A DNA stretch of 64,000 bases from an uncultured Clostridiaceae bacterium (lineage in GTDB: Bacteria; Bacillota; Clostridia; TANB77; CAG-508). Positions 1 through 64,000 of this stretch are shown here, one piece after another. The translations under genes and the position numbers were made by a program. The stretch lies in assembly GCA_947167695.1 (NCBI GenBank), contig CAMVIX010000001.1, forward strand, positions 8,680 through 72,679. Reading direction: 5' to 3'. Numbering within the stretch: the first letter of the stretch is position 1; each line of letters begins with the position of its first letter. The notes under the pieces were generated by a model. That model was not told where the DNA came from and did no database searches. It saw only the letters and a program-made list of their open reading frames with translations.

Positions 1-121
1 AACAAAAATACAATTATTAATATTCTACTCCACTTATTCATCAAATTTTTCTCCTACCTAAAATAAACTATTATATATTTTACCACATATAGCTTGATTC
101 TACAATGTTTAGATTCTTTAC

Positions 122-688
122 TTATTTAGTTATTCCTCTTATAACTGTTTCAATATAGCTTTTGTAAATCTGTTCTGCTGTTACATTACTTTCCTGTTTA
201 ATTCTATAAAGAATACTTGAAAAGTTTATTCCAAAAATTCCTATTGCAATTCCTTCTGAATCCCCTTCATAAAATATACCCTCTGAAATTCCTTCATCTA
301 TTATCTCTTTTATTTTGCTTACATATTCATACACAGCTGCTTGACATTTTTTGGTGCGTGATGTTTCTCCTATTGTGTTGTTTATTATTACCGTTACAAA
401 ATCTTGGTATTTTACTATAGATTTTATTTGTACCATTATAAGAGCTTTTAATTTTTCTAGCGCATTTTCGCAATGCCTTGATTTTATTTCTATGCTATTG
501 TTTAAAAGCTTTGCTCCTTCTTCTAGTAACATATCAAAAAGCTCCTCTTTAGTCTCAAAATGATAATAAAGTGAGCCTTTTGCCACTCCCGCAACAGCAG
601 TTATTTCTTCTATACCAGTGCTTTCGTAGCCTTTCTCTGCAAATAGCTTTATAGCTGTAGTAAAAATTCTTCTTTTTGTTTTATTCAT
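122..688 (-). CDS. TetR/AcrR family transcriptional regulator
   Basis: 188-aa ORF with an N-terminal TetR HTH (FTTAIKLFAEKGYESTGIEEI...GVAKGSLYYHF). Confidence 0.8.
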   Translation of the reverse strand: MNKTKRRIFTTAIKLFAEKGYESTGIEEITAVAGVAKGSLYYHFETKEELFDMLLEEGAKLLNNSIEIKSRHCENALEKLKALIMVQIKSIVKYQDFVTVIINNTIGETSRTKKCQAAVYEYVSKIKEIIDEGISEGIFYEGDSEGIAIGIFGINFSSILYRIKQESNVTAEQIYKSYIETVIRGITK

Positions 689-759
689 CTTGCTTCCAAC
701 CTTTCGCCAATATTATAGCATATTATTCATTCTAATGGAAGTAAAGTTTGTAAATTTTA

Positions 760-783
760 GGGTACAGGATTTATCCTGCACCC
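760..783. repeat. GGGTACAGG-ATTTAT-CCTGCACCC hairpin, a variant of the GGGGACAGG palindrome family
   Basis: Inverted repeat read directly; near-identical copies at 2855 and 63915. Confidence 0.6.
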
Positions 784-793
784 TTGACTTGTT

Positions 794-933
794 TAGACGA
801 AATATAGCAATTTTTCGGTTCAACTGCGGACGCTCCGCTATTTTTCGCAATCAACTTTGGACCAGGTTTTAACCTGCTCCAAAGTTGTGCGAAAAACACC
901 TCGTTTCACCTGCAAAATTCTATATTTCGTCTA
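794..933 (-). mobile_element. MITE-like ~140-bp element, copy A, with terminal inverted repeats TAGAYGAAATATAG
   Basis: About 90% identical to the reverse complement of 30670-30811. The ends are inverted repeats of each other. The central hairpin CTTTGGAGCAGGTTAAAACCTGGTCCAAAG differs from copy B by compensatory changes. A possible 5-bp TTGTT target-site duplication flanks it. Confidence 0.55.
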
Positions 934-986
934 TTGTTATATATAACATTATCCCATCTCCAAAATGTGAAAATTCAGTCAAATAT

Positions 987-1012
987 GGGGACAGGTTTAT
1001 AAACCTGTCCCC
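987..1012. repeat. GGGGACAGGTTTATAAACCTGTCCCC palindrome
   Basis: Perfect hairpin; family members at 16441 and 40122. Confidence 0.6.
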
Positions 1013-1094
1013 ATATTTGCTGAATTTTCAAGCAAAAATAGATTTTCCTTATACATCAAGTAACGAATAGGATAAATCCTGTCCCAGTTACTCA

Positions 1095-2832
1095 CTAACT
1101 TTTGCTTAAAATTTTCTTAATTTCATCATTTCTCTTAACTTTTTTTGTAGTAGTTTTTATTAACTCTTCATGCGATACTATAAGTTTCTTTATGTGTTTG
1201 TATTTTGGGAATTTATTATTCAAAGCTTTTATTTGGTTCCACACTTCAAGTTTTAATTCTCCTTCTGTTAAATTACTGTATTTTTCTTTTATTACTTCCT
1301 CATCATAAACTATTTTTACTGCAAGCATTATGTCGTTTTCATCTTGTTCTTTTGGCTCTCCAAAAACTATACATTCACTAACAAGGTCTAATCCATTTAC
1401 AAGTGTTTCCATTTCTTCTGGAAATACCTTTTTACCATTTTTTAATACTATCAGATTTTTACTTCTTCCAGTTAAAAACAAAAAACCATCTTTATCAAAA
1501 TAACCTAGGTCACCTGTATAAAACCAACCGTCTTTTAAACATTCATTTGTAAGCTCTGGCATTTCATAATAACCAAGCATAATGTTTGGTCCTTTAACAC
1601 GTATCTCTCCAATTCCATTTTCATCTTTGTTCACCACTTCAAGGGTATCATTTATCATTGGGAAACCTACTGAGCCAATCTTCCTTTTCTTTTTACATTC
1701 TGCCGCAATTACAGGCGCTGTTTCACTTAACCCATAACCTTGAAGTGTTATTATTCCTAAATCGTTAAACCCTTTTGTAGAAACTGGTTCTGCAGCGGCC
1801 CCGCCTGATATTACCAATCTTAGTTCTCCGCCTAAGCCATCTAGAATTTTCTTAAACAGCTTTCTCCTTACATCAATATGAAGCTTTAGTAAAAAATTAC
1901 TTATTTTGGTTGCTATTTTAACCATTTTTGTCTTACCTTGCTTCTCCACTTCTTTTACAATTGCCTTGTACATTGCTTCTATAAGAACTGGTACACCAAC
2001 AAATAGCGATACTTTGTATTCTTGCATATTTTGTTTTATGTACCTCAGCCCGTCTGGAAATGTGTTTCTTACTCCGCATGCAAGCATTAAAATAATACAG
2101 GTGGAGCCAAATATATGATGGAACGGAAGAAAGGCTATATTTGTGTCTGTACTTTGTATGTCCTCTACGCACTTAAGCGCGTGTACATTTGATGCAATAT
2201 TCTTTTGAGATAGCATTACAGCTTTAGACTTATCTGTAGTGCCAGATGTAAATAATAGTACACTCATACAATCGCTATCTACTTTGTAGTTTACATATTC
2301 GTTTTCTCCGCTTCTTTATCAGCTCATTTCCTCTATCTATAAGCTCTGCTATTTTTCCCGTCATGCATATATAATCTTTTACATTTGTATTGTTTCTTTG
2401 CTTTATTTCTTGCATAAATTCTTCTAGTTTATCATCATATACTATTGCATCTGCCTTGCTCCTTACAAGAGAATTTTCTAATTCTTCTAGTTGCAAATCT
2501 TTATCAAGTGGAATTGAAACAATTCCACCCATTACATTAGCTAGGTGCGAAAGCACCCACTCATATCTGTTTTTGCCAATTATTGCTATTCTCTTTCCCT
2601 TAAATCCTAGGTTATATAAAGCCGTACCTAGTGCATTTATATCTTCTAAGAGCTTTTTATAGCTAATGTTTGTATAATTAACCTTTCCATCTTCTTTTGT
2701 TTTTATTACAAATGCTGTGTTTTCTCCATATTCTTCAGCTGAGTTAAATATAATTTCCTTAATGTTATCAAATTCCTTTGGATTTCTAAATTTTAGGTCT
2801 TCCATAAAGCTACCACCTTTCTCTTCCAGCAA
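1095..2832 (-). pseudogene. Long-chain fatty-acid-CoA ligase (AMP-binding, FadD-like), interrupted by a +1 frameshift in an A4 run near 2285-2300
   Basis: ORF 2275..2832 is the N-terminal part. ORF 1095..2267 starts at the AMP-binding motif LLFTSGTTDKSKAVML. The two frames rejoin if one A is removed from GGAGAAAACGAA. Confidence 0.6.
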
Positions 2833-2854
2833 CAGGATTTTCCCTGCTTTTTTT

Positions 2855-2878
2855 GGGGACAGGATTTATCCTGTCCCC
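2855..2878. repeat. GGGGACAGGATTTATCCTGTCCCC palindrome
   Basis: Perfect 9-bp-stem hairpin, identical to the copy at 63915 apart from one base. Confidence 0.6.
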
Positions 2879-2935
2879 ATTATTATATATTTATAAATTT
2901 AAAAAATCACTATACCCAGTGGTCAGTTTTGCTTA

Positions 2936-3805
2936 TTATAGCTCACATACATTTTTTATAATAGTATATGATGATTCATTTTGTTTTACATAATATCTGT
3001 GAAGTCTTGATAAATCAAGGGTATTGCTGTAATTAATCAAATCATCTGTTAAATTTTGTATAAACCCTGCTTGTTTCATCTTTTCTATTTGTTCCTCTGT
3101 ATAAGCTCCAAAAGGATATGTAAACACCTTGTTCTTTATTTTGCCTATATTTTTTTCTATGTTTTCATATGCTACGTTTACATCATTTATTAGGGTTTCT
3201 GGTGTTTCTTTGTTATAATATATATGAGTTCTTCCATGAGAATATATACTGATAAGTCCGCTACCTGCCATTTCTTTTGCCTGTTCCCAGTTAAAATAAT
3301 TCTCAGTTCCAACTTGATCATCTACTACATATATTGCTGCTGGAATATTATATTTTTTAAGTATAGGAAATGCATTTGTATAGTTGCCTATCCAGCCGTC
3401 ATCAAAACCTAAAAGTAGAGTTTTCTCCGTTATAGCTTTTTTTCCTTTGCTATACTCTACCAAATTGTCATAGCTAATAAATTGGTAGCCTTCATCTAGC
3501 AGACCTTTAAGTTGCTTTTCAAATTTTTTTGCAGTCGTTTGCATATAAAACTGGTCTCTTGTAGGCTCTTTATTAGGTATTTCATGATATATAAGAATTG
3601 GAATTCTTATATTCTTTTCGTCTTTATAGTACTTTTTATTTTGATCTATGTTTTGATAATAACCCGAAGTTTTTACAACCATAAATGATTTGAAATTTTT
3701 TAGCTCGTCATAAAGTCTTTTTATAAGTGGATTTTTGCCAATAAATAGCAATATAATAACCGCAATTGCTAATATGATAATTCCTAATACTTTAATTTTT
3801 TTCAT
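2936..3805 (-). CDS. Polysaccharide deacetylase (NodB/CE4 family), N-terminal transmembrane anchor
   Basis: NodB-like motifs (ILIYHEI, LLGFDDGW). The start is taken at MKKIKVLG to avoid overlapping dfx. Confidence 0.65.
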   Translation of the reverse strand: MKKIKVLGIIILAIAVIILLFIGKNPLIKRLYDELKNFKSFMVVKTSGYYQNIDQNKKYYKDEKNIRIPILIYHEIPNKEPTRDQFYMQTTAKKFEKQLKGLLDEGYQFISYDNLVEYSKGKKAITEKTLLLGFDDGWIGNYTNAFPILKKYNIPAAIYVVDDQVGTENYFNWEQAKEMAGSGLISIYSHGRTHIYYNKETPETLINDVNVAYENIEKNIGKIKNKVFTYPFGAYTEEQIEKMKQAGFIQNLTDDLINYSNTLDLSRLHRYYVKQNESSYTIIKNVCEL

Positions 3806-3809
3806 TTTA

Positions 3810-4184
3810 TTACTCCACATCTGTTTTCCATAGTCCATGTTTGTTGCAGTATGCATATACTCTCATACCTGGTTTATATTTGCAATGTGCTTTTGCTTCT
3901 TTTCCTGGTTTTAAATATTTGAATACTGTTTTGTTTTTATATGCAAAGGCAATCCATTCAATATAATGTTCTTCTTCCATTACGTGATTAACGGTAACAT
4001 AGATTTTCCCTTCTTTTGTTTCATAAGTTGGCACATGTTTTTCTGCACTTGCATCTACTGAATTTGGAACTAGCGTCTTCATTTCATCTCCGCAACACTG
4101 AATTCCACATGGGCAGTTACAGTCTTCCATAATATGTACTACTGCTCCGCATTTTGCACATTTTTTAATAATTAATTCTTTCAT
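3810..4184 (-). CDS. dfx: Desulfoferrodoxin (2Fe superoxide reductase)
   Basis: N-terminal desulforedoxin CxxCG...CC site and a C-terminal SOR domain (EKHVP..., HYIEWI, CNKHGLW), 124 aa. Confidence 0.8.
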   Translation of the reverse strand: MKELIIKKCAKCGAVVHIMEDCNCPCGIQCCGDEMKTLVPNSVDASAEKHVPTYETKEGKIYVTVNHVMEEEHYIEWIAFAYKNKTVFKYLKPGKEAKAHCKYKPGMRVYAYCNKHGLWKTDVE

Positions 4185-4224
4185 ATTTCTCCTCCTTTTT
4201 GATGTATTATATCATCTTAAAAAA

Positions 4225-4241
4225 GCGGGGACAAGCCCCGC
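4225..4241 (-). terminator. Intrinsic terminator GCGGGGCTTGTCCCCGC + U-run downstream of the htrA-like gene
   Basis: GC hairpin followed by TTTTTT on the minus-strand transcript. Confidence 0.55.
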
Positions 4242-4243
4242 CA

Positions 4244-5387
4244 CTATATTTTTTTAGACAAAATTACTTCTATCGTATACTCTCTATTATTCCTTACAAC
4301 GGTTAGCACGACCCTATCATCAGGACTTTTACTATAAATGTAGCTCCTTAGTTCACTCATTTTTTCTATTTTAGTATCGTCTATTTTGCAAATAACATCT
4401 CCAATTTTAACTCCTGCCTTGCTAGATGGTCCATCTAGTGCAACTTGCGCTACATATACTCCGGAGTCTAAATCTTGTTTTGATTCTATATAAGGAATAA
4501 CCTCCTTGTCATATCCAAATATACCTAAATATGCTTCTTCTACTGATTCGTTGTTTACTAATTTATTTACTATTGGCTTAATAATGTTTATAGGAATTGC
4601 AAATCCTATTCCTTCAGCAGATGTAATTTTTACCGAATTTATTCCTATTACTTCTCCATCTGCATTTATCAGTGGTCCGCCACTATTTCCGAGGGTTTAT
4701 TGTTGCATCTGTTTGTATTAGGTCTTCCATATAAACCTCTTGGCCATTTTCTTCTAGTTTAATAGTCCTATTTTTCGCACTTACTATTCCACCAGTTACT
4801 GTTCGTTGAAATTCAAATCCAATCGGATTTCCTATAGCATACACCATATCAGCTATTTTTACGTTTTCAGAATCTCCAAGTAGCACATATTTTAACCCTC
4901 TTGCATTAATTTTAACAATAGATAAATCTATTTCACTATCTGCCCATATTACGTTTCCACTATATGATTTTCCACTTTCTAGTGTAACATAACAAGTAGC
5001 ATATTTCCCACCTGATACGTGCTCGTTGGTTAGAATATATCCATTATCTGTTATAATTATTCCTGTGCCTAGTCCTAGCTGCGAATTTGCATCACTTAAA
5101 AATACTGTATTTCCTGTGCTTTTCAGTTTAGATATTCCAACAATACTGTGGCTTACATTCTCTATCATCTCACTAATTTCTTGCCCCTTTAATTTGCTTT
5201 CTGCTAAATTTCTATTTAAACTTACATTAGTCTCATTAACTTCTTCTTCAAATGGCTTTATTTCTATTCCTAGATACATGTTATGTAATAAAATACTGTC
5301 TACTGCAACACAAATTACAATTCCAAACAAACTTAAAATTCTCTTTAATTTTGGATGTTTTATTTCTTTTGGTTTATATCTGTACAT
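4244..5387 (-). pseudogene. HtrA/DegP-like trypsin-fold serine protease with a PDZ domain; frameshifted near 4683-4690
   Basis: ORF 4683..5387 contains TNEHV and ...GIVSA...IQTDATINP, then a stop. The unlisted downstream frame continues GNSGGPLINADGEVIGINSVKI..., then a PDZ domain, to a stop at 4244. A 1-nt deletion in the AAA run restores the frame. Confidence 0.6.
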
Positions 5388-5454
5388 AATATACCTCCAC
5401 TATATGGTTATTATTACCAAAAGTCTTCACTCTTAAACATTGTTTCACAACAGA

Positions 5455-5484
5455 TTGACATTTTGTGAATAAACATGCTATAAT
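5455..5484 (+). promoter_or_regulatory. Consensus sigma-A promoter (TTGACA-N18-TATAAT) driving a small RNA
   Basis: TTGACA at 5455-5460 and TATAAT at 5479-5484. There is no plus-strand ORF downstream. Confidence 0.6.
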
Positions 5485-5490
5485 GATAGT

Positions 5491-5577
5491 ACAATAAAAA
5501 GGAATAAGCATACGCTTATTCCCTTGGGTTTTGACTTGATGTTTCTCTTGGCGGGGTAACATCAAGTTCTTTTTTTG
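5491..5577 (+). ncRNA. Candidate ~87-nt antisense sRNA, putative type I antitoxin
   Basis: The transcript predicted from the promoter contains hairpin GGAATAAGC-ATA-CGCTTATTCC (5501-5522) and terminator hairpin ACTTGATGTT...AACATCAAGT + T9 (5534-5576). It is fully antisense to the 3' end of the 35-aa peptide gene. Confidence 0.45.
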
Positions 5578-5669
5578 TTATCTTGAAGCTGTATCCGTAT
5601 TAGGCCGCAAACAAAAACAAGAACTGATAAACATAGAAGCACAAATCCAATTCCAATTAATACGTCCAT
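5562..5669 (-). CDS. 35-aa hydrophobic peptide MDVLIGIGFVLLCLSVLVFVCGLIRIQLQDNKKRT, candidate type I toxin
   Basis: Not in the ORF track because it is under 60 aa. ATG at 5669, TGA at 5562-5564, and SD AAGGGGGTGG just upstream. It has a single transmembrane helix and a charged tail. Its 3' end overlaps the convergent sRNA. Confidence 0.5.
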   Translation of the reverse strand: MDVLIGIGFVLLCLSVLVFVCGLIRIQLQDNKKRT

Positions 5670-5774
5670 AGCACCACCCCCTTTACCATATAGTTAAATT
5701 TAACAATGTATACTTTTATACATTGCTAAATTAGGCCGTATGATGCCATGGGGTGAAGTCAAAACACTTATGTA

Positions 5775-5803
5775 ACATTATCACAATAAATATGTTTTGT
5801 CAA
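5775..5803 (-). promoter_or_regulatory. Candidate promoter (TTGACA-N17-TAATGT with extended TG) for the small-peptide mRNA
   Basis: Read on the minus strand. It would give a ~100-nt structured 5' UTR (hairpins at 5693-5704 and 5704-5725). Confidence 0.35.
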
Positions 5804-5825
5804 TATGTATATGCGAATTTTTGTT

Positions 5826-6461
5826 TTATCTTTTTAATTCTTTTCTGCATTCTTTGTAATTTGGCACGTACTTTTCTACTAAACTCCAGAATTCTTTAGA
5901 ATGATTCATGTGCTTTAAATGGCAAAGTTCATGTATTACTACATACTCAATTAGTTCTTCTCTTTTTTTGATTAGATTCAAGCTCAAAGTAATATTTCTT
6001 TTGCTAGAGCAACTTCCCCATGCTGAATGTATATCTCGTATTTTCCATGAGTCTGGAGCAAGTCCTGTTAGTTCCATCATCTTTTGTGTTGTTTTTGTAT
6101 ACTGCGTTAAAGCACATTTTTTATATAGATTTTTTATCAGTTTTTCTCTTTTCTCGGTGCTGTCTTTGCTGATGTAAATATAGGCTTTTTCGTCTTTAAT
6201 TTCTATGCAGTCTCTATTAGAATTGATTATATTAATTTCATATTTTTCTCCAAGTAGCTCAATATATTTCTCATTATCTTCGTTCTTTTCTTTTTGAACA
6301 TTTAAATGTTTGTTTATCCACTTTTCTTTATCTTTTATTAGCTTTTCTATTTCTTTTTGAGTCATCCTTTTGGGGACTCTAACATATACCTTACCATCTT
6401 TTATTTGTATATACATATTCTTTATGCTTTTTTTAACAATTATATAGTCCATTTCCTCCAC
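5826..6461 (-). CDS. DUF45 / SprT-YgjP-like HExxH metallopeptidase
   Basis: The C-terminal HELCHLKHMNHSKEFW motif is typical of the YgjP/DUF45 family. Confidence 0.6.
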   Translation of the reverse strand: MEEMDYIIVKKSIKNMYIQIKDGKVYVRVPKRMTQKEIEKLIKDKEKWINKHLNVQKEKNEDNEKYIELLGEKYEINIINSNRDCIEIKDEKAYIYISKDSTEKREKLIKNLYKKCALTQYTKTTQKMMELTGLAPDSWKIRDIHSAWGSCSSKRNITLSLNLIKKREELIEYVVIHELCHLKHMNHSKEFWSLVEKYVPNYKECRKELKR

Positions 6462-6493
6462 CCAAAAGAAATTATATCTTTTTTATTAAACTA

Positions 6494-6522
6494 TTGCAAC
6501 TATTTTACTCTTATGCTAAAAT
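6494..6522 (+). promoter_or_regulatory. Candidate promoter TTGCAA-N17-TAAAAT upstream of the NRPS
   Basis: Sequence match only; a second TGACATAAT extended -10 lies at 6533-6541. Confidence 0.35.
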
Positions 6523-6562
6523 AAACTTGAATTTTGACATAATATGTTTAAAGGTGATAAAA

Positions 6563-9500
6563 ATGGTGAAACAGTATTATAAATTAACCAACCCTCAAAA
6601 CTCAATTTGGCAGACCTGTCAGGTATTTCCTAATACATCTATTGGGAATATTTGTGGGACTGTTTTTATAGACGAGAAAATAGATTTTTCAGCTTTAGAA
6701 AAATCCATCAATAAATTTATAGAAAAAAATGATAGTTTTCGTTTAAAAATTGTAATTAACGGAGATGGTCCTAAACAATATGTAAGTAATTTTGTGCCTT
6801 TTAACATTGAAGTTAAAAAAATAGAGTCCGTAGAAGATGTATCAAAGCTGGAAAAGGCTTTAGTTTCATGCCCTTTTTCAGTAGTAGATAATCTTCTTTT
6901 TACGTTTGTAATGTTCGAATTTCCAAATGGTGAAGGTGGTTTTATTATGAATGCACACCACCTTATCGTTGATGCTTGGACTGTTGGTACTGCTCTTAAC
7001 GGAATTATTGAACATTATGAATATTTTACTGATAAACGCAAAGACGTTTCTGAAAGCTATCCATCATATGTTGACTTTATTAATTCTGAAAAAGAATATC
7101 TTGAAAGTGAAAAATATAATAAAGATAAAGAATATTGGGAAAACGCGTTTAAGCAAATTCCAGAATGTGCAACAATTACTGGTTCAAAACAGTCTATAAG
7201 CAATTCCTGCGAAGCTAAAAGAATGGAATTTAATGTATCTAAAAAATATGTTGAAAAAATTAATGAATATTGCAAAGAAAACAAAGCCTCTTTGTATACA
7301 TTCTTCATGGCTGTATATGGATTATATATTAATCGTGTGTCAGCATTAGACGATTTCACTATTGGCACACCTATTTTAAATAGAACCAATTTCAAAGAAA
7401 AACATACTACTGGAATGTTTGTAAGCACAGTTCCTTTTAAATACAATATAAAAAGTGATATAAGCTTTTCAGAATATCTCACTTACATAACTACAACCTC
7501 CCTGGGAATGCTTAGGCATCAAAAATATCCATATTCTCATTTGCTAGCAGGCTTAAGAGAAACAGATTCATCTATTCCTAACTTGTATGATGTTGCTATA
7601 TCATACCAAAATATTAGAAGTAATAAGCAAACAGCAAAAGTAAAATATCACACAAAATGGAACTTTAATAATTGTTTAGCCGATAACTTAAATGTACACA
7701 TATATGACACAGATGATACTGGAAGCCTTGATATTGCTTACGATTATAGAACTTCTATATATAGTGAAAATGATATTTCTATGCTTCACAAAAGAATTTT
7801 AAATTTAATCGAGCAAATTATAGAAGAGCAAAATACAAAACTTAGCGAACTTGAAATTGTTACACCTGATGAAAAAAATTCAATTCTACATGAATTTAAC
7901 AATACAAAACTTGACTATCCAAAAGGTAAAACGATAGTAGAACTTTTTGAGAATCAAGTAGAAAAAACTCCGAACAATATTGCTGTTGTGTTTGAAAATA
8001 AGCAATTAACATATGAAGAATTAAATAAAAAAGTAAATAGCTTAGCTCATTATCTAACAAAAACTGGTGTAAAGCAATATGATATTGTTCCTGTAATGAT
8101 AGATAGGTCTGCGGATTTAATCATTTCTATGCTCGCTATTATTAAAATAGGTGCAGTTTATTTACCAATATCACCAGAAGTGCCAGAAGAAAGGGCTTCT
8201 TATATAATTCGAAATAGCAAAGCAAACTATGTGTTGTCCCAAAAGGATCATCAATGGGGCAATGCAAAAACGGTAGTTATTACTAACGTTGATTATTCGA
8301 AATATAACAATAATAATCTAAATGTTGCAATAGACAATAAAGATAACTTGTACATCATATATACATCTGGAACTACCGGAAATCCTAAAGGGGTAAAAGT
8401 TAGTCATAATAATCTTGTAAACTTTGTATACAGTTTTAATTTTATATATGGAAATATAACCGACGAAGATAGACTTTTGGCATCTACAAATATTTCTTTT
8501 GATGTTAGTATTTTTGAGTGTTTTATGGCTTTATTAAATGGTGCCTCCCTTTACCTTTATGAAGAACCTAATATAAGTAACATATTTGACTATTGCAAAA
8601 ATATAATATCCAACGAAATAACTTTTGCATATATTGCACCTAATATTTTAGATCTTGTTTATAATGTTTTATCGAAAGAAAAAGATGTTAAATTAAATAA
8701 GCTTTTATTGGGTGTAGAACCAATACCATCAAATATTATAAAAAAATATTATTCTTTGAACCCAAATTTTAAAATAGTTAATGCTTATGGACCAACTGAA
8801 ACAACTATATGTGCAACAGCAATTTTATTAAATAAAGATATTTTAAATAGTTATGACATTGTGCCAATAGGAAAACCACTCAATAATTTAAACATATTAA
8901 TTTTGGACAAATTTATGAAATTAGCTCCAGTTGGTGTTCCAGGAGAAATATATATTGCTGGAGATAACGTTTCAAATGGCTATTTAAATAACGAAGAACT
9001 TACTGCCAAATCATTTGTATCAATCCCAACACTTGGTATTGATAGGGCTTATAAAACAGGAGACATTGCAAAATGGGATTATGACGGTATTATAAGCTTT
9101 ATTGGAAGAAATGATAATCAAGTTAAAATCAATGGCCATAGAATTGAGCTAGGCGAGATTGAGGCTTTAATTGCAAAGTTTCCAACAATTAAAAAGGTAA
9201 CTGTAATAAAACAAACCATAAATAAAAGGGACTGTTTATGTGCCTATTACATTTCAGAAGAAAAAGATATTACCAATAATCTTAAAAAATATCTTTCTGG
9301 GTATCTGCCAAAATATATGATGCCTTCATATTATGTTGCTTTAGATAATTTTCCATGCACAGCTAATGGCAAAATTGATAGAAAAAAACTACCACTGCCG
9401 GAAATTATAATGGAAAATAAGGAAATAGTTTTGCCTAGAAATGAAATAGATAGTAAATTAATCGATATATTTAAGAATGTTTTAGGCATAAATGCAATAA

Positions 9501-19191: not shown

Positions 19192-19400
19192 ATTATTCAG
19201 TAACTATCAATGCCTAAATAAAATGCTTGCTAATTTGCTTTCCTTGTAATATAATCTTTTTATGAAAAAACAGGAGAAAAGAATGGATAAAGATGACTTT
19301 GATACTTTTTGTGCATAGTCTTTTCTCTTGCCGTTGCATGCTTTATGACTTATTGCATTGAAAAACCCATTTATAAATTAATAATGAAAGGAAAACCAAA

Positions 19401-21306
19401 ATGTTAGGTATAATTTTGTATTTATATTTTTTATTAATTGGCTTTATATATGCACGATTTGCCTTAAAGGACAAAGATCCATTCTTTTGCCTTTGGATAG
19501 GTGGAATTTTAGGTAATTTAATTGCAATCGTGCGGAATAATTATTCCATCTTTATTTTTTGGTTTTACTGTTTTAAGTCACATCATATTATTAATTTTAT
19601 CATTTTTACCTTTGCTTTTTATAATAAAGAAAAATGGGTTAAATGGAATAAAAAATATAGTGTTTTCCAAAAGTGAAACTAACCATAAAAAAGTGTTTAT
19701 ATTCTTAATATTGCCACTTACTGTACTAATCTCTGTTTTATTAACAAATCATATTCTAGTCCCTACGGAAAGCGGAGGAGTTGCAAGTGGACAAGCCACC
19801 TATGGTGATTTGAATATGCATTTAGGCTTTATAACAAGTATTGCAGAACAAGGAAAATTCCCTCCAGACTATGTATTCCTTTCTGGGTATAAGCTAGATT
19901 ATCCTTTCTTTGTGAACATGTTATCATCAAGTTTGTATCTGTTTGGCTGTCCTTTAAGGTGGGCTGTACTTATTCCAAGCTATGTAATAGCTATGCTACT
20001 TGTAATGGGATTTTATTTTGTTGGATATAAAATTACAAATAAAAAATCTGTTGCCGTGCTCGCTACTTTGTTCTTTTTTCTATGTGGTGGATTCGGCTTT
20101 ACTTACTTTCTAAATGGTGCTAGGCAAGATAGTACAATATTTACAAGAATTTTTACTGAATTTTATAAAACGCCAACAAATCTCAATGAAAATAATATCC
20201 GTTGGGCAAACTCTATATGTGATATGATAATACCGCAAAGGACTACTATGGCTGGATGGTGTGTATTTTTACCATGTTTGTGGTTTTTAGTTGATGCTTT
20301 AAAAAATAAAAGCAGAAAGAGTTACATAATTACTGGAATTCTCGCTGGATGTCTTCCCATGATACATACACATTCGTTTCTAGCTTTGGGTATTATTTGT
20401 GCTACACTATTCTTTGCATTTCTTTTTAAGGAAGAAAACAAGAAAGAATATATTATTAATTGGGTAATATTTGGCACAATTACTGCTATTTTAGCTGTTC
20501 CGCAACTTTTTTTATGGACATTTCAGCAAACATCTCAAAATAGTTATCCAATTAGATTTCATTTTAATTGGGTAAATCAACAAGATCCATATATCTGGTT
20601 TTACATTAAAAATTGGGGTATAATAGCACTGTTTGCATTACCAGCAGTGATTTATGCCAATAAAGACAATAAAAAGCTGTTTGTCAGTGCTTTAGCAGTA
20701 TTTGCTGTAGCAGAACTTGTCTTATTCCAGCCTAATGAATATGATAATAATAAGCTGCTGTTTATTAGCTATATGATAATTACTATTTTAGTAAGTGACT
20801 GGTTTATATATATTTGGAACAGACTCAAAGGGATTAAAGGTAGTGTTTATGTAGCAATATTAATAATCTTTCTAGGTACATTTTCAGGTGTTCTTACAAT
20901 TGGAAGAGAAATTTATAGTGGCGGAATGTATGAAACCTTTTCAAAAGATATGATAGAAATGAGCGAATACATAAAAGAAAACACTCCAAAAAATGCTGTA
21001 TTCTTAACATCCACAACCTTTATTAATCCTGTAGCTACTTTAGCAGGTCGTAACATATATGTTGGCTCTTCCCTATATGTCTATTTCCATGGTCTTGGTG
21101 ATGAATATAGCAGGCGTAGTAAAGAAGTTGAAAATGTATATAAAGGCTCTTATGAGGATTTAGTTGCTTTTTGCACTAAAAACAATATAGAATATGTATA
21201 TGTTGGAAATTACGAATTGAATTCATACAATTTAAACGTTCAAATTTTAGACAAACTTGAAAAAATAAAAAATATTGGTACTGAAACATTATATAAAATA
21301 AAATAA
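19401..21306 (+). pseudogene. Large polytopic membrane protein, putative GT-C-type glycosyltransferase; probable +1 frameshift in the T run at 19551-19560
   Basis: The 594-aa ORF (19522..) has no ATG until ~aa 95. The upstream in-frame-1 ORF 19401.. supplies an ATG, an RBS and a transmembrane helix. The C-terminal soluble domain is ~120 aa. Confidence 0.45.
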
Positions 21307-21313
21307 AATAAAC

Positions 21314-22987
21314 ATGGGGGTATATATGAAAATAAAGTCAATTTTAAGTAAAGATTACGTAAAAGATATTCTTATTATAGGTATTTTAGTAATTGTCTAT
21401 AGTATAATTTCATTCATACGTTTAGGTAACATCGTTAGTCCTCAGACATTTGGTGAGTTTACTTATGGGCAAGAAACAATATTTGAATTAGAAAAGCCAA
21501 CACAAATTTCAAAATTACGATATTTTTTAGGAGATAAAGAAGGAAAGTTTGATGTGTTCGGTTCTGCAGACGGCATTAATTACTCAAATTTAGGTGAAAT
21601 AAATGATTTTGTTCTTGCCTGGACAGACCTTAACATTAATGGAACTTATAAATACATTAAAATATTCCCTAAGAAAAATGGCAATATAGGAGAAATACAG
21701 CTTTATGATAAATTTTCAAATAAAATAAAAATTGCAACCGATTATAGCGAAGGTAAAAAGCTAATAGATGAGCCTAATACTGTGCCCGAAGTAATTAGTC
21801 ATGAAAATTCTGCATATTTTGACGAAATATATTTTGCAACAAGTAGCTATGAGTATGCAAATGGACTTCCTGCAACAGAATATACTCACCCTCACCTTGG
21901 AAAAATCTTGCAATCTATTCCAGTTGTTCTATTCGGAATTAGTCCATTTTCATATAGGCTAATGGGAAATTTAGCTGGAATAGGCATAATCATTGTGATG
22001 TATATTTTAGGAAAATTAATATTTAAAAAACGCTTATATGCCTTTCTTGCAGCATTTTTAATGGCATTTGATAATTTTCACTTTTCTCAAACCAGGCTTG
22101 GTACTGTTGATGGAAGCTTAATATTCTTTTGTTTAACAAGTGCACTATTTATGTATAGGTATTTTCTCCTTGGAAATGATGCAACCTTGAAAAAGAAGCT
22201 TTTTAATCTGTTCTTTTGTGGGTTGTTCTTTGGATGTGCAGTTTGTGTAAAATGGATGGGATTTTATACAGGCCTTGGTCTTGCACTTATATTCTTTGGA
22301 AAAATGATATATGATAGTATTAAAGCGAAAAAATTTGATAAGCAAAATATAATAATTATGCTTGCTTGTGTTTTGTTTTTTGTTATAATTCCATGTATTA
22401 TCTATATTTCAATTTATTTTAATTTTGAAACTGTTCATGGAAAAATTAACAATATGGATGATTTCTTTAAATTAACTTATGATATGTTTAATTTCCACTC
22501 TACATTAACTGCAACTCATCCATTTTCATCGTCGTGGTATACTTGGCCTATTATGTTAAAGCCAGTTTGGTTACGTGTCGGTCATATAAATGATAGCACC
22601 GTTTCTACAATTTCAAATATTGGTAACCCTGCTATTTGGTGGTTTGGCGTTATAGCCCTTATATATGTATTAATTAAATTAATCGCCAAAAGAAAAAAAG
22701 AAGAAATATTCATTATTGTAATGTATCTTTCAGTTTGGCTACCATATGTATTCATTGGTAGAGTAATGTTCTTGTATCATTACTTTATGGCTTTGCCTTT
22801 TGTAATGTTTGCAATTGTCGATTTTATAAAATTTTTATATGAAAAGTTTAATAAAAAATGGATTATATGGGGCTACATGTTAATTGTCTTTATAATGTTC
22901 TGGGTATTTTATCCAGTATCATCTGGTATGCCTGTTCCAAACACATATGTAGAATCGCTTCGTTGGTTAAGCACGTGGATTTTTTAA
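21314..22987 (+). CDS. PMT-family (GT39-like) GT-C glycosyltransferase with an inserted ~120-aa beta-rich (discoidin-like) domain in loop 1
   Basis: FDEIYFA motif, HPHLGK and multiple transmembrane helices typical of the bacterial PMT/YkcB family. An extra domain (GEFTYGQETIFE...KYIKIFPKKNG) lies between TM1 and the DE motif. Confidence 0.65.
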   Translation: MGVYMKIKSILSKDYVKDILIIGILVIVYSIISFIRLGNIVSPQTFGEFTYGQETIFELEKPTQISKLRYFLGDKEGKFDVFGSADGINYSNLGEINDFVLAWTDLNINGTYKYIKIFPKKNGNIGEIQLYDKFSNKIKIATDYSEGKKLIDEPNTVPEVISHENSAYFDEIYFATSSYEYANGLPATEYTHPHLGKILQSIPVVLFGISPFSYRLMGNLAGIGIIIVMYILGKLIFKKRLYAFLAAFLMAFDNFHFSQTRLGTVDGSLIFFCLTSALFMYRYFLLGNDATLKKKLFNLFFCGLFFGCAVCVKWMGFYTGLGLALIFFGKMIYDSIKAKKFDKQNIIIMLACVLFFVIIPCIIYISIYFNFETVHGKINNMDDFFKLTYDMFNFHSTLTATHPFSSSWYTWPIMLKPVWLRVGHINDSTVSTISNIGNPAIWWFGVIALIYVLIKLIAKRKKEEIFIIVMYLSVWLPYVFIGRVMFLYHYFMALPFVMFAIVDFIKFLYEKFNKKWIIWGYMLIVFIMFWVFYPVSSGMPVPNTYVESLRWLSTWIF

Positions 22988-23006
22988 AGGAAGGAGTTAA
23001 TATAAA

Positions 23007-24212
23007 TTGAAACAATTTACACAAAATTTATGGAATTTTATTGATAAATATAAAATATGGATTTTTTTCGTAATTATAAGTGTACTTGCAATTTCTTTAA
23101 GGGTTCAGCTATATGATTACTCGTATGGCGATTATGAAATGTTTTTAAAGCCATGGTTTGAAGAGTTACGAACTGGTGGAGGGTTATTTGCCCTAGGCAA
23201 AGGAATTGGAAATTATAATGCTCCATACATGACATTACTTGCGTTCCTTACATATTTACCCTTATCATCTTTGGTGTCTATAAAAACAGTATCAGTTATA
23301 TTTGATTTTGTTTGTGCAATAGCAGTTTTTAAAATCGCACTATATATTTTAAAAGGAAATAAGCACAAAGAAAAAATTGCTTTGTTGCTATATGCTACCA
23401 CATTATTTTTGCCTACTGTTTTCCTTAACTCAGCTTGTTGGGCTCAAGCAGATTCAATATATACAGCATTTATATTGATTTCATTATTATACTTAATAAA
23501 ACAAAAATATGTAAAAGCATTTATATTTTTAGGTATAGCATTTTCATTTAAATTGCAGTTTATATTTATCCTGCCACTATATATATTAGTGTATATTTCG
23601 GAAAGGAAATTTTCAATTTTTCATTTTCTAATTCCAGTAGCAGTAAATTTTGTAATGTGTATTCCTTCGCTAATATTTGGTAATACATTGGAAAATTGTA
23701 TAAACGTATATATAAGTCAAATTGGAACATATAATGAATATATTACTCTTAATTTCCCTAATTTTTATAGTATATTTTTTGGAGGTTCTTCACACCTAGT
23801 TGATACACCAAACGCAGTTATACCACCTGCAGGAATTTTTATTACTTTATTTATATATATTATAATTGCTTTTCTTGTACTATATAAAAAAACCAAGTTC
23901 GACTCCAGAGCAATAATCGAATTTGGTCTATGGTCTGTTATGATAGCCACATTTTTCTTGCCACATATGCATGATAGGTATTTATTTATGGGAGATATAT
24001 TAGCACTTCTTTATTTGCTATTTAATAGGAAAAAATTTTATATACCTGTAATGATAGAATTAATTTCTCTTTATGGATATATGTATTTGCTATTTAGTTC
24101 ATTTAATTTAGAAATGAAATTTGTAGGAATTATGTATTTGGTACTAATAGTGATTTACAGTAAAGATATGTATGAAAAATATTTTCTTGAAAAAACAATT
24201 AAAGATGAGTAG
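23007..24212 (+). CDS. Polytopic membrane protein, GT-C-like (DUF2029/GPI-mannosyltransferase-like)
   Basis: About 10 transmembrane helices; architecture resembles GT87/DUF2029. Confidence 0.45.
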   Translation: MKQFTQNLWNFIDKYKIWIFFVIISVLAISLRVQLYDYSYGDYEMFLKPWFEELRTGGGLFALGKGIGNYNAPYMTLLAFLTYLPLSSLVSIKTVSVIFDFVCAIAVFKIALYILKGNKHKEKIALLLYATTLFLPTVFLNSACWAQADSIYTAFILISLLYLIKQKYVKAFIFLGIAFSFKLQFIFILPLYILVYISERKFSIFHFLIPVAVNFVMCIPSLIFGNTLENCINVYISQIGTYNEYITLNFPNFYSIFFGGSSHLVDTPNAVIPPAGIFITLFIYIIIAFLVLYKKTKFDSRAIIEFGLWSVMIATFFLPHMHDRYLFMGDILALLYLLFNRKKFYIPVMIELISLYGYMYLLFSSFNLEMKFVGIMYLVLIVIYSKDMYEKYFLEKTIKDE

Positions 24213-24221
24213 TGCTTCGCA

Positions 24222-25538
24222 CTACTCATCTTTAATTGTTTTTATTATTTTCTCTATTGTTTCTCTTACCTGTTCTCCTGTTTTCATATTTTTAAGCGTA
24301 TACATTTTTGTTTGTCTTTCTTCTTCGCCTATTATTATGGCATATGGAATTTGCCATTTGTCTGCGTATTTCATTTTCTTTTTTATTTTAGCATCTTCTA
24401 AGTATACATCTGTGTTTATTCCACAGCTTCTTAATTTAGTTGCAACTTGTAGGCTTTCTTCAATGTCTTCATCCATTGGAATTACTACTACATCAGATAT
24501 TGCTTCTTTTTTTACTTTTATTTGATTTATCTCATTTAGCTGATAGAATAGTCTTGTAAGTCCTATAGAAATTCCAACTCCCGGAAGTTTTTTATCTGTA
24601 TAATATTCTGCTAAGTTATCATATCTTCCTCCTGAGCAAATGCTTCCTAATTTTTTATATTCATTTAAAAATGTTTCATATACTGTTCCTGTGTAATAAT
24701 CTAAGCCTCTTGCAATTTTTAAGTCTATATCAAAGTAGTTGTCCGGAAGGCCGAATGCACGTATGTATTTTACAGTATCCCTTAACTCTTGAAGTCCTGT
24801 TTTAAAGGTTTCATCTACTATATCAAGTTTATCAAGCGACTCTAATTTTTCATCTTTATTTCCTTTAATAGAAATAAATTCCATTATTTTTTTTATGTTG
24901 TTTTCTTTTAAACCTAAATTTTTAAGCTCTAAGGCTACTGCTTCTGTCCCTATTTTATCTATTTTATCAATTATTCTTAAAATATCTGCTGCATTTTCAG
25001 TTAAGCCTAAATTATTAAATAACCCATTTAGAATTTTGCGGTTATTTATGCATATTGTAAAATCGTCAAACCCCAGTTCTTTAAATGTATTATATATTAC
25101 AACTGGCATTTGTGCATCATTTATTATGCTTAAATTTTCATCTCCAATTATGTCTATATCGCATTGATAAAATTCACGGTATCTGCCTTTTTGCGCTTTT
25201 TCTCCACGATACACCTTTCCTATTTGATACCTTTTAAATGGAAAACTCAATGCTCCCTCGTATTCTGCTACATATTTTGCAAGTGGTACTGTTAAGTCAA
25301 ACCTAAGTGAAAGGTCTGTCTCGCCTTTTGTGAATCTATATATTTGCTTTTCAGTTTCTCCACCTGCTTTTGCAAGTAACACTTCTGAATACTCAATAAC
25401 TGGTGTATCTAAGGGTAAGAATCCAAAGCGTTCATATGAACGCTTTATAGTTTCCATCATTTCATTAAATTTTATTTGGTCTTGTGGAGAAAGCTCCATA
25501 AAACCTGGCAGTGTTTTTGCTTCGATTTTTTCTTGCAT
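24222..25538 (-). CDS. hisS: Histidine-tRNA ligase
   Basis: Class II motifs (FRxE-like RFDLTVP, GGRYD) plus a C-terminal anticodon-binding domain; 438 aa. Confidence 0.85.
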   Translation of the reverse strand: MQEKIEAKTLPGFMELSPQDQIKFNEMMETIKRSYERFGFLPLDTPVIEYSEVLLAKAGGETEKQIYRFTKGETDLSLRFDLTVPLAKYVAEYEGALSFPFKRYQIGKVYRGEKAQKGRYREFYQCDIDIIGDENLSIINDAQMPVVIYNTFKELGFDDFTICINNRKILNGLFNNLGLTENAADILRIIDKIDKIGTEAVALELKNLGLKENNIKKIMEFISIKGNKDEKLESLDKLDIVDETFKTGLQELRDTVKYIRAFGLPDNYFDIDLKIARGLDYYTGTVYETFLNEYKKLGSICSGGRYDNLAEYYTDKKLPGVGISIGLTRLFYQLNEINQIKVKKEAISDVVVIPMDEDIEESLQVATKLRSCGINTDVYLEDAKIKKKMKYADKWQIPYAIIIGEEERQTKMYTLKNMKTGEQVRETIEKIIKTIKDE

Positions 25539-25560
25539 TTTATCACCTCTTTAGAGTTCT

Positions 25561-25593
25561 TATGGAGCATTTAAGTCGCTCCGCTACGATTGC
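25561..25593. repeat. Inverted partial copy of the 16.5-kb structured element (TATGGAGCATTTAAGTCGCTCCGCTACGATTGC)
   Basis: About 27/32 identity to the reverse complement of 16543-16575. Confidence 0.45.
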
Positions 25594-25613
25594 TCATATA
25601 TTACTTTACACTA

Positions 25614-27005
25614 TTAAAATTCTGCGTATTTTGGTGCTCTTGGGTATGGTATTACATCTCTAATATTCTCCATACCTGTTATATATCTCATCATTCTTTC
25701 TAATCCCATTCCAAAACCACTATGTGTGCATGTTCCAAATCGTCTTAAATCTGTATACCAGCTGTAATCCTCTGGGTTTAATCCCATTTCTTTAATTCTG
25801 TTTACTAAAACATCATATCTTGCTTCCCTTTGACTTGCACCTACTATTTCTCCAAGGCCAGGGAATAGTAAATCTGTTGCAGCAACTGTCTCTCCGTCGT
25901 CATTTACCTTCATGTAGAAAGCTTTTATTCCTTTTGGATAATCTGCAACAAAAACAGGTTTTTTAAAGTATTCATCTGCTAAATATCTTTCATGCTCTGT
26001 TTGGATTCCACCCTCTGTGTCTACAGGAACGCTAAATTCTTTTCCAGATTTTTTAAGTATTTCCATTGCATCTTTATAGCTAATTCTTGCGAAGTTTGAA
26101 TTTGCTACATTTTCAAGTTTTGCAATTAAACCCGGCTCAACAAATTGGTCAAATAATTTTAATTCTAGCTGACAATTATCTAGTACATATTTTATGATAT
26201 ACCTACTTAGTCCCTCTATTGTTTCAATTAAGTCATCTAAATCTGCAAATGCCATTTCAGGCTCTACTTGCCAGAATTCTGCTACATGTCGAGTCGTATT
26301 TGAGTTTTCTGCTCTAAAGCATGGACCAAATGTATAAACTTTTCTATATGCCATAGCAAAAGGCTCCACGTTTAATTGTCCGCTTACAGTCATATATGCT
26401 GGCTTGCCAAAGAAATCTTGTGAATAATCGAATTTTCCTTCTTCATTTAATGGCAAATTATCGAAATCCACAGTTGTAATTTTGAATACCTCTCCTGCTC
26501 CCTCGCAGTCTGAAGTTGTTATACATGGTGTTGGAACATATACGAAGCCATTTTCATTTAAATATTTATGAATTGCATAATTTAAAACAGACCTTACTCT
26601 AAATATTGCAGAAAATAGATTTGTTCTGGCTCTTAAATGAGGAAGTGTTCTTAAATATTCATATGAGTGTCTCTTTTTTTGCAAAGGATAGCTTTGGTCT
26701 GCTAAGCCCTCCACCTCTATTTTTTTAGCTTGAATCTCATACTTTTGCTGCTCATTTGGAGAAAGCACAATATCTCCTAAAACCTTTAAGCAACTACCTA
26801 TTGTTATCTTTGAAATTTCTTCAAAATTCTCTAGTTTATCATCAAATACTATTTGAATTGTTTTTTGAATTGTTCCATCAAACAATTCAATAAAACCTAT
26901 TGCTTTTGATAATCTAGATGTGCGTACCCAGCCTCCAAGATACACTTCTCCAAGTTCGCCTCTATCTGCAATTTCGTATACTTCCTTAATTGATTTAACC
27001 TTCAT
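25614..27005 (-). CDS. asnS: Asparagine-tRNA ligase
   Basis: N-terminal OB fold plus the class IIb catalytic core (FRAE, GLGLERM). Confidence 0.85.
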   Translation of the reverse strand: MKVKSIKEVYEIADRGELGEVYLGGWVRTSRLSKAIGFIELFDGTIQKTIQIVFDDKLENFEEISKITIGSCLKVLGDIVLSPNEQQKYEIQAKKIEVEGLADQSYPLQKKRHSYEYLRTLPHLRARTNLFSAIFRVRSVLNYAIHKYLNENGFVYVPTPCITTSDCEGAGEVFKITTVDFDNLPLNEEGKFDYSQDFFGKPAYMTVSGQLNVEPFAMAYRKVYTFGPCFRAENSNTTRHVAEFWQVEPEMAFADLDDLIETIEGLSRYIIKYVLDNCQLELKLFDQFVEPGLIAKLENVANSNFARISYKDAMEILKKSGKEFSVPVDTEGGIQTEHERYLADEYFKKPVFVADYPKGIKAFYMKVNDDGETVAATDLLFPGLGEIVGASQREARYDVLVNRIKEMGLNPEDYSWYTDLRRFGTCTHSGFGMGLERMMRYITGMENIRDVIPYPRAPKYAEF

Positions 27006-27086
27006 AAGATTGTCCTCCTTTAATTTGTTTTTATTTTATAATATATTTAATAATATTTCAATAAAAATTATTTAAAATCCGCTCCC

Positions 27087-27207
27087 GGGAAGTTATATTT
27101 TTTTCTTTCTCGTTGCCCCATCCTAGCAATTGTAACTCGCTATCGCTCGAACAATTGCTACGGCGGTCACCCCGGAATCACTCGAAGAAAAAAATATGGA
27201 ACTTCCC
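27087..27207. repeat. ~120-bp nested palindromic element in the asnS leader / cysS trailer
   Basis: Outer arms GGGAAGTTATATTTTTTT / AAAAAAATATGGAACTTCCC and inner stem AGCAATTGT...ACAATTGCT. It contains a GGGGTGACCGCCG segment with weak similarity to a T-box. Confidence 0.4.
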
Positions 27208-27270
27208 TCGCGCTACTGTTGAGGCATTTTAGGCATTCATAAGCCAATGTGTGTCCTCTGTTTTAGAGTA

Positions 27271-28734
27271 TTAGTACAATGCCTTCATGTCCCAAACCGT
27301 CCCTTCAGGTGTATCATTCAAAATAATACCCTTTTCGTCTAGTTCTGCTCTTATAGTATCTGCCGTAGCATAGTCTTTGTCTTTCTTTGCGTTGGCTCTT
27401 TTTTGTATTTCTTCTCCAATATATTCTGGATCTAAATTTATTTTTCTTAAATATTTATTTTTCATTTCATTTATAAATTCTGATGGATTTTGTGTAAAAA
27501 ATCCAAGTACACCATAGCATTCTTTTACATCTTCCAATATTTTTGCAACTGTATTTGCAGTAATCTGTCTATTTCCTTTATTTGCCGTTTTCATTATATT
27601 ATTCACATATTTAAAAATAACATGCAAATTTGCAATAGCACTTGAAGTATTAAAATCATCATCCATTGCTTCTATAAACTTTTCTTTTACAGTATTTACT
27701 GTTTCATCTTCTAGTTTTTCCCCACTAGCGTTTCCGTTATAGTTTTGTATAAATTTTTGCATAGCTCCAATTGAGTTGCAGAAATAGTACATGTGTTTCT
27801 CTGCTTGTGTATAGTCTTCATCATGAATATCAATATCTGATGCATAGTGTTTTGAATGCATTACATATTTTAATACTTCATAATTATACATTTTTAAAGC
27901 ATCTCTTATTGTAAGAGAATTTCCAAGAGATTTGCTCATTTTTTCTCCATTTATTTTTATTAATCCGCAATGTGACCAATATTTGGCAAATTCTTTTCCT
28001 GTTAATGCTTCACTTTGTGCTATTTCATTTTCGTGGTGTGGGAATATTAGGTCTCTTCCTCCACCATGTATGTCTATGGTCTCTCCTAGTGTATCTGTTG
28101 CCATTACAGAGCATTCTATATGCCAGCCTGGTCTACCTTTCCCCCAAGGTGAGTCCCAAGATATTTCGCCCGTTTTTGCAGATTTCCAAAGAGCAAAATC
28201 TATTGGATCTTCCTTGCCCGCTTCTACTTCTACACGAACACCATTTAAAAGTTCGTCTATTTTTCTATGTGATAGCTTTCCGTAGTTTCTAAAATTCCTT
28301 ACTTTGTAATATACATCTCCATTAGGAGCTACATATGCCATATCTTTTTTTATCAATCCATCTACAAATTCAATAATCTTGCTAATATACTCCGATGCTT
28401 TTGTTTTAATATCCGCTTCTGTAATATGTAGCCCTGCCATGTCCTTTTCTGTTTCTTCTATTTGATATTTAGAAAATTCTAGTGCATCTTTTCCAAGTGC
28501 ATTTGCTCTTGCAATTATTTTGTCATCAACGTCTGTATAATTTCTAACATATTTTACATTATACCCTCTGTATCTTAAATAATCTGCAATCATTGCGTAC
28601 ACTATTGCTTGCCTTGCATGACCTATATGGCTTAAGTCGTATGTAGTTACTCCGCAGGCATACATTTTAACATTGTTCCCATCTATTGGAACAAATTCCT
28701 CTTTTCTGCCTGTCATTGAATTGTAAATTTTCAT
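27271..28734 (-). CDS. cysS: Cysteine-tRNA ligase
   Basis: HIGH-type CGVTTYDLSHIGHAR and KMSKS. The start is taken at MKIYNS with RBS GGGAGGA. Confidence 0.9.
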   Translation of the reverse strand: MKIYNSMTGRKEEFVPIDGNNVKMYACGVTTYDLSHIGHARQAIVYAMIADYLRYRGYNVKYVRNYTDVDDKIIARANALGKDALEFSKYQIEETEKDMAGLHITEADIKTKASEYISKIIEFVDGLIKKDMAYVAPNGDVYYKVRNFRNYGKLSHRKIDELLNGVRVEVEAGKEDPIDFALWKSAKTGEISWDSPWGKGRPGWHIECSVMATDTLGETIDIHGGGRDLIFPHHENEIAQSEALTGKEFAKYWSHCGLIKINGEKMSKSLGNSLTIRDALKMYNYEVLKYVMHSKHYASDIDIHDEDYTQAEKHMYYFCNSIGAMQKFIQNYNGNASGEKLEDETVNTVKEKFIEAMDDDFNTSSAIANLHVIFKYVNNIMKTANKGNRQITANTVAKILEDVKECYGVLGFFTQNPSEFINEMKNKYLRKINLDPEYIGEEIQKRANAKKDKDYATADTIRAELDEKGIILNDTPEGTVWDMKALY

Positions 28735-28814
28735 CTGCATTCCTCCCTTTTAAAATGTGTTTTACTCTGAGCCAATGGCAGCATTCCTTAGCAGAAGGTG
28801 TGTCCCCTTAGCTC

Positions 28815-28847
28815 AACAAAAAAACTATGTGTTTTTTTCCCACATAG
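28815..28847 (-). terminator. Intrinsic terminator/attenuator inside the cysS 5' leader
   Basis: CTATGTG-GGAAAAAAA-CACATAG followed by U7 on the minus-strand transcript, about 90 nt upstream of the cysS ATG. Confidence 0.5.
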
Positions 28848-29002
28848 TTCTTATAATCTATTTAAAATGAAATATAATCACTATTGCAGGTATGCTAAAA
28901 TTTACTCATATCTACAACAGATAGAGTATTTAACAAAAGCAACAATTATGATTATTATTTCTTTTACTCATTGTTATTTATCCCCTTCAATTTATGTTTA
29001 TA

Positions 29003-29030
29003 TTATATGCGTTTTTTTTAGCTTTGTCAA
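29003..29030 (-). promoter_or_regulatory. Consensus sigma-A promoter (TTGACA-N17-TATAAT) for the cysS leader
   Basis: Perfect hexamers on the minus strand, about 255 nt upstream of cysS. Confidence 0.55.
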
Positions 29031-29096
29031 CCAGATTTGGAAAATTTTATTGTTATACTGCAAATTTCATGCTATAATTTGAGCAGGTGATTCTAA

Positions 29097-30653
29097 ATGA
29101 AAAAAGAAAATATTGAAAAAGTTATTATAGCAGTTTTAATTATTGTTATGCTTGGAGTGATGTTCTTCTTTCAAACCCAGAAAAAAGGCTTTCACGAAGA
29201 TGAAATATATACATCTATTTCTTCTGTAAATCCTTTAAATGGACTTATGTGGGCATATGGAGAACCATGGGAAAATAAGGTTCCAATATGGCTTTCGCGC
29301 GAATACGTAACAGATTTTATTACTTTAAGCAAGGATAATTATTTAAATTTGCAATCCGTATATCAAAACCAAGCATATGATAATCATCCACCGTTTTTTT
29401 ATGCATTAGTGCATTTTTCTAGTATGCTATTTGGTGGACAGTTTACAAAATATAATGTATTTATTGTAAATGCAACCACTTTTGTCCTAAGCTGTCTTGT
29501 AATTTGCAAGATATTTAAGTTGCTTGGCAAAGAAAAGCTACAATATGCAGGACTTATTTTATATGGCCTGTCTATGGGAACTATTTCAATGGTTTTATAT
29601 CAAAGAATGTATATGCTACTTACTTTGTTTGTTTTACTGTATTTGTATTATACTTTTAAAATATACAAAAATAATTTTGCCTTTAGCAAAAAGGATATGA
29701 TTTTTCTAGGAATCATAACTGTATTAGGCTTTTTAACCCAGTATTTCTTTGCAATTTATGCCGTTTTCTTATTTGGATTAATGATAATTCAAATGATTAG
29801 AAAAAAAACTGGCTGGAGAAAAATATTAATCTATCTAGGATGCCATGTCATTTACGCTATAATTGGTGTTTTGCTCTTTATTCCCTGCATAAATCACCTA
29901 CTTTATTCAGATAGAGGAATAACCAATTTAGGCAATGGTGAATTCTTTACACATTGTTGGCAATATTTAGTACACCTTGCATATGCTTTCTCAATTAATA
30001 GTACAAATAGTCTATTACTTGCAGGCATATTAATAATTTTTGCACAGCTAATTATATATTTATTTGTAAAGTCAAAAGACAAATTTATAATATCATTACT
30101 AGTAATTCCTAGTGTACTGTTTTTCTTTGTAGCAGTTAAAATGACCTCCTTTCAGGAATTAAGATATGTTATGCCTATGATACCATTTATAACAATACTC
30201 ATTATATTTGTATTAGATTCTCTTAACTATAAAGAAGTAACCGTAACTATAATTTCTGTTTTGTTGGTATTAGTTGGGTTTATTACCTCAAAACCACTAT
30301 TTTTGTATAGCGATTATCAAAGATGTCTTGATATTGCTGAAGAAAACAAAGATAAGTCTTTTGTGTATGTTTATGATAACTTCTTCTGCCATATGCAGAG
30401 CGTACCTGAAATGATGATTTATGAAAAGTCACTTATTATAAATGCTAACGAAGATGAATTAAAATATGTGATAAATAATGAAGAGTTGAATAGTGAAAGC
30501 TCCTACGTTTTGTGCATTAAAAATTACATGGATAATGAGAACATTATTAATCAGATTAAAGAAAAATCTGATTTTAAAAATGTAGAGCAAATTTATGAAG
30601 GACCTAATTCTCATTATGAGGTTGGTAACAATTTGTATTTGGTAAGTAAATGA
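29097..30653 (+). CDS. GT-C glycosyltransferase, PMT_2/ArnT-like
   Basis: GFHEDEIYT motif after TM1 and more than 10 transmembrane helices. Confidence 0.55.
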   Translation: MKKENIEKVIIAVLIIVMLGVMFFFQTQKKGFHEDEIYTSISSVNPLNGLMWAYGEPWENKVPIWLSREYVTDFITLSKDNYLNLQSVYQNQAYDNHPPFFYALVHFSSMLFGGQFTKYNVFIVNATTFVLSCLVICKIFKLLGKEKLQYAGLILYGLSMGTISMVLYQRMYMLLTLFVLLYLYYTFKIYKNNFAFSKKDMIFLGIITVLGFLTQYFFAIYAVFLFGLMIIQMIRKKTGWRKILIYLGCHVIYAIIGVLLFIPCINHLLYSDRGITNLGNGEFFTHCWQYLVHLAYAFSINSTNSLLLAGILIIFAQLIIYLFVKSKDKFIISLLVIPSVLFFFVAVKMTSFQELRYVMPMIPFITILIIFVLDSLNYKEVTVTIISVLLVLVGFITSKPLFLYSDYQRCLDIAEENKDKSFVYVYDNFFCHMQSVPEMMIYEKSLIINANEDELKYVINNEELNSESSYVLCIKNYMDNENIINQIKEKSDFKNVEQIYEGPNSHYEVGNNLYLVSK

Positions 30654-30669
30654 TTATTATAAAACTTAA

Positions 30670-30811
30670 TAGATGAAATATAGAATTTTGCAGGTGAAAC
30701 GAGGTATTTTTTGTACACCTTTGGAGTCAGCTTAAAAAGCTGCTCCAAAGGTGATTACAAAAAATAGCGAAGCGTCCGCAGTTGAACCGAAAAATTGCTA
30801 TATTTCATCTA
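30670..30811 (+). mobile_element. MITE-like ~140-bp element, copy B
   Basis: TIRs TAGATGAAATATAG / CTATATTTCATCTA and central hairpin CTTTGGAGTCAGCTTAAAAAGCTGCTCCAAAGG, in inverted orientation relative to copy A. Confidence 0.55.
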
Positions 30812-30929
30812 TTATTATAGTAACTTATGTTCTTATAGCAATGATTATAAATATTTTCCCAAACATCTTGATTTTTTGTTGTTTTACTTATATAATTCAA
30901 ATGTAAATTAAAAGAAAGGAAATACATTT

Positions 30930-31985
30930 ATGAGAAAAGGTATTGTAGAGAATGAAAACTCACAGTATAAAATTATAGCCGTTGATGATGACCCAGGTGT
31001 AATTGATACTCTATCTGTGTTTTTAAGGCGTTCTGGCTATAATTTAACTGGTCTTACAAATCCAGTAGAAGCTGTAGAAAAAATCAAAAACGAGCATTTC
31101 GATTTACTTATTCTAGATTTTATAATGACTCCTATTCATGGTGATGCCGTTGTTGAAGAGATACGAAAGTTTAATAAAGATTTATATATATTGTTACTTA
31201 CAGGTCATAAAGATTTAGCTCCACCACTTGAAACTATTCGCAGGCTTGATATTCAAGGTTACTGTGAAAAAAGCGATAAACAAGATCAACTATTACTTTT
31301 AATTGAATCTGGAATTAAATCTATTGAACAAATGAATACAATAAAGAAAATAAATGAAGAATTAAGCGATACCTATGAAAAACTTGAAAAAGCTTATATG
31401 GAAAGTATTGAAACACTTCGCCAAACTGTTGAAGCAAAAGATGTTTATACAAGAGGTCATTCAGACCGTGTTTCTGCTTTTTCAGTTTTAATTGGAGAAA
31501 AATTAGGTCTTTCTGAAAGTGATTTAAGGATATTACGTATTGGCGGATTGTTCCATGATATTGGCAAAATTGGTGTGCCAGATGCTATTTTACTTAAAGA
31601 TGCAAAACTTTCTGATGATGAATACTCACAAATAAAAAATCACCCATCAATTGGTGCACACATATTATCAAATGCAAGTATATTTGCCGATATGATACCA
31701 ATTGTTCTTCATCACCATGAAAGATATGATGGAAACGGCTATCCTTCTAAATTAAAAGGAGAAGAGATTCCATATTTAGCAAGAATTGCTGCAGTTGCAG
31801 ATACGTTTGATGCTATGACTTCTGTTAGACCATACAGAACAGCTCTTCCAATTGAAGTTGTTAAGGAAGAATTTAGAAGGTGTAGCGGAACACAATTTGA
31901 TCCTGAAATTGCAAAGGTGTTTTTGGAAATTTTGGAAAATGAATTTAATAAAATAAAAGAGATTCAAGAAAAATTTAGTGCATAA
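30930..31985 (+). CDS. Response regulator, REC + HD-GYP phosphodiesterase (RpfG-like)
   Basis: REC domain (IIAVDDDP...LLILD) followed by HD...HHHERYDGNGYP. Confidence 0.8.
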   Translation: MRKGIVENENSQYKIIAVDDDPGVIDTLSVFLRRSGYNLTGLTNPVEAVEKIKNEHFDLLILDFIMTPIHGDAVVEEIRKFNKDLYILLLTGHKDLAPPLETIRRLDIQGYCEKSDKQDQLLLLIESGIKSIEQMNTIKKINEELSDTYEKLEKAYMESIETLRQTVEAKDVYTRGHSDRVSAFSVLIGEKLGLSESDLRILRIGGLFHDIGKIGVPDAILLKDAKLSDDEYSQIKNHPSIGAHILSNASIFADMIPIVLHHHERYDGNGYPSKLKGEEIPYLARIAAVADTFDAMTSVRPYRTALPIEVVKEEFRRCSGTQFDPEIAKVFLEILENEFNKIKEIQEKFSA

Positions 31986-32012
31986 ATGTTGACGAAAATG
32001 AAACAAATATGA

Positions 32013-32058
32013 GCCAAAGGGGACAGTCTTCGCAAAGCGAAGACATGTCCCCTTTGGC
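32013..32058. repeat. GCCAAAGGGGACAGTCTTCGC-AAA-GCGAAGACATGTCCCCTTTGGC palindrome
   Basis: Near-perfect 21-bp stem between convergent genes. Related copies lie at 35149 and 62505. Confidence 0.55.
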
Positions 32059-32075
32059 TTACCTATTTTTTATTA

Positions 32076-34266
32076 TTACTTCATGCTCAGGCTTACTTTT
32101 TGTTTCTCCATATCTATTCCAATTACTTTCACTTTTACTATATCTCCTACAGAAACCACCTGCGATGGATGTTTTATGTAGCTGTCTGACATTTGGGATA
32201 TATGTACTAGCCCGTCATGTTTTACACCTACATCTACAAATGCTCCAAAATCTACTACATTTCGTACAGTCCCAGTAAGCTCCATACCCTCTTTTAAGTC
32301 TTCGAATTTTAACACATCTGATCGTAGTATTGGTTTTGGCATCTCTTCTCTTGGGTCTCTTCCTGGTTTTGAAATTTCTTCTAGTATATCTTTTAAGGTT
32401 AATTCGCCTATGTTTAACTCTTTTGATGTTTCTTTTAAATCTACACTTTTAACATTTTCTTTTATTTCTTTTAGTTTTTCTTTATCTAGTAAGTCCTGCT
32501 TGTTATAGCCTAACTTTTCCAATAACTTTTCTGTTGCCTCATAGCTTTCTGGATGCACTGCTGTTGTTTCTAATGGATTATCACCGTCCAAAAATTCTAA
32601 GGAATCCTGCGCACTGTTCAAATGCTGACTTTCCAAGCTTCGGTACTTTTAGCAATTCTTTCCTTTGTTTTAACTTTCCATTTTCATCACGGTATTTGAC
32701 TATGTTTTTTGCTATAGTGCCATTTATTCCTGAAACATATGATAATAATGAAGGAGTTGCTGTATTTACATCAACGCCTACCGAGTTTACAGCATCTTCT
32801 ACAACACCAGTTAAACTTTCTGATAATTTCTTTTGATTTACATCATGTTGATATTGCCCAACACCAATTGCCTTCGGGTCTATTTTTACAAGCTCTGCTA
32901 GCGGGTCTTGTAATCTTCTTGCAATTGATATTGCACCACGAATTGATACATTTATGTCTGGGTATTCTTCCGTTGCAAGCTTAGAAGCTGAATAAACAGA
33001 TGCTCCTGCTTCACTTACAATAGAGTAATATATTGTTTGTGGCATTTCTTTTATAAGGTCTGATACAAATTGTTCAGATTCACGCGAAGCTGTTCCATTG
33101 CCTATTGCAAACATTGTAACATGGTATTTGTTTATTAAGTCCTTTAAAACCTTTTTTGCGCCTTCTACATCATTTTGTGGCTCTGTTGGATATACTGTTG
33201 TATAGTCAAGTAGTTTTCCAGTTTCATCTATTACAGCTATTTTGCACCCTGTTCTATATGCAGGGTCAAACCCTATTACTGTTATTCCTTTAATTGGAGG
33301 TTGTAGTAATAATTGTTTCGCATTCTGCCCAAATACCTTTATTGCCTTTTCCTCTGCTCTTTCGGTTAATTCTGCTCTAATTTCTCTTTCTATGGATGGT
33401 TCAATTAATCTTTTGTAACTATCCTCAATTGTGTTTTCCAACATTGCTTCAAATTGTGTTTTTGGCTTTATTATCTTATATTTAATAAATCCTAAAATCT
33501 TTTCTTCTGGCTTTTCAAGTTTTACCTTTAAAAACTCCTCCGCTTCTCCACGGTTTATTGCTAAAATTCTATGGCTTGGTATATGCAAAATTGGTTCAGA
33601 ATAATCATAATACATTTCATATGCTGATTTTTCCTCTTTTGTTGCTTTGCTAGAAATAACAGCTTCTCTGAAACAAAGTGACTTTATTTTCTTCCTGAAA
33701 CTTGCATCATCTGAAATCATCTCAGCAATTATATCAAGCGCACCTGCAATTGCCTCTTCTGCAGATGTAACACTTTTTTCCTCACTTATATATTGCTTTG
33801 CTATTTCATAAATATCTTTTTTTTCTTGTTGCTCCCATATAATGATTGCAAGAGGTTCTAAACCTTTTGCCTTTGCTACTGTAGCTCTTGTTTTCTTTTT
33901 CTGTTTATATGGGCGGTAAAGATCTTCTAGCTCTGAAAGTATAGTTGCTTTTTCGATTTCTTCTTTTAATTCATCTGTTAATTTACCTTGTTCGTCTATT
34001 AATCTTAAAACCTCTTCTTTTCTTACTTCTAAATTTCTTAGATATGTAAGTCTTTCATCTAAATTTCTTAAGACCTCATCACTTAAGCCTCCTGTTACTT
34101 CCTTACGATATCTTGCAATAAATGGAATAGTATTTCCTTGGTCAATTAAATTTACCGCACTTTCAACTTGCTTTTTTCCCACATTTAACTCATTTGCTAT
34201 AATCTCTATAATATTCACTTTTTTTCTCCTTTGCTTTTTTTGATTAATTTTATCATAAGCTGTCAA
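32076..34266 (-). pseudogene. tex: Tex-like transcription accessory protein (YqgF/HhH/S1), +1 frameshift in a T5 run at ~32600
   Basis: ORF 32581..34266 carries the N-terminal, YqgF and HhH regions. ORF 32076..32636 carries the C-terminal S1 domain. The frames rejoin when one T is removed from GAATTTTTGG. Confidence 0.65.
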
Positions 34267-34380
34267 GTGAGTCCGTCCCCCATTGCCTCACAATTTATGA
34301 CAAATTTTGACAAAAGTATTGCAATTATAGAATATTTGAAATATAATATGCATAGTTATGAAAGGGGAGGTGTAACATTT

Positions 34381-35124
34381 ATGTTATCATCAGAAGTTAG
34401 AGCTGAGGCTCGTAAAAAATTAACAGGTAGATGGGGCAAAGCAGCATTACTTACACTTGGATATTTTCTTATATCTTTTGTAATAGGATTTGTTCAAGGA
34501 TTAATTCCAAAGTCAGCTACTGTAGTTGCTACTATAGTAAGTATAGCTGTTGCAATTATTGAAATTCCTTTGGCTTACGGTTTAATTATTTCTTATCTAA
34601 AATTCTTTAATGGAGAAGAAGTAAAACTATTTGATTTTCTATCAACAGGATTCAGTAATTTCGCAAGATCTTGGAAAGTAACTTTATGGGTTGTAGTTAA
34701 AATGCTAATTCCTGTAATTTTACTTGTTGTAGCTATCGTACTTGTTGCTGTTGGTACAGCTGGTTCTGCTGTTTCTATGTTTGATAAAGGTTCTTCAGGT
34801 GGTTTTGGAGTTCTTCTTGGAATTGCATTTGTTCTATACATAGTTGCTATAGTATGGTTAATTATTAAATCATATTCATATCAATTATCACAATTAGTTG
34901 CAATTGAAAACCCAGATATCACTGCAAAAGAATCTGTTGAAAGAAGTGCAGAATTAATGAAAGGAAGAAAAGGAAGATTGTTCTTCTTACAATTATCTTT
35001 CATTGGATGGGCTATCTTATCAGCATTAACATTTGGAATTGGCATGTTCTGGTTATTACCATACATTCAATTCGCAATGATTGTATTCTACAAAGATGCT
35101 TTAGGAAACGGAAAAACAGAATAA
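34381..35124 (+). CDS. DUF975-family membrane protein
   Basis: Glycine-zipper-like transmembrane helices. The start is taken at MLSSEVRAE with RBS GGGGAGGTG. Confidence 0.55.
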   Translation: MLSSEVRAEARKKLTGRWGKAALLTLGYFLISFVIGFVQGLIPKSATVVATIVSIAVAIIEIPLAYGLIISYLKFFNGEEVKLFDFLSTGFSNFARSWKVTLWVVVKMLIPVILLVVAIVLVAVGTAGSAVSMFDKGSSGGFGVLLGIAFVLYIVAIVWLIIKSYSYQLSQLVAIENPDITAKESVERSAELMKGRKGRLFFLQLSFIGWAILSALTFGIGMFWLLPYIQFAMIVFYKDALGNGKTE

Positions 35125-35148
35125 AAAGTTATTAATAAGAACATAATT

Positions 35149-35200
35149 GAGACAGTGGGGACAGACTTCGCCAAAGGTGAAGACATGTCCCCACTGTCTC
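35149..35200. repeat. GAGACAGTGGGGACAGACTTCGCC...GAAGACATGTCCCCACTGTCTC palindrome
   Basis: Family member of the 32013 element. Confidence 0.55.
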
Positions 35201-35233
35201 GCAATTATTGCAAAATGTGATTTTCCTATACAA

Positions 35234-35259
35234 TAAAAAAAGTGGCTTAGCCACCTTTT
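35234..35259. terminator. Bidirectional terminator A7-GTGGCTTAGCCAC-T6
   Basis: Hairpin flanked by A and T runs between the convergent DUF975 and ABC-F genes. Confidence 0.55.
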
Positions 35260-36840
35260 TTATTGTAATTCTAAATATTCGTCATATGTTCCTTGTTTTG
35301 TAATTGTCTTATCTTCTCTTAAATCAACTATCTTATTTGCAACAGTTTGAGTTAATTGGTGATCATGTGAGGTAAATAATATTACCCCCTTATATTTGCT
35401 CATTCCCTCGTTTAGCGAAGTAATGCTTTCCATATCTAGATGGTTTGTAGGTTCATCAAATATAAGTAAATTTGCACCTGATAACATTAATTTTGATAGT
35501 ACACAACGTACTTTTTCTCCACCAGATAATACATTCACCTTTTTTAAAGCCTCTTCGCCTGAAAATAGCATCCTTCCTAAAAATCCTCTGATATATGTTT
35601 CGTCCTGTTCTTTTGAATACTGCCTTAGCCAATCTACCAAATTTAAATCCACGTTAAATAGATAATTATTGTCTTTTGGAAAGTATGAAGAAGTTATAGT
35701 AGTTCCCCATTTTATCTCTCCTTCATCTGGCTCCAATTCACCAGCAATTATTTGGAATAATGCAGTTTTTGATAATTCATTTTCTGCTAAGAATGCTACT
35801 TTATCTTCTCTGTTTATAACAAATGAAACATCATTTAATACCTTTACTCCATCTATTGTTTTTGATATATGCTGTACCTCTAAAACTTCTTTACCCGGCT
35901 CTCTTTCCGGCTTAAAATCTATGTAAGGGTATTTTCTATTTGATGGTTTTATTTCGTCTAATTCAATTTTTTCAAGAGATTTTTTCCTTGATGTTGCTTG
36001 TTTTGATTTTGATGCATTTGCGCTGAATCTTGCAATAAATTCTTGTAATTCTTTTATTTTTTCTTCTTTTTTCTTATTAGCTTCTTTCATCTGCTTTAAT
36101 GCAAGTTGGCTTGATTCATGCCAGAAATCATAGTTTCCAGGATATAATTTGATTTTACCGAAATCAACATCTGCAATGTTTGTGCACACCTTATTTAGAA
36201 AATATCTGTCATGTGACACAACAATTACTGTATTTTCAAAATCAATTAAAAAATCTTGTAACCATTGAATAGCTTTTAAATCTAAGTCATTTGTAGGCTC
36301 GTCTAGTAAAAGCACATCTGGATTTCCAAATAAAGCTTGTGCAAGTAGCACCTTAACTTTATCTTTTGCTTCTAGTTCACGCATATATTTATAATGACTT
36401 TCTGTACCAATTCCAAGGTTGTTTAGCAAAACTGCTGCATCAGATTCTGCATTCCAACCATCTAGTTCAGAGAAGCGTTCTTCAAGTTTTGCAGCCCTCA
36501 TTCCATCTGCCTCTGAAAAATCCGGTTTTGCATATATCTCGTCTTTTTCCTTCATTATTTTATATAGCTCACCATTTCCCATAATTACTGTATCTATTAC
36601 AGTATAGTCTTCAAAAGCAAAGTGGTCTTGCTTTAAAACCGAAAGCCTTTCCCCTTTATCCATGTGAACTTCACCTTTTGATGGCTCAATTTCTCCAGAT
36701 AAAACTTTTAAGAAAGTAGACTTTCCTGCTCCATTTGCTCCAATTAAGCCGTAGCAGTTTCCCTTTGTGAACTTTATATTTACATCTTCAAATAACACTC
36801 TCTTTCCAAAGCGGAGTGTTACATTACTTGCCTCTATCAT
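35260..36840 (-). CDS. ABC-F family ATPase (two tandem ABC domains, no transmembrane domain)
   Basis: Two Walker A sites (GANGAGKST, LAENELSKT-like) and two LSGGE signatures. The start is taken at MIEASNVTL with RBS AGGGGG. Confidence 0.8.
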   Translation of the reverse strand: MIEASNVTLRFGKRVLFEDVNIKFTKGNCYGLIGANGAGKSTFLKVLSGEIEPSKGEVHMDKGERLSVLKQDHFAFEDYTVIDTVIMGNGELYKIMKEKDEIYAKPDFSEADGMRAAKLEERFSELDGWNAESDAAVLLNNLGIGTESHYKYMRELEAKDKVKVLLAQALFGNPDVLLLDEPTNDLDLKAIQWLQDFLIDFENTVIVVSHDRYFLNKVCTNIADVDFGKIKLYPGNYDFWHESSQLALKQMKEANKKKEEKIKELQEFIARFSANASKSKQATSRKKSLEKIELDEIKPSNRKYPYIDFKPEREPGKEVLEVQHISKTIDGVKVLNDVSFVINREDKVAFLAENELSKTALFQIIAGELEPDEGEIKWGTTITSSYFPKDNNYLFNVDLNLVDWLRQYSKEQDETYIRGFLGRMLFSGEEALKKVNVLSGGEKVRCVLSKLMLSGANLLIFDEPTNHLDMESITSLNEGMSKYKGVILFTSHDHQLTQTVANKIVDLREDKTITKQGTYDEYLELQ

Positions 36841-36927
36841 TTTTTGCCCCCTATTATTTTGATTTACAAGCAATATTGTAACATATTTTTCTTGCAAGAG
36901 CAATAGTTTCAAATTATGAAGCCAATA

Positions 36928-36978
36928 GGGACGCATTACTTTGGCTTAAAAAGTTTTTAAGCCAAAGTAATACGTCCC
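36928..36978. repeat. GGGACGCATTACTTTGGCTTAAAAAGTTTTTAAGCCAAAGTAATACGTCCC palindrome followed by a 3x CCATTGG direct repeat
   Basis: Perfect 23-bp stem. Confidence 0.5.
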
Positions 36979-37022
36979 CATTGGTTTCCCCATTGGCTTC
37001 ACATCCACATTGGTTTTTTTAT

Positions 37023-37214
37023 TTACTCGTGATCAAATAGTTGCTTTATTGTCCAAAGACCTGCCACACCAACCAAGCCATATACTATTCTTGAAAGAAC
37101 TGACATCTCCCCGAAGATTGCTGCTACTAGGTCAAAACGAAATAGACCAATTAATCCCCAGTTTATTGCACCAATAATCACAAGTACTAATGCTATTTTA
37201 TCAACAACTTTCAT
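37023..37214 (-). CDS. DUF378-family small membrane protein
   Basis: 63 aa with the INWG signature. Confidence 0.6.
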   Translation of the reverse strand: MKVVDKIALVLVIIGAINWGLIGLFRFDLVAAIFGEMSVLSRIVYGLVGVAGLWTIKQLFDHE

Positions 37215-37320
37215 AAGTTCAAACCTCCCTATTTAAGTATGATATTTTGCATCAGTATTATTGTATTTAGTTTTTTAAAATTTATGCATTTTATGAGAAA
37301 AAATAAGTGTGGTTATCCTC

Positions 37321-38121
37321 TTACACGTACCTTAATATTTTTATCCTAACATTATCCTTTTTTGTTGCACCTAATTCTTCTCCTATTTCAAATCTTCCTT
37401 TGCCTCGTACTGTAATTTTATCTCCCATTTTAACAGTCTTTGCGTTTTTCTTGCAAATTGCACCATTTATAAACACTCTTTCCTCATCTATTATAGTATT
37501 TACCTTACTTCGGCTAATTCTGTATACTTCGCCAATTACTGCATCTATTCTATAGGATGGAACAATAATTGATATTTCCTCAAATTGTACTTCCATTTCT
37601 TTTATTTCTGCTATACTTTTTTGTTCTATTATAGATTTGGAAAATCTTGTTAAATTTGTAAGTTCTTGTTTTAAAAAATCTGCAACATCGCATAATACTA
37701 TTATGTCTGCACCATGTTGCCCAACTACAATATCTCCAATTTTTTCTCTTTTTATTCCAAGCTTCATTATTCCACCTAAATATTCTCTATGTGTATATGC
37801 ATCATTATATTTTGGTAGTGTTATTCTAATTACGCAAAGCATACTCTCAATTTGTGTTTTTACATATTCTTCTTCTAATTTATCTGGGTATAATACTAGA
37901 ATCTCACGCTCTGCCTCCAAAAATCCACCTGTGAAAATGTAGTTTGCAACTTTTTCTTCTTGTAGAACTTCATTTACAATTGACTTTTCATGCATATTTA
38001 AAAAATCTGTTGTAACAATTTTGCCACGTGCATCTCTTTCTGTTATTTTGTCTAGTAATTTAGATACTAATAACTTGTCTTCCTGTTCTATATAATTTCT
38101 TAAAATTTCTTGTTTTTGCAT
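37321..38121 (-). CDS. YlmH-like RNA-binding protein with a C-terminal S4 domain
   Basis: The C-terminal YRIDAVIGEVYRISRSKVNTIIDEERVFING is an S4 fold. Confidence 0.55.
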   Translation of the reverse strand: MQKQEILRNYIEQEDKLLVSKLLDKITERDARGKIVTTDFLNMHEKSIVNEVLQEEKVANYIFTGGFLEAEREILVLYPDKLEEEYVKTQIESMLCVIRITLPKYNDAYTHREYLGGIMKLGIKREKIGDIVVGQHGADIIVLCDVADFLKQELTNLTRFSKSIIEQKSIAEIKEMEVQFEEISIIVPSYRIDAVIGEVYRISRSKVNTIIDEERVFINGAICKKNAKTVKMGDKITVRGKGRFEIGEELGATKKDNVRIKILRYV

Positions 38122-38252
38122 ATATATTCTTACCTCTTCCACAATAAATTTATCATATATTTTCTATTATTACAATATAAATCCTTAATTTAGTTGTTTT
38201 AACCTTAAAATTGTGGTATTATATATTCATAAATTATAAGGAGGTAATATTT

Positions 38253-38807
38253 ATGTGGTGGATTCTTTTGGCTATTGTATTGGTACTTGTTCTTGTAGTT
38301 ATAAGTATTTATAATAAATTGGTTCGTGCAAGGCAAAAAGTTAGAAATGCTTGGAGCCAAATTGATGTTCAGCTTCAAAGAAGGTTTGATTTAATTCCAA
38401 ATCTTGTTGAAACTGTTAAAGGTTATATGACACATGAAAATGATGTTATAACAAAAGTTACGGAGCTTCGTACAGCTTGGGCTGGAGCAAAGTCTATTAG
38501 TGAAAAGGCTGAACTTGATAATAAATTATCTGGTGCACTAAAAACAATTATGGCTGTATCTGAAAATTATCCTGATTTAAAGGCAAATGAGAATTTTGCT
38601 CAACTACAATTAGAGATAAAAAATACAGAAGATAAAATTAGTTTTTCGAGACAATTTTATAACGATACCACAACGAAATACAATACAAGTTTAGAAGTTA
38701 TTCCTTCTAATATTGTTGCATCTTTGTTTGGATTTAAGCCTATGGAATTGTATAAGGTAGATAGCAGTGAAGCTAGAAATAATGTTAAAGTTGACTTTAA
38801 TAAATAG
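38253..38807 (+). CDS. LemA family protein
   Basis: N-terminal transmembrane helix plus the LemA core (NAWSQIDVQLQRRFDLIPNLV); RBS AAGGAGG. Confidence 0.8.
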   Translation: MWWILLAIVLVLVLVVISIYNKLVRARQKVRNAWSQIDVQLQRRFDLIPNLVETVKGYMTHENDVITKVTELRTAWAGAKSISEKAELDNKLSGALKTIMAVSENYPDLKANENFAQLQLEIKNTEDKISFSRQFYNDTTTKYNTSLEVIPSNIVASLFGFKPMELYKVDSSEARNNVKVDFNK

Positions 38808-38893
38808 GCAACAAAAATGAGCAAAGGTGGTGATACTCCTCTTTTAGTGGAGCATCACCACCTTTGCTCATTTCAAGCATTTGAGTTGTTTTA

Positions 38894-39907
38894 TTATTTC
38901 AATATAAAGCACAACTTACCATTTCCTCCTTTGCTTTCTATATTTACTTTTGCTCCATTTATTAAAGTCATTTGTGGTGCAACATGACCTATGTCACTAT
39001 CAAATATAATTGGTAAATTTAGCTCTTCTAGCACATCCATTATTGCTTCTTCAAATGTTATTCCAACACTTGTTTTCCTGGTCATTGTTCTTCCAAAAAT
39101 TATCCCCTTGCAATTTTCAAACCAACCAGCCTCTTTAAATTGCCAAAGTGCTCTAACCATTTCTTCCGAAGTAAGCTCGCAATTATCAAAAAACCATATT
39201 ATACCATCTTCTTTATATCTTGTACAAAAGTCATTTACTTTATCGAATTTTGTGCCAACTAATGAATGCAAAACATCAATGCAGCCTCCAATTAATCTTC
39301 CTTCTAGGTATATACTATCTTCTTTTCTTGCATTTTTCCATTCAACTTGTTTAGTAGTATTTAAAGGTTCTAATCCTGTTATTTCCTCTTGCCATCCATC
39401 TTGATATTTTTCAAAGCTTTCCTGCTCTAATCTTTTTCCTTCAAGTACTTCTATATTTTTATTCAAACATTCATGCCATGGGCTCATTCCAAATGAACCA
39501 AAATTTTCTCCATATATTGTTGCAATATCACAAATTGTTGTAACACAAAATCCAAGTCCTGTTGTATCTGAATAGCCTTGAATCCATTTCGGGTTATTTT
39601 TAATTTCTTGAAAACTAATAAACGGAAGAATTTCTAATAAAAATTCTCCTCCTCTTGCTGTGATTATAGCATTTATGTTCTTGTCTGTTACAAGCTCCAT
39701 AAACTCTTTTGCTCGTTCTTCTTTTGTTGCACTTCTTGCTTTAAAATTTTTTCTTACATCTGGAGTTTCTACTATTTTATACCCTATTTTTCTTATCTGC
39801 AAATTAGCACTTTCTAATTTTCTTATATGCAACTTGTCTCCATTTCCTTCAGAAGTTGCAGTAACACCAATTGTATCTCCGGGTTTAATAAACTTTGGAT
39901 AAATCAT
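38894..39907 (-). CDS. S66-family LD-carboxypeptidase (LdcA/MccF-like)
   Basis: IKPGDTIGVTATS...ARGG...GYSD signature. Confidence 0.7.
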   Translation of the reverse strand: MIYPKFIKPGDTIGVTATSEGNGDKLHIRKLESANLQIRKIGYKIVETPDVRKNFKARSATKEERAKEFMELVTDKNINAIITARGGEFLLEILPFISFQEIKNNPKWIQGYSDTTGLGFCVTTICDIATIYGENFGSFGMSPWHECLNKNIEVLEGKRLEQESFEKYQDGWQEEITGLEPLNTTKQVEWKNARKEDSIYLEGRLIGGCIDVLHSLVGTKFDKVNDFCTRYKEDGIIWFFDNCELTSEEMVRALWQFKEAGWFENCKGIIFGRTMTRKTSVGITFEEAIMDVLEELNLPIIFDSDIGHVAPQMTLINGAKVNIESKGGNGKLCFILK

Positions 39908-39959
39908 ATTTTCTCCTTTTTTGCTAAAAAAAAGAAGCAGCTTATTTTTAGCTACTTCT

Positions 39960-40035
39960 TGGTGGGCAATCGGGGTCTCGAACCCCGGACCTTCTGATTA
40001 AGAGTCAGCTGCTCTACCAACTGAGCTAATCACCC
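39960..40035 (-). tRNA. tRNA-Lys (anticodon CTT)
   Basis: Cloverleaf folded by hand: acceptor GGGTGAT/ATTGCCC, D-arm GCTC-AGTTGGT-AGAGC, anticodon loop CTCTTAA, T-arm CGGGG-TTCGAGA-CCCCG, and an encoded CCA. A terminator hairpin follows at 39908-39955. Confidence 0.85.
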
Positions 40036-40115
40036 GAATTTTGTTACTTTTTAATTATACTCACTTACTAGCTGTTTGTCAAGGTTTCTAGCGATATTTT
40101 TTTGCTTTGTTTCAT

Positions 40116-40152
40116 CATTTTGGGGACAGGTTTGAAACCTGTCCCCAAAATG
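40116..40152. repeat. CATTTTGGGGACAGGTTTGAAACCTGTCCCCAAAATG palindrome
   Basis: GGGGACAGG family. Confidence 0.55.
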
Positions 40153-40180
40153 ATTGACATCCTTGTTTTTACTTTATTTA

Positions 40181-41020
40181 TTAATTTCTATGTTTATGTT
40201 TGTTCGCTCTTATTATATTCCCTGTTAGTATTAAGCTGAAGCCTATTATTGCCATAATTATTCCAGATACATTTATTATATCTAATATATTAAATATAAT
40301 AGTTCTTATCGTGTATGTTATTGCTTCACTTAATATCATTATATTCTTTATGTCTACCCTATATTTTATATACAATTGCATAAAAACATAAAAGGCTCCT
40401 GATGTTACAAGTGGAATCCCAAGCATTACCATGTTTCTCCAGTATTTTTTTATACATGTTGTAAGTATAATTATCGTTGTAATACCTATCATTGATGCTG
40501 ATATTGTAGTTAATTTGCTCACTAATGTATGTGCTTTTTCTATTCCGTTAAATAATTTCTCTTCAATATCTGTATGCAAAATAGAGTCATTATATTGTTC
40601 TGATACAACTTCCACATATTTTTCAATTGTTTCTTGGGATCTTACCCATATGTTTTTTTCTGTAATATTCCTTTGTATATTACTTCTTAATCTGTCTTTT
40701 ACCTTATCTAAATCAATCTTCGCATTTTTTCCATCATATATATTTGAAATAATTATTTCCGTATCTTCTTTTATATCTTCAGGAGTAACTAAATTTTCTA
40801 TTATACCTTTATTTAGTCCAGACTGATATATGTAATTTTCGAAATCAGAATTTACTTGAGAATATGTGTTTATATAATAATCCGTTTCTTCAAATTTGCT
40901 TAAAACATATCTTTTACTAAAAATTGTAGAAGAAACAATTTGAGCAAGTCCCAAAACAATAATTCCAATAGCTAAAATTATTGCACATATCCATCTTAGA
41001 ATATCTATTACTTTTCCCAT
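40181..41020 (-). CDS. Membrane protein (N-terminal transmembrane helix, ~140-aa extracytoplasmic segment, 4 C-terminal transmembrane helices), unknown; in the sortase operon
   Basis: ORF topology. It is adjacent to the sortase on the same strand with a 13-bp gap. Confidence 0.4.
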   Translation of the reverse strand: MGKVIDILRWICAIILAIGIIVLGLAQIVSSTIFSKRYVLSKFEETDYYINTYSQVNSDFENYIYQSGLNKGIIENLVTPEDIKEDTEIIISNIYDGKNAKIDLDKVKDRLRSNIQRNITEKNIWVRSQETIEKYVEVVSEQYNDSILHTDIEEKLFNGIEKAHTLVSKLTTISASMIGITTIIILTTCIKKYWRNMVMLGIPLVTSGAFYVFMQLYIKYRVDIKNIMILSEAITYTIRTIIFNILDIINVSGIIMAIIGFSLILTGNIIRANKHKHRN

Positions 41021-41033
41021 TATTGCTTATCTC

Positions 41034-41645
41034 CTATTCTTCTACTACTTCTGCATAAACTACATATCTTTGTGAAGCATATCCCACATTATTAAATGGA
41101 TAACATGTAAATATCATTAATATTTCTTCATCATGCTGTATTGGAATTGCATTTACATTTGTCTCATTTATTAATTTTAGGTCATATATTCTATAATTGT
41201 AAACACCGTAATTTGTAGTTATTTTTATAGAGTCACCTATTTCAAGCTCTCCAAATCTCCTGAAGAAACCTGCAAAGTTGTGCCCCATGTAAACAATAGA
41301 CCCACCTTCTCCAGGAAAGTAGCTTCCACTAGAATGTCCTACTCCCTTTTTTAATGTTTGCAAATCCTCTCCATAGTAAACTGGCAAATTTACATCTATT
41401 GCCGGTATTTCGATATCTGCATATTTTGTGCCATATTCAGGGTATGTTTCCAAAGTTTTTTTAGTAGTATTTATTGTAACAACTTCTTCCTTTTTGTTTT
41501 CTATATCTACCGTTATTTTATTTGCTAATATAAGAGCAGTGTCTACTTCTCGCCCAAAAAGCAGATAAATTACTCCTATTAGTGCAGTTGTAATTAATAA
41601 AGCAACTATTAAATGAATAATAGTTGCTTTTATTGGTTTATTCAT
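41034..41645 (-). CDS. Sortase (transpeptidase)
   Basis: Transmembrane anchor, catalytic His (IVYMGHN), TLxTC-type Cys (LMIFTCYP) and Arg (QRYVVYA). Confidence 0.7.
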   Translation of the reverse strand: MNKPIKATIIHLIVALLITTALIGVIYLLFGREVDTALILANKITVDIENKKEEVVTINTTKKTLETYPEYGTKYADIEIPAIDVNLPVYYGEDLQTLKKGVGHSSGSYFPGEGGSIVYMGHNFAGFFRRFGELEIGDSIKITTNYGVYNYRIYDLKLINETNVNAIPIQHDEEILMIFTCYPFNNVGYASQRYVVYAEVVEE

Positions 41646-41657
41646 TGATCCTTCTTC

Positions 41658-42176
41658 CTATTTTGCAATTGTTCTTTTTACAAGTACAACTGCTACTAAG
41701 GCGATAACTGCTATGCTTCCTGCAACAAGTGCTACATTTACTTCTGTTCCTGTGTAAGCAAGTTTTCCATTAGTTTCTGAAACAGTTTCAATATGTTTTC
41801 CATTTTTGTATATATCAACTGATTTTGTTTTGAAAACTAATGTAACATCAAGTACTTTTGCAGCTTCTGTAGCTACAGCTTTTACTTCATCTTTTTGAGC
41901 TTGTGTTAAATCTTCATATTTAACAACTCCAGTTCTATCATAAACTGCTGCTACTTCTTTAGCTTTTCCAACTAGTGAATTTGCTTCAGCTTCTGTTACA
42001 TCACTGCTGTTTAAATATCTTTCAAGTCTTACCTTGTCTGCTGTTGTCATACCATATTTTACACCAATTGCATAAATTTGGTCTAAAACTTCAGCTTTTG
42101 TTGCTGCACTAACACTGCTTACTAAAGTTGCAAGTAAAATGATAGCAAGTGCCACTATTGATAACATTTTTTTCAT
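41658..42176 (-). CDS. Small secreted surface protein with an LAYTG sorting signal
   Basis: Signal peptide, then C-terminal LAYTG, a hydrophobic stretch and a KRTIAK tail. LAxTG is the class-E-type motif. Confidence 0.6.
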   Translation of the reverse strand: MKKMLSIVALAIILLATLVSSVSAATKAEVLDQIYAIGVKYGMTTADKVRLERYLNSSDVTEAEANSLVGKAKEVAAVYDRTGVVKYEDLTQAQKDEVKAVATEAAKVLDVTLVFKTKSVDIYKNGKHIETVSETNGKLAYTGTEVNVALVAGSIAVIALVAVVLVKRTIAK

Positions 42177-42277
42177 TGATAATTCCTCCTCTATATTAAA
42201 GTTGTCCTAATTATACAGCTATAAATTTTAAAATGCAATAGTTTATTTCTAAAAAAAATATTTTTTTATTTAATAGT

Positions 42278-43213
42278 CTAGCAAATATCTCCTATCGATC
42301 TATCTTCATGGATTCTTAGAATAACTTCTGCAAAAACAGGTGCAATAGATAAAACTTTAATTTTGTCTATTCTCTTTTCCTTTGGAAGAGGAACTGTATT
42401 TGTCATTACACATTCTTTTATTGGAGAATTCTCTAGTCTTTCTATTGCAGGTCCAGATAAAATGCCATGTGTACATCCTATATATATGCTTTTGGCACCC
42501 TCTCTTTCTAGTATATGAGCTGTTTCCATCATAGAACCCGCTGTGTCTATTTCATCATCAAATATAATTGCATTTCTATCTTTAACCTGCCCTATAACAT
42601 TTGTAGCAATCGCTCTATCATCATTTCCATCTCTTCTTTTATCAATTAACGCTATTGGGCAATTAAAGAATTTAGAATATTTGTAAGCCTTTTTTGCACT
42701 ACCTGCATCTGTAGCAACTATTACCATATCTTCTAAATTTTTCTCTTTAAAATAATTTTCTAATAGCCTCTGTGCTGAAAGCTTATCACAATATATATTA
42801 AAATATGATTGTATTGCATCATTGTGTAAATCGCAGGTTATAACTCTATCTGCTCCTGCTGCTTCTATTAATTGTGCCATTAGTTTAGCTGTAACTGGAA
42901 TTCTTGGTTGGTCTTTTTTGTCTGATCTTGCATAAATGTAATATGGAAGAACTACACTAATATGATCTGCGGATGCCCTTTTTAATGCATCTACCGTAAT
43001 TAAGAGCTCCATTACTCTTTCATTTACTGGTGGCTGAGTAGTTTGAACCACATATACGTCTTGTCCACGAACTGATTCTAAAATTTGTACAAAATTATTG
43101 TCATTTGAAAACTTTTGGTAGCTAACCTTCCCCATTGGAATTTTTAGATAATCACACATTTCTTTAGTAAATTCTTCCGCTGTAGGACATGCAAATAATT
43201 TGATGTTTTTCAT
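42278..43213 (-). CDS. prs: Ribose-phosphate pyrophosphokinase
   Basis: PRPP synthetase motifs (DLHNDAIQ..., IATDAGSAKKA, and the PRPP-binding loop VIFDDEIDTAGSM). Confidence 0.85.
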   Translation of the reverse strand: MKNIKLFACPTAEEFTKEMCDYLKIPMGKVSYQKFSNDNNFVQILESVRGQDVYVVQTTQPPVNERVMELLITVDALKRASADHISVVLPYYIYARSDKKDQPRIPVTAKLMAQLIEAAGADRVITCDLHNDAIQSYFNIYCDKLSAQRLLENYFKEKNLEDMVIVATDAGSAKKAYKYSKFFNCPIALIDKRRDGNDDRAIATNVIGQVKDRNAIIFDDEIDTAGSMMETAHILEREGAKSIYIGCTHGILSGPAIERLENSPIKECVMTNTVPLPKEKRIDKIKVLSIAPVFAEVILRIHEDRSIGDIC

Positions 43214-43353
43214 TTTTATATATCCCCCTTAAAGTATTTATTTTTGTCATATTTTGTCGAGTTAAGCATATTATATATTAAATAAAATATTTGTAAAGAG
43301 GTTTTGAGGAAATAAAAATTTTTATTACTAGATATTTTTTTTAGCAATAAATA

Positions 43354-43397
43354 AAACATAGCAATTTTGCAGTTAAACCGCAAAATTGCTATGTTTT
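43354..43397. terminator. Perfect 18-bp-stem bidirectional terminator downstream of ugd
   Basis: AAAACATAGCAATTTTGC-AGTTAAACC-GCAAAATTGCTATGTTTT flanked by A and T runs. Confidence 0.55.
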
Positions 43398-43438
43398 TCT
43401 ATTTAGTTTAAGTGGACACAATTATCTAGTAGCATTTT

Positions 43439-44608
43439 CTAACTATCTCTTCTATATAAGTCTCTTGTATATACTTTGTCTTTAACCTCAAATAATTGGT
43501 CTTCATATCTATTTGCTAAAATAACATCTGACTTTTTTGCAAACTCTTCAAAGTCATTTACTACTTCGCAACCATTAAACTCTTTTTCTGAAAAAGTAGG
43601 TTCATATATAATTACATTTGCGCCCTCATCTTTTACTTTTGCAATTACACCTTGAATTGCACTTGCTCTAAAGTTGTCTGAATCTTTCTTCATTGTTAGT
43701 CTGTAAACACCTACTGTTTCAGGATTTCTTCTCATAATCATTTCTGCTATATGAGATTTTCTTGTTTGGTTAGACCTAACAATTGCTCTAATTAAGTTTT
43801 GTGGTACATTTTCAAAATTTGCTAAAAGTTGTTTTGTATCTTTTGGTAGGCAATATCCACCATATCCAAATGATGGATTGTTATAGTGCGTACCAATTCT
43901 AGGGTCTAGGCATACACCATCTATAATGTCCTTTGTGTCTAATCCTTTTAGTTCTGCATAAGTATCTAGCTCATTAAAATATGAAACTCTTAAGGCTAAA
44001 TATGTATTTGCAAACAATTTAACCGCTTCCGCCTCTGTACTATTCATATATTTTATTTGAATGTCTTCTTTTAGTGCTGCATCTTTTAAAAGGTTCGCAA
44101 ACTGAATAGCTCTTTCAGACTTTTCTCCAACTATAATTCTTGAAGGATAAAGGTTATCATATAGGGCCTTTCCTTCTCTTAAAAACTCAGGTGAAAACAT
44201 TATATTATCTATGCCATATTTTTTCTTAACAGATTCAACATATCCAACTGGTATTGTAGATTTTATAACCATTGTTGTATTTATTTTCATAGAAATAACT
44301 TTTTCAATTATATCTTCTACTGTGGATGTATCAAAGTAGTTTCTTTCATCATCATAATTTGTAGGTGTACTTATTACAATAAATTTAGCTCCTTCAAAAG
44401 CATCTTTGTAATCCAAAGTTGCTCTTAAATTAAGCTTTTTATTTGCAAAAAAATCTTCAATTTCATTATCTCTAATAGGAGATTTCCTATTATTAATCAT
44501 ATCTACCTTTTCTGGAATGATGTCTAAAGCAACAACTTCGTTCTTTTGGCTAAGTAATGTTGCGATAGAAAGCCCAACATATCCTGTTCCTGCTACTGCA
44601 ATTTTCAT
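43439..44608 (-). CDS. ugd: UDP-glucose 6-dehydrogenase (nucleotide-sugar dehydrogenase)
   Basis: [12 protein letters not shown] Rossmann fold and the catalytic Cys region [10 protein letters not shown]. Confidence 0.85.
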
Positions 44609-44690
44609 ATAAATTACTTCCTTTCTGTACATTATTTCGTCATTATTTTATCAATTAAAACTTAATATGTCAATATTTCCTAGGCACATA

Positions 44691-45221
44691 TTATAAGGCT
44701 CTTTTTTCTTTCTTTATTAGTCTATAAATCAGGTAGAATATTATTGCTCCAGCAACAGCACCGATTGTATCTATTCCAACATCCATAAACTGACCTGTTC
44801 GTCCTTCTACGTATAACTGGTGGAATTCATCTGTGCAGGCATATACAAAACAAAGCACAACACTTAACACTACAAACTTGATGTCTAATCTGTTTCTTAT
44901 TTGTAAAAACAAGTTAAGCACCAATATACTTAATATAAAATATACGCCAGTATGGGCAAATTTTCTAAAAACTAAATTCACTGTTTCTAAAACTTCATTA
45001 TTCTTTTTCTGTGTCTTATGAGAAATAGCTTTGTTTGCATTATTCTGCACCGTTTCATTTGCTGATGTTTGGACAGTTTCTTCAATTATTTTATTAACTA
45101 TTTTTTTGCTATTTAGGTTAGATTCATCAGATGGCATTTCCGATAAGAAGAAAATAACCACCATCCAAGCAATTACCAAAAGCAAGGATATTATTAAATG
45201 TAATTTTTTCAAAATAATCAC
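44691..45221 (-). CDS. VanZ-family membrane protein
   Basis: The C-terminal transmembrane region has the VanZ pattern (CTDEFHQLYVEGRTGQFMDVGIDTIGA). Confidence 0.6.
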   Translation of the reverse strand: MIILKKLHLIISLLLVIAWMVVIFFLSEMPSDESNLNSKKIVNKIIEETVQTSANETVQNNANKAISHKTQKKNNEVLETVNLVFRKFAHTGVYFILSILVLNLFLQIRNRLDIKFVVLSVVLCFVYACTDEFHQLYVEGRTGQFMDVGIDTIGAVAGAIIFYLIYRLIKKEKRAL

Positions 45222-45330
45222 CTATATTTATTTTAACTGTTATTAATGTTTTTATTCTATCATAGTTTGTGGAATTTGAGAACAAATAGGAACGGAAAAA
45301 CTGGTTATTCGCTTTTCAAAAATTTTACTA

Positions 45331-46332
45331 TCACTTACGGTTTATTAAATTAATAATTGCTTCTCCATGAAGATTTACCTTAGTATCTGGATATAATATT
45401 TTTCCTTGTTGTAGCTCTTCAATCGTTTTAGGCTTTATTTCAACTAGTGTATCTAATTCCTTATCCGAAAAAACATAATGCAAAGGTATACCCTTTTCGT
45501 TTGCTCTGTTGTTTCTAAATTTAATTAAGCATTCTCTTAGCTTTTCGTCATTCATTCTTATTGTATTATTTATGTATTTATTCTTAAATATTTCATAATA
45601 GTCATAATTTCTCTCAATGCTTTCGCTTAAAAACATATTAGCCCAAGATTCTATTTCGCTTTTCGGTGACCATAGACTTTTATCTGAATGATCAATATCA
45701 TATTGTATTTTCCTTATCAAAGCATCAGCTCTAATAATTTTATCTTTTATGTCATTTGGTGCATGCTTAGTATCAATAATAGTATCTGAATTAGCAGCCA
45801 CTACAAGTATCCTGTGCTGTGAATCAAAATTTCTATTTCCTAATATTTTAGTTAGTCCATTTATAATCTTATTATTAGTAAATGTAAACGTATCCCAAAG
45901 TTTCTTATACACAATTCTTTGCGCTTCTACCTGCCTTATAGGAGAATCCATACCTTTTCTTATTTTTCTTCCATTTACAGAATACTCCCTAATAAAATTG
46001 CCATTACTATCTACAGTAATATTTCCAACCAAATTCTTACACTCAATAAAATAGCAATGTGCTTTAGTTACTACAATATAATCTACTTGAGCATTTAAGT
46101 CATTATATTGAAAATTAATATCGTGTAAAACATACATTCCAATATTTGCTTTAGATAATTGATATTTTATCTCTTTTTCCCCTTCAATTCCTTTTTTTAT
46201 GAAATATAATTCTTCCTCAATTTGCTTATTGTTTGGGTATTCTTGATTGAGTTTAGTCAAAGCTTCATATTGTTTTTCTAAATTAGAATCGTCTTTTAGA
46301 AAAATTGTGTCGGTAAATTTATTAAATAGCAT
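45331..46332 (-). CDS. NERD-domain protein with a C-terminal HRDC-like helical module
   Basis: NERD core (EIKYQLSK...DYIVVTKAHCYFIECKN) plus a C-terminal IPLHYVFSDKELDTLVEIKPKTIEEL. Confidence 0.55.
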   Translation of the reverse strand: MLFNKFTDTIFLKDDSNLEKQYEALTKLNQEYPNNKQIEEELYFIKKGIEGEKEIKYQLSKANIGMYVLHDINFQYNDLNAQVDYIVVTKAHCYFIECKNLVGNITVDSNGNFIREYSVNGRKIRKGMDSPIRQVEAQRIVYKKLWDTFTFTNNKIINGLTKILGNRNFDSQHRILVVAANSDTIIDTKHAPNDIKDKIIRADALIRKIQYDIDHSDKSLWSPKSEIESWANMFLSESIERNYDYYEIFKNKYINNTIRMNDEKLRECLIKFRNNRANEKGIPLHYVFSDKELDTLVEIKPKTIEELQQGKILYPDTKVNLHGEAIINLINRK

Positions 46333-46486
46333 ATGAAGGTCTCCTTTCGTTCTAGTATTAATGCCATTATAACATAAAAAAGTGTGTTAATGAAATAATT
46401 TGATATATGACTATAAGAAATGTAAAAAAATCGTGTATAATACTATACACGATTACTTATATAATTCAGTAAAAGTTGTTATTTTC

Positions 46487-46625
46487 TTAAAACATTTTGC
46501 CAAATCTCTCCGTCCTATTGGCAACAAAAATGTGGTTCCAAATATGAACCACATTCTTTATTATTTATTCTATTATATTACCAGATTTTTATTACCAAAA
46601 TCCTCCGTCACTATTGGCAGCCTAA
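46487..46625 (+). repeat. Two copies of the motif CAAA(A/T)(T/C)CTCCGTC(C/A)CTATTGGCA downstream of the GNAT module
   Basis: Copies at 46497-46523 and 46596-46620, in the same orientation as the copies at 47583-47775. Confidence 0.5.
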
Positions 46626-46635
46626 TGGTATGAGA

Positions 46636-47253
46636 TTATTCTTTTTTACTTAAATCGCAAAGCATTTGTAGCAAATACTCGCCTGAATTTGTTTTTCTTT
46701 CATCTCTTTCTAAGCTTCTTTTACCGAAGCAAACAAATCCATTGCTTTCATAGAACTGTTTTAATTCTGGTTTATCCTCACACTCTAGGAAAACAAATCT
46801 GCCTCCTAATATATCTTGAGCTTCTCTAATTTTATCGCAAGCCAATTTTAAAAGGTAATCTCCACTAATTAGACTATTATAACCATTAGAATAATTCTTT
46901 CCAAGTTGTCCTATTAGTGGTAAAGCTATATCATAACTTCTTGATTCGCTATTATATTTTGCATATTTTAGAATCTGTTTTCTTTTTGTGTTACTTAATA
47001 AAACTCTTCTAATTTTTGTTACTTTATTAGTAATAGCAAAATATCCAACAATAACGTTCTTTTGTTTGTATGATGTTACAATTACAAATGTCTCTGCTAT
47101 ATCTTGCTTAGAAAATTCTATAGCCTTGTTTTGTATAAAGTCTTCGACATCTTTATTTATATCACACTTAAAATTTTTTAATAATTCTTTAGTATCATTC
47201 TCTCCCAAAACATTATAGATATCTTTTAAATTTATTACTTTATATCCTTGCAT
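46636..47253 (-). CDS. GNAT-fold acetyltransferase, candidate toxin of a two-gene module
   Basis: GNAT motif A (LIGQLGKN) and a C-terminal KQFYESNGFVCFG bulge region. Its start abuts the stop of the 60-aa upstream gene. Confidence 0.5.
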   Translation of the reverse strand: MQGYKVINLKDIYNVLGENDTKELLKNFKCDINKDVEDFIQNKAIEFSKQDIAETFVIVTSYKQKNVIVGYFAITNKVTKIRRVLLSNTKRKQILKYAKYNSESRSYDIALPLIGQLGKNYSNGYNSLISGDYLLKLACDKIREAQDILGGRFVFLECEDKPELKQFYESNGFVCFGKRSLERDERKTNSGEYLLQMLCDLSKKE

Positions 47254-47436
47254 TTATTTACTGAAAATTTCCCTAATTCTTTCACTATCTTTTATTGTCT
47301 CAACAGCTTTCCCTGATTGTACACTCTTTCTACTTTTTCCTTCTGCATTTTCTAAAGCATTGATAAAAGAATTAGCTGCTGTTTTACTTTTTATTGTAAT
47401 ATTCTTCATAAAACTCTTTGTGGCCATCCTCATCAT
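47254..47436 (-). CDS. 60-aa protein, candidate antitoxin partner
   Basis: Small, hydrophilic and lysine-rich. It is translationally coupled to the GNAT gene (stop at 47254, next start at 47253). Confidence 0.4.
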   Translation of the reverse strand: MMRMATKSFMKNITIKSKTAANSFINALENAEGKSRKSVQSGKAVETIKDSERIREIFSK

Positions 47437-47582
47437 CTCCTACTTTATAATATGAAATATCTATAATATTATACCACAATTTTATGTAAATTTCAATTTA
47501 AAAACTTTATATATTTACTGTTTAAAACTTTCAATACATAGGCTTACTAATTATAAATGTGGTACATATATATTATATACAC

Positions 47583-47775
47583 TTCTTTTTAAAAAGTTTG
47601 TCAAATTCTGTCGAAAGCTTTAAATTATTTTTCCGCATTTCACTCCATCCCTATTGGCATTATATAAATATAGTTAATATTATATACATTTTTTGTAAAA
47701 ATCTTGTCAAATCTTGCTGAAATTCTTAAATTATTTTTCTGTCAAAATTCTCCGTCCCTAATGGCATATCATACT
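47583..47775 (+). repeat. Two tandem ~109-bp repeat units (~85% identical) ending in CTCC(A/G)TCCCTA(T/A)TGGCA
   Basis: Unit 1 spans 47590-47665 and unit 2 spans 47697-47775. Each begins TTGTCAAAT...TTAAATTATTTTTC. Confidence 0.55.
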
Positions 47776-47822
47776 TGCTCTGTCCCTATTAGTACTTACC
47801 TTGTAGTACTTATCTTTTTTTC

Positions 47823-48794
47823 TTATTTCATCAAATATTCTGGATGTGCCAAATACCAATCTATTGTCAAAATAATTCCATTTTCAAATTTGGTTTTTGG
47901 TTCCCATCCAAATTCTGTTTTTAATTTAGTCGGGTCAATTGCATATCTATAATCGTGTCCCTTTCTATCCTCTACATAGGAAATAAGGCTTTCTGACTTG
48001 TTTAGATGATTTAGTATTAGTTTCACAATCTCTATGTTTCTCTTTTCATTGTGTCCTCCTATATTATATCTCTCTCCCTTTTTGCCTTGATGTAATACTA
48101 TATCTATTGCTTTGCAATGATCCTCTACATATAGCCAATCTCTTATGTTTAGTCCCTGCCCATATACAGGCAGTTGTTTGTCTTGCAGAGCCAGCGAAAT
48201 CATGTGTGGAATTAGTTTTTCATGGTGTTGGTATGGTCCATAATTATTTGAACAATTTGTGACACTTACATTCATTTTAAAGGTTTCGCAATAAGCCAGT
48301 GCTATTAAGTCAGATGATGCTTTTGATGCTGAATATGGGCTGTTTGGTTTTATTGGAGAAGTTTCAGTAAAATATCCCGTTTCTCCCAAACTGCCATATA
48401 CTTCATCTGTGGATATATGGACAAACTTATTCTCGCTACCTTCGCCCCATATCTGTTTTGTAGCTTCTAAAAGTGTATGTGTTCCGATTACATTTGTGTG
48501 TGTGAATATAAATGGATTTTTTATACTATTGTCAACATGCGATTCTGCTGCAAAATGAACAATTCCATCTATATTATATTTTTTCATTGTGTCTTTAACA
48601 AACTCAAAATCACAAATGTCTCCTTGTACAAATGTTATTTTGTCTATTACTTTGTCCAAGTTATGCAAATTTCCAGCATAGGTTAATTTGTCAAATACAA
48701 TAAAATTATATTCTCCATCGTATTTATTTACCATATATTCTACAAAGTTTGCTCCTATAAATCCGGCAGCTCCAGTTATTAAAATATTTTTCAT
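47823..48794 (-). CDS. rfbB: dTDP-glucose 4,6-dehydratase
   Basis: ITGAAGFIG and YSASKASSD with a catalytic YxxxK. Confidence 0.9.
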   Translation of the reverse strand: MKNILITGAAGFIGANFVEYMVNKYDGEYNFIVFDKLTYAGNLHNLDKVIDKITFVQGDICDFEFVKDTMKKYNIDGIVHFAAESHVDNSIKNPFIFTHTNVIGTHTLLEATKQIWGEGSENKFVHISTDEVYGSLGETGYFTETSPIKPNSPYSASKASSDLIALAYCETFKMNVSVTNCSNNYGPYQHHEKLIPHMISLALQDKQLPVYGQGLNIRDWLYVEDHCKAIDIVLHQGKKGERYNIGGHNEKRNIEIVKLILNHLNKSESLISYVEDRKGHDYRYAIDPTKLKTEFGWEPKTKFENGIILTIDWYLAHPEYLMK

Positions 48795-48806
48795 TTTTTC
48801 TTCCCC

Positions 48807-49391
48807 CTAAATTGCATAATCTTTAAATAAATCTGTGTCTTTAAGTTCTGCAAGGGTTGGCCATTTTCCATCTTTTTCAGAGGTTAAATATTCTTCCTTC
48901 TTCATTCCATCTACTTCTGGCCATACAATTCCTACTTGCGGGTCGTCCCATTTTAGTCCACCTTCTGCTTCGTGATTATATATATCATCACATTTATATG
49001 CAAATTCTGCAAAATCGGATAAAACTAAAAAGCCATGAGCAAATCCTTTTGGTATCATAAACATTTTTTTGTTTTCTGCTGATAAAATAACTCCTTCCCA
49101 TTTACCAAATGTCTTGCTACCAGGTCTTAAATCTACAGCAACATCAAAGACCTCCCCTGATATGCACCTTACAAGTTTTGCCTGTGTATTTTCTTTTTGA
49201 AAATGAAGTCCTCTTAAAACACCCTTTTTAGATTTAGACTGATTGTCCTGAACGAATTCGGATGTTATTCCTATTTCTGCGAAATCTGCTTTGCTGTATG
49301 TTTCCATAAAATATCCTCTGTCGTCTCCAAATACAGTAGGCTCTATTATATAAACGCCGTCAATAGATGTATCTGCTCTTTTAAATTTTCC
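48807..49391 (-). CDS. rfbC: dTDP-4-dehydrorhamnose 3,5-epimerase
   Basis: Cupin fold (GVYIIEP...DDRGYFMETY...RGLHFQ). Confidence 0.85.
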   Translation of the reverse strand, partial: GKFKRADTSIDGVYIIEPTVFGDDRGYFMETYSKADFAEIGITSEFVQDNQSKSKKGVLRGLHFQKENTQAKLVRCISGEVFDVAVDLRPGSKTFGKWEGVILSAENKKMFMIPKGFAHGFLVLSDFAEFAYKCDDIYNHEAEGGLKWDDPQVGIVWPEVDGMKKEEYLTSEKDGKWPTLAELKDTDLFKDYAI

Positions 49392-49404
49392 CATGTTCTT
49401 CCTC

Positions 49405-50286
49405 CTAACATTCTTCATCTGCTAAATTCTTTAAAAAGCAACCATAATCATTTTTACTTAATTCATCTCCAAGTTTAGAGAGTTGTTCTTTAGATATCCA
49501 GCCATTTTCAAATGCAATTTCCTCAGGGCAACAAATCTGAAGTCCTTGTCTTTTTTGAATAGTTTGTACAAAGCTTGCAGTCTCTATAAGTGCATCATGT
49601 GTGCCAGTATCAAACCACGCCATGCCTCTACCTAGCTTTTCTACCTTAAGCTTATGCATATTCATATATACTTCGTTTATAGTTGTGATTTCAAGTTCTC
49701 CTCTTGCTGATGGCTTAATAGTTTTTGCAATATGTACCACATCATTTGTATAAAAATACAAACCTGGAACTGCATAATCCGATTTTGGATTTTGTGGTTT
49801 TTCTTCTATTGAAATAGCATTTCCGTTTTCGTCCATTTCAACGACACCGTAGCTTCTTGGGTCTTTAACCTTATATCCGAAAATTGTAGACATATTCTCT
49901 CTTTTATTGGCTCTAATTAAAGTTTCCTTTAGGTCTCCGCCATAAAACATATTGTCTCCTAAAATTAAAGCAACATTATCACTACCTATAAATTTCTCTC
50001 CAATAATAAATGCCTCTGCTAAACCATTAGGTTTTTCCTGTACCTCATATTCAATACTCATTCCCCATTTTGAGCCATCTCCAAGCAAAGCTTTAAAAGT
50101 AGCATTATCTCTTGGCGTTGTTATTATAAGTACCTCTCTAATTCCAGCTTCCATTAGAACATATAATGGATAATAAATCATTGGCTTATCATAAACTGGC
50201 ATAATCTGCTTTGAAATTGCAATAGTAAGTGGATATAACCTTGTTCCGCTTCCACCTGCTAAAATAATTCCCTTTCTGTTTTTCAT
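49405..50286 (-). CDS. rfbA: Glucose-1-phosphate thymidylyltransferase
   Basis: [16 protein letters not shown]. Confidence 0.9.
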
Positions 50287-50296
50287 AAAACATCTC

Positions 50297-51148
50297 CTAT
50301 CTGTTTTTTTCTTTTTCTGTCTTTAAATATCTCTGAAGTCCGTCTTCCCATTTTGGAATTGTTATCCCATAATTTAATAATTTTTCTTTAGACATTTGTG
50401 AATTTTTAGGCCTTTCAGCAGGCCTTGCAAATTCTTCTGAAGTTACGGGATTAACTTTACAATTTATTTTTTCAAATTCGAATATCTTTTTAGTAAAATC
50501 ATACCAAGTAGTATTTCCCAAGTTGGTAGAATTATATATACCATATGGTATCTTTTTTTCAAGAGATTGATGTATTATACTAGCTAAGTCAACTGCATAT
50601 GTTGGACTTCCATGTTGGTCATTTACTACATTAACTTCGTCTCTAGTTTTAGATAGTTCAATCATTGTTCTTACGAAATTTTTTCCTTCACCATAAAGCC
50701 ATGCAGTTCTAAAAATATAATATTTCAAGCAGTTCTCGTCTATAAATACTTCACCATTTAATTTAGTAGTTCCATAAACAGTTTTGGGATTCTTCTCATC
50801 TTCTTCCTTATACTCTGATGATATTTTTCTGTTACCGCCAAACACATAGTCTGTGCTTATATGTACTAATATGCAATCATTTTCTTTTGCAGAAATTGCT
50901 AAATTTCTAGGACCAATTGCATTAATTTCATATGCTAATTCTTCTTGCTCTTCAGCTTTGTCCACTGCAGTATATGCAGCACAATTTATTATTAATTCTG
51001 GTTTATTTTCTCTAACAACTTTTTTTACACTCTCTATACTGGTTATATCCAATTCATTTACATCCGTTAAAATCAATTCATTTCCAGCAAATTCTTTCTT
51101 TATTGCTTGTGCAAGCATTCCATTTGCACCTGTAATTAAAATTCTCAT
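50297..51148 (-). CDS. rfbD: dTDP-4-dehydrorhamnose reductase
   Basis: [14 protein letters not shown]...; sits in the rfbBCAD context. Confidence 0.85.
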
Positions 51149-51244
51149 AATATACCTCTCTATATGTATATATCATATTATTTAAATCAATATTCAGTGT
51201 TTGGAGCTTCTTTTCTATATGTTTTATTGGAGCATGTTATCATT

Positions 51245-51820
51245 CTAATTCCTCCATAAAATATTTTCCCTAATCACCTTTGCGGGATTTCCACATATAA
51301 TTGTGTTTCTATTTGCATAATCTCCAGCTATTACAGAACCAGCACCAATTACTATTCCGTCTGCCACTTTTGTTCCTTTTAAAATTTTAGTTCCTAAACC
51401 AATCCATACATTTTTACCAATTGAAATATCTTTATCCGGATTAATTCTATTTCCATTATTATCAAATATTTTATGATAATCCGAAGTGTGAATTTCTATA
51501 TTGTTTGAAAGCAGTGATCTATCTCCAATTTTTATAGTTTTTCCACCAACAGCATTAATAATCGTGGGTTGTATTTTGGAAGCATTAATCACAACATCAT
51601 TTCCAATATCTATTAGATTCGAATCCCCAAGGATTAAAACTCTTAGTCCTTTAATATTGCAGTTTTTTCCAAAAATAATTTTATTATTTTTTCCTTTTAC
51701 CACAATTTTTGTATTTCGAAATAATACCGTGCCCTTTTTTATTAATTTATTATTTTTTCCAATTGAAACAAATCTACATCCTATAATACTAATAAAGAAA
51801 CATGCTATTTTTTTTAACAT
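51245..51820 (-). CDS. Hexapeptide-repeat (LbH) sugar O-acetyltransferase
   Basis: The C-terminal hexapeptide repeats (…IGAGSVIAGDYANRNTIICGNPAKVI) are typical of WbbJ/maltose-acetyltransferase-like enzymes. Confidence 0.7.
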   Translation of the reverse strand: MLKKIACFFISIIGCRFVSIGKNNKLIKKGTVLFRNTKIVVKGKNNKIIFGKNCNIKGLRVLILGDSNLIDIGNDVVINASKIQPTIINAVGGKTIKIGDRSLLSNNIEIHTSDYHKIFDNNGNRINPDKDISIGKNVWIGLGTKILKGTKVADGIVIGAGSVIAGDYANRNTIICGNPAKVIRENILWRN

Positions 51821-51872
51821 TTTGTCTAACCTCCATATTTGTATTGTATTACTATCATTTTATTTGTACTCA

Positions 51873-53276
51873 TTAAACCTTTTTTCTGCTTGTAATTATT
51901 TTATTTATAAGTTTCAAAACACTTTTTAAATTTAATATAATCAATAGTATAAAAAGTATAATTTGTAATATTATAGAAATATTTAACGTCGCTAAGATTG
52001 CCTGTATAATTAGTACTGTCATTGATAAAAAATGTGTTTTCCATTTAACTTTCATTGTAATAAATCTTTTTAAATAAATAGTTCTTAAAACCCATACTAT
52101 AAAGTATCCGATAAAAGTTGCTAATGCAGCACCTATTATTCCACAAAAACTTATAAATATAAAGTTAAGACAAGTATTTATTATTGCTCCTATAATTGTG
52201 GTTTTTGCAACCAGTTTTGTATTTTTTGTTGCTGCAAATAGTGATCCATCAAATTGGGAAATACCACTAAATACTGTACCAATTAACAAAAATGGAACAC
52301 ATTGCCAAGCCGAAAAATAATCACCTTTGTATAAAAAACTGGCTAAAGGGATATTAATAACTAATAGTATTGAACATACTATAAATGAAACAAAACTATA
52401 TAATGTGTAATTATTTCCTATAAAACCATCTTCATCATTTTTGTCGAATTCTGCTATTGCAGAAATTGACCACGCATTAAAGAAAATATTTTGAAACATT
52501 GTTAATACCGTTGGTATTTTATATGCAACCGAATATATTCCATTATCAGTAACACCTTTTAAAAATGTTACTATATATCTATCGCTAGCATTATTAATCC
52601 ACCATGATATTGAATTTGCCACTAATGGAAAACTATATTTTATCATTGGCTTACTTAAATTATTATATTTTTTTATTCTTATATCATTATAAATTTTACC
52701 TACTATCAATTGATATAAAACTTGAACAAAAATTCCTATACTATTACTAAGCATATATCCAATAATTCCGAGCTTAAATACAAGTAAAAATAAAACGTTT
52801 AGTCCACAAGAAATTAATGTACAAATTATTCCACTTACAACAATTGTTGAAACTTTGTTTTTAGTCTTAAGATATAAACTAAAAATCTGATTAAACGCGC
52901 CCAAAACAAAATATACATTTAAAAAAACCAAATATATAATTGGAATATTGAAAACTTTTAGAATCGATATCATTAATGTAAAGATTATTAATATTAATGT
53001 GCCTTTTATCGCAACATTAATTGAAGTAGAAATGACATCTTCCTTGTTATATTTGGAATCCATTCCAAATCTTAATGTAGCATCAAATATACTTAACAAA
53101 AGAATTGGTGTTATTAAAGAAACAGTTGATGTTACTAAATCAACAGAGCCATATTCTTCTGAAGTCAGTACAGTAGTATATAAAGGAAGTAATAAAAAGG
53201 AAAGAATTTTCGATCCAAAGCTACCAATTGTAAATAAACCTATATTTTTTATTAAAGATTTATTCTTTTTCTTCAC
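51873..53276 (-). CDS. Wzx-type oligosaccharide flippase (MOP superfamily)
   Basis: 467 aa with about 12-14 transmembrane helices. It begins KNIGLFTIGSFGSKILSFLLLPLYT. Confidence 0.7.
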   Translation of the reverse strand: MKKKNKSLIKNIGLFTIGSFGSKILSFLLLPLYTTVLTSEEYGSVDLVTSTVSLITPILLLSIFDATLRFGMDSKYNKEDVISTSINVAIKGTLILIIFTLMISILKVFNIPIIYLVFLNVYFVLGAFNQIFSLYLKTKNKVSTIVVSGIICTLISCGLNVLFLLVFKLGIIGYMLSNSIGIFVQVLYQLIVGKIYNDIRIKKYNNLSKPMIKYSFPLVANSISWWINNASDRYIVTFLKGVTDNGIYSVAYKIPTVLTMFQNIFFNAWSISAIAEFDKNDEDGFIGNNYTLYSFVSFIVCSILLVINIPLASFLYKGDYFSAWQCVPFLLIGTVFSGISQFDGSLFAATKNTKLVAKTTIIGAIINTCLNFIFISFCGIIGAALATFIGYFIVWVLRTIYLKRFITMKVKWKTHFLSMTVLIIQAILATLNISIILQIILFILLIILNLKSVLKLINKIITSRKKV

Positions 53277-53291
53277 GTATTTTTCCTCCTT

Positions 53292-54074
53292 TTAATATGT
53301 GGTATCATCATAAGTAATTAATCCTGCACCACCAGTAGCGTATATAGTATCTCCTACTATCATTCTACCCATATCACTCACTAATATCGTCGCTAAATTT
53401 CCCATTTCTTCAGGCGCAGCATATCTTTTTGAAGGAGTATATTCTAAATATAGATCTTTTTCATCTTGCATATTCATCATTGGTGTGCTTGTAGGCCCTG
53501 GTGCAAGTCCATTAACTATAATTCCATATGATAAATATTTTTTTGCCAGACCCAAAGTTAAACTTCTTTCACCCCATTTTGATATAATATATGGTGAAAT
53601 TCCAGGTCGTAATGCCGATGAAGATGTAATGTTTAATATATTTCCTTGGATTTTTTTATTAATCATGTACTGGGCAATTTCTTGTGATATAAAATATGTT
53701 CCTTTTAGATTTGTATCTAATACTTTATCATAATCTTTTTCTAATGTGTTTGGAAATAAATCTCCACCATTTACCCCAGCATTATTAACAAAAATATCAA
53801 CTGTTTTTGTTTCTAAAAAATTTCGCAAATCTTTTTGCATTTTTTCAATGCATGTAATATCTAATACTAACAGTTCTATTCTGTCCTCTGTACATTGACA
53901 TTTATCAATAAGTAATTTTTTAGCCGTCTCCAATTTACTTATTTCTCTACTACTAATAATTACATTTGCTCCATTTTTAAGGAAGCTTTCTGCTATTGCA
54001 AAGCCAATTCCCGAACTTCCTCCTGTAATCAACGCATTTCTTCCATTAAGTAAATTTCCGATTAAACATGGCAT
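53292..54074 (-). CDS. SDR-family oxidoreductase
   Basis: NALITGGSSGIG glycine-rich loop; the start is taken at MPCLIG. Confidence 0.75.
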   Translation of the reverse strand: MPCLIGNLLNGRNALITGGSSGIGFAIAESFLKNGANVIISSREISKLETAKKLLIDKCQCTEDRIELLVLDITCIEKMQKDLRNFLETKTVDIFVNNAGVNGGDLFPNTLEKDYDKVLDTNLKGTYFISQEIAQYMINKKIQGNILNITSSSALRPGISPYIISKWGERSLTLGLAKKYLSYGIIVNGLAPGPTSTPMMNMQDEKDLYLEYTPSKRYAAPEEMGNLATILVSDMGRMIVGDTIYATGGAGLITYDDTTY

Positions 54075-54140
54075 AGTAATCTTTTCTATTTTTGTTTTTA
54101 CCAGCTTCTTTTTTAATATACTCTTTATATTCATATGGCT

Positions 54141-55856
54141 TCATCCTTTTATTTTCTTTTTTATTTCTTTAAACATTTTTTCTCCAACAATCGTCTTAAC
54201 CGCTGTTTTAACATTATCTTTTGCGGTTTTTTGTTTATTTTTGCTTACTATTTTTAAAAATGCATTACTTTCATCCGTATCAGACACAAATGCTTCAAAT
54301 AAAATTGGTCTTTCAGATTCACTAACAAAAATAGAAGATTTTTCTATAAATTCCTGCATATTGTTTGCAGAATAATACGCAAATCCGCATGATTCAGCCC
54401 AATCTTTGGCTTTTCCATGATAGTTTGCAGCTGAAATAAATCTGTCTCTGTTTTCCTTATCTTCACCATGGAGTTTAAACTCTATTCCCCCATTATTATT
54501 AACTAATAATATCCTAACATTGTTTTTAATATCCCTTATACTCAGTGCATTAATATCATATAAAAAAGCTAAATCTCCAATTATCATAAAAGATAGTTTT
54601 TCGCTTGCAATACTTTGTCCAATAAGTGTGGACATTCCACCATCAATTCCAAAAGCTCCAACATTTGAATAGCATTCAATCGAAGAGTCTAAATGGAATA
54701 GACTCCATATTCTTAAACTATTTAATATTGAAAATTGCATAATTGAATTCTTAGGAATTAAATCATGTAAATATTGTGCAATTGAAACTTGTGAAAAAGG
54801 CACTTCTATATTAGTTGTTTTTGATGAAACTTTTTGTTTCCATAGGTTATAATATGAATGTTCATCACATTTTGAATTCACATTATAGCAAAAATCCTCA
54901 AATTTCCCTTGATATACCCTTGTTAACTTGTCATAGGTATCTATAACATTCCCATCCTTACATATTCTCCAATGTTCTATATTATTAAGATTATTTTTAC
55001 TAAATGAAAGATAAAATGGGTAGTCACCTGTTTGACCACCTATTGAAATAATAATATCCGGTGATATTTCATTGATTTCTTCTACAGTTGACGTAAGTAG
55101 CATTAAGTTCCCTTCGATGGTATAATCATTGCTAAAATTCGATAAATGATTCTTGTATATCACCGTATTTGTTTTTTCACAAAATTTATTAATTGCAGTT
55201 GCCTCATTATCATTAAATGGATTATGCTCTCCTATAAGAAATAATATTCTTTTTTTTGACAAATCTTCTTGTTTTATTTCATCAGCATCATATCTTTTTA
55301 TTCTTTTTATTTCAGGCCTAATATTTGATAGTGGGAAATCTAACCAGGGCACACATAATTGTACTGGTCCAAATTCATTTTTTGTAAGTTCAAGCACTGC
55401 TTCATTTGTAACCCTGCAACTATAATAAAAATCGTTTATATCACTAATAAATGGTAATTCAAATGATTTTTTTACACAATCTCTTGGTAACGATGTTTGA
55501 TCTGGTGCTTGCATATATTCTTGATACTTAAATCTTGGATGTTTTTCCATTGTTATTGCTAATAAAGGAATTCTTTTATAAAATGCTTCTGTTAATCCCG
55601 GAATATAATTTCTTGTTGCTTGAGCACATGTGCAAATTAATGCAACCGGACTTTTCTTTTGAATAGAAATACCAATTGCAACATATGCTGCACTTCTTTC
55701 ATCTATAACTGAATAGCATTTAAAGAAAGCATCGTCTTGAACGGCTTCGATGATTGGAATATTTGTTCCACCAGGGCTAATAACTAAATCTGTTATATTA
55801 TTTTCTTTTAGTATTTGGATAATAATATCTACATTGTCCTTATTTTTAAACTCCAC
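54141..55856 (-). CDS. Thiamine-diphosphate-dependent enzyme (MenD/ALS/YerE-like fold)
   Basis: N-terminal ISPGGTNIPII (Pyr domain) and a C-terminal ThDP-binding GDLAF...NNNGG motif. Confidence 0.6.
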   Translation of the reverse strand: MEFKNKDNVDIIIQILKENNITDLVISPGGTNIPIIEAVQDDAFFKCYSVIDERSAAYVAIGISIQKKSPVALICTCAQATRNYIPGLTEAFYKRIPLLAITMEKHPRFKYQEYMQAPDQTSLPRDCVKKSFELPFISDINDFYYSCRVTNEAVLELTKNEFGPVQLCVPWLDFPLSNIRPEIKRIKRYDADEIKQEDLSKKRILFLIGEHNPFNDNEATAINKFCEKTNTVIYKNHLSNFSNDYTIEGNLMLLTSTVEEINEISPDIIISIGGQTGDYPFYLSFSKNNLNNIEHWRICKDGNVIDTYDKLTRVYQGKFEDFCYNVNSKCDEHSYYNLWKQKVSSKTTNIEVPFSQVSIAQYLHDLIPKNSIMQFSILNSLRIWSLFHLDSSIECYSNVGAFGIDGGMSTLIGQSIASEKLSFMIIGDLAFLYDINALSIRDIKNNVRILLVNNNGGIEFKLHGEDKENRDRFISAANYHGKAKDWAESCGFAYYSANNMQEFIEKSSIFVSESERPILFEAFVSDTDESNAFLKIVSKNKQKTAKDNVKTAVKTIVGEKMFKEIKKKIKG

Positions 55857-55859
55857 TAC

Positions 55860-57002
55860 TTAACCCTCCTTTAATATTTCAATAATTTTATCTTTAAATT
55901 TATTGTTTTTTTCCTCAATCTTTTTTAAAGAATTTCTATGTATTTTTTCTAGACTTTCTTTATCATCAATATATTTTATAACCATATCATATGCTGATTT
56001 TGTGCTTTCTTTTTTTGCATTTACTACATATGGATAATTAAGACTTCCAAATAATCCTTCAAATTTCATGCTATAAGAAATTGGTATGGTAAATACACCT
56101 GAAGAAAATGAAGCAATTGTAGAATGCATTCTTGAGCCTATAAATATATCCATGTTGCTTATATAGCTTTTTGCATCAATTGGATTATCAAATGCAGGGG
56201 CTAAAACTGTATTAGGATATTTTTCATGTAATTCTTTACATGTTTTATAGTCATCATCATTAGCATCATTTTTTAAATCTACTACATGTGGAATAAGGTG
56301 TACTTCATATTTTTTTGAAAGATTTTCAATTAAAACCTTTATTAATTCGGGATAATTTAATGTTAGTCCAAATTGATTTTCTTTATTAAATCCCCCTTTA
56401 AATAATAATCCCGAAACATTTAAACCGAGTTTTTCTTTATCTGACATTTGATATTTTTTTTCGTCAAATGGTAAAATAAATGCCATATCTGATGATAAAA
56501 TAGTATTTTTTATTTTCATTTTATTTTCTAGCAATTCTTGAGACATTTCATCACGGCAAAATACTACACTTGCTTTTTTTAATATAAACTTAGCTAAACT
56601 AAATGAACTTTTATGATAAAATGGCCCATATGTCTGTGGTAGGAAAACATATTTTTTACAGTTTTTAATTGCAATATATTTTTCTAGCATTAGTTTTCTA
56701 AAAAATCTTAATGAATATATATCTGAAAAACTATCTCCCATAGTAACATCAAAAATGATGTCACATTCTTTAAAACTCTTTAAATATTTATGTCCGAAAT
56801 TTCTAAATGATATGTTCTTCTTTTCAATTTCCATGTCCTTAAAATACTTTGGTACATTTCCTAAATCATATCTCGTAAAATTATAAACCGTAAATGTTTC
56901 ATCCAGCATTAAATTATTTAAAATACTTAAGAAAGAATATGATAATGCTTCACACCCTTTATTTGCCGAAGAAAACTCAAATCCTACTAATCCAATTTTC
57001 AT
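55860..57002 (-). CDS. Polysaccharide pyruvyl transferase family protein (CsaB/WcaK-like)
   Basis: Size and context fit; the N-terminal MKIGLVGFEFSSANKGCEAL resembles the family start. The motif call is tentative. Confidence 0.45.
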   Translation of the reverse strand: MKIGLVGFEFSSANKGCEALSYSFLSILNNLMLDETFTVYNFTRYDLGNVPKYFKDMEIEKKNISFRNFGHKYLKSFKECDIIFDVTMGDSFSDIYSLRFFRKLMLEKYIAIKNCKKYVFLPQTYGPFYHKSSFSLAKFILKKASVVFCRDEMSQELLENKMKIKNTILSSDMAFILPFDEKKYQMSDKEKLGLNVSGLLFKGGFNKENQFGLTLNYPELIKVLIENLSKKYEVHLIPHVVDLKNDANDDDYKTCKELHEKYPNTVLAPAFDNPIDAKSYISNMDIFIGSRMHSTIASFSSGVFTIPISYSMKFEGLFGSLNYPYVVNAKKESTKSAYDMVIKYIDDKESLEKIHRNSLKKIEEKNNKFKDKIIEILKEG

Positions 57003-58285
57003 ATAACTATCTCTCTTTTATTATTTTTATTTTGTTCATTTGAGTAAATGAAATAAAAAACTAAAATATATAATAAATGCATTCTAAATGAAGGCACAGT
57101 CGTGATTGTATATATTATCCAAAAAGCTATAAGAATATATTTAATTTTTCCAATATTATACTTCCTTGGTATTTTAAATACAAACGTAATAGCCAAAATT
57201 AAATATGATAATATTCCCATTATGCCATGTTTTACCATTTGTTCAAGCCAAACACTTTCTAACATTAATACTTGCTTTAGCCAATAATTACTCAAATAAA
57301 TATTATATTTTTCACCCAATCCCGCTAATGGAGAAATTTTTAATAACTCAAAACATCCTTCTAGCTGCATTACTCTCATAGAGAAAGAGCTTCCATTAAC
57401 TTGTTCTTGTGCACTTTCATCAAAAACACTTGTTATATAGTATGAATATTCTGATAACATTGGGCTTAAAATAAATACACCAATTATTGCAACAATCAAA
57501 AATACGTAAAACTTTGTTTTCTTAAAATCTATTAATGATACTAGCATTAATAGTAGAAAAAATATCGCAGACCTTTGTTTGGTTAACAAAATTAGTGGTA
57601 TACACATTAATGCAGTAATAATTGCTAATTTTCTATACGGAATATTTTTTCCATTTTTTATAACCAAATACATTGTAATAACAAAGTATAATGCAAAATT
57701 CATTCCAGCACCTATTGGATGCTCAAAAACGCTCGTTAACCTATAACCTCTAGCATGTTCTATACTATAATAATTAATTCCTTCACCAATAAAATCTTTT
57801 TCGTAATTTGTATAAGGGTTGTATTGTAAAAAGAATTCAACATAACCTAAAATACAAGAAAGAAAGAAAACAATTGTTACTAACTTGAAAAAATATGCAA
57901 AATCTTCTTTAGTACTAAATACATTCCAAGCAATATATATATTAATAATATTTTGAAAAATGAAAGTTATCGCTCTATTGAATTCTTCTGAAAAAGAGCT
58001 AAGTGTAGTAAAACATGTCATAATTCTAGAAATAACTATTAAAATAAATGCTAATTTAAATGGAAAACTCGCATCTCTTTTTTTTATGTACTTTGCTTTT
58101 GCAATATACATAAAAACAAAAAAAAGAGACATTGTAGTACCTAAAGGGATTGAAATATCCCCTAATTTCATAAGTTGTATGCCAAATGAAGCAAATATTT
58201 GATATGCTAAAAACCAAATAAATGCTTTTTTAAAATTCACAAACGAATACAGAATGATAATTATACCTATAATGATTAAAACCAC
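56999..58285 (-). CDS. Wzy-type polymerase / O-antigen-ligase-like membrane protein
   Basis: 428 aa, about 10-12 transmembrane helices, with a periplasmic loop near the C-terminus. Confidence 0.5.
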   Translation of the reverse strand: MVLIIIGIIIILYSFVNFKKAFIWFLAYQIFASFGIQLMKLGDISIPLGTTMSLFFVFMYIAKAKYIKKRDASFPFKLAFILIVISRIMTCFTTLSSFSEEFNRAITFIFQNIINIYIAWNVFSTKEDFAYFFKLVTIVFFLSCILGYVEFFLQYNPYTNYEKDFIGEGINYYSIEHARGYRLTSVFEHPIGAGMNFALYFVITMYLVIKNGKNIPYRKLAIITALMCIPLILLTKQRSAIFFLLLMLVSLIDFKKTKFYVFLIVAIIGVFILSPMLSEYSYYITSVFDESAQEQVNGSSFSMRVMQLEGCFELLKISPLAGLGEKYNIYLSNYWLKQVLMLESVWLEQMVKHGIMGILSYLILAITFVFKIPRKYNIGKIKYILIAFWIIYTITTVPSFRMHLLYILVFYFIYSNEQNKNNKREIVI

Positions 58286-58297
58286 AATACCTTCTCC

Positions 58298-59443
58298 TTA
58301 TTTTTGTTTTTTTATACATTTTCTTATTGCTTCTAAATAACCATATTTAAATTTTTCATCAGGTTCTAAATATCCACCTTCTGCCCATTCATTCCACGCA
58401 AAAATAAATATCATATCTTGATTATATTCGGAAATCGTTTTATCAATTAACTTGTCAAAATACATTCCAAAGCTTTCAGGATTTGAGCCTAAAACAACAG
58501 ATCCTCTTTCATGTTTTCTTGGTGTATTATCCCAATCTACGAAAGCGCATGGAATACTATTTTTGATTATAGGTTTTTGACTTAATATTTCCTCCCAAAT
58601 ATCATCATATTTATAAATTTTTAAATTTTTGTTTTTATTCATGATTTTGCTGCCACTTGCTTTGGGGAATTTTTTTTCTATATAATAATCAAATCTTCTT
58701 TTACACTGTTTAAGCGAATTAATAAATTTATTTTTTCTTCCCTTTGTAACAAACGCTGTACCGGGCTGATATTCTATAAAATAATCTATCATGCCAACAT
58801 CTGCATTTGGATTATTTAAAAGGACATCTACTCTTTGAGCCATAACACATAATCCGTCTAACCCGTTTTCCTTAGCTAATTTTTTCCAGCAATCAATCAT
58901 TTCTTTTATACAATCTATTAATTCAGGTCTATATATAATTAAAACTGGTTTACCATCCTTTTTTATATATCTTTTATCTTTTAAAAATGGTAATAAATAT
59001 TTAAAATGTGCCACCCAGTCTTTCTCTTCACCATATTTTTGTTCTATCAATACGTTATTATTAGATGAAACCCATTGATTTGTCCAATGTTCATTAGCCC
59101 AACATATACAATATGGGAAATCTATATTATCTTCTTTTAAATAGTTTTCTACTGGTTTTTCTAATAACAATTTACCATCGAACCAATAATGATAAAAGCA
59201 AAAGCCATATATTCCGTGCTCTTTCGCAATTTTAGCTTGCCATTTCATTGTATTTACATCTTTTAAATCATAATAATTATTATCTAATGGCCTTCTTGGT
59301 TGATTATGATTTTCAAAAAGTGGTTTAGCTTTTTTTACATTTACCCACTCTGTAAATCCCTTTCCCCACCATTCATTATTTTCAGGTATTTCATGAAATT
59401 GTGGTAGATAAAATGCAATTAATTTTAATTCTTCTTCTTTCAT
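58298..59443 (-). CDS. WbsX-family glycosyltransferase
   Basis: The N-terminal IAFYLPQFHEIPENNEWWGKGFTEW matches the WbsX family signature. Confidence 0.6.
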   Translation of the reverse strand: MKEEELKLIAFYLPQFHEIPENNEWWGKGFTEWVNVKKAKPLFENHNQPRRPLDNNYYDLKDVNTMKWQAKIAKEHGIYGFCFYHYWFDGKLLLEKPVENYLKEDNIDFPYCICWANEHWTNQWVSSNNNVLIEQKYGEEKDWVAHFKYLLPFLKDKRYIKKDGKPVLIIYRPELIDCIKEMIDCWKKLAKENGLDGLCVMAQRVDVLLNNPNADVGMIDYFIEYQPGTAFVTKGRKNKFINSLKQCKRRFDYYIEKKFPKASGSKIMNKNKNLKIYKYDDIWEEILSQKPIIKNSIPCAFVDWDNTPRKHERGSVVLGSNPESFGMYFDKLIDKTISEYNQDMIFIFAWNEWAEGGYLEPDEKFKYGYLEAIRKCIKKQK

Positions 59444-59452
59444 TTTTTTCTC

Positions 59453-64000: not shown

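Follow-up and report, generated by a model that had tools for sequence, protein, structure and literature searches.

A MITE-like palindromic repeat of uncultured Clostridia whose fold appears to be preserved by selection

Small palindromic repeats are usually dismissed as junk or as nuisances of genome assembly. Among those described, bcr1, ERIC and the REPINs combine mobility with the compensatory upkeep of a hairpin (PMC3184786; PMC3116915). The bcr1 elements, which are the group A repeats of the Bacillus cereus group, are about 155 bp long, contain no ORF, vary from strain to strain, and are flanked by 5-bp direct repeats. In addition, they adopt a branched, cruciform-like fold that is maintained by compensatory base changes (PMC3184786). 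ERIC/IRU elements are imperfect palindromes with terminal inverted repeats that lie in transcribed intergenic spacers, exert orientation-dependent effects on mRNA and have TA abutting their termini (PMC3184786). Finally, REPINs consist of two highly conserved ends and, between them, a spacer of lower conservation whose hairpin is maintained by compensation, and they are predicted to fold as single-stranded DNA or mRNA (PMC3116915). The repeat described here was found in a 64-kb stretch of DNA from an uncultured member of the Clostridia (hereafter, the window) and is probably a new member of this known kind. Palindromic, MITE-like and low in copy number, it is similar to bcr1, ERIC and REPINs; it presumably has moved, it may have a role in its host, and selection appears to preserve it as a small mobile repeat.

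The element is represented in the window by two full-length copies in opposite orientation: copy A (794 to 933, canonical strand +; 140 bp; nhmmer E 1.6e-48) and copy B (30670 to 30811, canonical strand -; 142 bp; nhmmer E 1.2e-48), which score 162.9 and 158.9 bits, respectively, with a covariance model. The original prediction had taken these segments for an inverted pair of about 90% identity, and they do align from end to end, at 89.4%. Their similarity stops at the termini and their flanks are unrelated, so that the larger segmental duplication that had been considered as a source of the pair is not seen. For 20- and 30-mers taken from the ends of the element, the matches expected by chance in the window amount to 0.00-0.01. 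The terminal inverted repeats, for which some 14-20 bp had been proposed, are perfect over 14 bp (TAGAYGAAATATAG / CTATATTTCRTCTA) and reach about 31 bp if mismatches are allowed. Read directly from the sequence, the left one of copy A (TAGACGAAATATAG) occupies 794-807 on the + strand and its partner 920-933, while those of copy B occupy 30798-30811 and 30670-30683. Across four variants, the imperfect repeats of about 31 bp are invariant except for one compensated pair. Mean identity is 81% in the centre versus 91% and 95% at the two ends. No transposase ORF is present in the 140-142-bp unit, which is crossed only by mechanical ORFs.

Copy A is flanked on both sides, as had been noticed at the outset, by TTGTT (789-793, + strand, and 934-938). 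This direct repeat is a candidate 5-bp target-site duplication, and the target that is restored at copy A, TGTTATATATAACA, is a perfect palindrome. No equivalent repeat is found at copy B or at the copies in the relatives' sequences L008 and L024. A target duplication of TA or TGTA was set aside, as it fits only some copies; TA fits A and B and fails at L008 and L024. A likeness between the right flanks of copy A and of the L008 copy (TTGYTATA..ATAAC) was also rejected as an extension of the element, since it spans too few positions and the other copies lack it.

There are four sites to be considered, A to D, and their occupancy differs from genome to genome. At site A, four relatives (L014-L018) are empty, with 34 bp from the stop codon of a ligase gene to the start codon of a TetR gene versus 406 bp in the window; the piece that they lack is block A (726-1094), a hairpin-repeat mosaic of about 369 bp that holds copy A, and not a piece of the size of the element. 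At site B, the element is present in the window and in one other species (L008-L013) and absent from five (L006, L007, L019-L024). L006 and L007 were rejected as a clean empty site for B because of a different gene content at this place. At site C, L024 alone has the element, as a full copy at L024:7826-7967. In the window, this site is the intergenic region between the gene for a 463-aa tRNA synthetase and cysS (27006-27270), and it was not accepted as a clean empty site either, as an adjoining 135-nt segment is inverted in L024 and the site is rearranged.

Site D (43349-43402), which lies upstream of prs, is a near-perfect palindrome that corresponds to the outer stem only. It agrees at 38/43 positions, with a score of 59, with the product of an in-silico deletion between the CTGC at 31-34 and the CTGC at 117-120 of copy A; by comparison, the best shuffle scored 30 and the best match elsewhere in the window 29. 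This agreement shows site D to be a copy that decayed into a simple hairpin by deletion between two 4-bp direct repeats. Its anatomy is that of an intrinsic terminator (A-run, 21-bp stem, T-run). The derivative occurs only in the window lineage, and the orthologous position carries unrelated hairpins in L008 and L006. Neither solo ends, solo centres nor further deletion derivatives besides site D were found in the window and the relatives' DNA. Copy number seems low, with three sites in the 64-kb window, and about 200 kb of DNA from relatives contains only the orthologous B copy and one copy at site C. One doubt attached to the original prediction, namely that only two copies might exist and no empty sites, is removed by the empty site A in four relatives, the site-C copy in L024 and the derivative at D. 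Together, these positions show that the 140-142-bp unit has reached at least four intergenic places that are unrelated to one another. The proposed label of MITE stands in its looser sense, given a length below the usual limit of about 400 bp, the inverted ends and the presence/absence polymorphism; in the strict sense it is not established, since copy A alone has the direct repeat and neither a transposase nor a parent IS came to light.

Copies A and B share one three-way hairpin fold. The predicted RNA folds reach -60 to -69 kcal/mol with z about -11 (-59.8 kcal/mol and z -10.8 for copy A), and none of 200 shuffles was as stable. An outer stem of about 31 bp closes a three-way junction, from which a long central hairpin and a GC-rich side hairpin of 5 bp branch off. 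Helix 1, which is formed from the terminal repeats, comprises 26 pairs, all of them paired in 4/4 variants. Helix 2 is the side hairpin, GCGGACGCTCCGC, which is followed by TATTTTT (826-838, + strand; 30767-30779, - strand, in copy B). The central hairpin (841-897 in copy A, + strand; 30706-30766 in copy B) is the variable part of the element: of the six compensatory pairs, in which both sides have changed among the four variants, it contains five. Its core resembles the hairpins built on GGGGACAGG, with a weak match to 40117-40156 (E 0.015). Across the four variants, 98.1% of cells are paired versus 37-50% in slid controls. Between A and B, there are four clean double substitutions and one more at the apex, and at least four compensatory pairs between these copies arise by chance in about 1 in 10,000 simulations. 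The central difference reads CAGGTTAAAACCTG in A and CAGCTTAAAAAGCTG in B, on the strand opposite to the canonical one. Thus, the double substitutions that were first seen to keep the central pairing are real and broader than claimed.

Further information about the constraint on this fold comes from site B, where the copies of the window and of L008 lie 118 and 119 nt from the RR start codon. These copies are 94.4% identical, versus 51% and 65% at the four-fold sites of the genes that flank B; the adjoining intergenic DNA is about 60% identical. Differences between them affect 10/37 unpaired and only 1/106 paired columns (Fisher p = 4e-6), and conservation of the element exceeds that of the entire adjacent RR gene (P = 7e-4). 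Concerted evolution fails to explain the likeness, because window B is nearer to L008 B than to A of its own genome. Judged from these alignments, the fold of the element is shown to be under purifying selection, and the selection on the hairpin that had been proposed finds support in the six compensatory pairs, in the near confinement of changes to unpaired positions, and in the excess of identity over the four-fold sites.

In regard to its setting, the two flanking genes at each of sites A, B and C are read from the strand opposite to the canonical one of the element, and one end of the element, the same at the three sites, lies about 20-60 bp upstream of the promoter elements of the next gene. 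The chance probability of this shared orientation (3/3 sites) is one in four. In the sense direction of the flanking genes, no U-tract follows any stem of the full element, and the central hairpin has T-runs on its 5′ side and A-runs on its 3′ side, which is the reverse of a bidirectional terminator.

Further palindromic repeats abound in the lineage, and a number of them form clusters in the manner of BIMEs. For instance, block A also contains a 63-bp palindrome with a GGGGACAGG core (968-1030), which belongs to a separate repeat family and is 87% identical to L008:11915-11976, an unrelated locus in another species, and a 24-bp hairpin, GGGTACAGGATTTATCCTGCACCC (760-783), with a degenerate second copy at 1068-1085. 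Palindromes of the GGGGACAGG type had been reported beside both copies, which is correct for copy A and incorrect for copy B, where none occurs within about 9 kb (the nearest are at 16440 and 40122). Matches to the covariance model at 20-47 bits in L024, L008 and the window proved to be unrelated long palindromes and no members of the family. GTTTCAC as half a parS site and AATCAAC as an IHF-like core were discarded as well, since neither completes a site.

At the gathering threshold, Rfam has no family for it and the window yields a tRNA only; in permissive mode, only generic long-hairpin miRNA models are obtained, with 12-33 bits versus thresholds of 65-211. The 64-kb window encodes neither a transposase, Y1/RAYT included, nor a recombinase. 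An IS whose ends match those of the element was not found either, and the terminal repeat pattern is absent from viral contigs. By blastn, the 140-mer has no match in 72,556 plasmids or 50,697 phage records. The pattern GCAATTTTNCGGTTYAACTGC gave one chance match in a genome collection, in a Planctomycete MAG of 69% GC, four chance matches in coding or GC-rich DNA in a metagenome collection, and none in a viral collection; these negatives are weak, because the pattern covers a stretch that is variable among copies (L008 reads GGTGAAAC). Three better patterns had no match in viral contigs.

The best explanation for these observations, in which we place moderate confidence, is a non-autonomous, MITE-like family of palindromic repeats, found in a genus-level group of uncultured Clostridia, whose fold is selected. 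A transposase acting in trans and recognizing the nearly invariant ends would have moved the element, or may still move it. The copies that are retained would be tolerated, and are probably useful, because they are placed after the 3′ end of one gene and before the promoter of the following gene, which is read in the same direction. As all three full-length sites share the same orientation, transcripts that run on from the upstream gene would finish in a structure of great stability that lacks a U-tract, and this stable transcript end could act as a 3′ exonuclease barrier or as a spacer. On the opposite strand, the terminator-like hairpin and its T-run would halt antisense transcription from the downstream promoter region.

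A bolder reading, rather unlikely, is that the element has become a domesticated RNA or DNA module selected by the host, in which a three-way junction between co-directional genes would shape transcript ends or block antisense transcription, conserved across species like first and second codon positions. It would then represent an undescribed cis-acting class of gut/rumen Clostridia.

It is unlikely that the copies are duplicated genes for structured ncRNAs, or cis-regulatory RNAs, in which the inverted termini are the closing helix and no transposition took place. This would agree with the strong purifying selection on both pairing and stem sequence, with the low copy number and with the lack of a nearby transposase. 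Moreover, the side hairpin and its T-run are terminator-like on the canonical strand only, and pair 36/43 of helix 2 is G-U in the two B copies where A and C have G-C, a change that is tolerated only if the RNA is the canonical strand. A promoter-like site (TTGCTA-16-TATAAT) just outside copy B, upstream of its canonical 5′ end, would point in the same direction; nevertheless, it is not conserved in the orthologous L008 copy, nothing comparable precedes A or C, and it was rejected as evidence for a gene. The lack of any Rfam match, even in permissive mode, and the 5-bp direct repeat at copy A also speak against ncRNA genes, and duplication seldom puts units bounded exactly by inverted repeats into unrelated spacers of different species.

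Another view, which we consider distinctly unlikely, holds that the element is REPIN- or IS200/IS605-like and moves as single-stranded DNA by means of a Y1/HUH transposase of the RAYT type. In this case, the hairpin would be selected at the DNA level, because the enzyme recognizes folded DNA, and no target duplication would be expected; such a duplication is indeed missing at 3/4 copies. The fold is also stable as single-stranded DNA (-35 to -41 kcal/mol, z -8.5 to -11.7), conserved ends with a variable, compensated centre fit the description of REPINs (PMC3116915), and the abundance of other palindromic repeats, with their BIME-like clusters, is in keeping with this view. However, the arms are no pair of self-palindromic REP units, as a small hairpin is present in the left arm only, and copies are few instead of hundreds. 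There is neither a Y1 transposase encoded in the window nor a common tetra- or pentanucleotide 5′ of the insertions, and selection for transposability cannot account for the conservation of a resident, orthologous copy.

Compensatory changes might also arise without selection, if a neutral, decaying repeat underwent quasipalindrome template-switching, in which one arm is copied onto the other; this is very improbable as a complete explanation. The process does perfect imperfect inverted repeats (PMC7202029), and in L008 two adjacent changes, TC to GA, replace a 2x2 internal loop by a fully paired stem, GGTGAAAC/GTTTCACC, and look like a single templated event. In contrast, arm-to-arm copying would let paired positions evolve near the neutral rate through double changes, while the single changed column among the 106 paired ones of the B orthologs stands against 35-49% divergence at nearby four-fold sites, and the conservation of the element beyond that of the whole RR gene contradicts it likewise. 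Individual events may nevertheless stem from template switching. Finally, the probability of chance similarity or of a segmental-duplication remnant is practically nil, given E-values of about 1e-48, flanks without similarity, and copies at other loci in other genomes.

The evidence that a MITE-like repeat can be kept for its structure is unusually direct here, as one resident copy is 94% identical between two genomes with near-saturated synonymous sites, and its changes avoid paired positions. The element also offers a defined 140-nt candidate for the mapping of transcript ends in an uncultured lineage. Because several further palindromic families turn over at orthologous intergenic sites, the lineage is a natural system for studying the birth, nesting and decay of repeats.

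In comparison with known systems, the element is like bcr1 in its Firmicute host, in the 5-bp direct repeat of copy A, in its kind of fold and in its variable distribution; this comparison is made by description, and the blastn searches that accompany it, without a match, cover plasmid and phage collections. It differs from bcr1 in that a single copy has the direct repeat and copy number looks much lower, and also in that bcr1 folds are reported to lose stability repeatedly, whereas the 140-bp element has been closely preserved where orthologous copies can be compared. The anatomy of intrinsic terminators is present at site D, but the full element shows it only on the antisense strand of the flanking genes and not on their sense strand. 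With ERIC/IRU, RUP and Correia/nemis, the element shares the organization of an imperfect palindrome of about 105-157 bp with terminal inverted repeats. An ERIC-like TA abuts GAYG...CRTC in copies A and B, a reading that fails at L008 and L024, and, unlike ERIC/IRU, the element has a host of an unrelated phylum, no sequence similarity to them and no parent IS found. Unlike REPINs, which are mobilized by RAYT, it has arms that are not REP units, an asymmetric three-way junction, few copies and no RAYT gene in the window; it resembles them in its conserved ends, its compensated centre and its clustering with other palindromic units.

The 140- to 142-bp element present in the window as copy A (794-933, plus strand) and copy B (30670-30811, minus strand) is probably a palindromic repeat of the MITE-like, non-autonomous kind, with a three-way hairpin that selection preserves. 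The element has dispersed to different sites, has decayed by internal deletion, covaries, and is constrained at an orthologous site. The similarity of these two oppositely oriented regions, from which the original prediction started, extends over their full length (89.4% identity); beyond the termini it is lost, the flanks being unrelated, so that it is not part of a larger duplication. The terminal inverted repeats are also borne out, as both copies start with TAGAYGAAATATAG and finish with CTATATTTCRTCTA, and TTGTT is indeed present on either side of copy A. The inverted repeat reaches ~31 bp once a bulge and a small internal loop are allowed, and 0.00-0.01 chance occurrences of the end 20- and 30-mers are expected in the window. 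On either strand, copies A and B are predicted to adopt the same fold, in which an outer stem made by the termini leads to a three-way junction with a GC-rich, 5-bp side hairpin and a long central hairpin. This fold reaches -60 to -69 kcal/mol as RNA (z about -11) and -35 to -41 kcal/mol as single-stranded DNA.

The window has a GC content of 30% and carries housekeeping genes, an NRPS, and glycan-synthesis clusters; it was compared with about 200 kb of DNA from relatives. Homologues of the TetR protein and of the HD-GYP response regulator (RR) are abundant in metagenome assemblies, the few named ones being "Clostridia bacterium" MAGs. By their labels, the source samples are probably from the ruminant gut. 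Judging from divergence, the relatives compared are more distant than close strains: for the window versus one of their contigs, L008, the RR protein is 95% identical, the DNA is 85% (RR gene) and 79% (518-aa gene) identical, and identity at four-fold degenerate sites is 65% and 51%, respectively, an estimate drawn from these two genes.

Across these genomes, the element or its remnant occurs at four intergenic sites. In the window, the element occupies site A, in the spacer between the AMP-ligase and TetR genes; here, 406 bp separate the ligase stop from the TetR start, versus 34 bp in L014, L015, L016, L017, and L018. The extra DNA (726-1094, ~369 bp) is a mosaic in which the element is accompanied by a 63-bp palindrome and two 24-bp hairpins, one reading GGGTACAGG...CCTGCACCC and the other degenerate. 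Site B lies between the RR gene and a gene for a 518-aa membrane protein. The element is present there in the window and in L008-L013, six contigs of separate sample origin that are identical even in the site-B flanks; in L006, L007, and L019-L024, the 518-aa gene and the element are both missing. At site C, in the spacer that separates cysS from a 463-aa tRNA synthetase gene, L024 holds a full copy (7826-7966; nhmmer E 1.4e-40), and the window (27006-27270), L022, and L023 are devoid of the element. Finally, the site-D hairpin (43349-43402), which precedes prs, agrees at 38/43 positions with the deletion product that the element would leave on losing everything between its CTGC repeats (31-34 and 117-120). 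Its score of 59 compares with 30 for the best of 2000 shuffles and 29 for the best match elsewhere in the window, and the orthologous position carries unrelated hairpins in L008 and L006. No further relatives of the element were detected in the window and the ~200 kb from relatives. Neither empty-site comparison gives a clean one-element difference, since the whole mosaic block, not the element alone, is missing from relatives at site A, and a 135-nt segment adjoining site C is inverted in L024. As a whole, occupancy that differs between genomes at four sites, with sharp inverted-repeat boundaries, marks a unit that has moved, in line with the MITE-like element of the original prediction. The element was not found in large collections; because the first search pattern overlapped a variable stretch, this absence is weak evidence.

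The gene content of the cysS-RR interval (window 28741-30929), with copy B at its RR-proximal edge, is variable across the genus: it holds the 518-aa membrane protein, which has no Pfam match, in the window and L008, a 530-aa gene on the other strand in L022, and nothing in L006, L019, L023, and L024. The spacer between cysS and the 463-aa synthetase gene contains a structured segment of 98-137 nt (window 27079-27215; L024:7997-8132; L022:6044-6141), which occurs once per locus and is reversed in L024, where it adjoins the site-C element. Its ends, TAGCGCGAGGGA...CCCGGGAGCGG, are strongly conserved, its interior is variable, its closing stem is compensated, and no Rfam family matches it at E<=1.

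The two genes that flank the element point in the same direction at sites A, B, and C. The element follows the stop codon of the first gene, and the promoter elements of the second lie ~20-60 bp further downstream. These are a retained TGCTATAAT for TetR at site A, TTGATT-17-TATAAT for RR at site B, and TTGCAA-17-TAGAAT for the synthetase gene of L024 at site C. A promoter-like site beside copy B was considered as a transcript start and discarded, being absent from its orthologue. The canonical strand (plus at copy A, minus at copy B) is antisense to the flanking genes at 3/3 of these sites, for which chance gives one in four. Only on this strand is the side hairpin, GCGGACGCTYCGC, followed by TATTTTT in a terminator-like arrangement; the sense strand has no stem followed by a U-tract. 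Read-through from the upstream gene would thus end in a very stable structure, which could shield the 3′ end or insulate the next promoter, and the antisense-strand terminator would stop backward transcription. A different and rather unlikely reading is that the copies form a family of sRNA or cis-regulatory RNA genes. Selection favours RNA on the canonical strand, and a G-C to G-U change in the side hairpin also favours it, but no conserved promoter for an independent transcript of the element was found, and precise inverted-repeat boundaries recur at unrelated sites.

The covariance model was built from four full-length variants, namely the two window copies, the L008 B copy, and the L024 site-C copy. 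In its alignment, 98.1% of cells are paired; sliding the partners by 1-3 columns lowers this to 37-50%. Changes on both sides are seen in six pairs, a number reached by <=1/500 shuffles, and among the four variants, one-sided changes are absent from the pairs of the two long helices. When only copies A and B are compared, four or more compensatory pairs are reached in ~1/10,000 simulations. Mean identity is highest at the ends (91% and 95%) and lowest in the centre (81%). Such conserved ends with a compensated centre, together with missing target duplications, would also fit an element of the REPIN kind that a Y1 transposase moves as single-stranded DNA (PMC3116915). This explanation is slightly less plausible still than an RNA gene family, as the arm architecture is unlike that of REPINs and no transposase or recombinase gene, that of a Y1 transposase included, is encoded in the window. 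On the favoured MITE-like reading, the element would be mobilised in trans via its conserved ends.

The strongest result on selection is the comparison of the orthologous B copies of the window and L008, which are separated from the start codon of RR by 118 and 119 nt. They are 94.4% identical, while the adjacent spacer is ~60% and four-fold sites of the flanking genes are 51-65% identical. Eight substitutions are seen versus ~60 expected at the neutral rate (P about 1e-22), and the element is more conserved than the whole RR gene (P = 7e-4). The differences fall in 10/37 unpaired columns versus 1/106 paired ones (Fisher p = 4e-6). Together with the six compensatory pairs, this upholds the proposal of selection on a hairpin rather than drift. 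Neutral decay with templated correction is accordingly very improbable. Homogenisation among copies is not the cause, because window B is nearer to L008 B than to window A; a neutrally decaying repeat is ruled out by the conservation of the B orthologues and the contrast between paired and unpaired columns. Quasipalindrome template-switching (PMC7202029) as the sole explanation fails on the same data, since arm-to-arm copying still permits near-neutral double substitutions at paired sites, but it may lie behind single events, such as the change of TC to GA at neighbouring positions in L008, which makes an 8-bp stem perfect. Chance similarity or segmental duplication can practically be dismissed, given boundaries beyond which the flanks are unrelated.

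Other palindromes are frequent in this lineage. GGGGACAGG-loop-CCTGTCCCC hairpins form a recurrent intergenic family in the window (760-783, 987-1012, 1068-1085, 2855-2878, 16440, 40122-40146, and 63915-63938) and in L008, L014, L015, and L024. The core of the element's central hairpin is similar to them. Of the claim that both copies sit beside GGGGACAGG palindromes, the part on copy A stood; copy B has none within ~9 kb. The hairpin at 40122-40146 is preceded by a T-run and followed by an A-run whichever strand is read, as in a reversed terminator. A near-perfect 63-bp palindrome occurs at unrelated loci of two species (window 968-1030 and L008:11915-11976; 87% identity), with a compensated GGGG/CCCC to GGTG/CACC change in its core. 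At orthologous sites, one long palindrome seems to be swapped for another as a whole: the convergent RR/Tex gap holds a 50-bp palindrome in the window (32011-32060) and an unrelated, near-perfect 131-bp one in L024 (11065-11195; -117 kcal/mol). The terminator hairpin upstream of prs is unrelated in sequence in each of three lineages (window 43213-43440, L008:12985-13188, L006:18461-18625). L008 has two oppositely oriented copies (6298-6413 and 11663-11801) of a composite ~115-bp repeat, in which a small hairpin, GTGAAAAC..GTTTTCAC, is combined with a long GGGGACAGG palindrome and a AAAAATCGATTTTT tail. In the window (16476-16595), the tail GATTTTTCTTTTGAAAATAAAA is seen again near 16575-16600.

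Three genes of the window are each divided into two ORFs: the AMP-dependent ligase (1095-2267 / 2275-2832), Tex (32076-32636 / 32581-34266), and a 7TM histidine kinase (14001-15032 / 14998-15837). The ligase is also split in L014 (173+392 aa) and Tex in L006 (161+550 aa), and intact versions in other relatives measure 574-576 aa, 713-729 aa, and, for the kinase in L019, 677 aa. These could be frameshifts, pseudogenes, or assembly errors. A 2509-aa ORF (6494-14023) is syntenic with an NRPS of the relatives; in L014 and L017, this NRPS has Condensation, AMP-binding, PP-binding, and reductase domains. The window has four aminoacyl-tRNA synthetase genes (17087-18085, 24222-25538, 25614-27005, and 27271-28740), yet no T-box leader is detected in it at the Rfam gathering threshold, which is unexpected for a Firmicute; the sole RNA match at that threshold is a tRNA (39963-40035).

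With regard to known systems, the element has the size, inverted repeats, and dispersal that strict definitions of MITEs demand, and the 5-bp TTGTT direct repeat at copy A is a candidate target duplication, with no equivalent at copy B or at the L008 and L024 copies. It shares the conservation pattern of REPINs but not their arm architecture, and it fits no Rfam family. Therefore, it is a new repeat of an already known kind, outside any named family. It resembles ERIC, RUP, and Correia elements in size, inverted repeats, and location in transcribed spacers. The known element most like it is bcr1 (Bacillus cereus group), a Firmicute repeat of about 155 bp with 5-bp direct repeats, a variable distribution, and a branched fold maintained by compensatory changes (PMC3184786).

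Follow-up and report, generated by a model that had tools for sequence, protein, structure and literature searches.

With high confidence, the segment between positions 5455 and 5803 of the analysed DNA is a real cassette, 349 bp long, that combines a small membrane peptide with an antisense RNA. It is likely, on comparison with related sequences, that the two form a true toxin-antitoxin pair. The cassette very probably represents a new family of a known kind, namely a 3'-convergent type I toxin-antitoxin system with a fold-back of the toxin mRNA like that of hok and aapA. The preliminary description had read this segment as a candidate type I locus, and its reading is supported by the co-occurrence of the elements in relatives, the coding signature of the peptide, the strand specificity of the hairpins and the predicted occlusion of the Shine-Dalgarno (SD) sequence. 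In what follows, the window is the whole stretch of DNA that was analysed, 64,000 nucleotides from an uncultured Clostridiaceae bacterium. Two convergent sigma-A-type promoters bound the cassette, which ends exactly at their inward-facing -35 boxes.

The peptide is encoded on the minus strand by an unannotated open reading frame of 35 codons that had been recognized earlier and that runs from the ATG at 5669 to the TGA ending at 5562 (MDVLIGIGFVLLCLSVLVFVCGLIRIQLQDNKKRT). Residues 3-24 form the single transmembrane (TM) helix and are followed by the tail RIQLQDNKKRT, which contains the KKR sequence noted before. The peptide thus has the properties typical of type I toxins: fewer than 60 amino acids, a hydrophobic character, a TM helix and a charged C-terminus. 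Homologs were found. They are 30-51 residues long, mostly 50-51, and share the motif M-[DE]-x-x-I-G-I-G-F-[VI]-[LI]-L-C-[LF]-x-x-L-V-F-[VI]-x-[GD]. Over codons 1-24, the differences between relatives are distributed over the three codon positions as 153:45:301, with dN/dS of 0.05-0.3. This coding signature indicates that the frame is translated and under purifying selection.

Relatives are rare in sequence collections. The 35-residue peptide was absent from a collection of 15 billion proteins upon exact look-up, and a HMMER scan of 1.84 billion representative proteins gave a single match, P0121 (E = 1.8e-6). The gene call of P0121 ran through a TGA stop; under translation table 11 this protein, too, has 35 residues and ends in NKKRT. 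Using P0121, one long-form relative and two custom DNA patterns, 10 loci with DNA and about 14 peptides were gathered. They come from Clostridia that are uncultured and of ruminant or gut origin; the sources that bear a name are "MAG: Clostridia bacterium RGIG2116, goat colon" together with "MAG: uncultured Clostridium sp.". The loci are the window, L005, L006 (with L007-L009), L010 (with L011), L012, L013, L014, L015, L016 and L017. Six more peptides were obtained as protein sequences only. The peptide-based DNA pattern matched two of 185,579 species genomes and had no match in the JGI metagenomes and IMG/VR, while the RNA-based pattern matched one metagenome contig and zero viral contigs. 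The peptide was compared by tblastn with collections of phages (50,697 records) and plasmids (72,556 records), at E up to 10 and with the low-complexity filter on, and no match was obtained. Many type I systems are tied to phages or plasmids, whereas the cassette has no such link in the records searched.

The peptide and the RNA elements had been expected to occur together in related genomes, and they do. A convergent promoter and both 3' hairpins lie beside the peptide frame in all 10 loci, which occupy at least four genomic contexts. Since every element is kept in the 10 loci, the arrangement is not due to chance.

The peptide mRNA is predicted to be about 275 nt long. Its promoter (5775-5803, minus strand) has the -35 box TTGACA at 5803-5798, a 17-nt spacer carrying TG at 5783-5782 and the -10 box TAATGT at 5780-5775, placing the transcription start near 5768. 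The -10 box is weak in the window. The relatives have TTGACA or TTGATT, a 17-nt spacer and TATAAT or TATAGT situated 8-9 nt upstream of a conserved 5' element, which matches the position in the window. At the other end, the hairpin previously assigned to termination of this mRNA (about 5501-5522) is part of a stem-loop running from 5525 to 5498. Together with the T-run that follows it, this stem-loop scores as terminator-like, giving a predicted intrinsic terminator at 5490-5525 on the minus strand.

The 5' untranslated region (UTR) is about 99 nt long and is structured, in agreement with the earlier estimate of about 100 nt; the whole minus-strand mRNA folds with z = -4.9. The center of the 5' UTR is occupied by a hairpin (5699-5731, minus strand) that has a stem of about 14 bp and an AAAG loop. 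This hairpin is present both in the folds and in the RNAalifold consensus, where six of its 12 pairs show compensatory double changes. The strong SD described before the peptide frame is found at 5681 to 5672 on the minus strand (GGGGGTGGTG / GGGGGUGGUG) and is paired in both the minimum free energy (MFE) and the ensemble folds. In the predicted folds of the window sequence, the SD has a mean unpaired probability of 0.33 and the AUG one of 0.02. In each of the eight 5' UTR folds calculated (z = -4.2 to -6.8), the SD, the AUG or both are paired.

The likely partner of the SD is a short anti-SD, CACCCC, at 5750-5755 on the minus strand, which is complementary to GGGGUG of the SD. The two elements co-vary, the anti-SD/SD combinations being CACCCC/GGGGUG (window), CCCACC/GGUGGG (L005-L012) and (A)UCCCUCC/GGAGGGA(U) (L013-L017). 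As the SD region was wrongly aligned by MAFFT, the register of this pairing was set by hand, which makes it a weaker result than that for the long-distance helix described below. A conserved upstream mini-ORF beginning at a CCAUG motif was also considered and was rejected, as L006 has no AUG there.

The ends of the peptide mRNA are predicted to be joined by a co-varying long-distance helix, a feature absent from the preliminary description. The 5' arm (5765 to 5756, minus strand; GUUUUGACUU) lies 2-4 nt away from where the mRNA is inferred to start. The 3' arm (5537 to 5528, minus strand; AAGUCAAAAC) is situated between the two 3' hairpins, inside the region targeted by the antisense RNA. The arms pair in the MFE fold, with a pair probability of 1.00 in the window. 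In relatives, GUUGGAAC(UU) is paired with (AA)GUUCCAAC, the core of the helix showing three compensatory double changes, and the helix extensions co-vary in L010, L012 and L015.

The helix was examined using a gap-free alignment anchored on fixed motifs. Both sides have changed in seven of the 13 helix pairs, and none of 500 shuffles reached the observed values; the comparison comprises about 10 sequences in three sub-clades, so that the covariation rests on few independent events. Upon sliding one partner by 1-3 columns, the pairing fell to 24-42%, compared with 80.8% in register. In folds of the full-length mRNA, the mean pair probability of the helix is at least 0.83 in nine of the 10 members, the exception being L005 (0.23). 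The full-length mRNA is thus predicted to have a 5'-3' interaction backed by covariation, as do the mRNAs of hok and aapA.

In the window, the cassette lies between htrA on its left (from 5387, minus strand) and an M48/YgjP peptidase gene on its right (5826-6461, minus strand). A desulfoferrodoxin gene and a large NRPS gene are located nearby. Exact look-ups of the desulfoferrodoxin and of the 100%-identical M48 protein gave no record. Relatives of the M48 protein with 70-80% identity are encoded on contigs having the same gene order. The M48-htrA spacer of these syntenic contigs is about 55-220 bp long, and none of the peptide, promoter and hairpins was found in it. This absence from close syntenic relatives marks the cassette as accessory DNA, inserted with a length of about 380 bp in the window's lineage, a point that the preliminary description did not make. 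Elsewhere, the cassette is flanked by ylxM and an adenosine-deaminase-like gene, by pgeF and addB, or by an S66 peptidase (LD-carboxypeptidase) gene and pgeF. It occurs in at least four unrelated chromosomal neighbourhoods, among core genes. The 64-kb window contains no second copy of the cassette, and the cassette has no transposase and no terminal repeats except the paired -35 boxes. A miniature transposable element (MITE) with terminal inverted repeats was rejected, as the inverted repeats are the internal RNA helices and the only terminal repeat is that of the -35 boxes.

The peptide belongs to none of the toxin families for which profiles were tried. The Pfam and NCBIfam models of type I toxins (TxpA/BsrG, Fst/Ldr, Hok, TisB, Ibs and others) gave no match with E up to 10 or 1, and the sole toxin-like profile matched was Hol_Tox, at 13.8 bits against a cut-off of 23.3. 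A different resemblance raises the possibility that the peptide is a harmless small membrane protein, such as an accessory subunit of the OadG kind or a protein that regulates a membrane complex, which is tuned by a cis-antisense RNA and is not part of a toxin-antitoxin pair. The Pfam family OAD_gamma (PF04277, gathering score 27) gives 17.6 bits with the window peptide and borderline scores of 30.5, 25.0 and 22.7 with long forms, one of which thus exceeds the threshold. All 10 long forms also match the NCBIfam model oadG_fam (TIGR01195) weakly, and the loci lie among core genes and not in mobile elements. However, the oadG_fam score is 21.7 bits against a cut-off of 36.05, and a search with the family profile for OadG chains among solved structures (PDB, E up to 10) gave no match. 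No decarboxylase alpha or beta (oadA/oadB-type) genes adjoin any locus, the neighbours being M48/HtrA, YlxM, PgeF, AddB and the S66 peptidase. Membership in the OadG family was rejected because of the window peptide's Pfam score and the NCBIfam score, both below cut-off, the lack of decarboxylase linkage and the confinement of the similarity to the N-terminal TM helix with its GxGFV motif. In contrast to OadG, the peptide of the cassette comes with a promoter of its own, with an antisense RNA and with a ribosome-binding site (RBS) that is occluded. A patchy accessory cassette with two promoters of its own, an occluded RBS and a 5'-3' clamp bears the hallmark of a type I toxin, and a harmless function is accordingly considered unlikely.

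The antisense RNA is predicted to start from the plus-strand promoter at 5455-5484, TTGACA-N18-(TGc)TATAAT. This promoter had been called textbook; it is indeed the sole sequence between 4500 and 7000 that matches the consensus at 12 of 12 positions, and it carries a TG extension. The equivalent promoter in the relatives, TTGACA-N17/18-TATAAT, matches at 12 of 12 positions in nine of the 10 loci and at 11 of 12 (TATACT) in the remaining one. The spacers diverge between sub-clades while the boxes stay the same. As observed previously, the promoter has no open reading frame downstream, there being zero plus-strand frames of at least 25 amino acids that start between 5485 and 5750.

The predicted small RNA (sRNA; 5491-5579, plus strand) is about 88 nt long. 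It consists of an A-rich leader, hairpin 1, a single-stranded linker (GGGUUUUGAC) and the terminator hairpin 2. The two-hairpin RNA of about 87 nt proposed before was reproduced: the sequence 5490-5582 folds into two hairpins followed by U7 with -29.7 kcal/mol (z = -5.06), and none of 200 shuffles equalled it. The intrinsic terminator (5533-5579, plus strand) is conserved and has an outer stem (5533-5543 / 5558-5568), an inner stem of G-U pairs and a U-run at 5570-5576. Read on the mRNA strand, it forms a hairpin over the stop codon. The sRNA is fully complementary to the 3' end of the peptide mRNA, as had been stated, along about 85 nt covering the last six codons, the stop codon and the 3' UTR. 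A promoter, a strand-specific terminator and complementarity to the toxin mRNA, as expected of a type I antitoxin, are hence all present in silico. No Rfam covariance model reached its gathering score with the window or six related loci, the best being ctRNA_pT181 with 28.9 bits against 56.

Both 3' hairpins are conserved among the relatives. A DNA hairpin can fold on either strand, and wobble pairs were therefore counted for each strand separately. In hairpin 1 (5498-5525), 72 of 72 cells are paired on the mRNA strand and 67 of 72 on the sRNA strand, the exceptions being G-U on the former and C-A on the latter. The inner stem of hairpin 2 shows the opposite behaviour, having 30 of 31 cells paired on the sRNA strand (21 of them G-U) and only nine of 31 on the mRNA strand. 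Its outer stem has 76 of 80 paired on the sRNA strand and 68 of 80 on the mRNA strand; L010 has a C-A mismatch in the sRNA terminator. This asymmetry indicates that hairpin 1 has been selected as the terminator of the mRNA and hairpin 2 as that of the sRNA. It is comparative evidence for both putative transcripts that does not depend on the promoters.

These observations also bear on whether the plus-strand RNA might act independently, as a trans-acting sRNA or as a leader or attenuator of a downstream gene, with the hairpins serving as a bidirectional terminator and the overlap having no regulatory role. The orientation of the sRNA promoter along with the flanking genes in L005-L012, where the sRNA has an extra 5' leader of about 50 nt, would fit such a role. 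However, the next plus-strand gene in the window is about 900 nt away, past a gene on the opposite strand, and the neighbours differ from context to context while the peptide and the sRNA always stay together. The sRNA also ends at its own conserved, strand-specific terminator and is wholly complementary to the mRNA. An independent role of the plus-strand RNA is very improbable. A riboswitch or downstream-gene leader was rejected, since in the window the RNA is followed by no plus-strand gene, and its surroundings vary between loci.

A chance pattern in AT-rich intergenic DNA, or a decayed and functionless remnant of a mobile element, is effectively refuted by the comparative data: promoter-like hexamers do occur at close to the expected number in this DNA of 30% GC (16 found vs 14 expected), but the sole 12/12 promoter of the region, the folding of both RNAs at z of about -5, the conservation in 10 loci, together with the coding signature and the compensatory changes, and the lack of a transposase or of terminal repeats beyond the -35 boxes leave it with next to no probability.

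A mechanism for the toxin-antitoxin pair can be proposed from these elements. The long-distance helix is predicted to clamp the mRNA's 5' end to a site close to the 3' end of the same molecule, and the adjacent anti-SD would close the RBS. With the clamp formed and the RBS closed, the full-length mRNA would be translationally inert. The sRNA would bind the 3' region of the peptide mRNA, by analogy with bsrG/SR4 and txpA/RatA (PMC3834814, PMC6563280). The two RNAs probably touch first where the G-rich terminator loop or the linker of the sRNA meets the complementary C-rich loop or 3' arm in the mRNA. They would form a duplex of about 85 bp, which RNase III would cleave as it does in txpA/RatA and bsrG/SR4. 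The linker of the sRNA and the 5' arm of the mRNA are identical in sequence; from this geometry, binding of the sRNA would have to open the clamp, which may leave the 5' end open to decay or reshape the RBS region. Upon loss of the sRNA, the peptide would be made and would damage the membrane.

The preliminary description compared the 3'-overlapping geometry with that of the txpA/RatA, bsrG/SR4 and fst loci. The comparison holds for the first two and is looser for fst. As in txpA/RatA and bsrG/SR4 of Bacillus subtilis, a small peptide with a single TM helix and a polar or basic tail is accompanied by a convergent antitoxin RNA over the 3' end of the toxin mRNA, and the SD is partly sequestered. 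Such a 3' overlap with a dual-acting antitoxin has been published for bsrG/SR4, in which the antitoxin first touches a loop of the mRNA with its terminator loop, and its binding not only promotes decay but also strengthens the sequestration of the SD (PMC3834814). The cassette shares this loop complementarity. It differs from the two B. subtilis systems in having no peptide or RNA sequence similarity to them, in the shorter sRNA (about 88 nt) that is complementary along its whole length, in the co-varying 5'-3' helix whose 3' arm lies inside the antitoxin target, and in the location of its loci outside prophages.

Long-distance interactions of the 5' end with the 3' end in the hok and aapA toxin mRNAs are likewise backed by covariation (PMC6733600). 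The cassette resembles hok/Sok and aapA/IsoA in that the full-length toxin mRNA is closed from 5' to 3' and is predicted to be translationally inert. In those systems, however, the 5' region is what the antitoxin pairs with, and the mRNA becomes active by trimming at its 3' end, whereas the cassette sRNA is confined to the 3' part of its mRNA, where it covers one arm of the clamp, and does not reach the 5' or translation-initiation region. Furthermore, the SD of the cassette is closed by a nearby upstream anti-SD and not by the 3' end. The hok and aapA systems are Gram-negative, with unrelated toxins, and the host of the cassette is a Firmicute.

Small toxins that have a TM helix and a charged C-terminus and are accompanied by convergent antisense RNAs have been described in Clostridia; the type I toxins of Clostridioides difficile have 34-59 residues, a hydrophobic N-terminus and a Lys-rich C-terminus, and their homologs have 30-56 residues (PMC6563280). 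The cassette is similar to the C. difficile modules CD2517.1-RCd8 and CD0956.2-RCd10 and their prophage homologs in its clostridial host, its convergent overlapping genes and its small peptide. It differs from them in its peptide, for which tblastn on the phage and plasmid records (low-complexity filter on) detected no similarity, and in the position of its loci, which are in uncultured ruminant or gut Clostridia and not beside CRISPR arrays or prophages.

New type I families turn up regularly, and the present cassette is well backed by comparison alone. To our knowledge, hardly any type I systems have been described in Clostridia other than C. difficile; their scarcity in the records reflects that gene callers and homology searches miss them. 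The cassette adds a family of RNA-controlled membrane peptides, novel in sequence, from uncultured ruminant and gut Clostridia. In 349 bp it joins a 3' antisense overlap of the Gram-positive style with a 5'-3' clamp of the hok/aapA style, features that are usually described apart, and it could serve as a tractable model for their interplay. If the peptide is toxic, it might be used as a part for counter-selection or plasmid stabilization in Clostridia.

The tail of the peptide is variable across the family. The 35-residue form is a minority variant, which the preliminary description had not recognized, and in it an extra base at codon 24/25 shortens the tail. The length of the window peptide hangs on a single C at 5597: if this base is absent, the frame reaches 5516 and encodes 50 residues. 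The alternative tail frame (5516-5596, minus strand) is open to the TAA at 5518-5516 and would then give GYSFKITKKELDVTPPRETSSQNPRE, which matches the 50-51-residue form. The usual long tail reads GY..K.(N)KELD[IV]AP.... Short forms with one extra base occur in the window, L005, L013 and L015, in three sub-clades, with the tails RIQLQDNKKRT, RIYNQINKKRT, RLYGTYRKK and RLCFTY, respectively, the last having a single basic residue. These short forms may be selected truncations or sequencing indels; the contig name of L005 gives a coverage of 1.1x, and in the window an extra C near 4690 splits htrA.

A more speculative proposal, which we consider rather doubtful, is that the sRNA is a mimic of the mRNA 5' end that competes for the 3' site, and that the peptide tail is a two-state element. 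Binding of such a mimic would undo the clamp and deliver the mRNA to RNases specific for 5' ends and for double strands. In the tail, the one-base change at the boundary with the TM helix, found in three sub-clades, would toggle the length between 6-11 and 26-27 residues. Such a switch may be a recurrent selected attenuation, or both isoforms may even arise by +1 frameshifting at a rare CGG codon. The long tail frame shows a modest excess of third-position differences (24 vs 11 and 10). The DNA under the tail is conserved in either frame because it is at the same time the DNA of the sRNA terminator: the stem AACTTGA...TCAAGTT spans the KEL / RT-stop codons, and the U-run of the sRNA complements the codons AAC-AAA-AAA-AGA (Asn-Lys-Lys-Arg).

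The peptide genes of the cassette family differ at the boundary between the transmembrane segment and the tail, where a single base has been added in four family members belonging to three sub-clades. The additional base is situated at positions 5595-5597 of the window (minus strand), and at about 1003-1005, 2092-2094 and 452-454 of the related loci L005, L013 and L015, respectively. It shortens the peptide from 50-51 to 30-35 amino acids. The long frame is open in all four members carrying the extra base, and there is no repeat tract at this site. The added base may reflect selection, sequencing error or frameshifting.

The public gene call at L005 (P0121, positions 931-1095) has a length of 54 amino acids as called, because a TGA stop codon was read through as tryptophan. 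Translation with the standard bacterial code gives 35 amino acids. It is only due to this miscall through TGA that the peptide family can be reached by a protein search.

The adjacent htrA gene (window 4250-5387, minus strand) is split into two frames, with the break near positions 4690-4692. The break is caused by one additional C preceding GGA within the GNSGGP catalytic-serine motif. The HtrA proteins of the relatives are unbroken and are 344 to 381 residues long. The htrA gene of the window is either a pseudogene or contains an assembly indel. An extra C before GGA is a local pattern common to the htrA break and to C5597, the additional base of the window peptide gene.

The two related loci L007 and L006 are identical from just upstream of the -35 box of the peptide promoter onwards. 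Upstream of the shared part, L007 (positions 1 to about 525) is unrelated to L006 and is richer in GC. Either the cassette has its 5' boundary at the point of divergence, or the L007 contig is chimeric.

The M48-htrA intergenic site, which is occupied by the cassette in the window, contains a GC-rich insert, different from the cassette and about 170 nucleotides long, in the syntenic relative L002 (about 5640-5800). This insert has no Rfam family match. This intergenic site is possibly a hot spot for insertions.

A palindrome, ATATGG-N9-CCATAT, adjoins the htrA Shine-Dalgarno sequence directly on its 5' side (window about 5397-5425, minus strand; just upstream of htrA in L001-L004). It is conserved in L001, L003 and L004; in the window (TTTTGG-N9-CCATAT) and in L002, its arms differ at one or two positions. 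A stress regulator may use the palindrome as its operator.

The M48 gene and an NRPS gene (window 6494-14023, plus strand) are divergently oriented; the NRPS has 2509 amino acids and comprises two modules plus a terminal reductase. The synteny is kept in L003 and L004; a shorter NRPS of about 1400 amino acids is found at this position in L001 and L002. The sole Rfam match at gathering score within the whole window is a tRNA gene (39963-40035, minus strand).

Follow-up and report, generated by a model that had tools for sequence, protein, structure and literature searches.

Two adjoining genes in the window, that is, the whole 64-kb stretch of DNA that was analysed, raise two questions. Do they form a type II toxin-antitoxin (TA) module of the GNAT kind? 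And do the short repeats on both sides of them act as operators of this module, or as borders of an inserted cassette? The original prediction had proposed the TA-like arrangement and had named both roles for the repeats.

Gene Order around the Module

All genes around the finding were called on the minus strand, in the order rmlD, rmlA, rmlC and rmlB (51148 to 47823), the two-gene module, a NERD-HRDC gene, a VanZ gene, a UDP-glucose dehydrogenase-like gene and a PRPP synthetase-like gene. The names of rmlD/A/C and of the last two genes were read from the translations, and that of the dehydrogenase was also taken from a Pfam match in a near-identical contig (L152). The NERD and VanZ neighbours that had been predicted were confirmed downstream of the module. 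Exact look-ups of the window's own proteins returned no record. The operon is self-contained and spans about 870 bp (46630-47497, minus strand). Its genes and the neighbouring features are given below.

47254-47427, minus strand: 57-aa partner gene, putative antitoxin; the ORF reaches 47436 and the real start is ATG 47427
46636-47253, minus strand: 205-aa GNAT toxin-like acetyltransferase gene, from the ORF, the AF2 fold, Foldseek and HHalign
46529-46555, no strand assigned: terminator-like G+C-containing hairpin with T-runs on either strand, within the strain-variable segment
46429-46454, minus strand: intrinsic terminator upstream of the NERD-HRDC gene, common to the empty site in L152
46332-45331, minus strand: NERD-HRDC gene

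The predicted gene pair does exist on the minus strand, but its description needed correction. The small gene encodes 57 aa and not 60, and the two genes are separated by a gap of 0 nt (TAA|ATG) instead of overlapping by 1 nt. Its real start is the fourth codon of a 60-codon ORF (47254-47436). We place the start at ATG 47427 because AGGAG sits 9 nt upstream of it, because the homologues of the small protein all start with MATKSF, and because an identical database protein (P0121) has 57 aa.

The Larger Protein Is Related to tRNA-Acetylating Toxins

We compared the 205-aa protein with family databases. Its best Pfam match, Acetyltransf_10, was sub-threshold (E = 0.016); there was no above-threshold Pfam model, and searches of NCBIfam, PADLOC and PDB sequences gave no match. 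On the other hand, phrog_1758 matched it with E = 3e-46. The family is large: it comprises 2,063 cluster representatives at 50% identity, and gut metagenomes contain more than 1,157 close homologues. No Pfam or NCBIfam model covers this family (38 diverse members against Pfam, the window protein against NCBIfam), and a Pfam GNAT model was touched by one of the 38.

The weak Pfam signal for a GNAT protein was borne out by fold and profile comparison. The AF2 model had a pLDDT of 70, which fell below 60 after residue 148. When this model was searched against PDB with Foldseek, the first 34 matches were all type II TA GNAT toxins (AtaT, KacT, AtaT2, GmvT and TacT1-3), with a best E of 5.6e-8 and TM values of 0.5-0.74 for a model of medium quality. 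Ordinary GNATs ranked below these 34.

The profile check against toxins of the AtaT/TacT/KacT type, which the original prediction had suggested, pointed in the same direction. As the reference we aligned four plasmid GNAT toxins adjoining annotated DUF1778 genes. HHalign matched the acetyltransferase family to these DUF1778-linked toxins with 96.8% probability (E = 2.8e-10, 132 columns). It paired the N-terminal F..C...(E/D)(F/W)L..KA motif of both profiles, VIGYY with VGYF, LGRLAVD with LIGQLGKN, and FY..GF with FY..NGF.

The catalytic-type tyrosine of the FY..GF motif, Y168, is invariant in alignments A1 and A3, including members 30-50% identical to the window protein, and E157, Q116 and N120 are likewise invariant down to members 30% identical to it. 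In TacT, the catalytic Tyr is Y140. Y168 aligns to the Tyr that is mutated in the structures entitled 'AtaT Y144F' and 'KacT Y145F' in PDB. The canonical acetyl-CoA pyrophosphate loop reads Q/R-x-x-G-x-G/A. Here the loop appears less canonical: the aligned segment is I-S-G, and of the expected GxG only G131 is conserved.

The 205-aa enzyme is thus a distant homologue of the tRNA-acetylating type II TA toxins (TacT/AtaT/KacT). A housekeeping acetyltransferase would have spoken against the original prediction, but the protein is not one: it had no NCBIfam match, and its family is carried by prophages, by a conjugative element and by plasmids.

The Partner Belongs to a Family of Its Own

The 57-aa protein was matched by phrog_3291 (E = 4e-11). 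It had no Pfam match at E ≤ 1, none in NCBIfam or PADLOC, and no significant PDB sequence or profile match. Its model is a predicted helix-coil-helix, for which the fold search returned no structural neighbour. HHalign compared the 57-aa family with a DUF1778 alignment at a probability of 9%, and therefore the protein is not a canonical GNAT antitoxin. The relation to DUF1778/RHH antitoxins that the original prediction had suggested checking was accordingly not borne out, since neither a DNA-binding domain nor DUF1778 was detectable by Pfam, fold search or HHalign. A DUF4065 identity was also ruled out by the Pfam result. Judged from its sequence, the 57-aa protein is a conserved family of its own, distinct from DUF1778.

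Coupling, Promoter and Mobility of the Pair

The small gene lies upstream of the acetyltransferase gene in every context that was read, and the gap between the two genes in relatives ranges from -1 to +4 nt (6 loci). The module was found at prophage ends, between an Amidase_2 endolysin and an integrase; adjoining a TraG/VirD4 coupling protein of a conjugative element; and beside YezG/GGGtGRT genes. In the C. difficile phage phiC2 the pair is p82/p83, with a 1-nt overlap, and on an Acinetobacter baumannii plasmid the partner has 58 aa and starts with MATVSF. Satellite phages of Streptococcus and phage and plasmid records of Staphylococcus likewise contain homologues of the acetyltransferase, the gene that the comparison covered there. 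Among the module-bearing loci, the closest relative (84% protein identity) has a terminator of its own downstream of the toxin gene.

The module has a strong, near-consensus promoter of its own, with TTGAAA at 47496-47491, a 17-nt spacer and TGnTATAAT at 47473-47468.

47428-47496, minus strand: module promoter and 5' UTR, the likely site of any autoregulation; 11/12 consensus with TG

Among the gut copies, the 70 nt that run from the -35 box up to the start codon show 80-93% identity, which is at least as high as the conservation of the coding sequence (71-83%). From this pattern the promoter/5' UTR is a likely candidate for the operator location.

The general anatomy of a type II TA system is therefore present, namely a conserved bicistronic pair, tight coupling, its own promoter and spread on mobile elements. 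The predicted TA-like arrangement fits this anatomy, and the larger protein is closest to tRNA-acetylating toxins.

Comparison with Known GNAT Systems

The 'true TA clade' of GNAT toxins has been defined by a DUF1778 partner, and one antitoxin swap, to DUF4065, has been documented among these toxins (PMC9177977). The same study mentioned TA-like GNAT loci in which a short ORF of unknown role lies upstream, and stated that Firmicutes have almost no GNAT toxin homologues (PMC9177977).

The module resembles the GNAT-DUF1778 systems (TacAT, AtaRT, KacAT, GmvAT and ItaRT) in its small upstream gene tightly coupled to a GNAT gene, in the closest fold and profile, in the retained Tyr of FY..GF, and in its carriage by mobile elements. 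It differs from them in several respects. The partner belongs to the phrog_3291 family and gives no DUF1778/RHH signal; the enzyme is longer (205 aa against 160-180 aa) and carries an insertion near residues 86-107; and its acetyl-CoA loop appears diverged. Moreover, whereas canonical GNAT toxins are reported to be almost absent from Firmicutes (PMC9177977), the family described here is abundant in Firmicutes phages.

The module is also similar to the GNAT-DUF4065 pairs and to the loci outside the clade (PMC9177977), in which the antitoxin is replaced or a short upstream ORF has no recognisable DNA-binding domain. However, the partner here is not DUF4065, and unlike in the outside-clade loci, the short ORF is a conserved family that travels together with the enzyme from Clostridia to Acinetobacter.

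It may be argued that the acetyltransferase is a non-toxin accessory enzyme of a phage or plasmid, with, for example, an antibiotic, a small molecule or a protein of host or phage as its substrate, and that the small gene encodes a regulator or chaperone. The missing DUF1778/RHH antitoxin and the apparently non-canonical loop would agree with this, as would the annotation of the homologues in RefSeq and GenBank, which is only 'acetyltransferase' or 'GNAT family acetyltransferase'; TA-like loci beyond the true TA clade may also have diverged and function otherwise (PMC9177977). However, the structural neighbours are exclusively TA toxins ahead of any other GNAT, and the two genes show the TA signature: they are obligatorily paired and tightly coupled, have a promoter of their own and are confined to mobile elements. 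We regard the accessory-enzyme explanation as rather unlikely. The module is best read as a variant of the GNAT-type TA systems, in which a toxin homologue has a swapped, unrecognised putative antitoxin.

Repeats around the Module

The original prediction had described four to five direct copies of a 17-nt core around the module, and five were found. All five lie on the plus strand. Matches to the degenerate core are exact at 46603, 47643 and 47750; a copy with 3 mismatches starts at 47778, and a copy with a 1-nt deletion lies at 46508-46523. With up to 3 mismatches allowed, the 64 kb contain 6 matches where 0.40 ± 0.64 would be expected, and each of 100 shuffles gave fewer than 6. An nhmmer profile built from 21 copies gave four significant copies in the window, all within 46496-47767.

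We found that the 17-mer is the core of a palindrome-ended element of about 27 nt, TGCCAATAGGGACGGAGnnTTTTGGCA, in which inverted ends of 6-7 bp enclose a conserved asymmetric core of 15 nt. The canonical element folds at -6 to -9 kcal/mol, and the stem is lost in most window copies. The copies and the larger units that contain some of them are as follows.

46498-46523, minus strand: element copy S1, canonical hairpin form with a 1-nt core deletion (-6.6 kcal/mol; E = 8e-6)
46593-46619, minus strand: element copy S2, beginning 16 nt past the toxin-gene stop codon (E = 6e-8)
47633-47659, minus strand: element copy S3, core retained and stem gone (E = 1.5e-4)
47740-47766, minus strand: element copy S4, which aligns with the lone copy of the empty site (E = 1e-8)
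47768-47794, minus strand: degenerate element copy S5, adjoining a 14-nt tandem duplication at 47790-47816 (E = 0.28)
47583-47739, minus strand: two diverged tandem units of about 106 nt, seen as two 51-nt stretches 106 nt apart

The two tandem units of about 109 bp that had been predicted were thus recovered in part: the two stretches exist, but their similarity is weak (78% identity), and Tandem Repeats Finder did not detect the units, which are too diverged. On the minus strand each unit carries TTGACA, a spacer of 18-20 nt and TATATAAT, and an element copy comes next. The units share a 19-nt identity with a promoter region in locus L147. The predicted -35-like boxes are present on the plus strand as TTGTCA-17-TAAATT, which scores 9/12, but promoter-like matches in the region are not above chance (16 against 11.2 ± 3.4 expected).

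Alignment of the region revealed a degraded array, with units about 95-107 bp long. Its members are S1 (46487-46619), the head of S2 joined with S0 (46603-46619 plus about 47545-47659) and S3 (47643-47766), and the module breaks this array directly after a 17-mer.

Several readings of the repeats were considered and rejected. A unit of about 100 nt, made of the element and the promoter-like part, does not move as a whole, for only the core of about 27 nt is common to other loci. A small RNA or CsrA-type decoy produced from the units found no support, the hairpin being weak or lost in most window copies. Inspection of the motif gave no fit to sigma-54, Spo0A-box, dif/Xer or attC sites.

The Element Occurs Independently of the Module

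Pattern scans found the element at unrelated intergenic sites in AT-rich MAGs named 'uncultured Clostridium sp.' and in gut metagenome contigs. Among the matches listed for a pattern of 14 specified bases against GTDB genomes, most were due to chance and 4 loci were real. The element is arranged as single copies, as perfect inverted pairs (L132, with 29-bp arms, and L128) and as a nested array (L135). Read in the GGAG orientation, 13 of 24 instances follow a co-directional ORF whose stop is at most about 60 nt away, and in four of them the stop is inside the element. In L129, L130 and L133 the ORF terminates in the element's own TGC CAA TAG, and in L062 at its TGA.

A second locus exists in the window itself, with a small membrane-protein gene on one side and the next promoter on the other.

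36920-37008, no strand assigned: inverted pair of the variant AAGCCAATAGGGACGCATTACTTTGGCTT (-56 kcal/mol, z = -13)

The end bases of this variant are changed on both sides and yet still pair. A chance match in the start of a coding region was rejected for position 36920, because the gene really begins some 90 nt further downstream and the match is one half of the inverted pair.

Rfam had nothing in the repeat region on either strand, a viral contig collection contained no copy of the element, and a string search of the literature with the 17-mer returned only unrelated C. elegans papers. The element is a lineage-wide dispersed REP-like repeat that is not described in Rfam or the searchable literature.

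Like the REP/BIME sequences of Enterobacteria and Pseudomonas, it is short, extragenic and multi-copy, has palindromic ends, lies directly after genes, occurs as singles, inverted pairs and clusters, and marks a rearrangement hotspot. Unlike them, it has a stem of only 6-7 bp around a strongly conserved asymmetric core of 15 nt, lies in AT-rich gut Clostridia, and could be assigned no RAYT transposase among the 10 window ORFs scanned.

These distributions bear on the proposal that the repeats are operators through which the 57-aa protein, or a protein complex, regulates the module. The proposal draws on the position of the copies, which flank the operon, with the two upstream ones near promoter-like sequences. 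However, 15 other module-bearing loci, including the closest relative, have the same promoter and not one copy of the 17-mer at up to 3 mismatches; the element stands beside unrelated genes, both in other genomes and at another site of the window; the empty site described below keeps one copy without the module; and the conserved non-coding DNA is the promoter/5' UTR and not the repeats. Because the 17-mer is found at unrelated loci and at a second window locus, an outcome that the original prediction had itself named as speaking against it, and is missing from module copies elsewhere, we conclude that the repeats are not operators, and this part of the original prediction is extremely improbable.

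An Empty Site in a Near-Identical Strain

Contig L152, from a metagenome, carries a NERD-HRDC gene 99% identical to that of the window, with flanks 97-99% identical. After the rmlB stop, it has one degenerate element copy, TACTACTAGGGAAGGAGAATCATGACAG, followed by the shared terminator and the NERD gene.

46494-47734, no strand assigned: strain-variable segment of 1,241 bp, absent from L152; its boundaries are ambiguous within the repeat

In a global alignment, the lone copy of L152 pairs with S4 (47760-47735), and the 3' flank of this copy pairs with the 3' flank of S1. Therefore, one element copy immediately precedes the variable segment, and another forms its end. Besides the 1,241 bp, 42 bp at 47761-47802, with S5 and the 14-nt duplication, are specific to the window. 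Since the near-identical strain without the segment has a single copy, recombination at the element accounts for the gain or loss of the segment. As two alleles, the filled and empty sites fit an insertion of the segment at the element as well as its deletion between direct copies. The idea of an inserted cassette thus gains support from this strain.

We also considered a dedicated site-specific recombination system that would act at the 27-nt element, much as others do at integron attC or Acinetobacter pdif sites, and would move small cassettes, this TA-like module among them, to the 3' ends of operons. The borders of the variable segment would suit such a system, in that it begins right after the resident copy and ends with a copy, and internal copies cut it into cassette-like pieces of 95, 1,040 and 107 bp. 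The symmetric element ends around an asymmetric core would suit it too, as would two contigs of one MAG that end in the same 55 nt, the shared sequence stopping exactly at the element end (...TGGCA).

attC sites have the anatomy R''-L''...L'-R' with GTTRRRY, and IntI is nearby. The ends of the 27-nt element (TGCCAA/TTGGCA) do not match this anatomy by inspection, and no recombinase or transposase was found among the 10 window ORFs scanned. At other loci, most copies stand singly or in pairs between housekeeping genes and have no cargo, and module copies elsewhere are without the element. In addition, ordinary recombination between direct repeats accounts for the empty site equally well. A dedicated site-specific system is therefore improbable.

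The wider form of the idea, an undescribed cassette-type recombination system of gut Clostridia that uses the element as its attachment site and shuffles small self-expressed modules into operon 3' ends, seems to us quite improbable as well. A self-promoted TA-like module that is bracketed by short repeats and varies between strains does recall the TA cassettes of chromosomal integrons and the pdif modules of Acinetobacter plasmids. However, the likeness is in arrangement only, for the element is without attC or Xer-site anatomy and no integrase was seen.

A Mobile Operon Probably Superimposed on a Dispersed Element

Taken together, the locus would be the overlap of two independent things, a mobile two-gene operon and a dispersed element of about 27 nt. 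We think it probable that a mobile GNAT toxin-like operon is superimposed on this dispersed element, and that the segment borders are substrates of recombination and not operators. In the mechanism that we propose, the 205-aa enzyme would acetylate aminoacyl-tRNA and halt translation, and the 57-aa protein would bind and neutralise the enzyme. The 57-aa protein may also repress the conserved promoter/5' UTR, and the pair may serve as an addiction or abortive-infection module. The variable segment, together with the module, would be gained or lost via recombination at the element copies.

Biological Meaning

The element is a REP-like repeat of gut Clostridia for which Rfam and the searchable literature have no description, and the pair of filled and empty sites indicates that it marks sites of gene gain or loss. 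If the cassette-system reading were true, Gram-positive bacteria would have a functional counterpart of integron cassettes or pdif modules, and its cargo here would be a putative new class of tRNA-acetylating toxin with a new antitoxin.

The acetyltransferase family of about 2,000 clusters rides on phages and satellites of C. difficile, Staphylococcus and Streptococcus and on plasmids of Acinetobacter. If the two genes are a true TA pair, they would add a new class of antitoxin, and tRNA-acetylating toxins would gain a further reservoir, large and of clinical relevance, that may play a part in maintaining prophages or in abortive infection.

Empty and Filled Sites Downstream of rmlB

We compared the window with L152, a metagenome contig from a near-identical strain (L152:137-200 against window 46494-47802). 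A 1,241-bp segment bearing the module, that is, the partner gene and the GNAT acetyltransferase gene, is absent from this strain, and a further 42 bp of the window are missing as well. A single degenerate copy of the element, the REP-like repeat, is retained in L152, with rmlB on one side and the shared terminator on the other. The empty-site contig also lacks a short duplication that is found in the window:

47790-47816, 14-nt tandem duplication (TAGTACTTACCTTG, 1.9 copies), immediately beyond the 3' end of rmlB

The module has the following neighbour in the window:

45331-46332, gene for the NERD-HRDC protein

With 1,509 homologues, the family of this protein is large and conserved; weak similarity was seen to DpdF and RecQ C-termini. 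Elsewhere in the window, we also noted an ORF of 2,509 aa:

6494-14023, + strand, 2,509-aa ORF

The Element at Other Loci

At four other loci carrying the element (L129, L130, L133 and L062), the upstream ORFs read into it and take their stop codon from it, either TGA or TAG; in the latter case the element supplies TGC CAA TAG, giving a C-terminus ...CQ followed by the stop. Because these ORFs terminate within the element, it is implied that the element inserts at the extreme 3' ends of genes. The MAG contig L077 has genes in common with window 30930-35124, one for an HD-domain response regulator and one for DUF975. Since an intergenic region of L077 holds a copy of the element and the corresponding window region has none, the presence or absence of the element appears to be polymorphic between the two. 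A variant form of the element was found at a second locus of the window:

36920-37008, inverted pair of a variant 27-nt element (AAGCCAATAGGGACGCATTACTTTGGCTT) with a partial third copy

The pair is flanked by a gene for a small membrane protein on one side and by the promoter of the next gene on the other, and the hairpin that it forms has a folding energy of -56 kcal/mol (z = -13). Compared with the main family, the stem ends are changed on both sides, with pairing kept.

Homologous Pairs and the Module Promoter

Phage phiC2 of C. difficile (NC_009231; locus L145, positions 2307-3112 of the locus) carries a homologous pair, phiC2p82/p83. For p83, the annotation probably places the start (locus position 2534) too far downstream: the complete ORF begins at 2501 and shares 1 nt with the stop codon of p82. 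A distant copy, consisting of a 58-aa protein with the N-terminus MATVSF and an acetyltransferase, is located on the conjugative A. baumannii plasmid pAbCTX5 (locus L146, positions 1846-2552 of the locus), and acetyltransferase matches were obtained in 45 Acinetobacter plasmid records.

Among the gut copies of the module (L003, L136, L140 and L147), the promoter and 5' UTR (window 47428-47496) show 80-93% identity. This region is conserved at least as well as the coding sequence in comparisons of the window with these copies, which suggests that a structured RNA or a site for regulation lies here.
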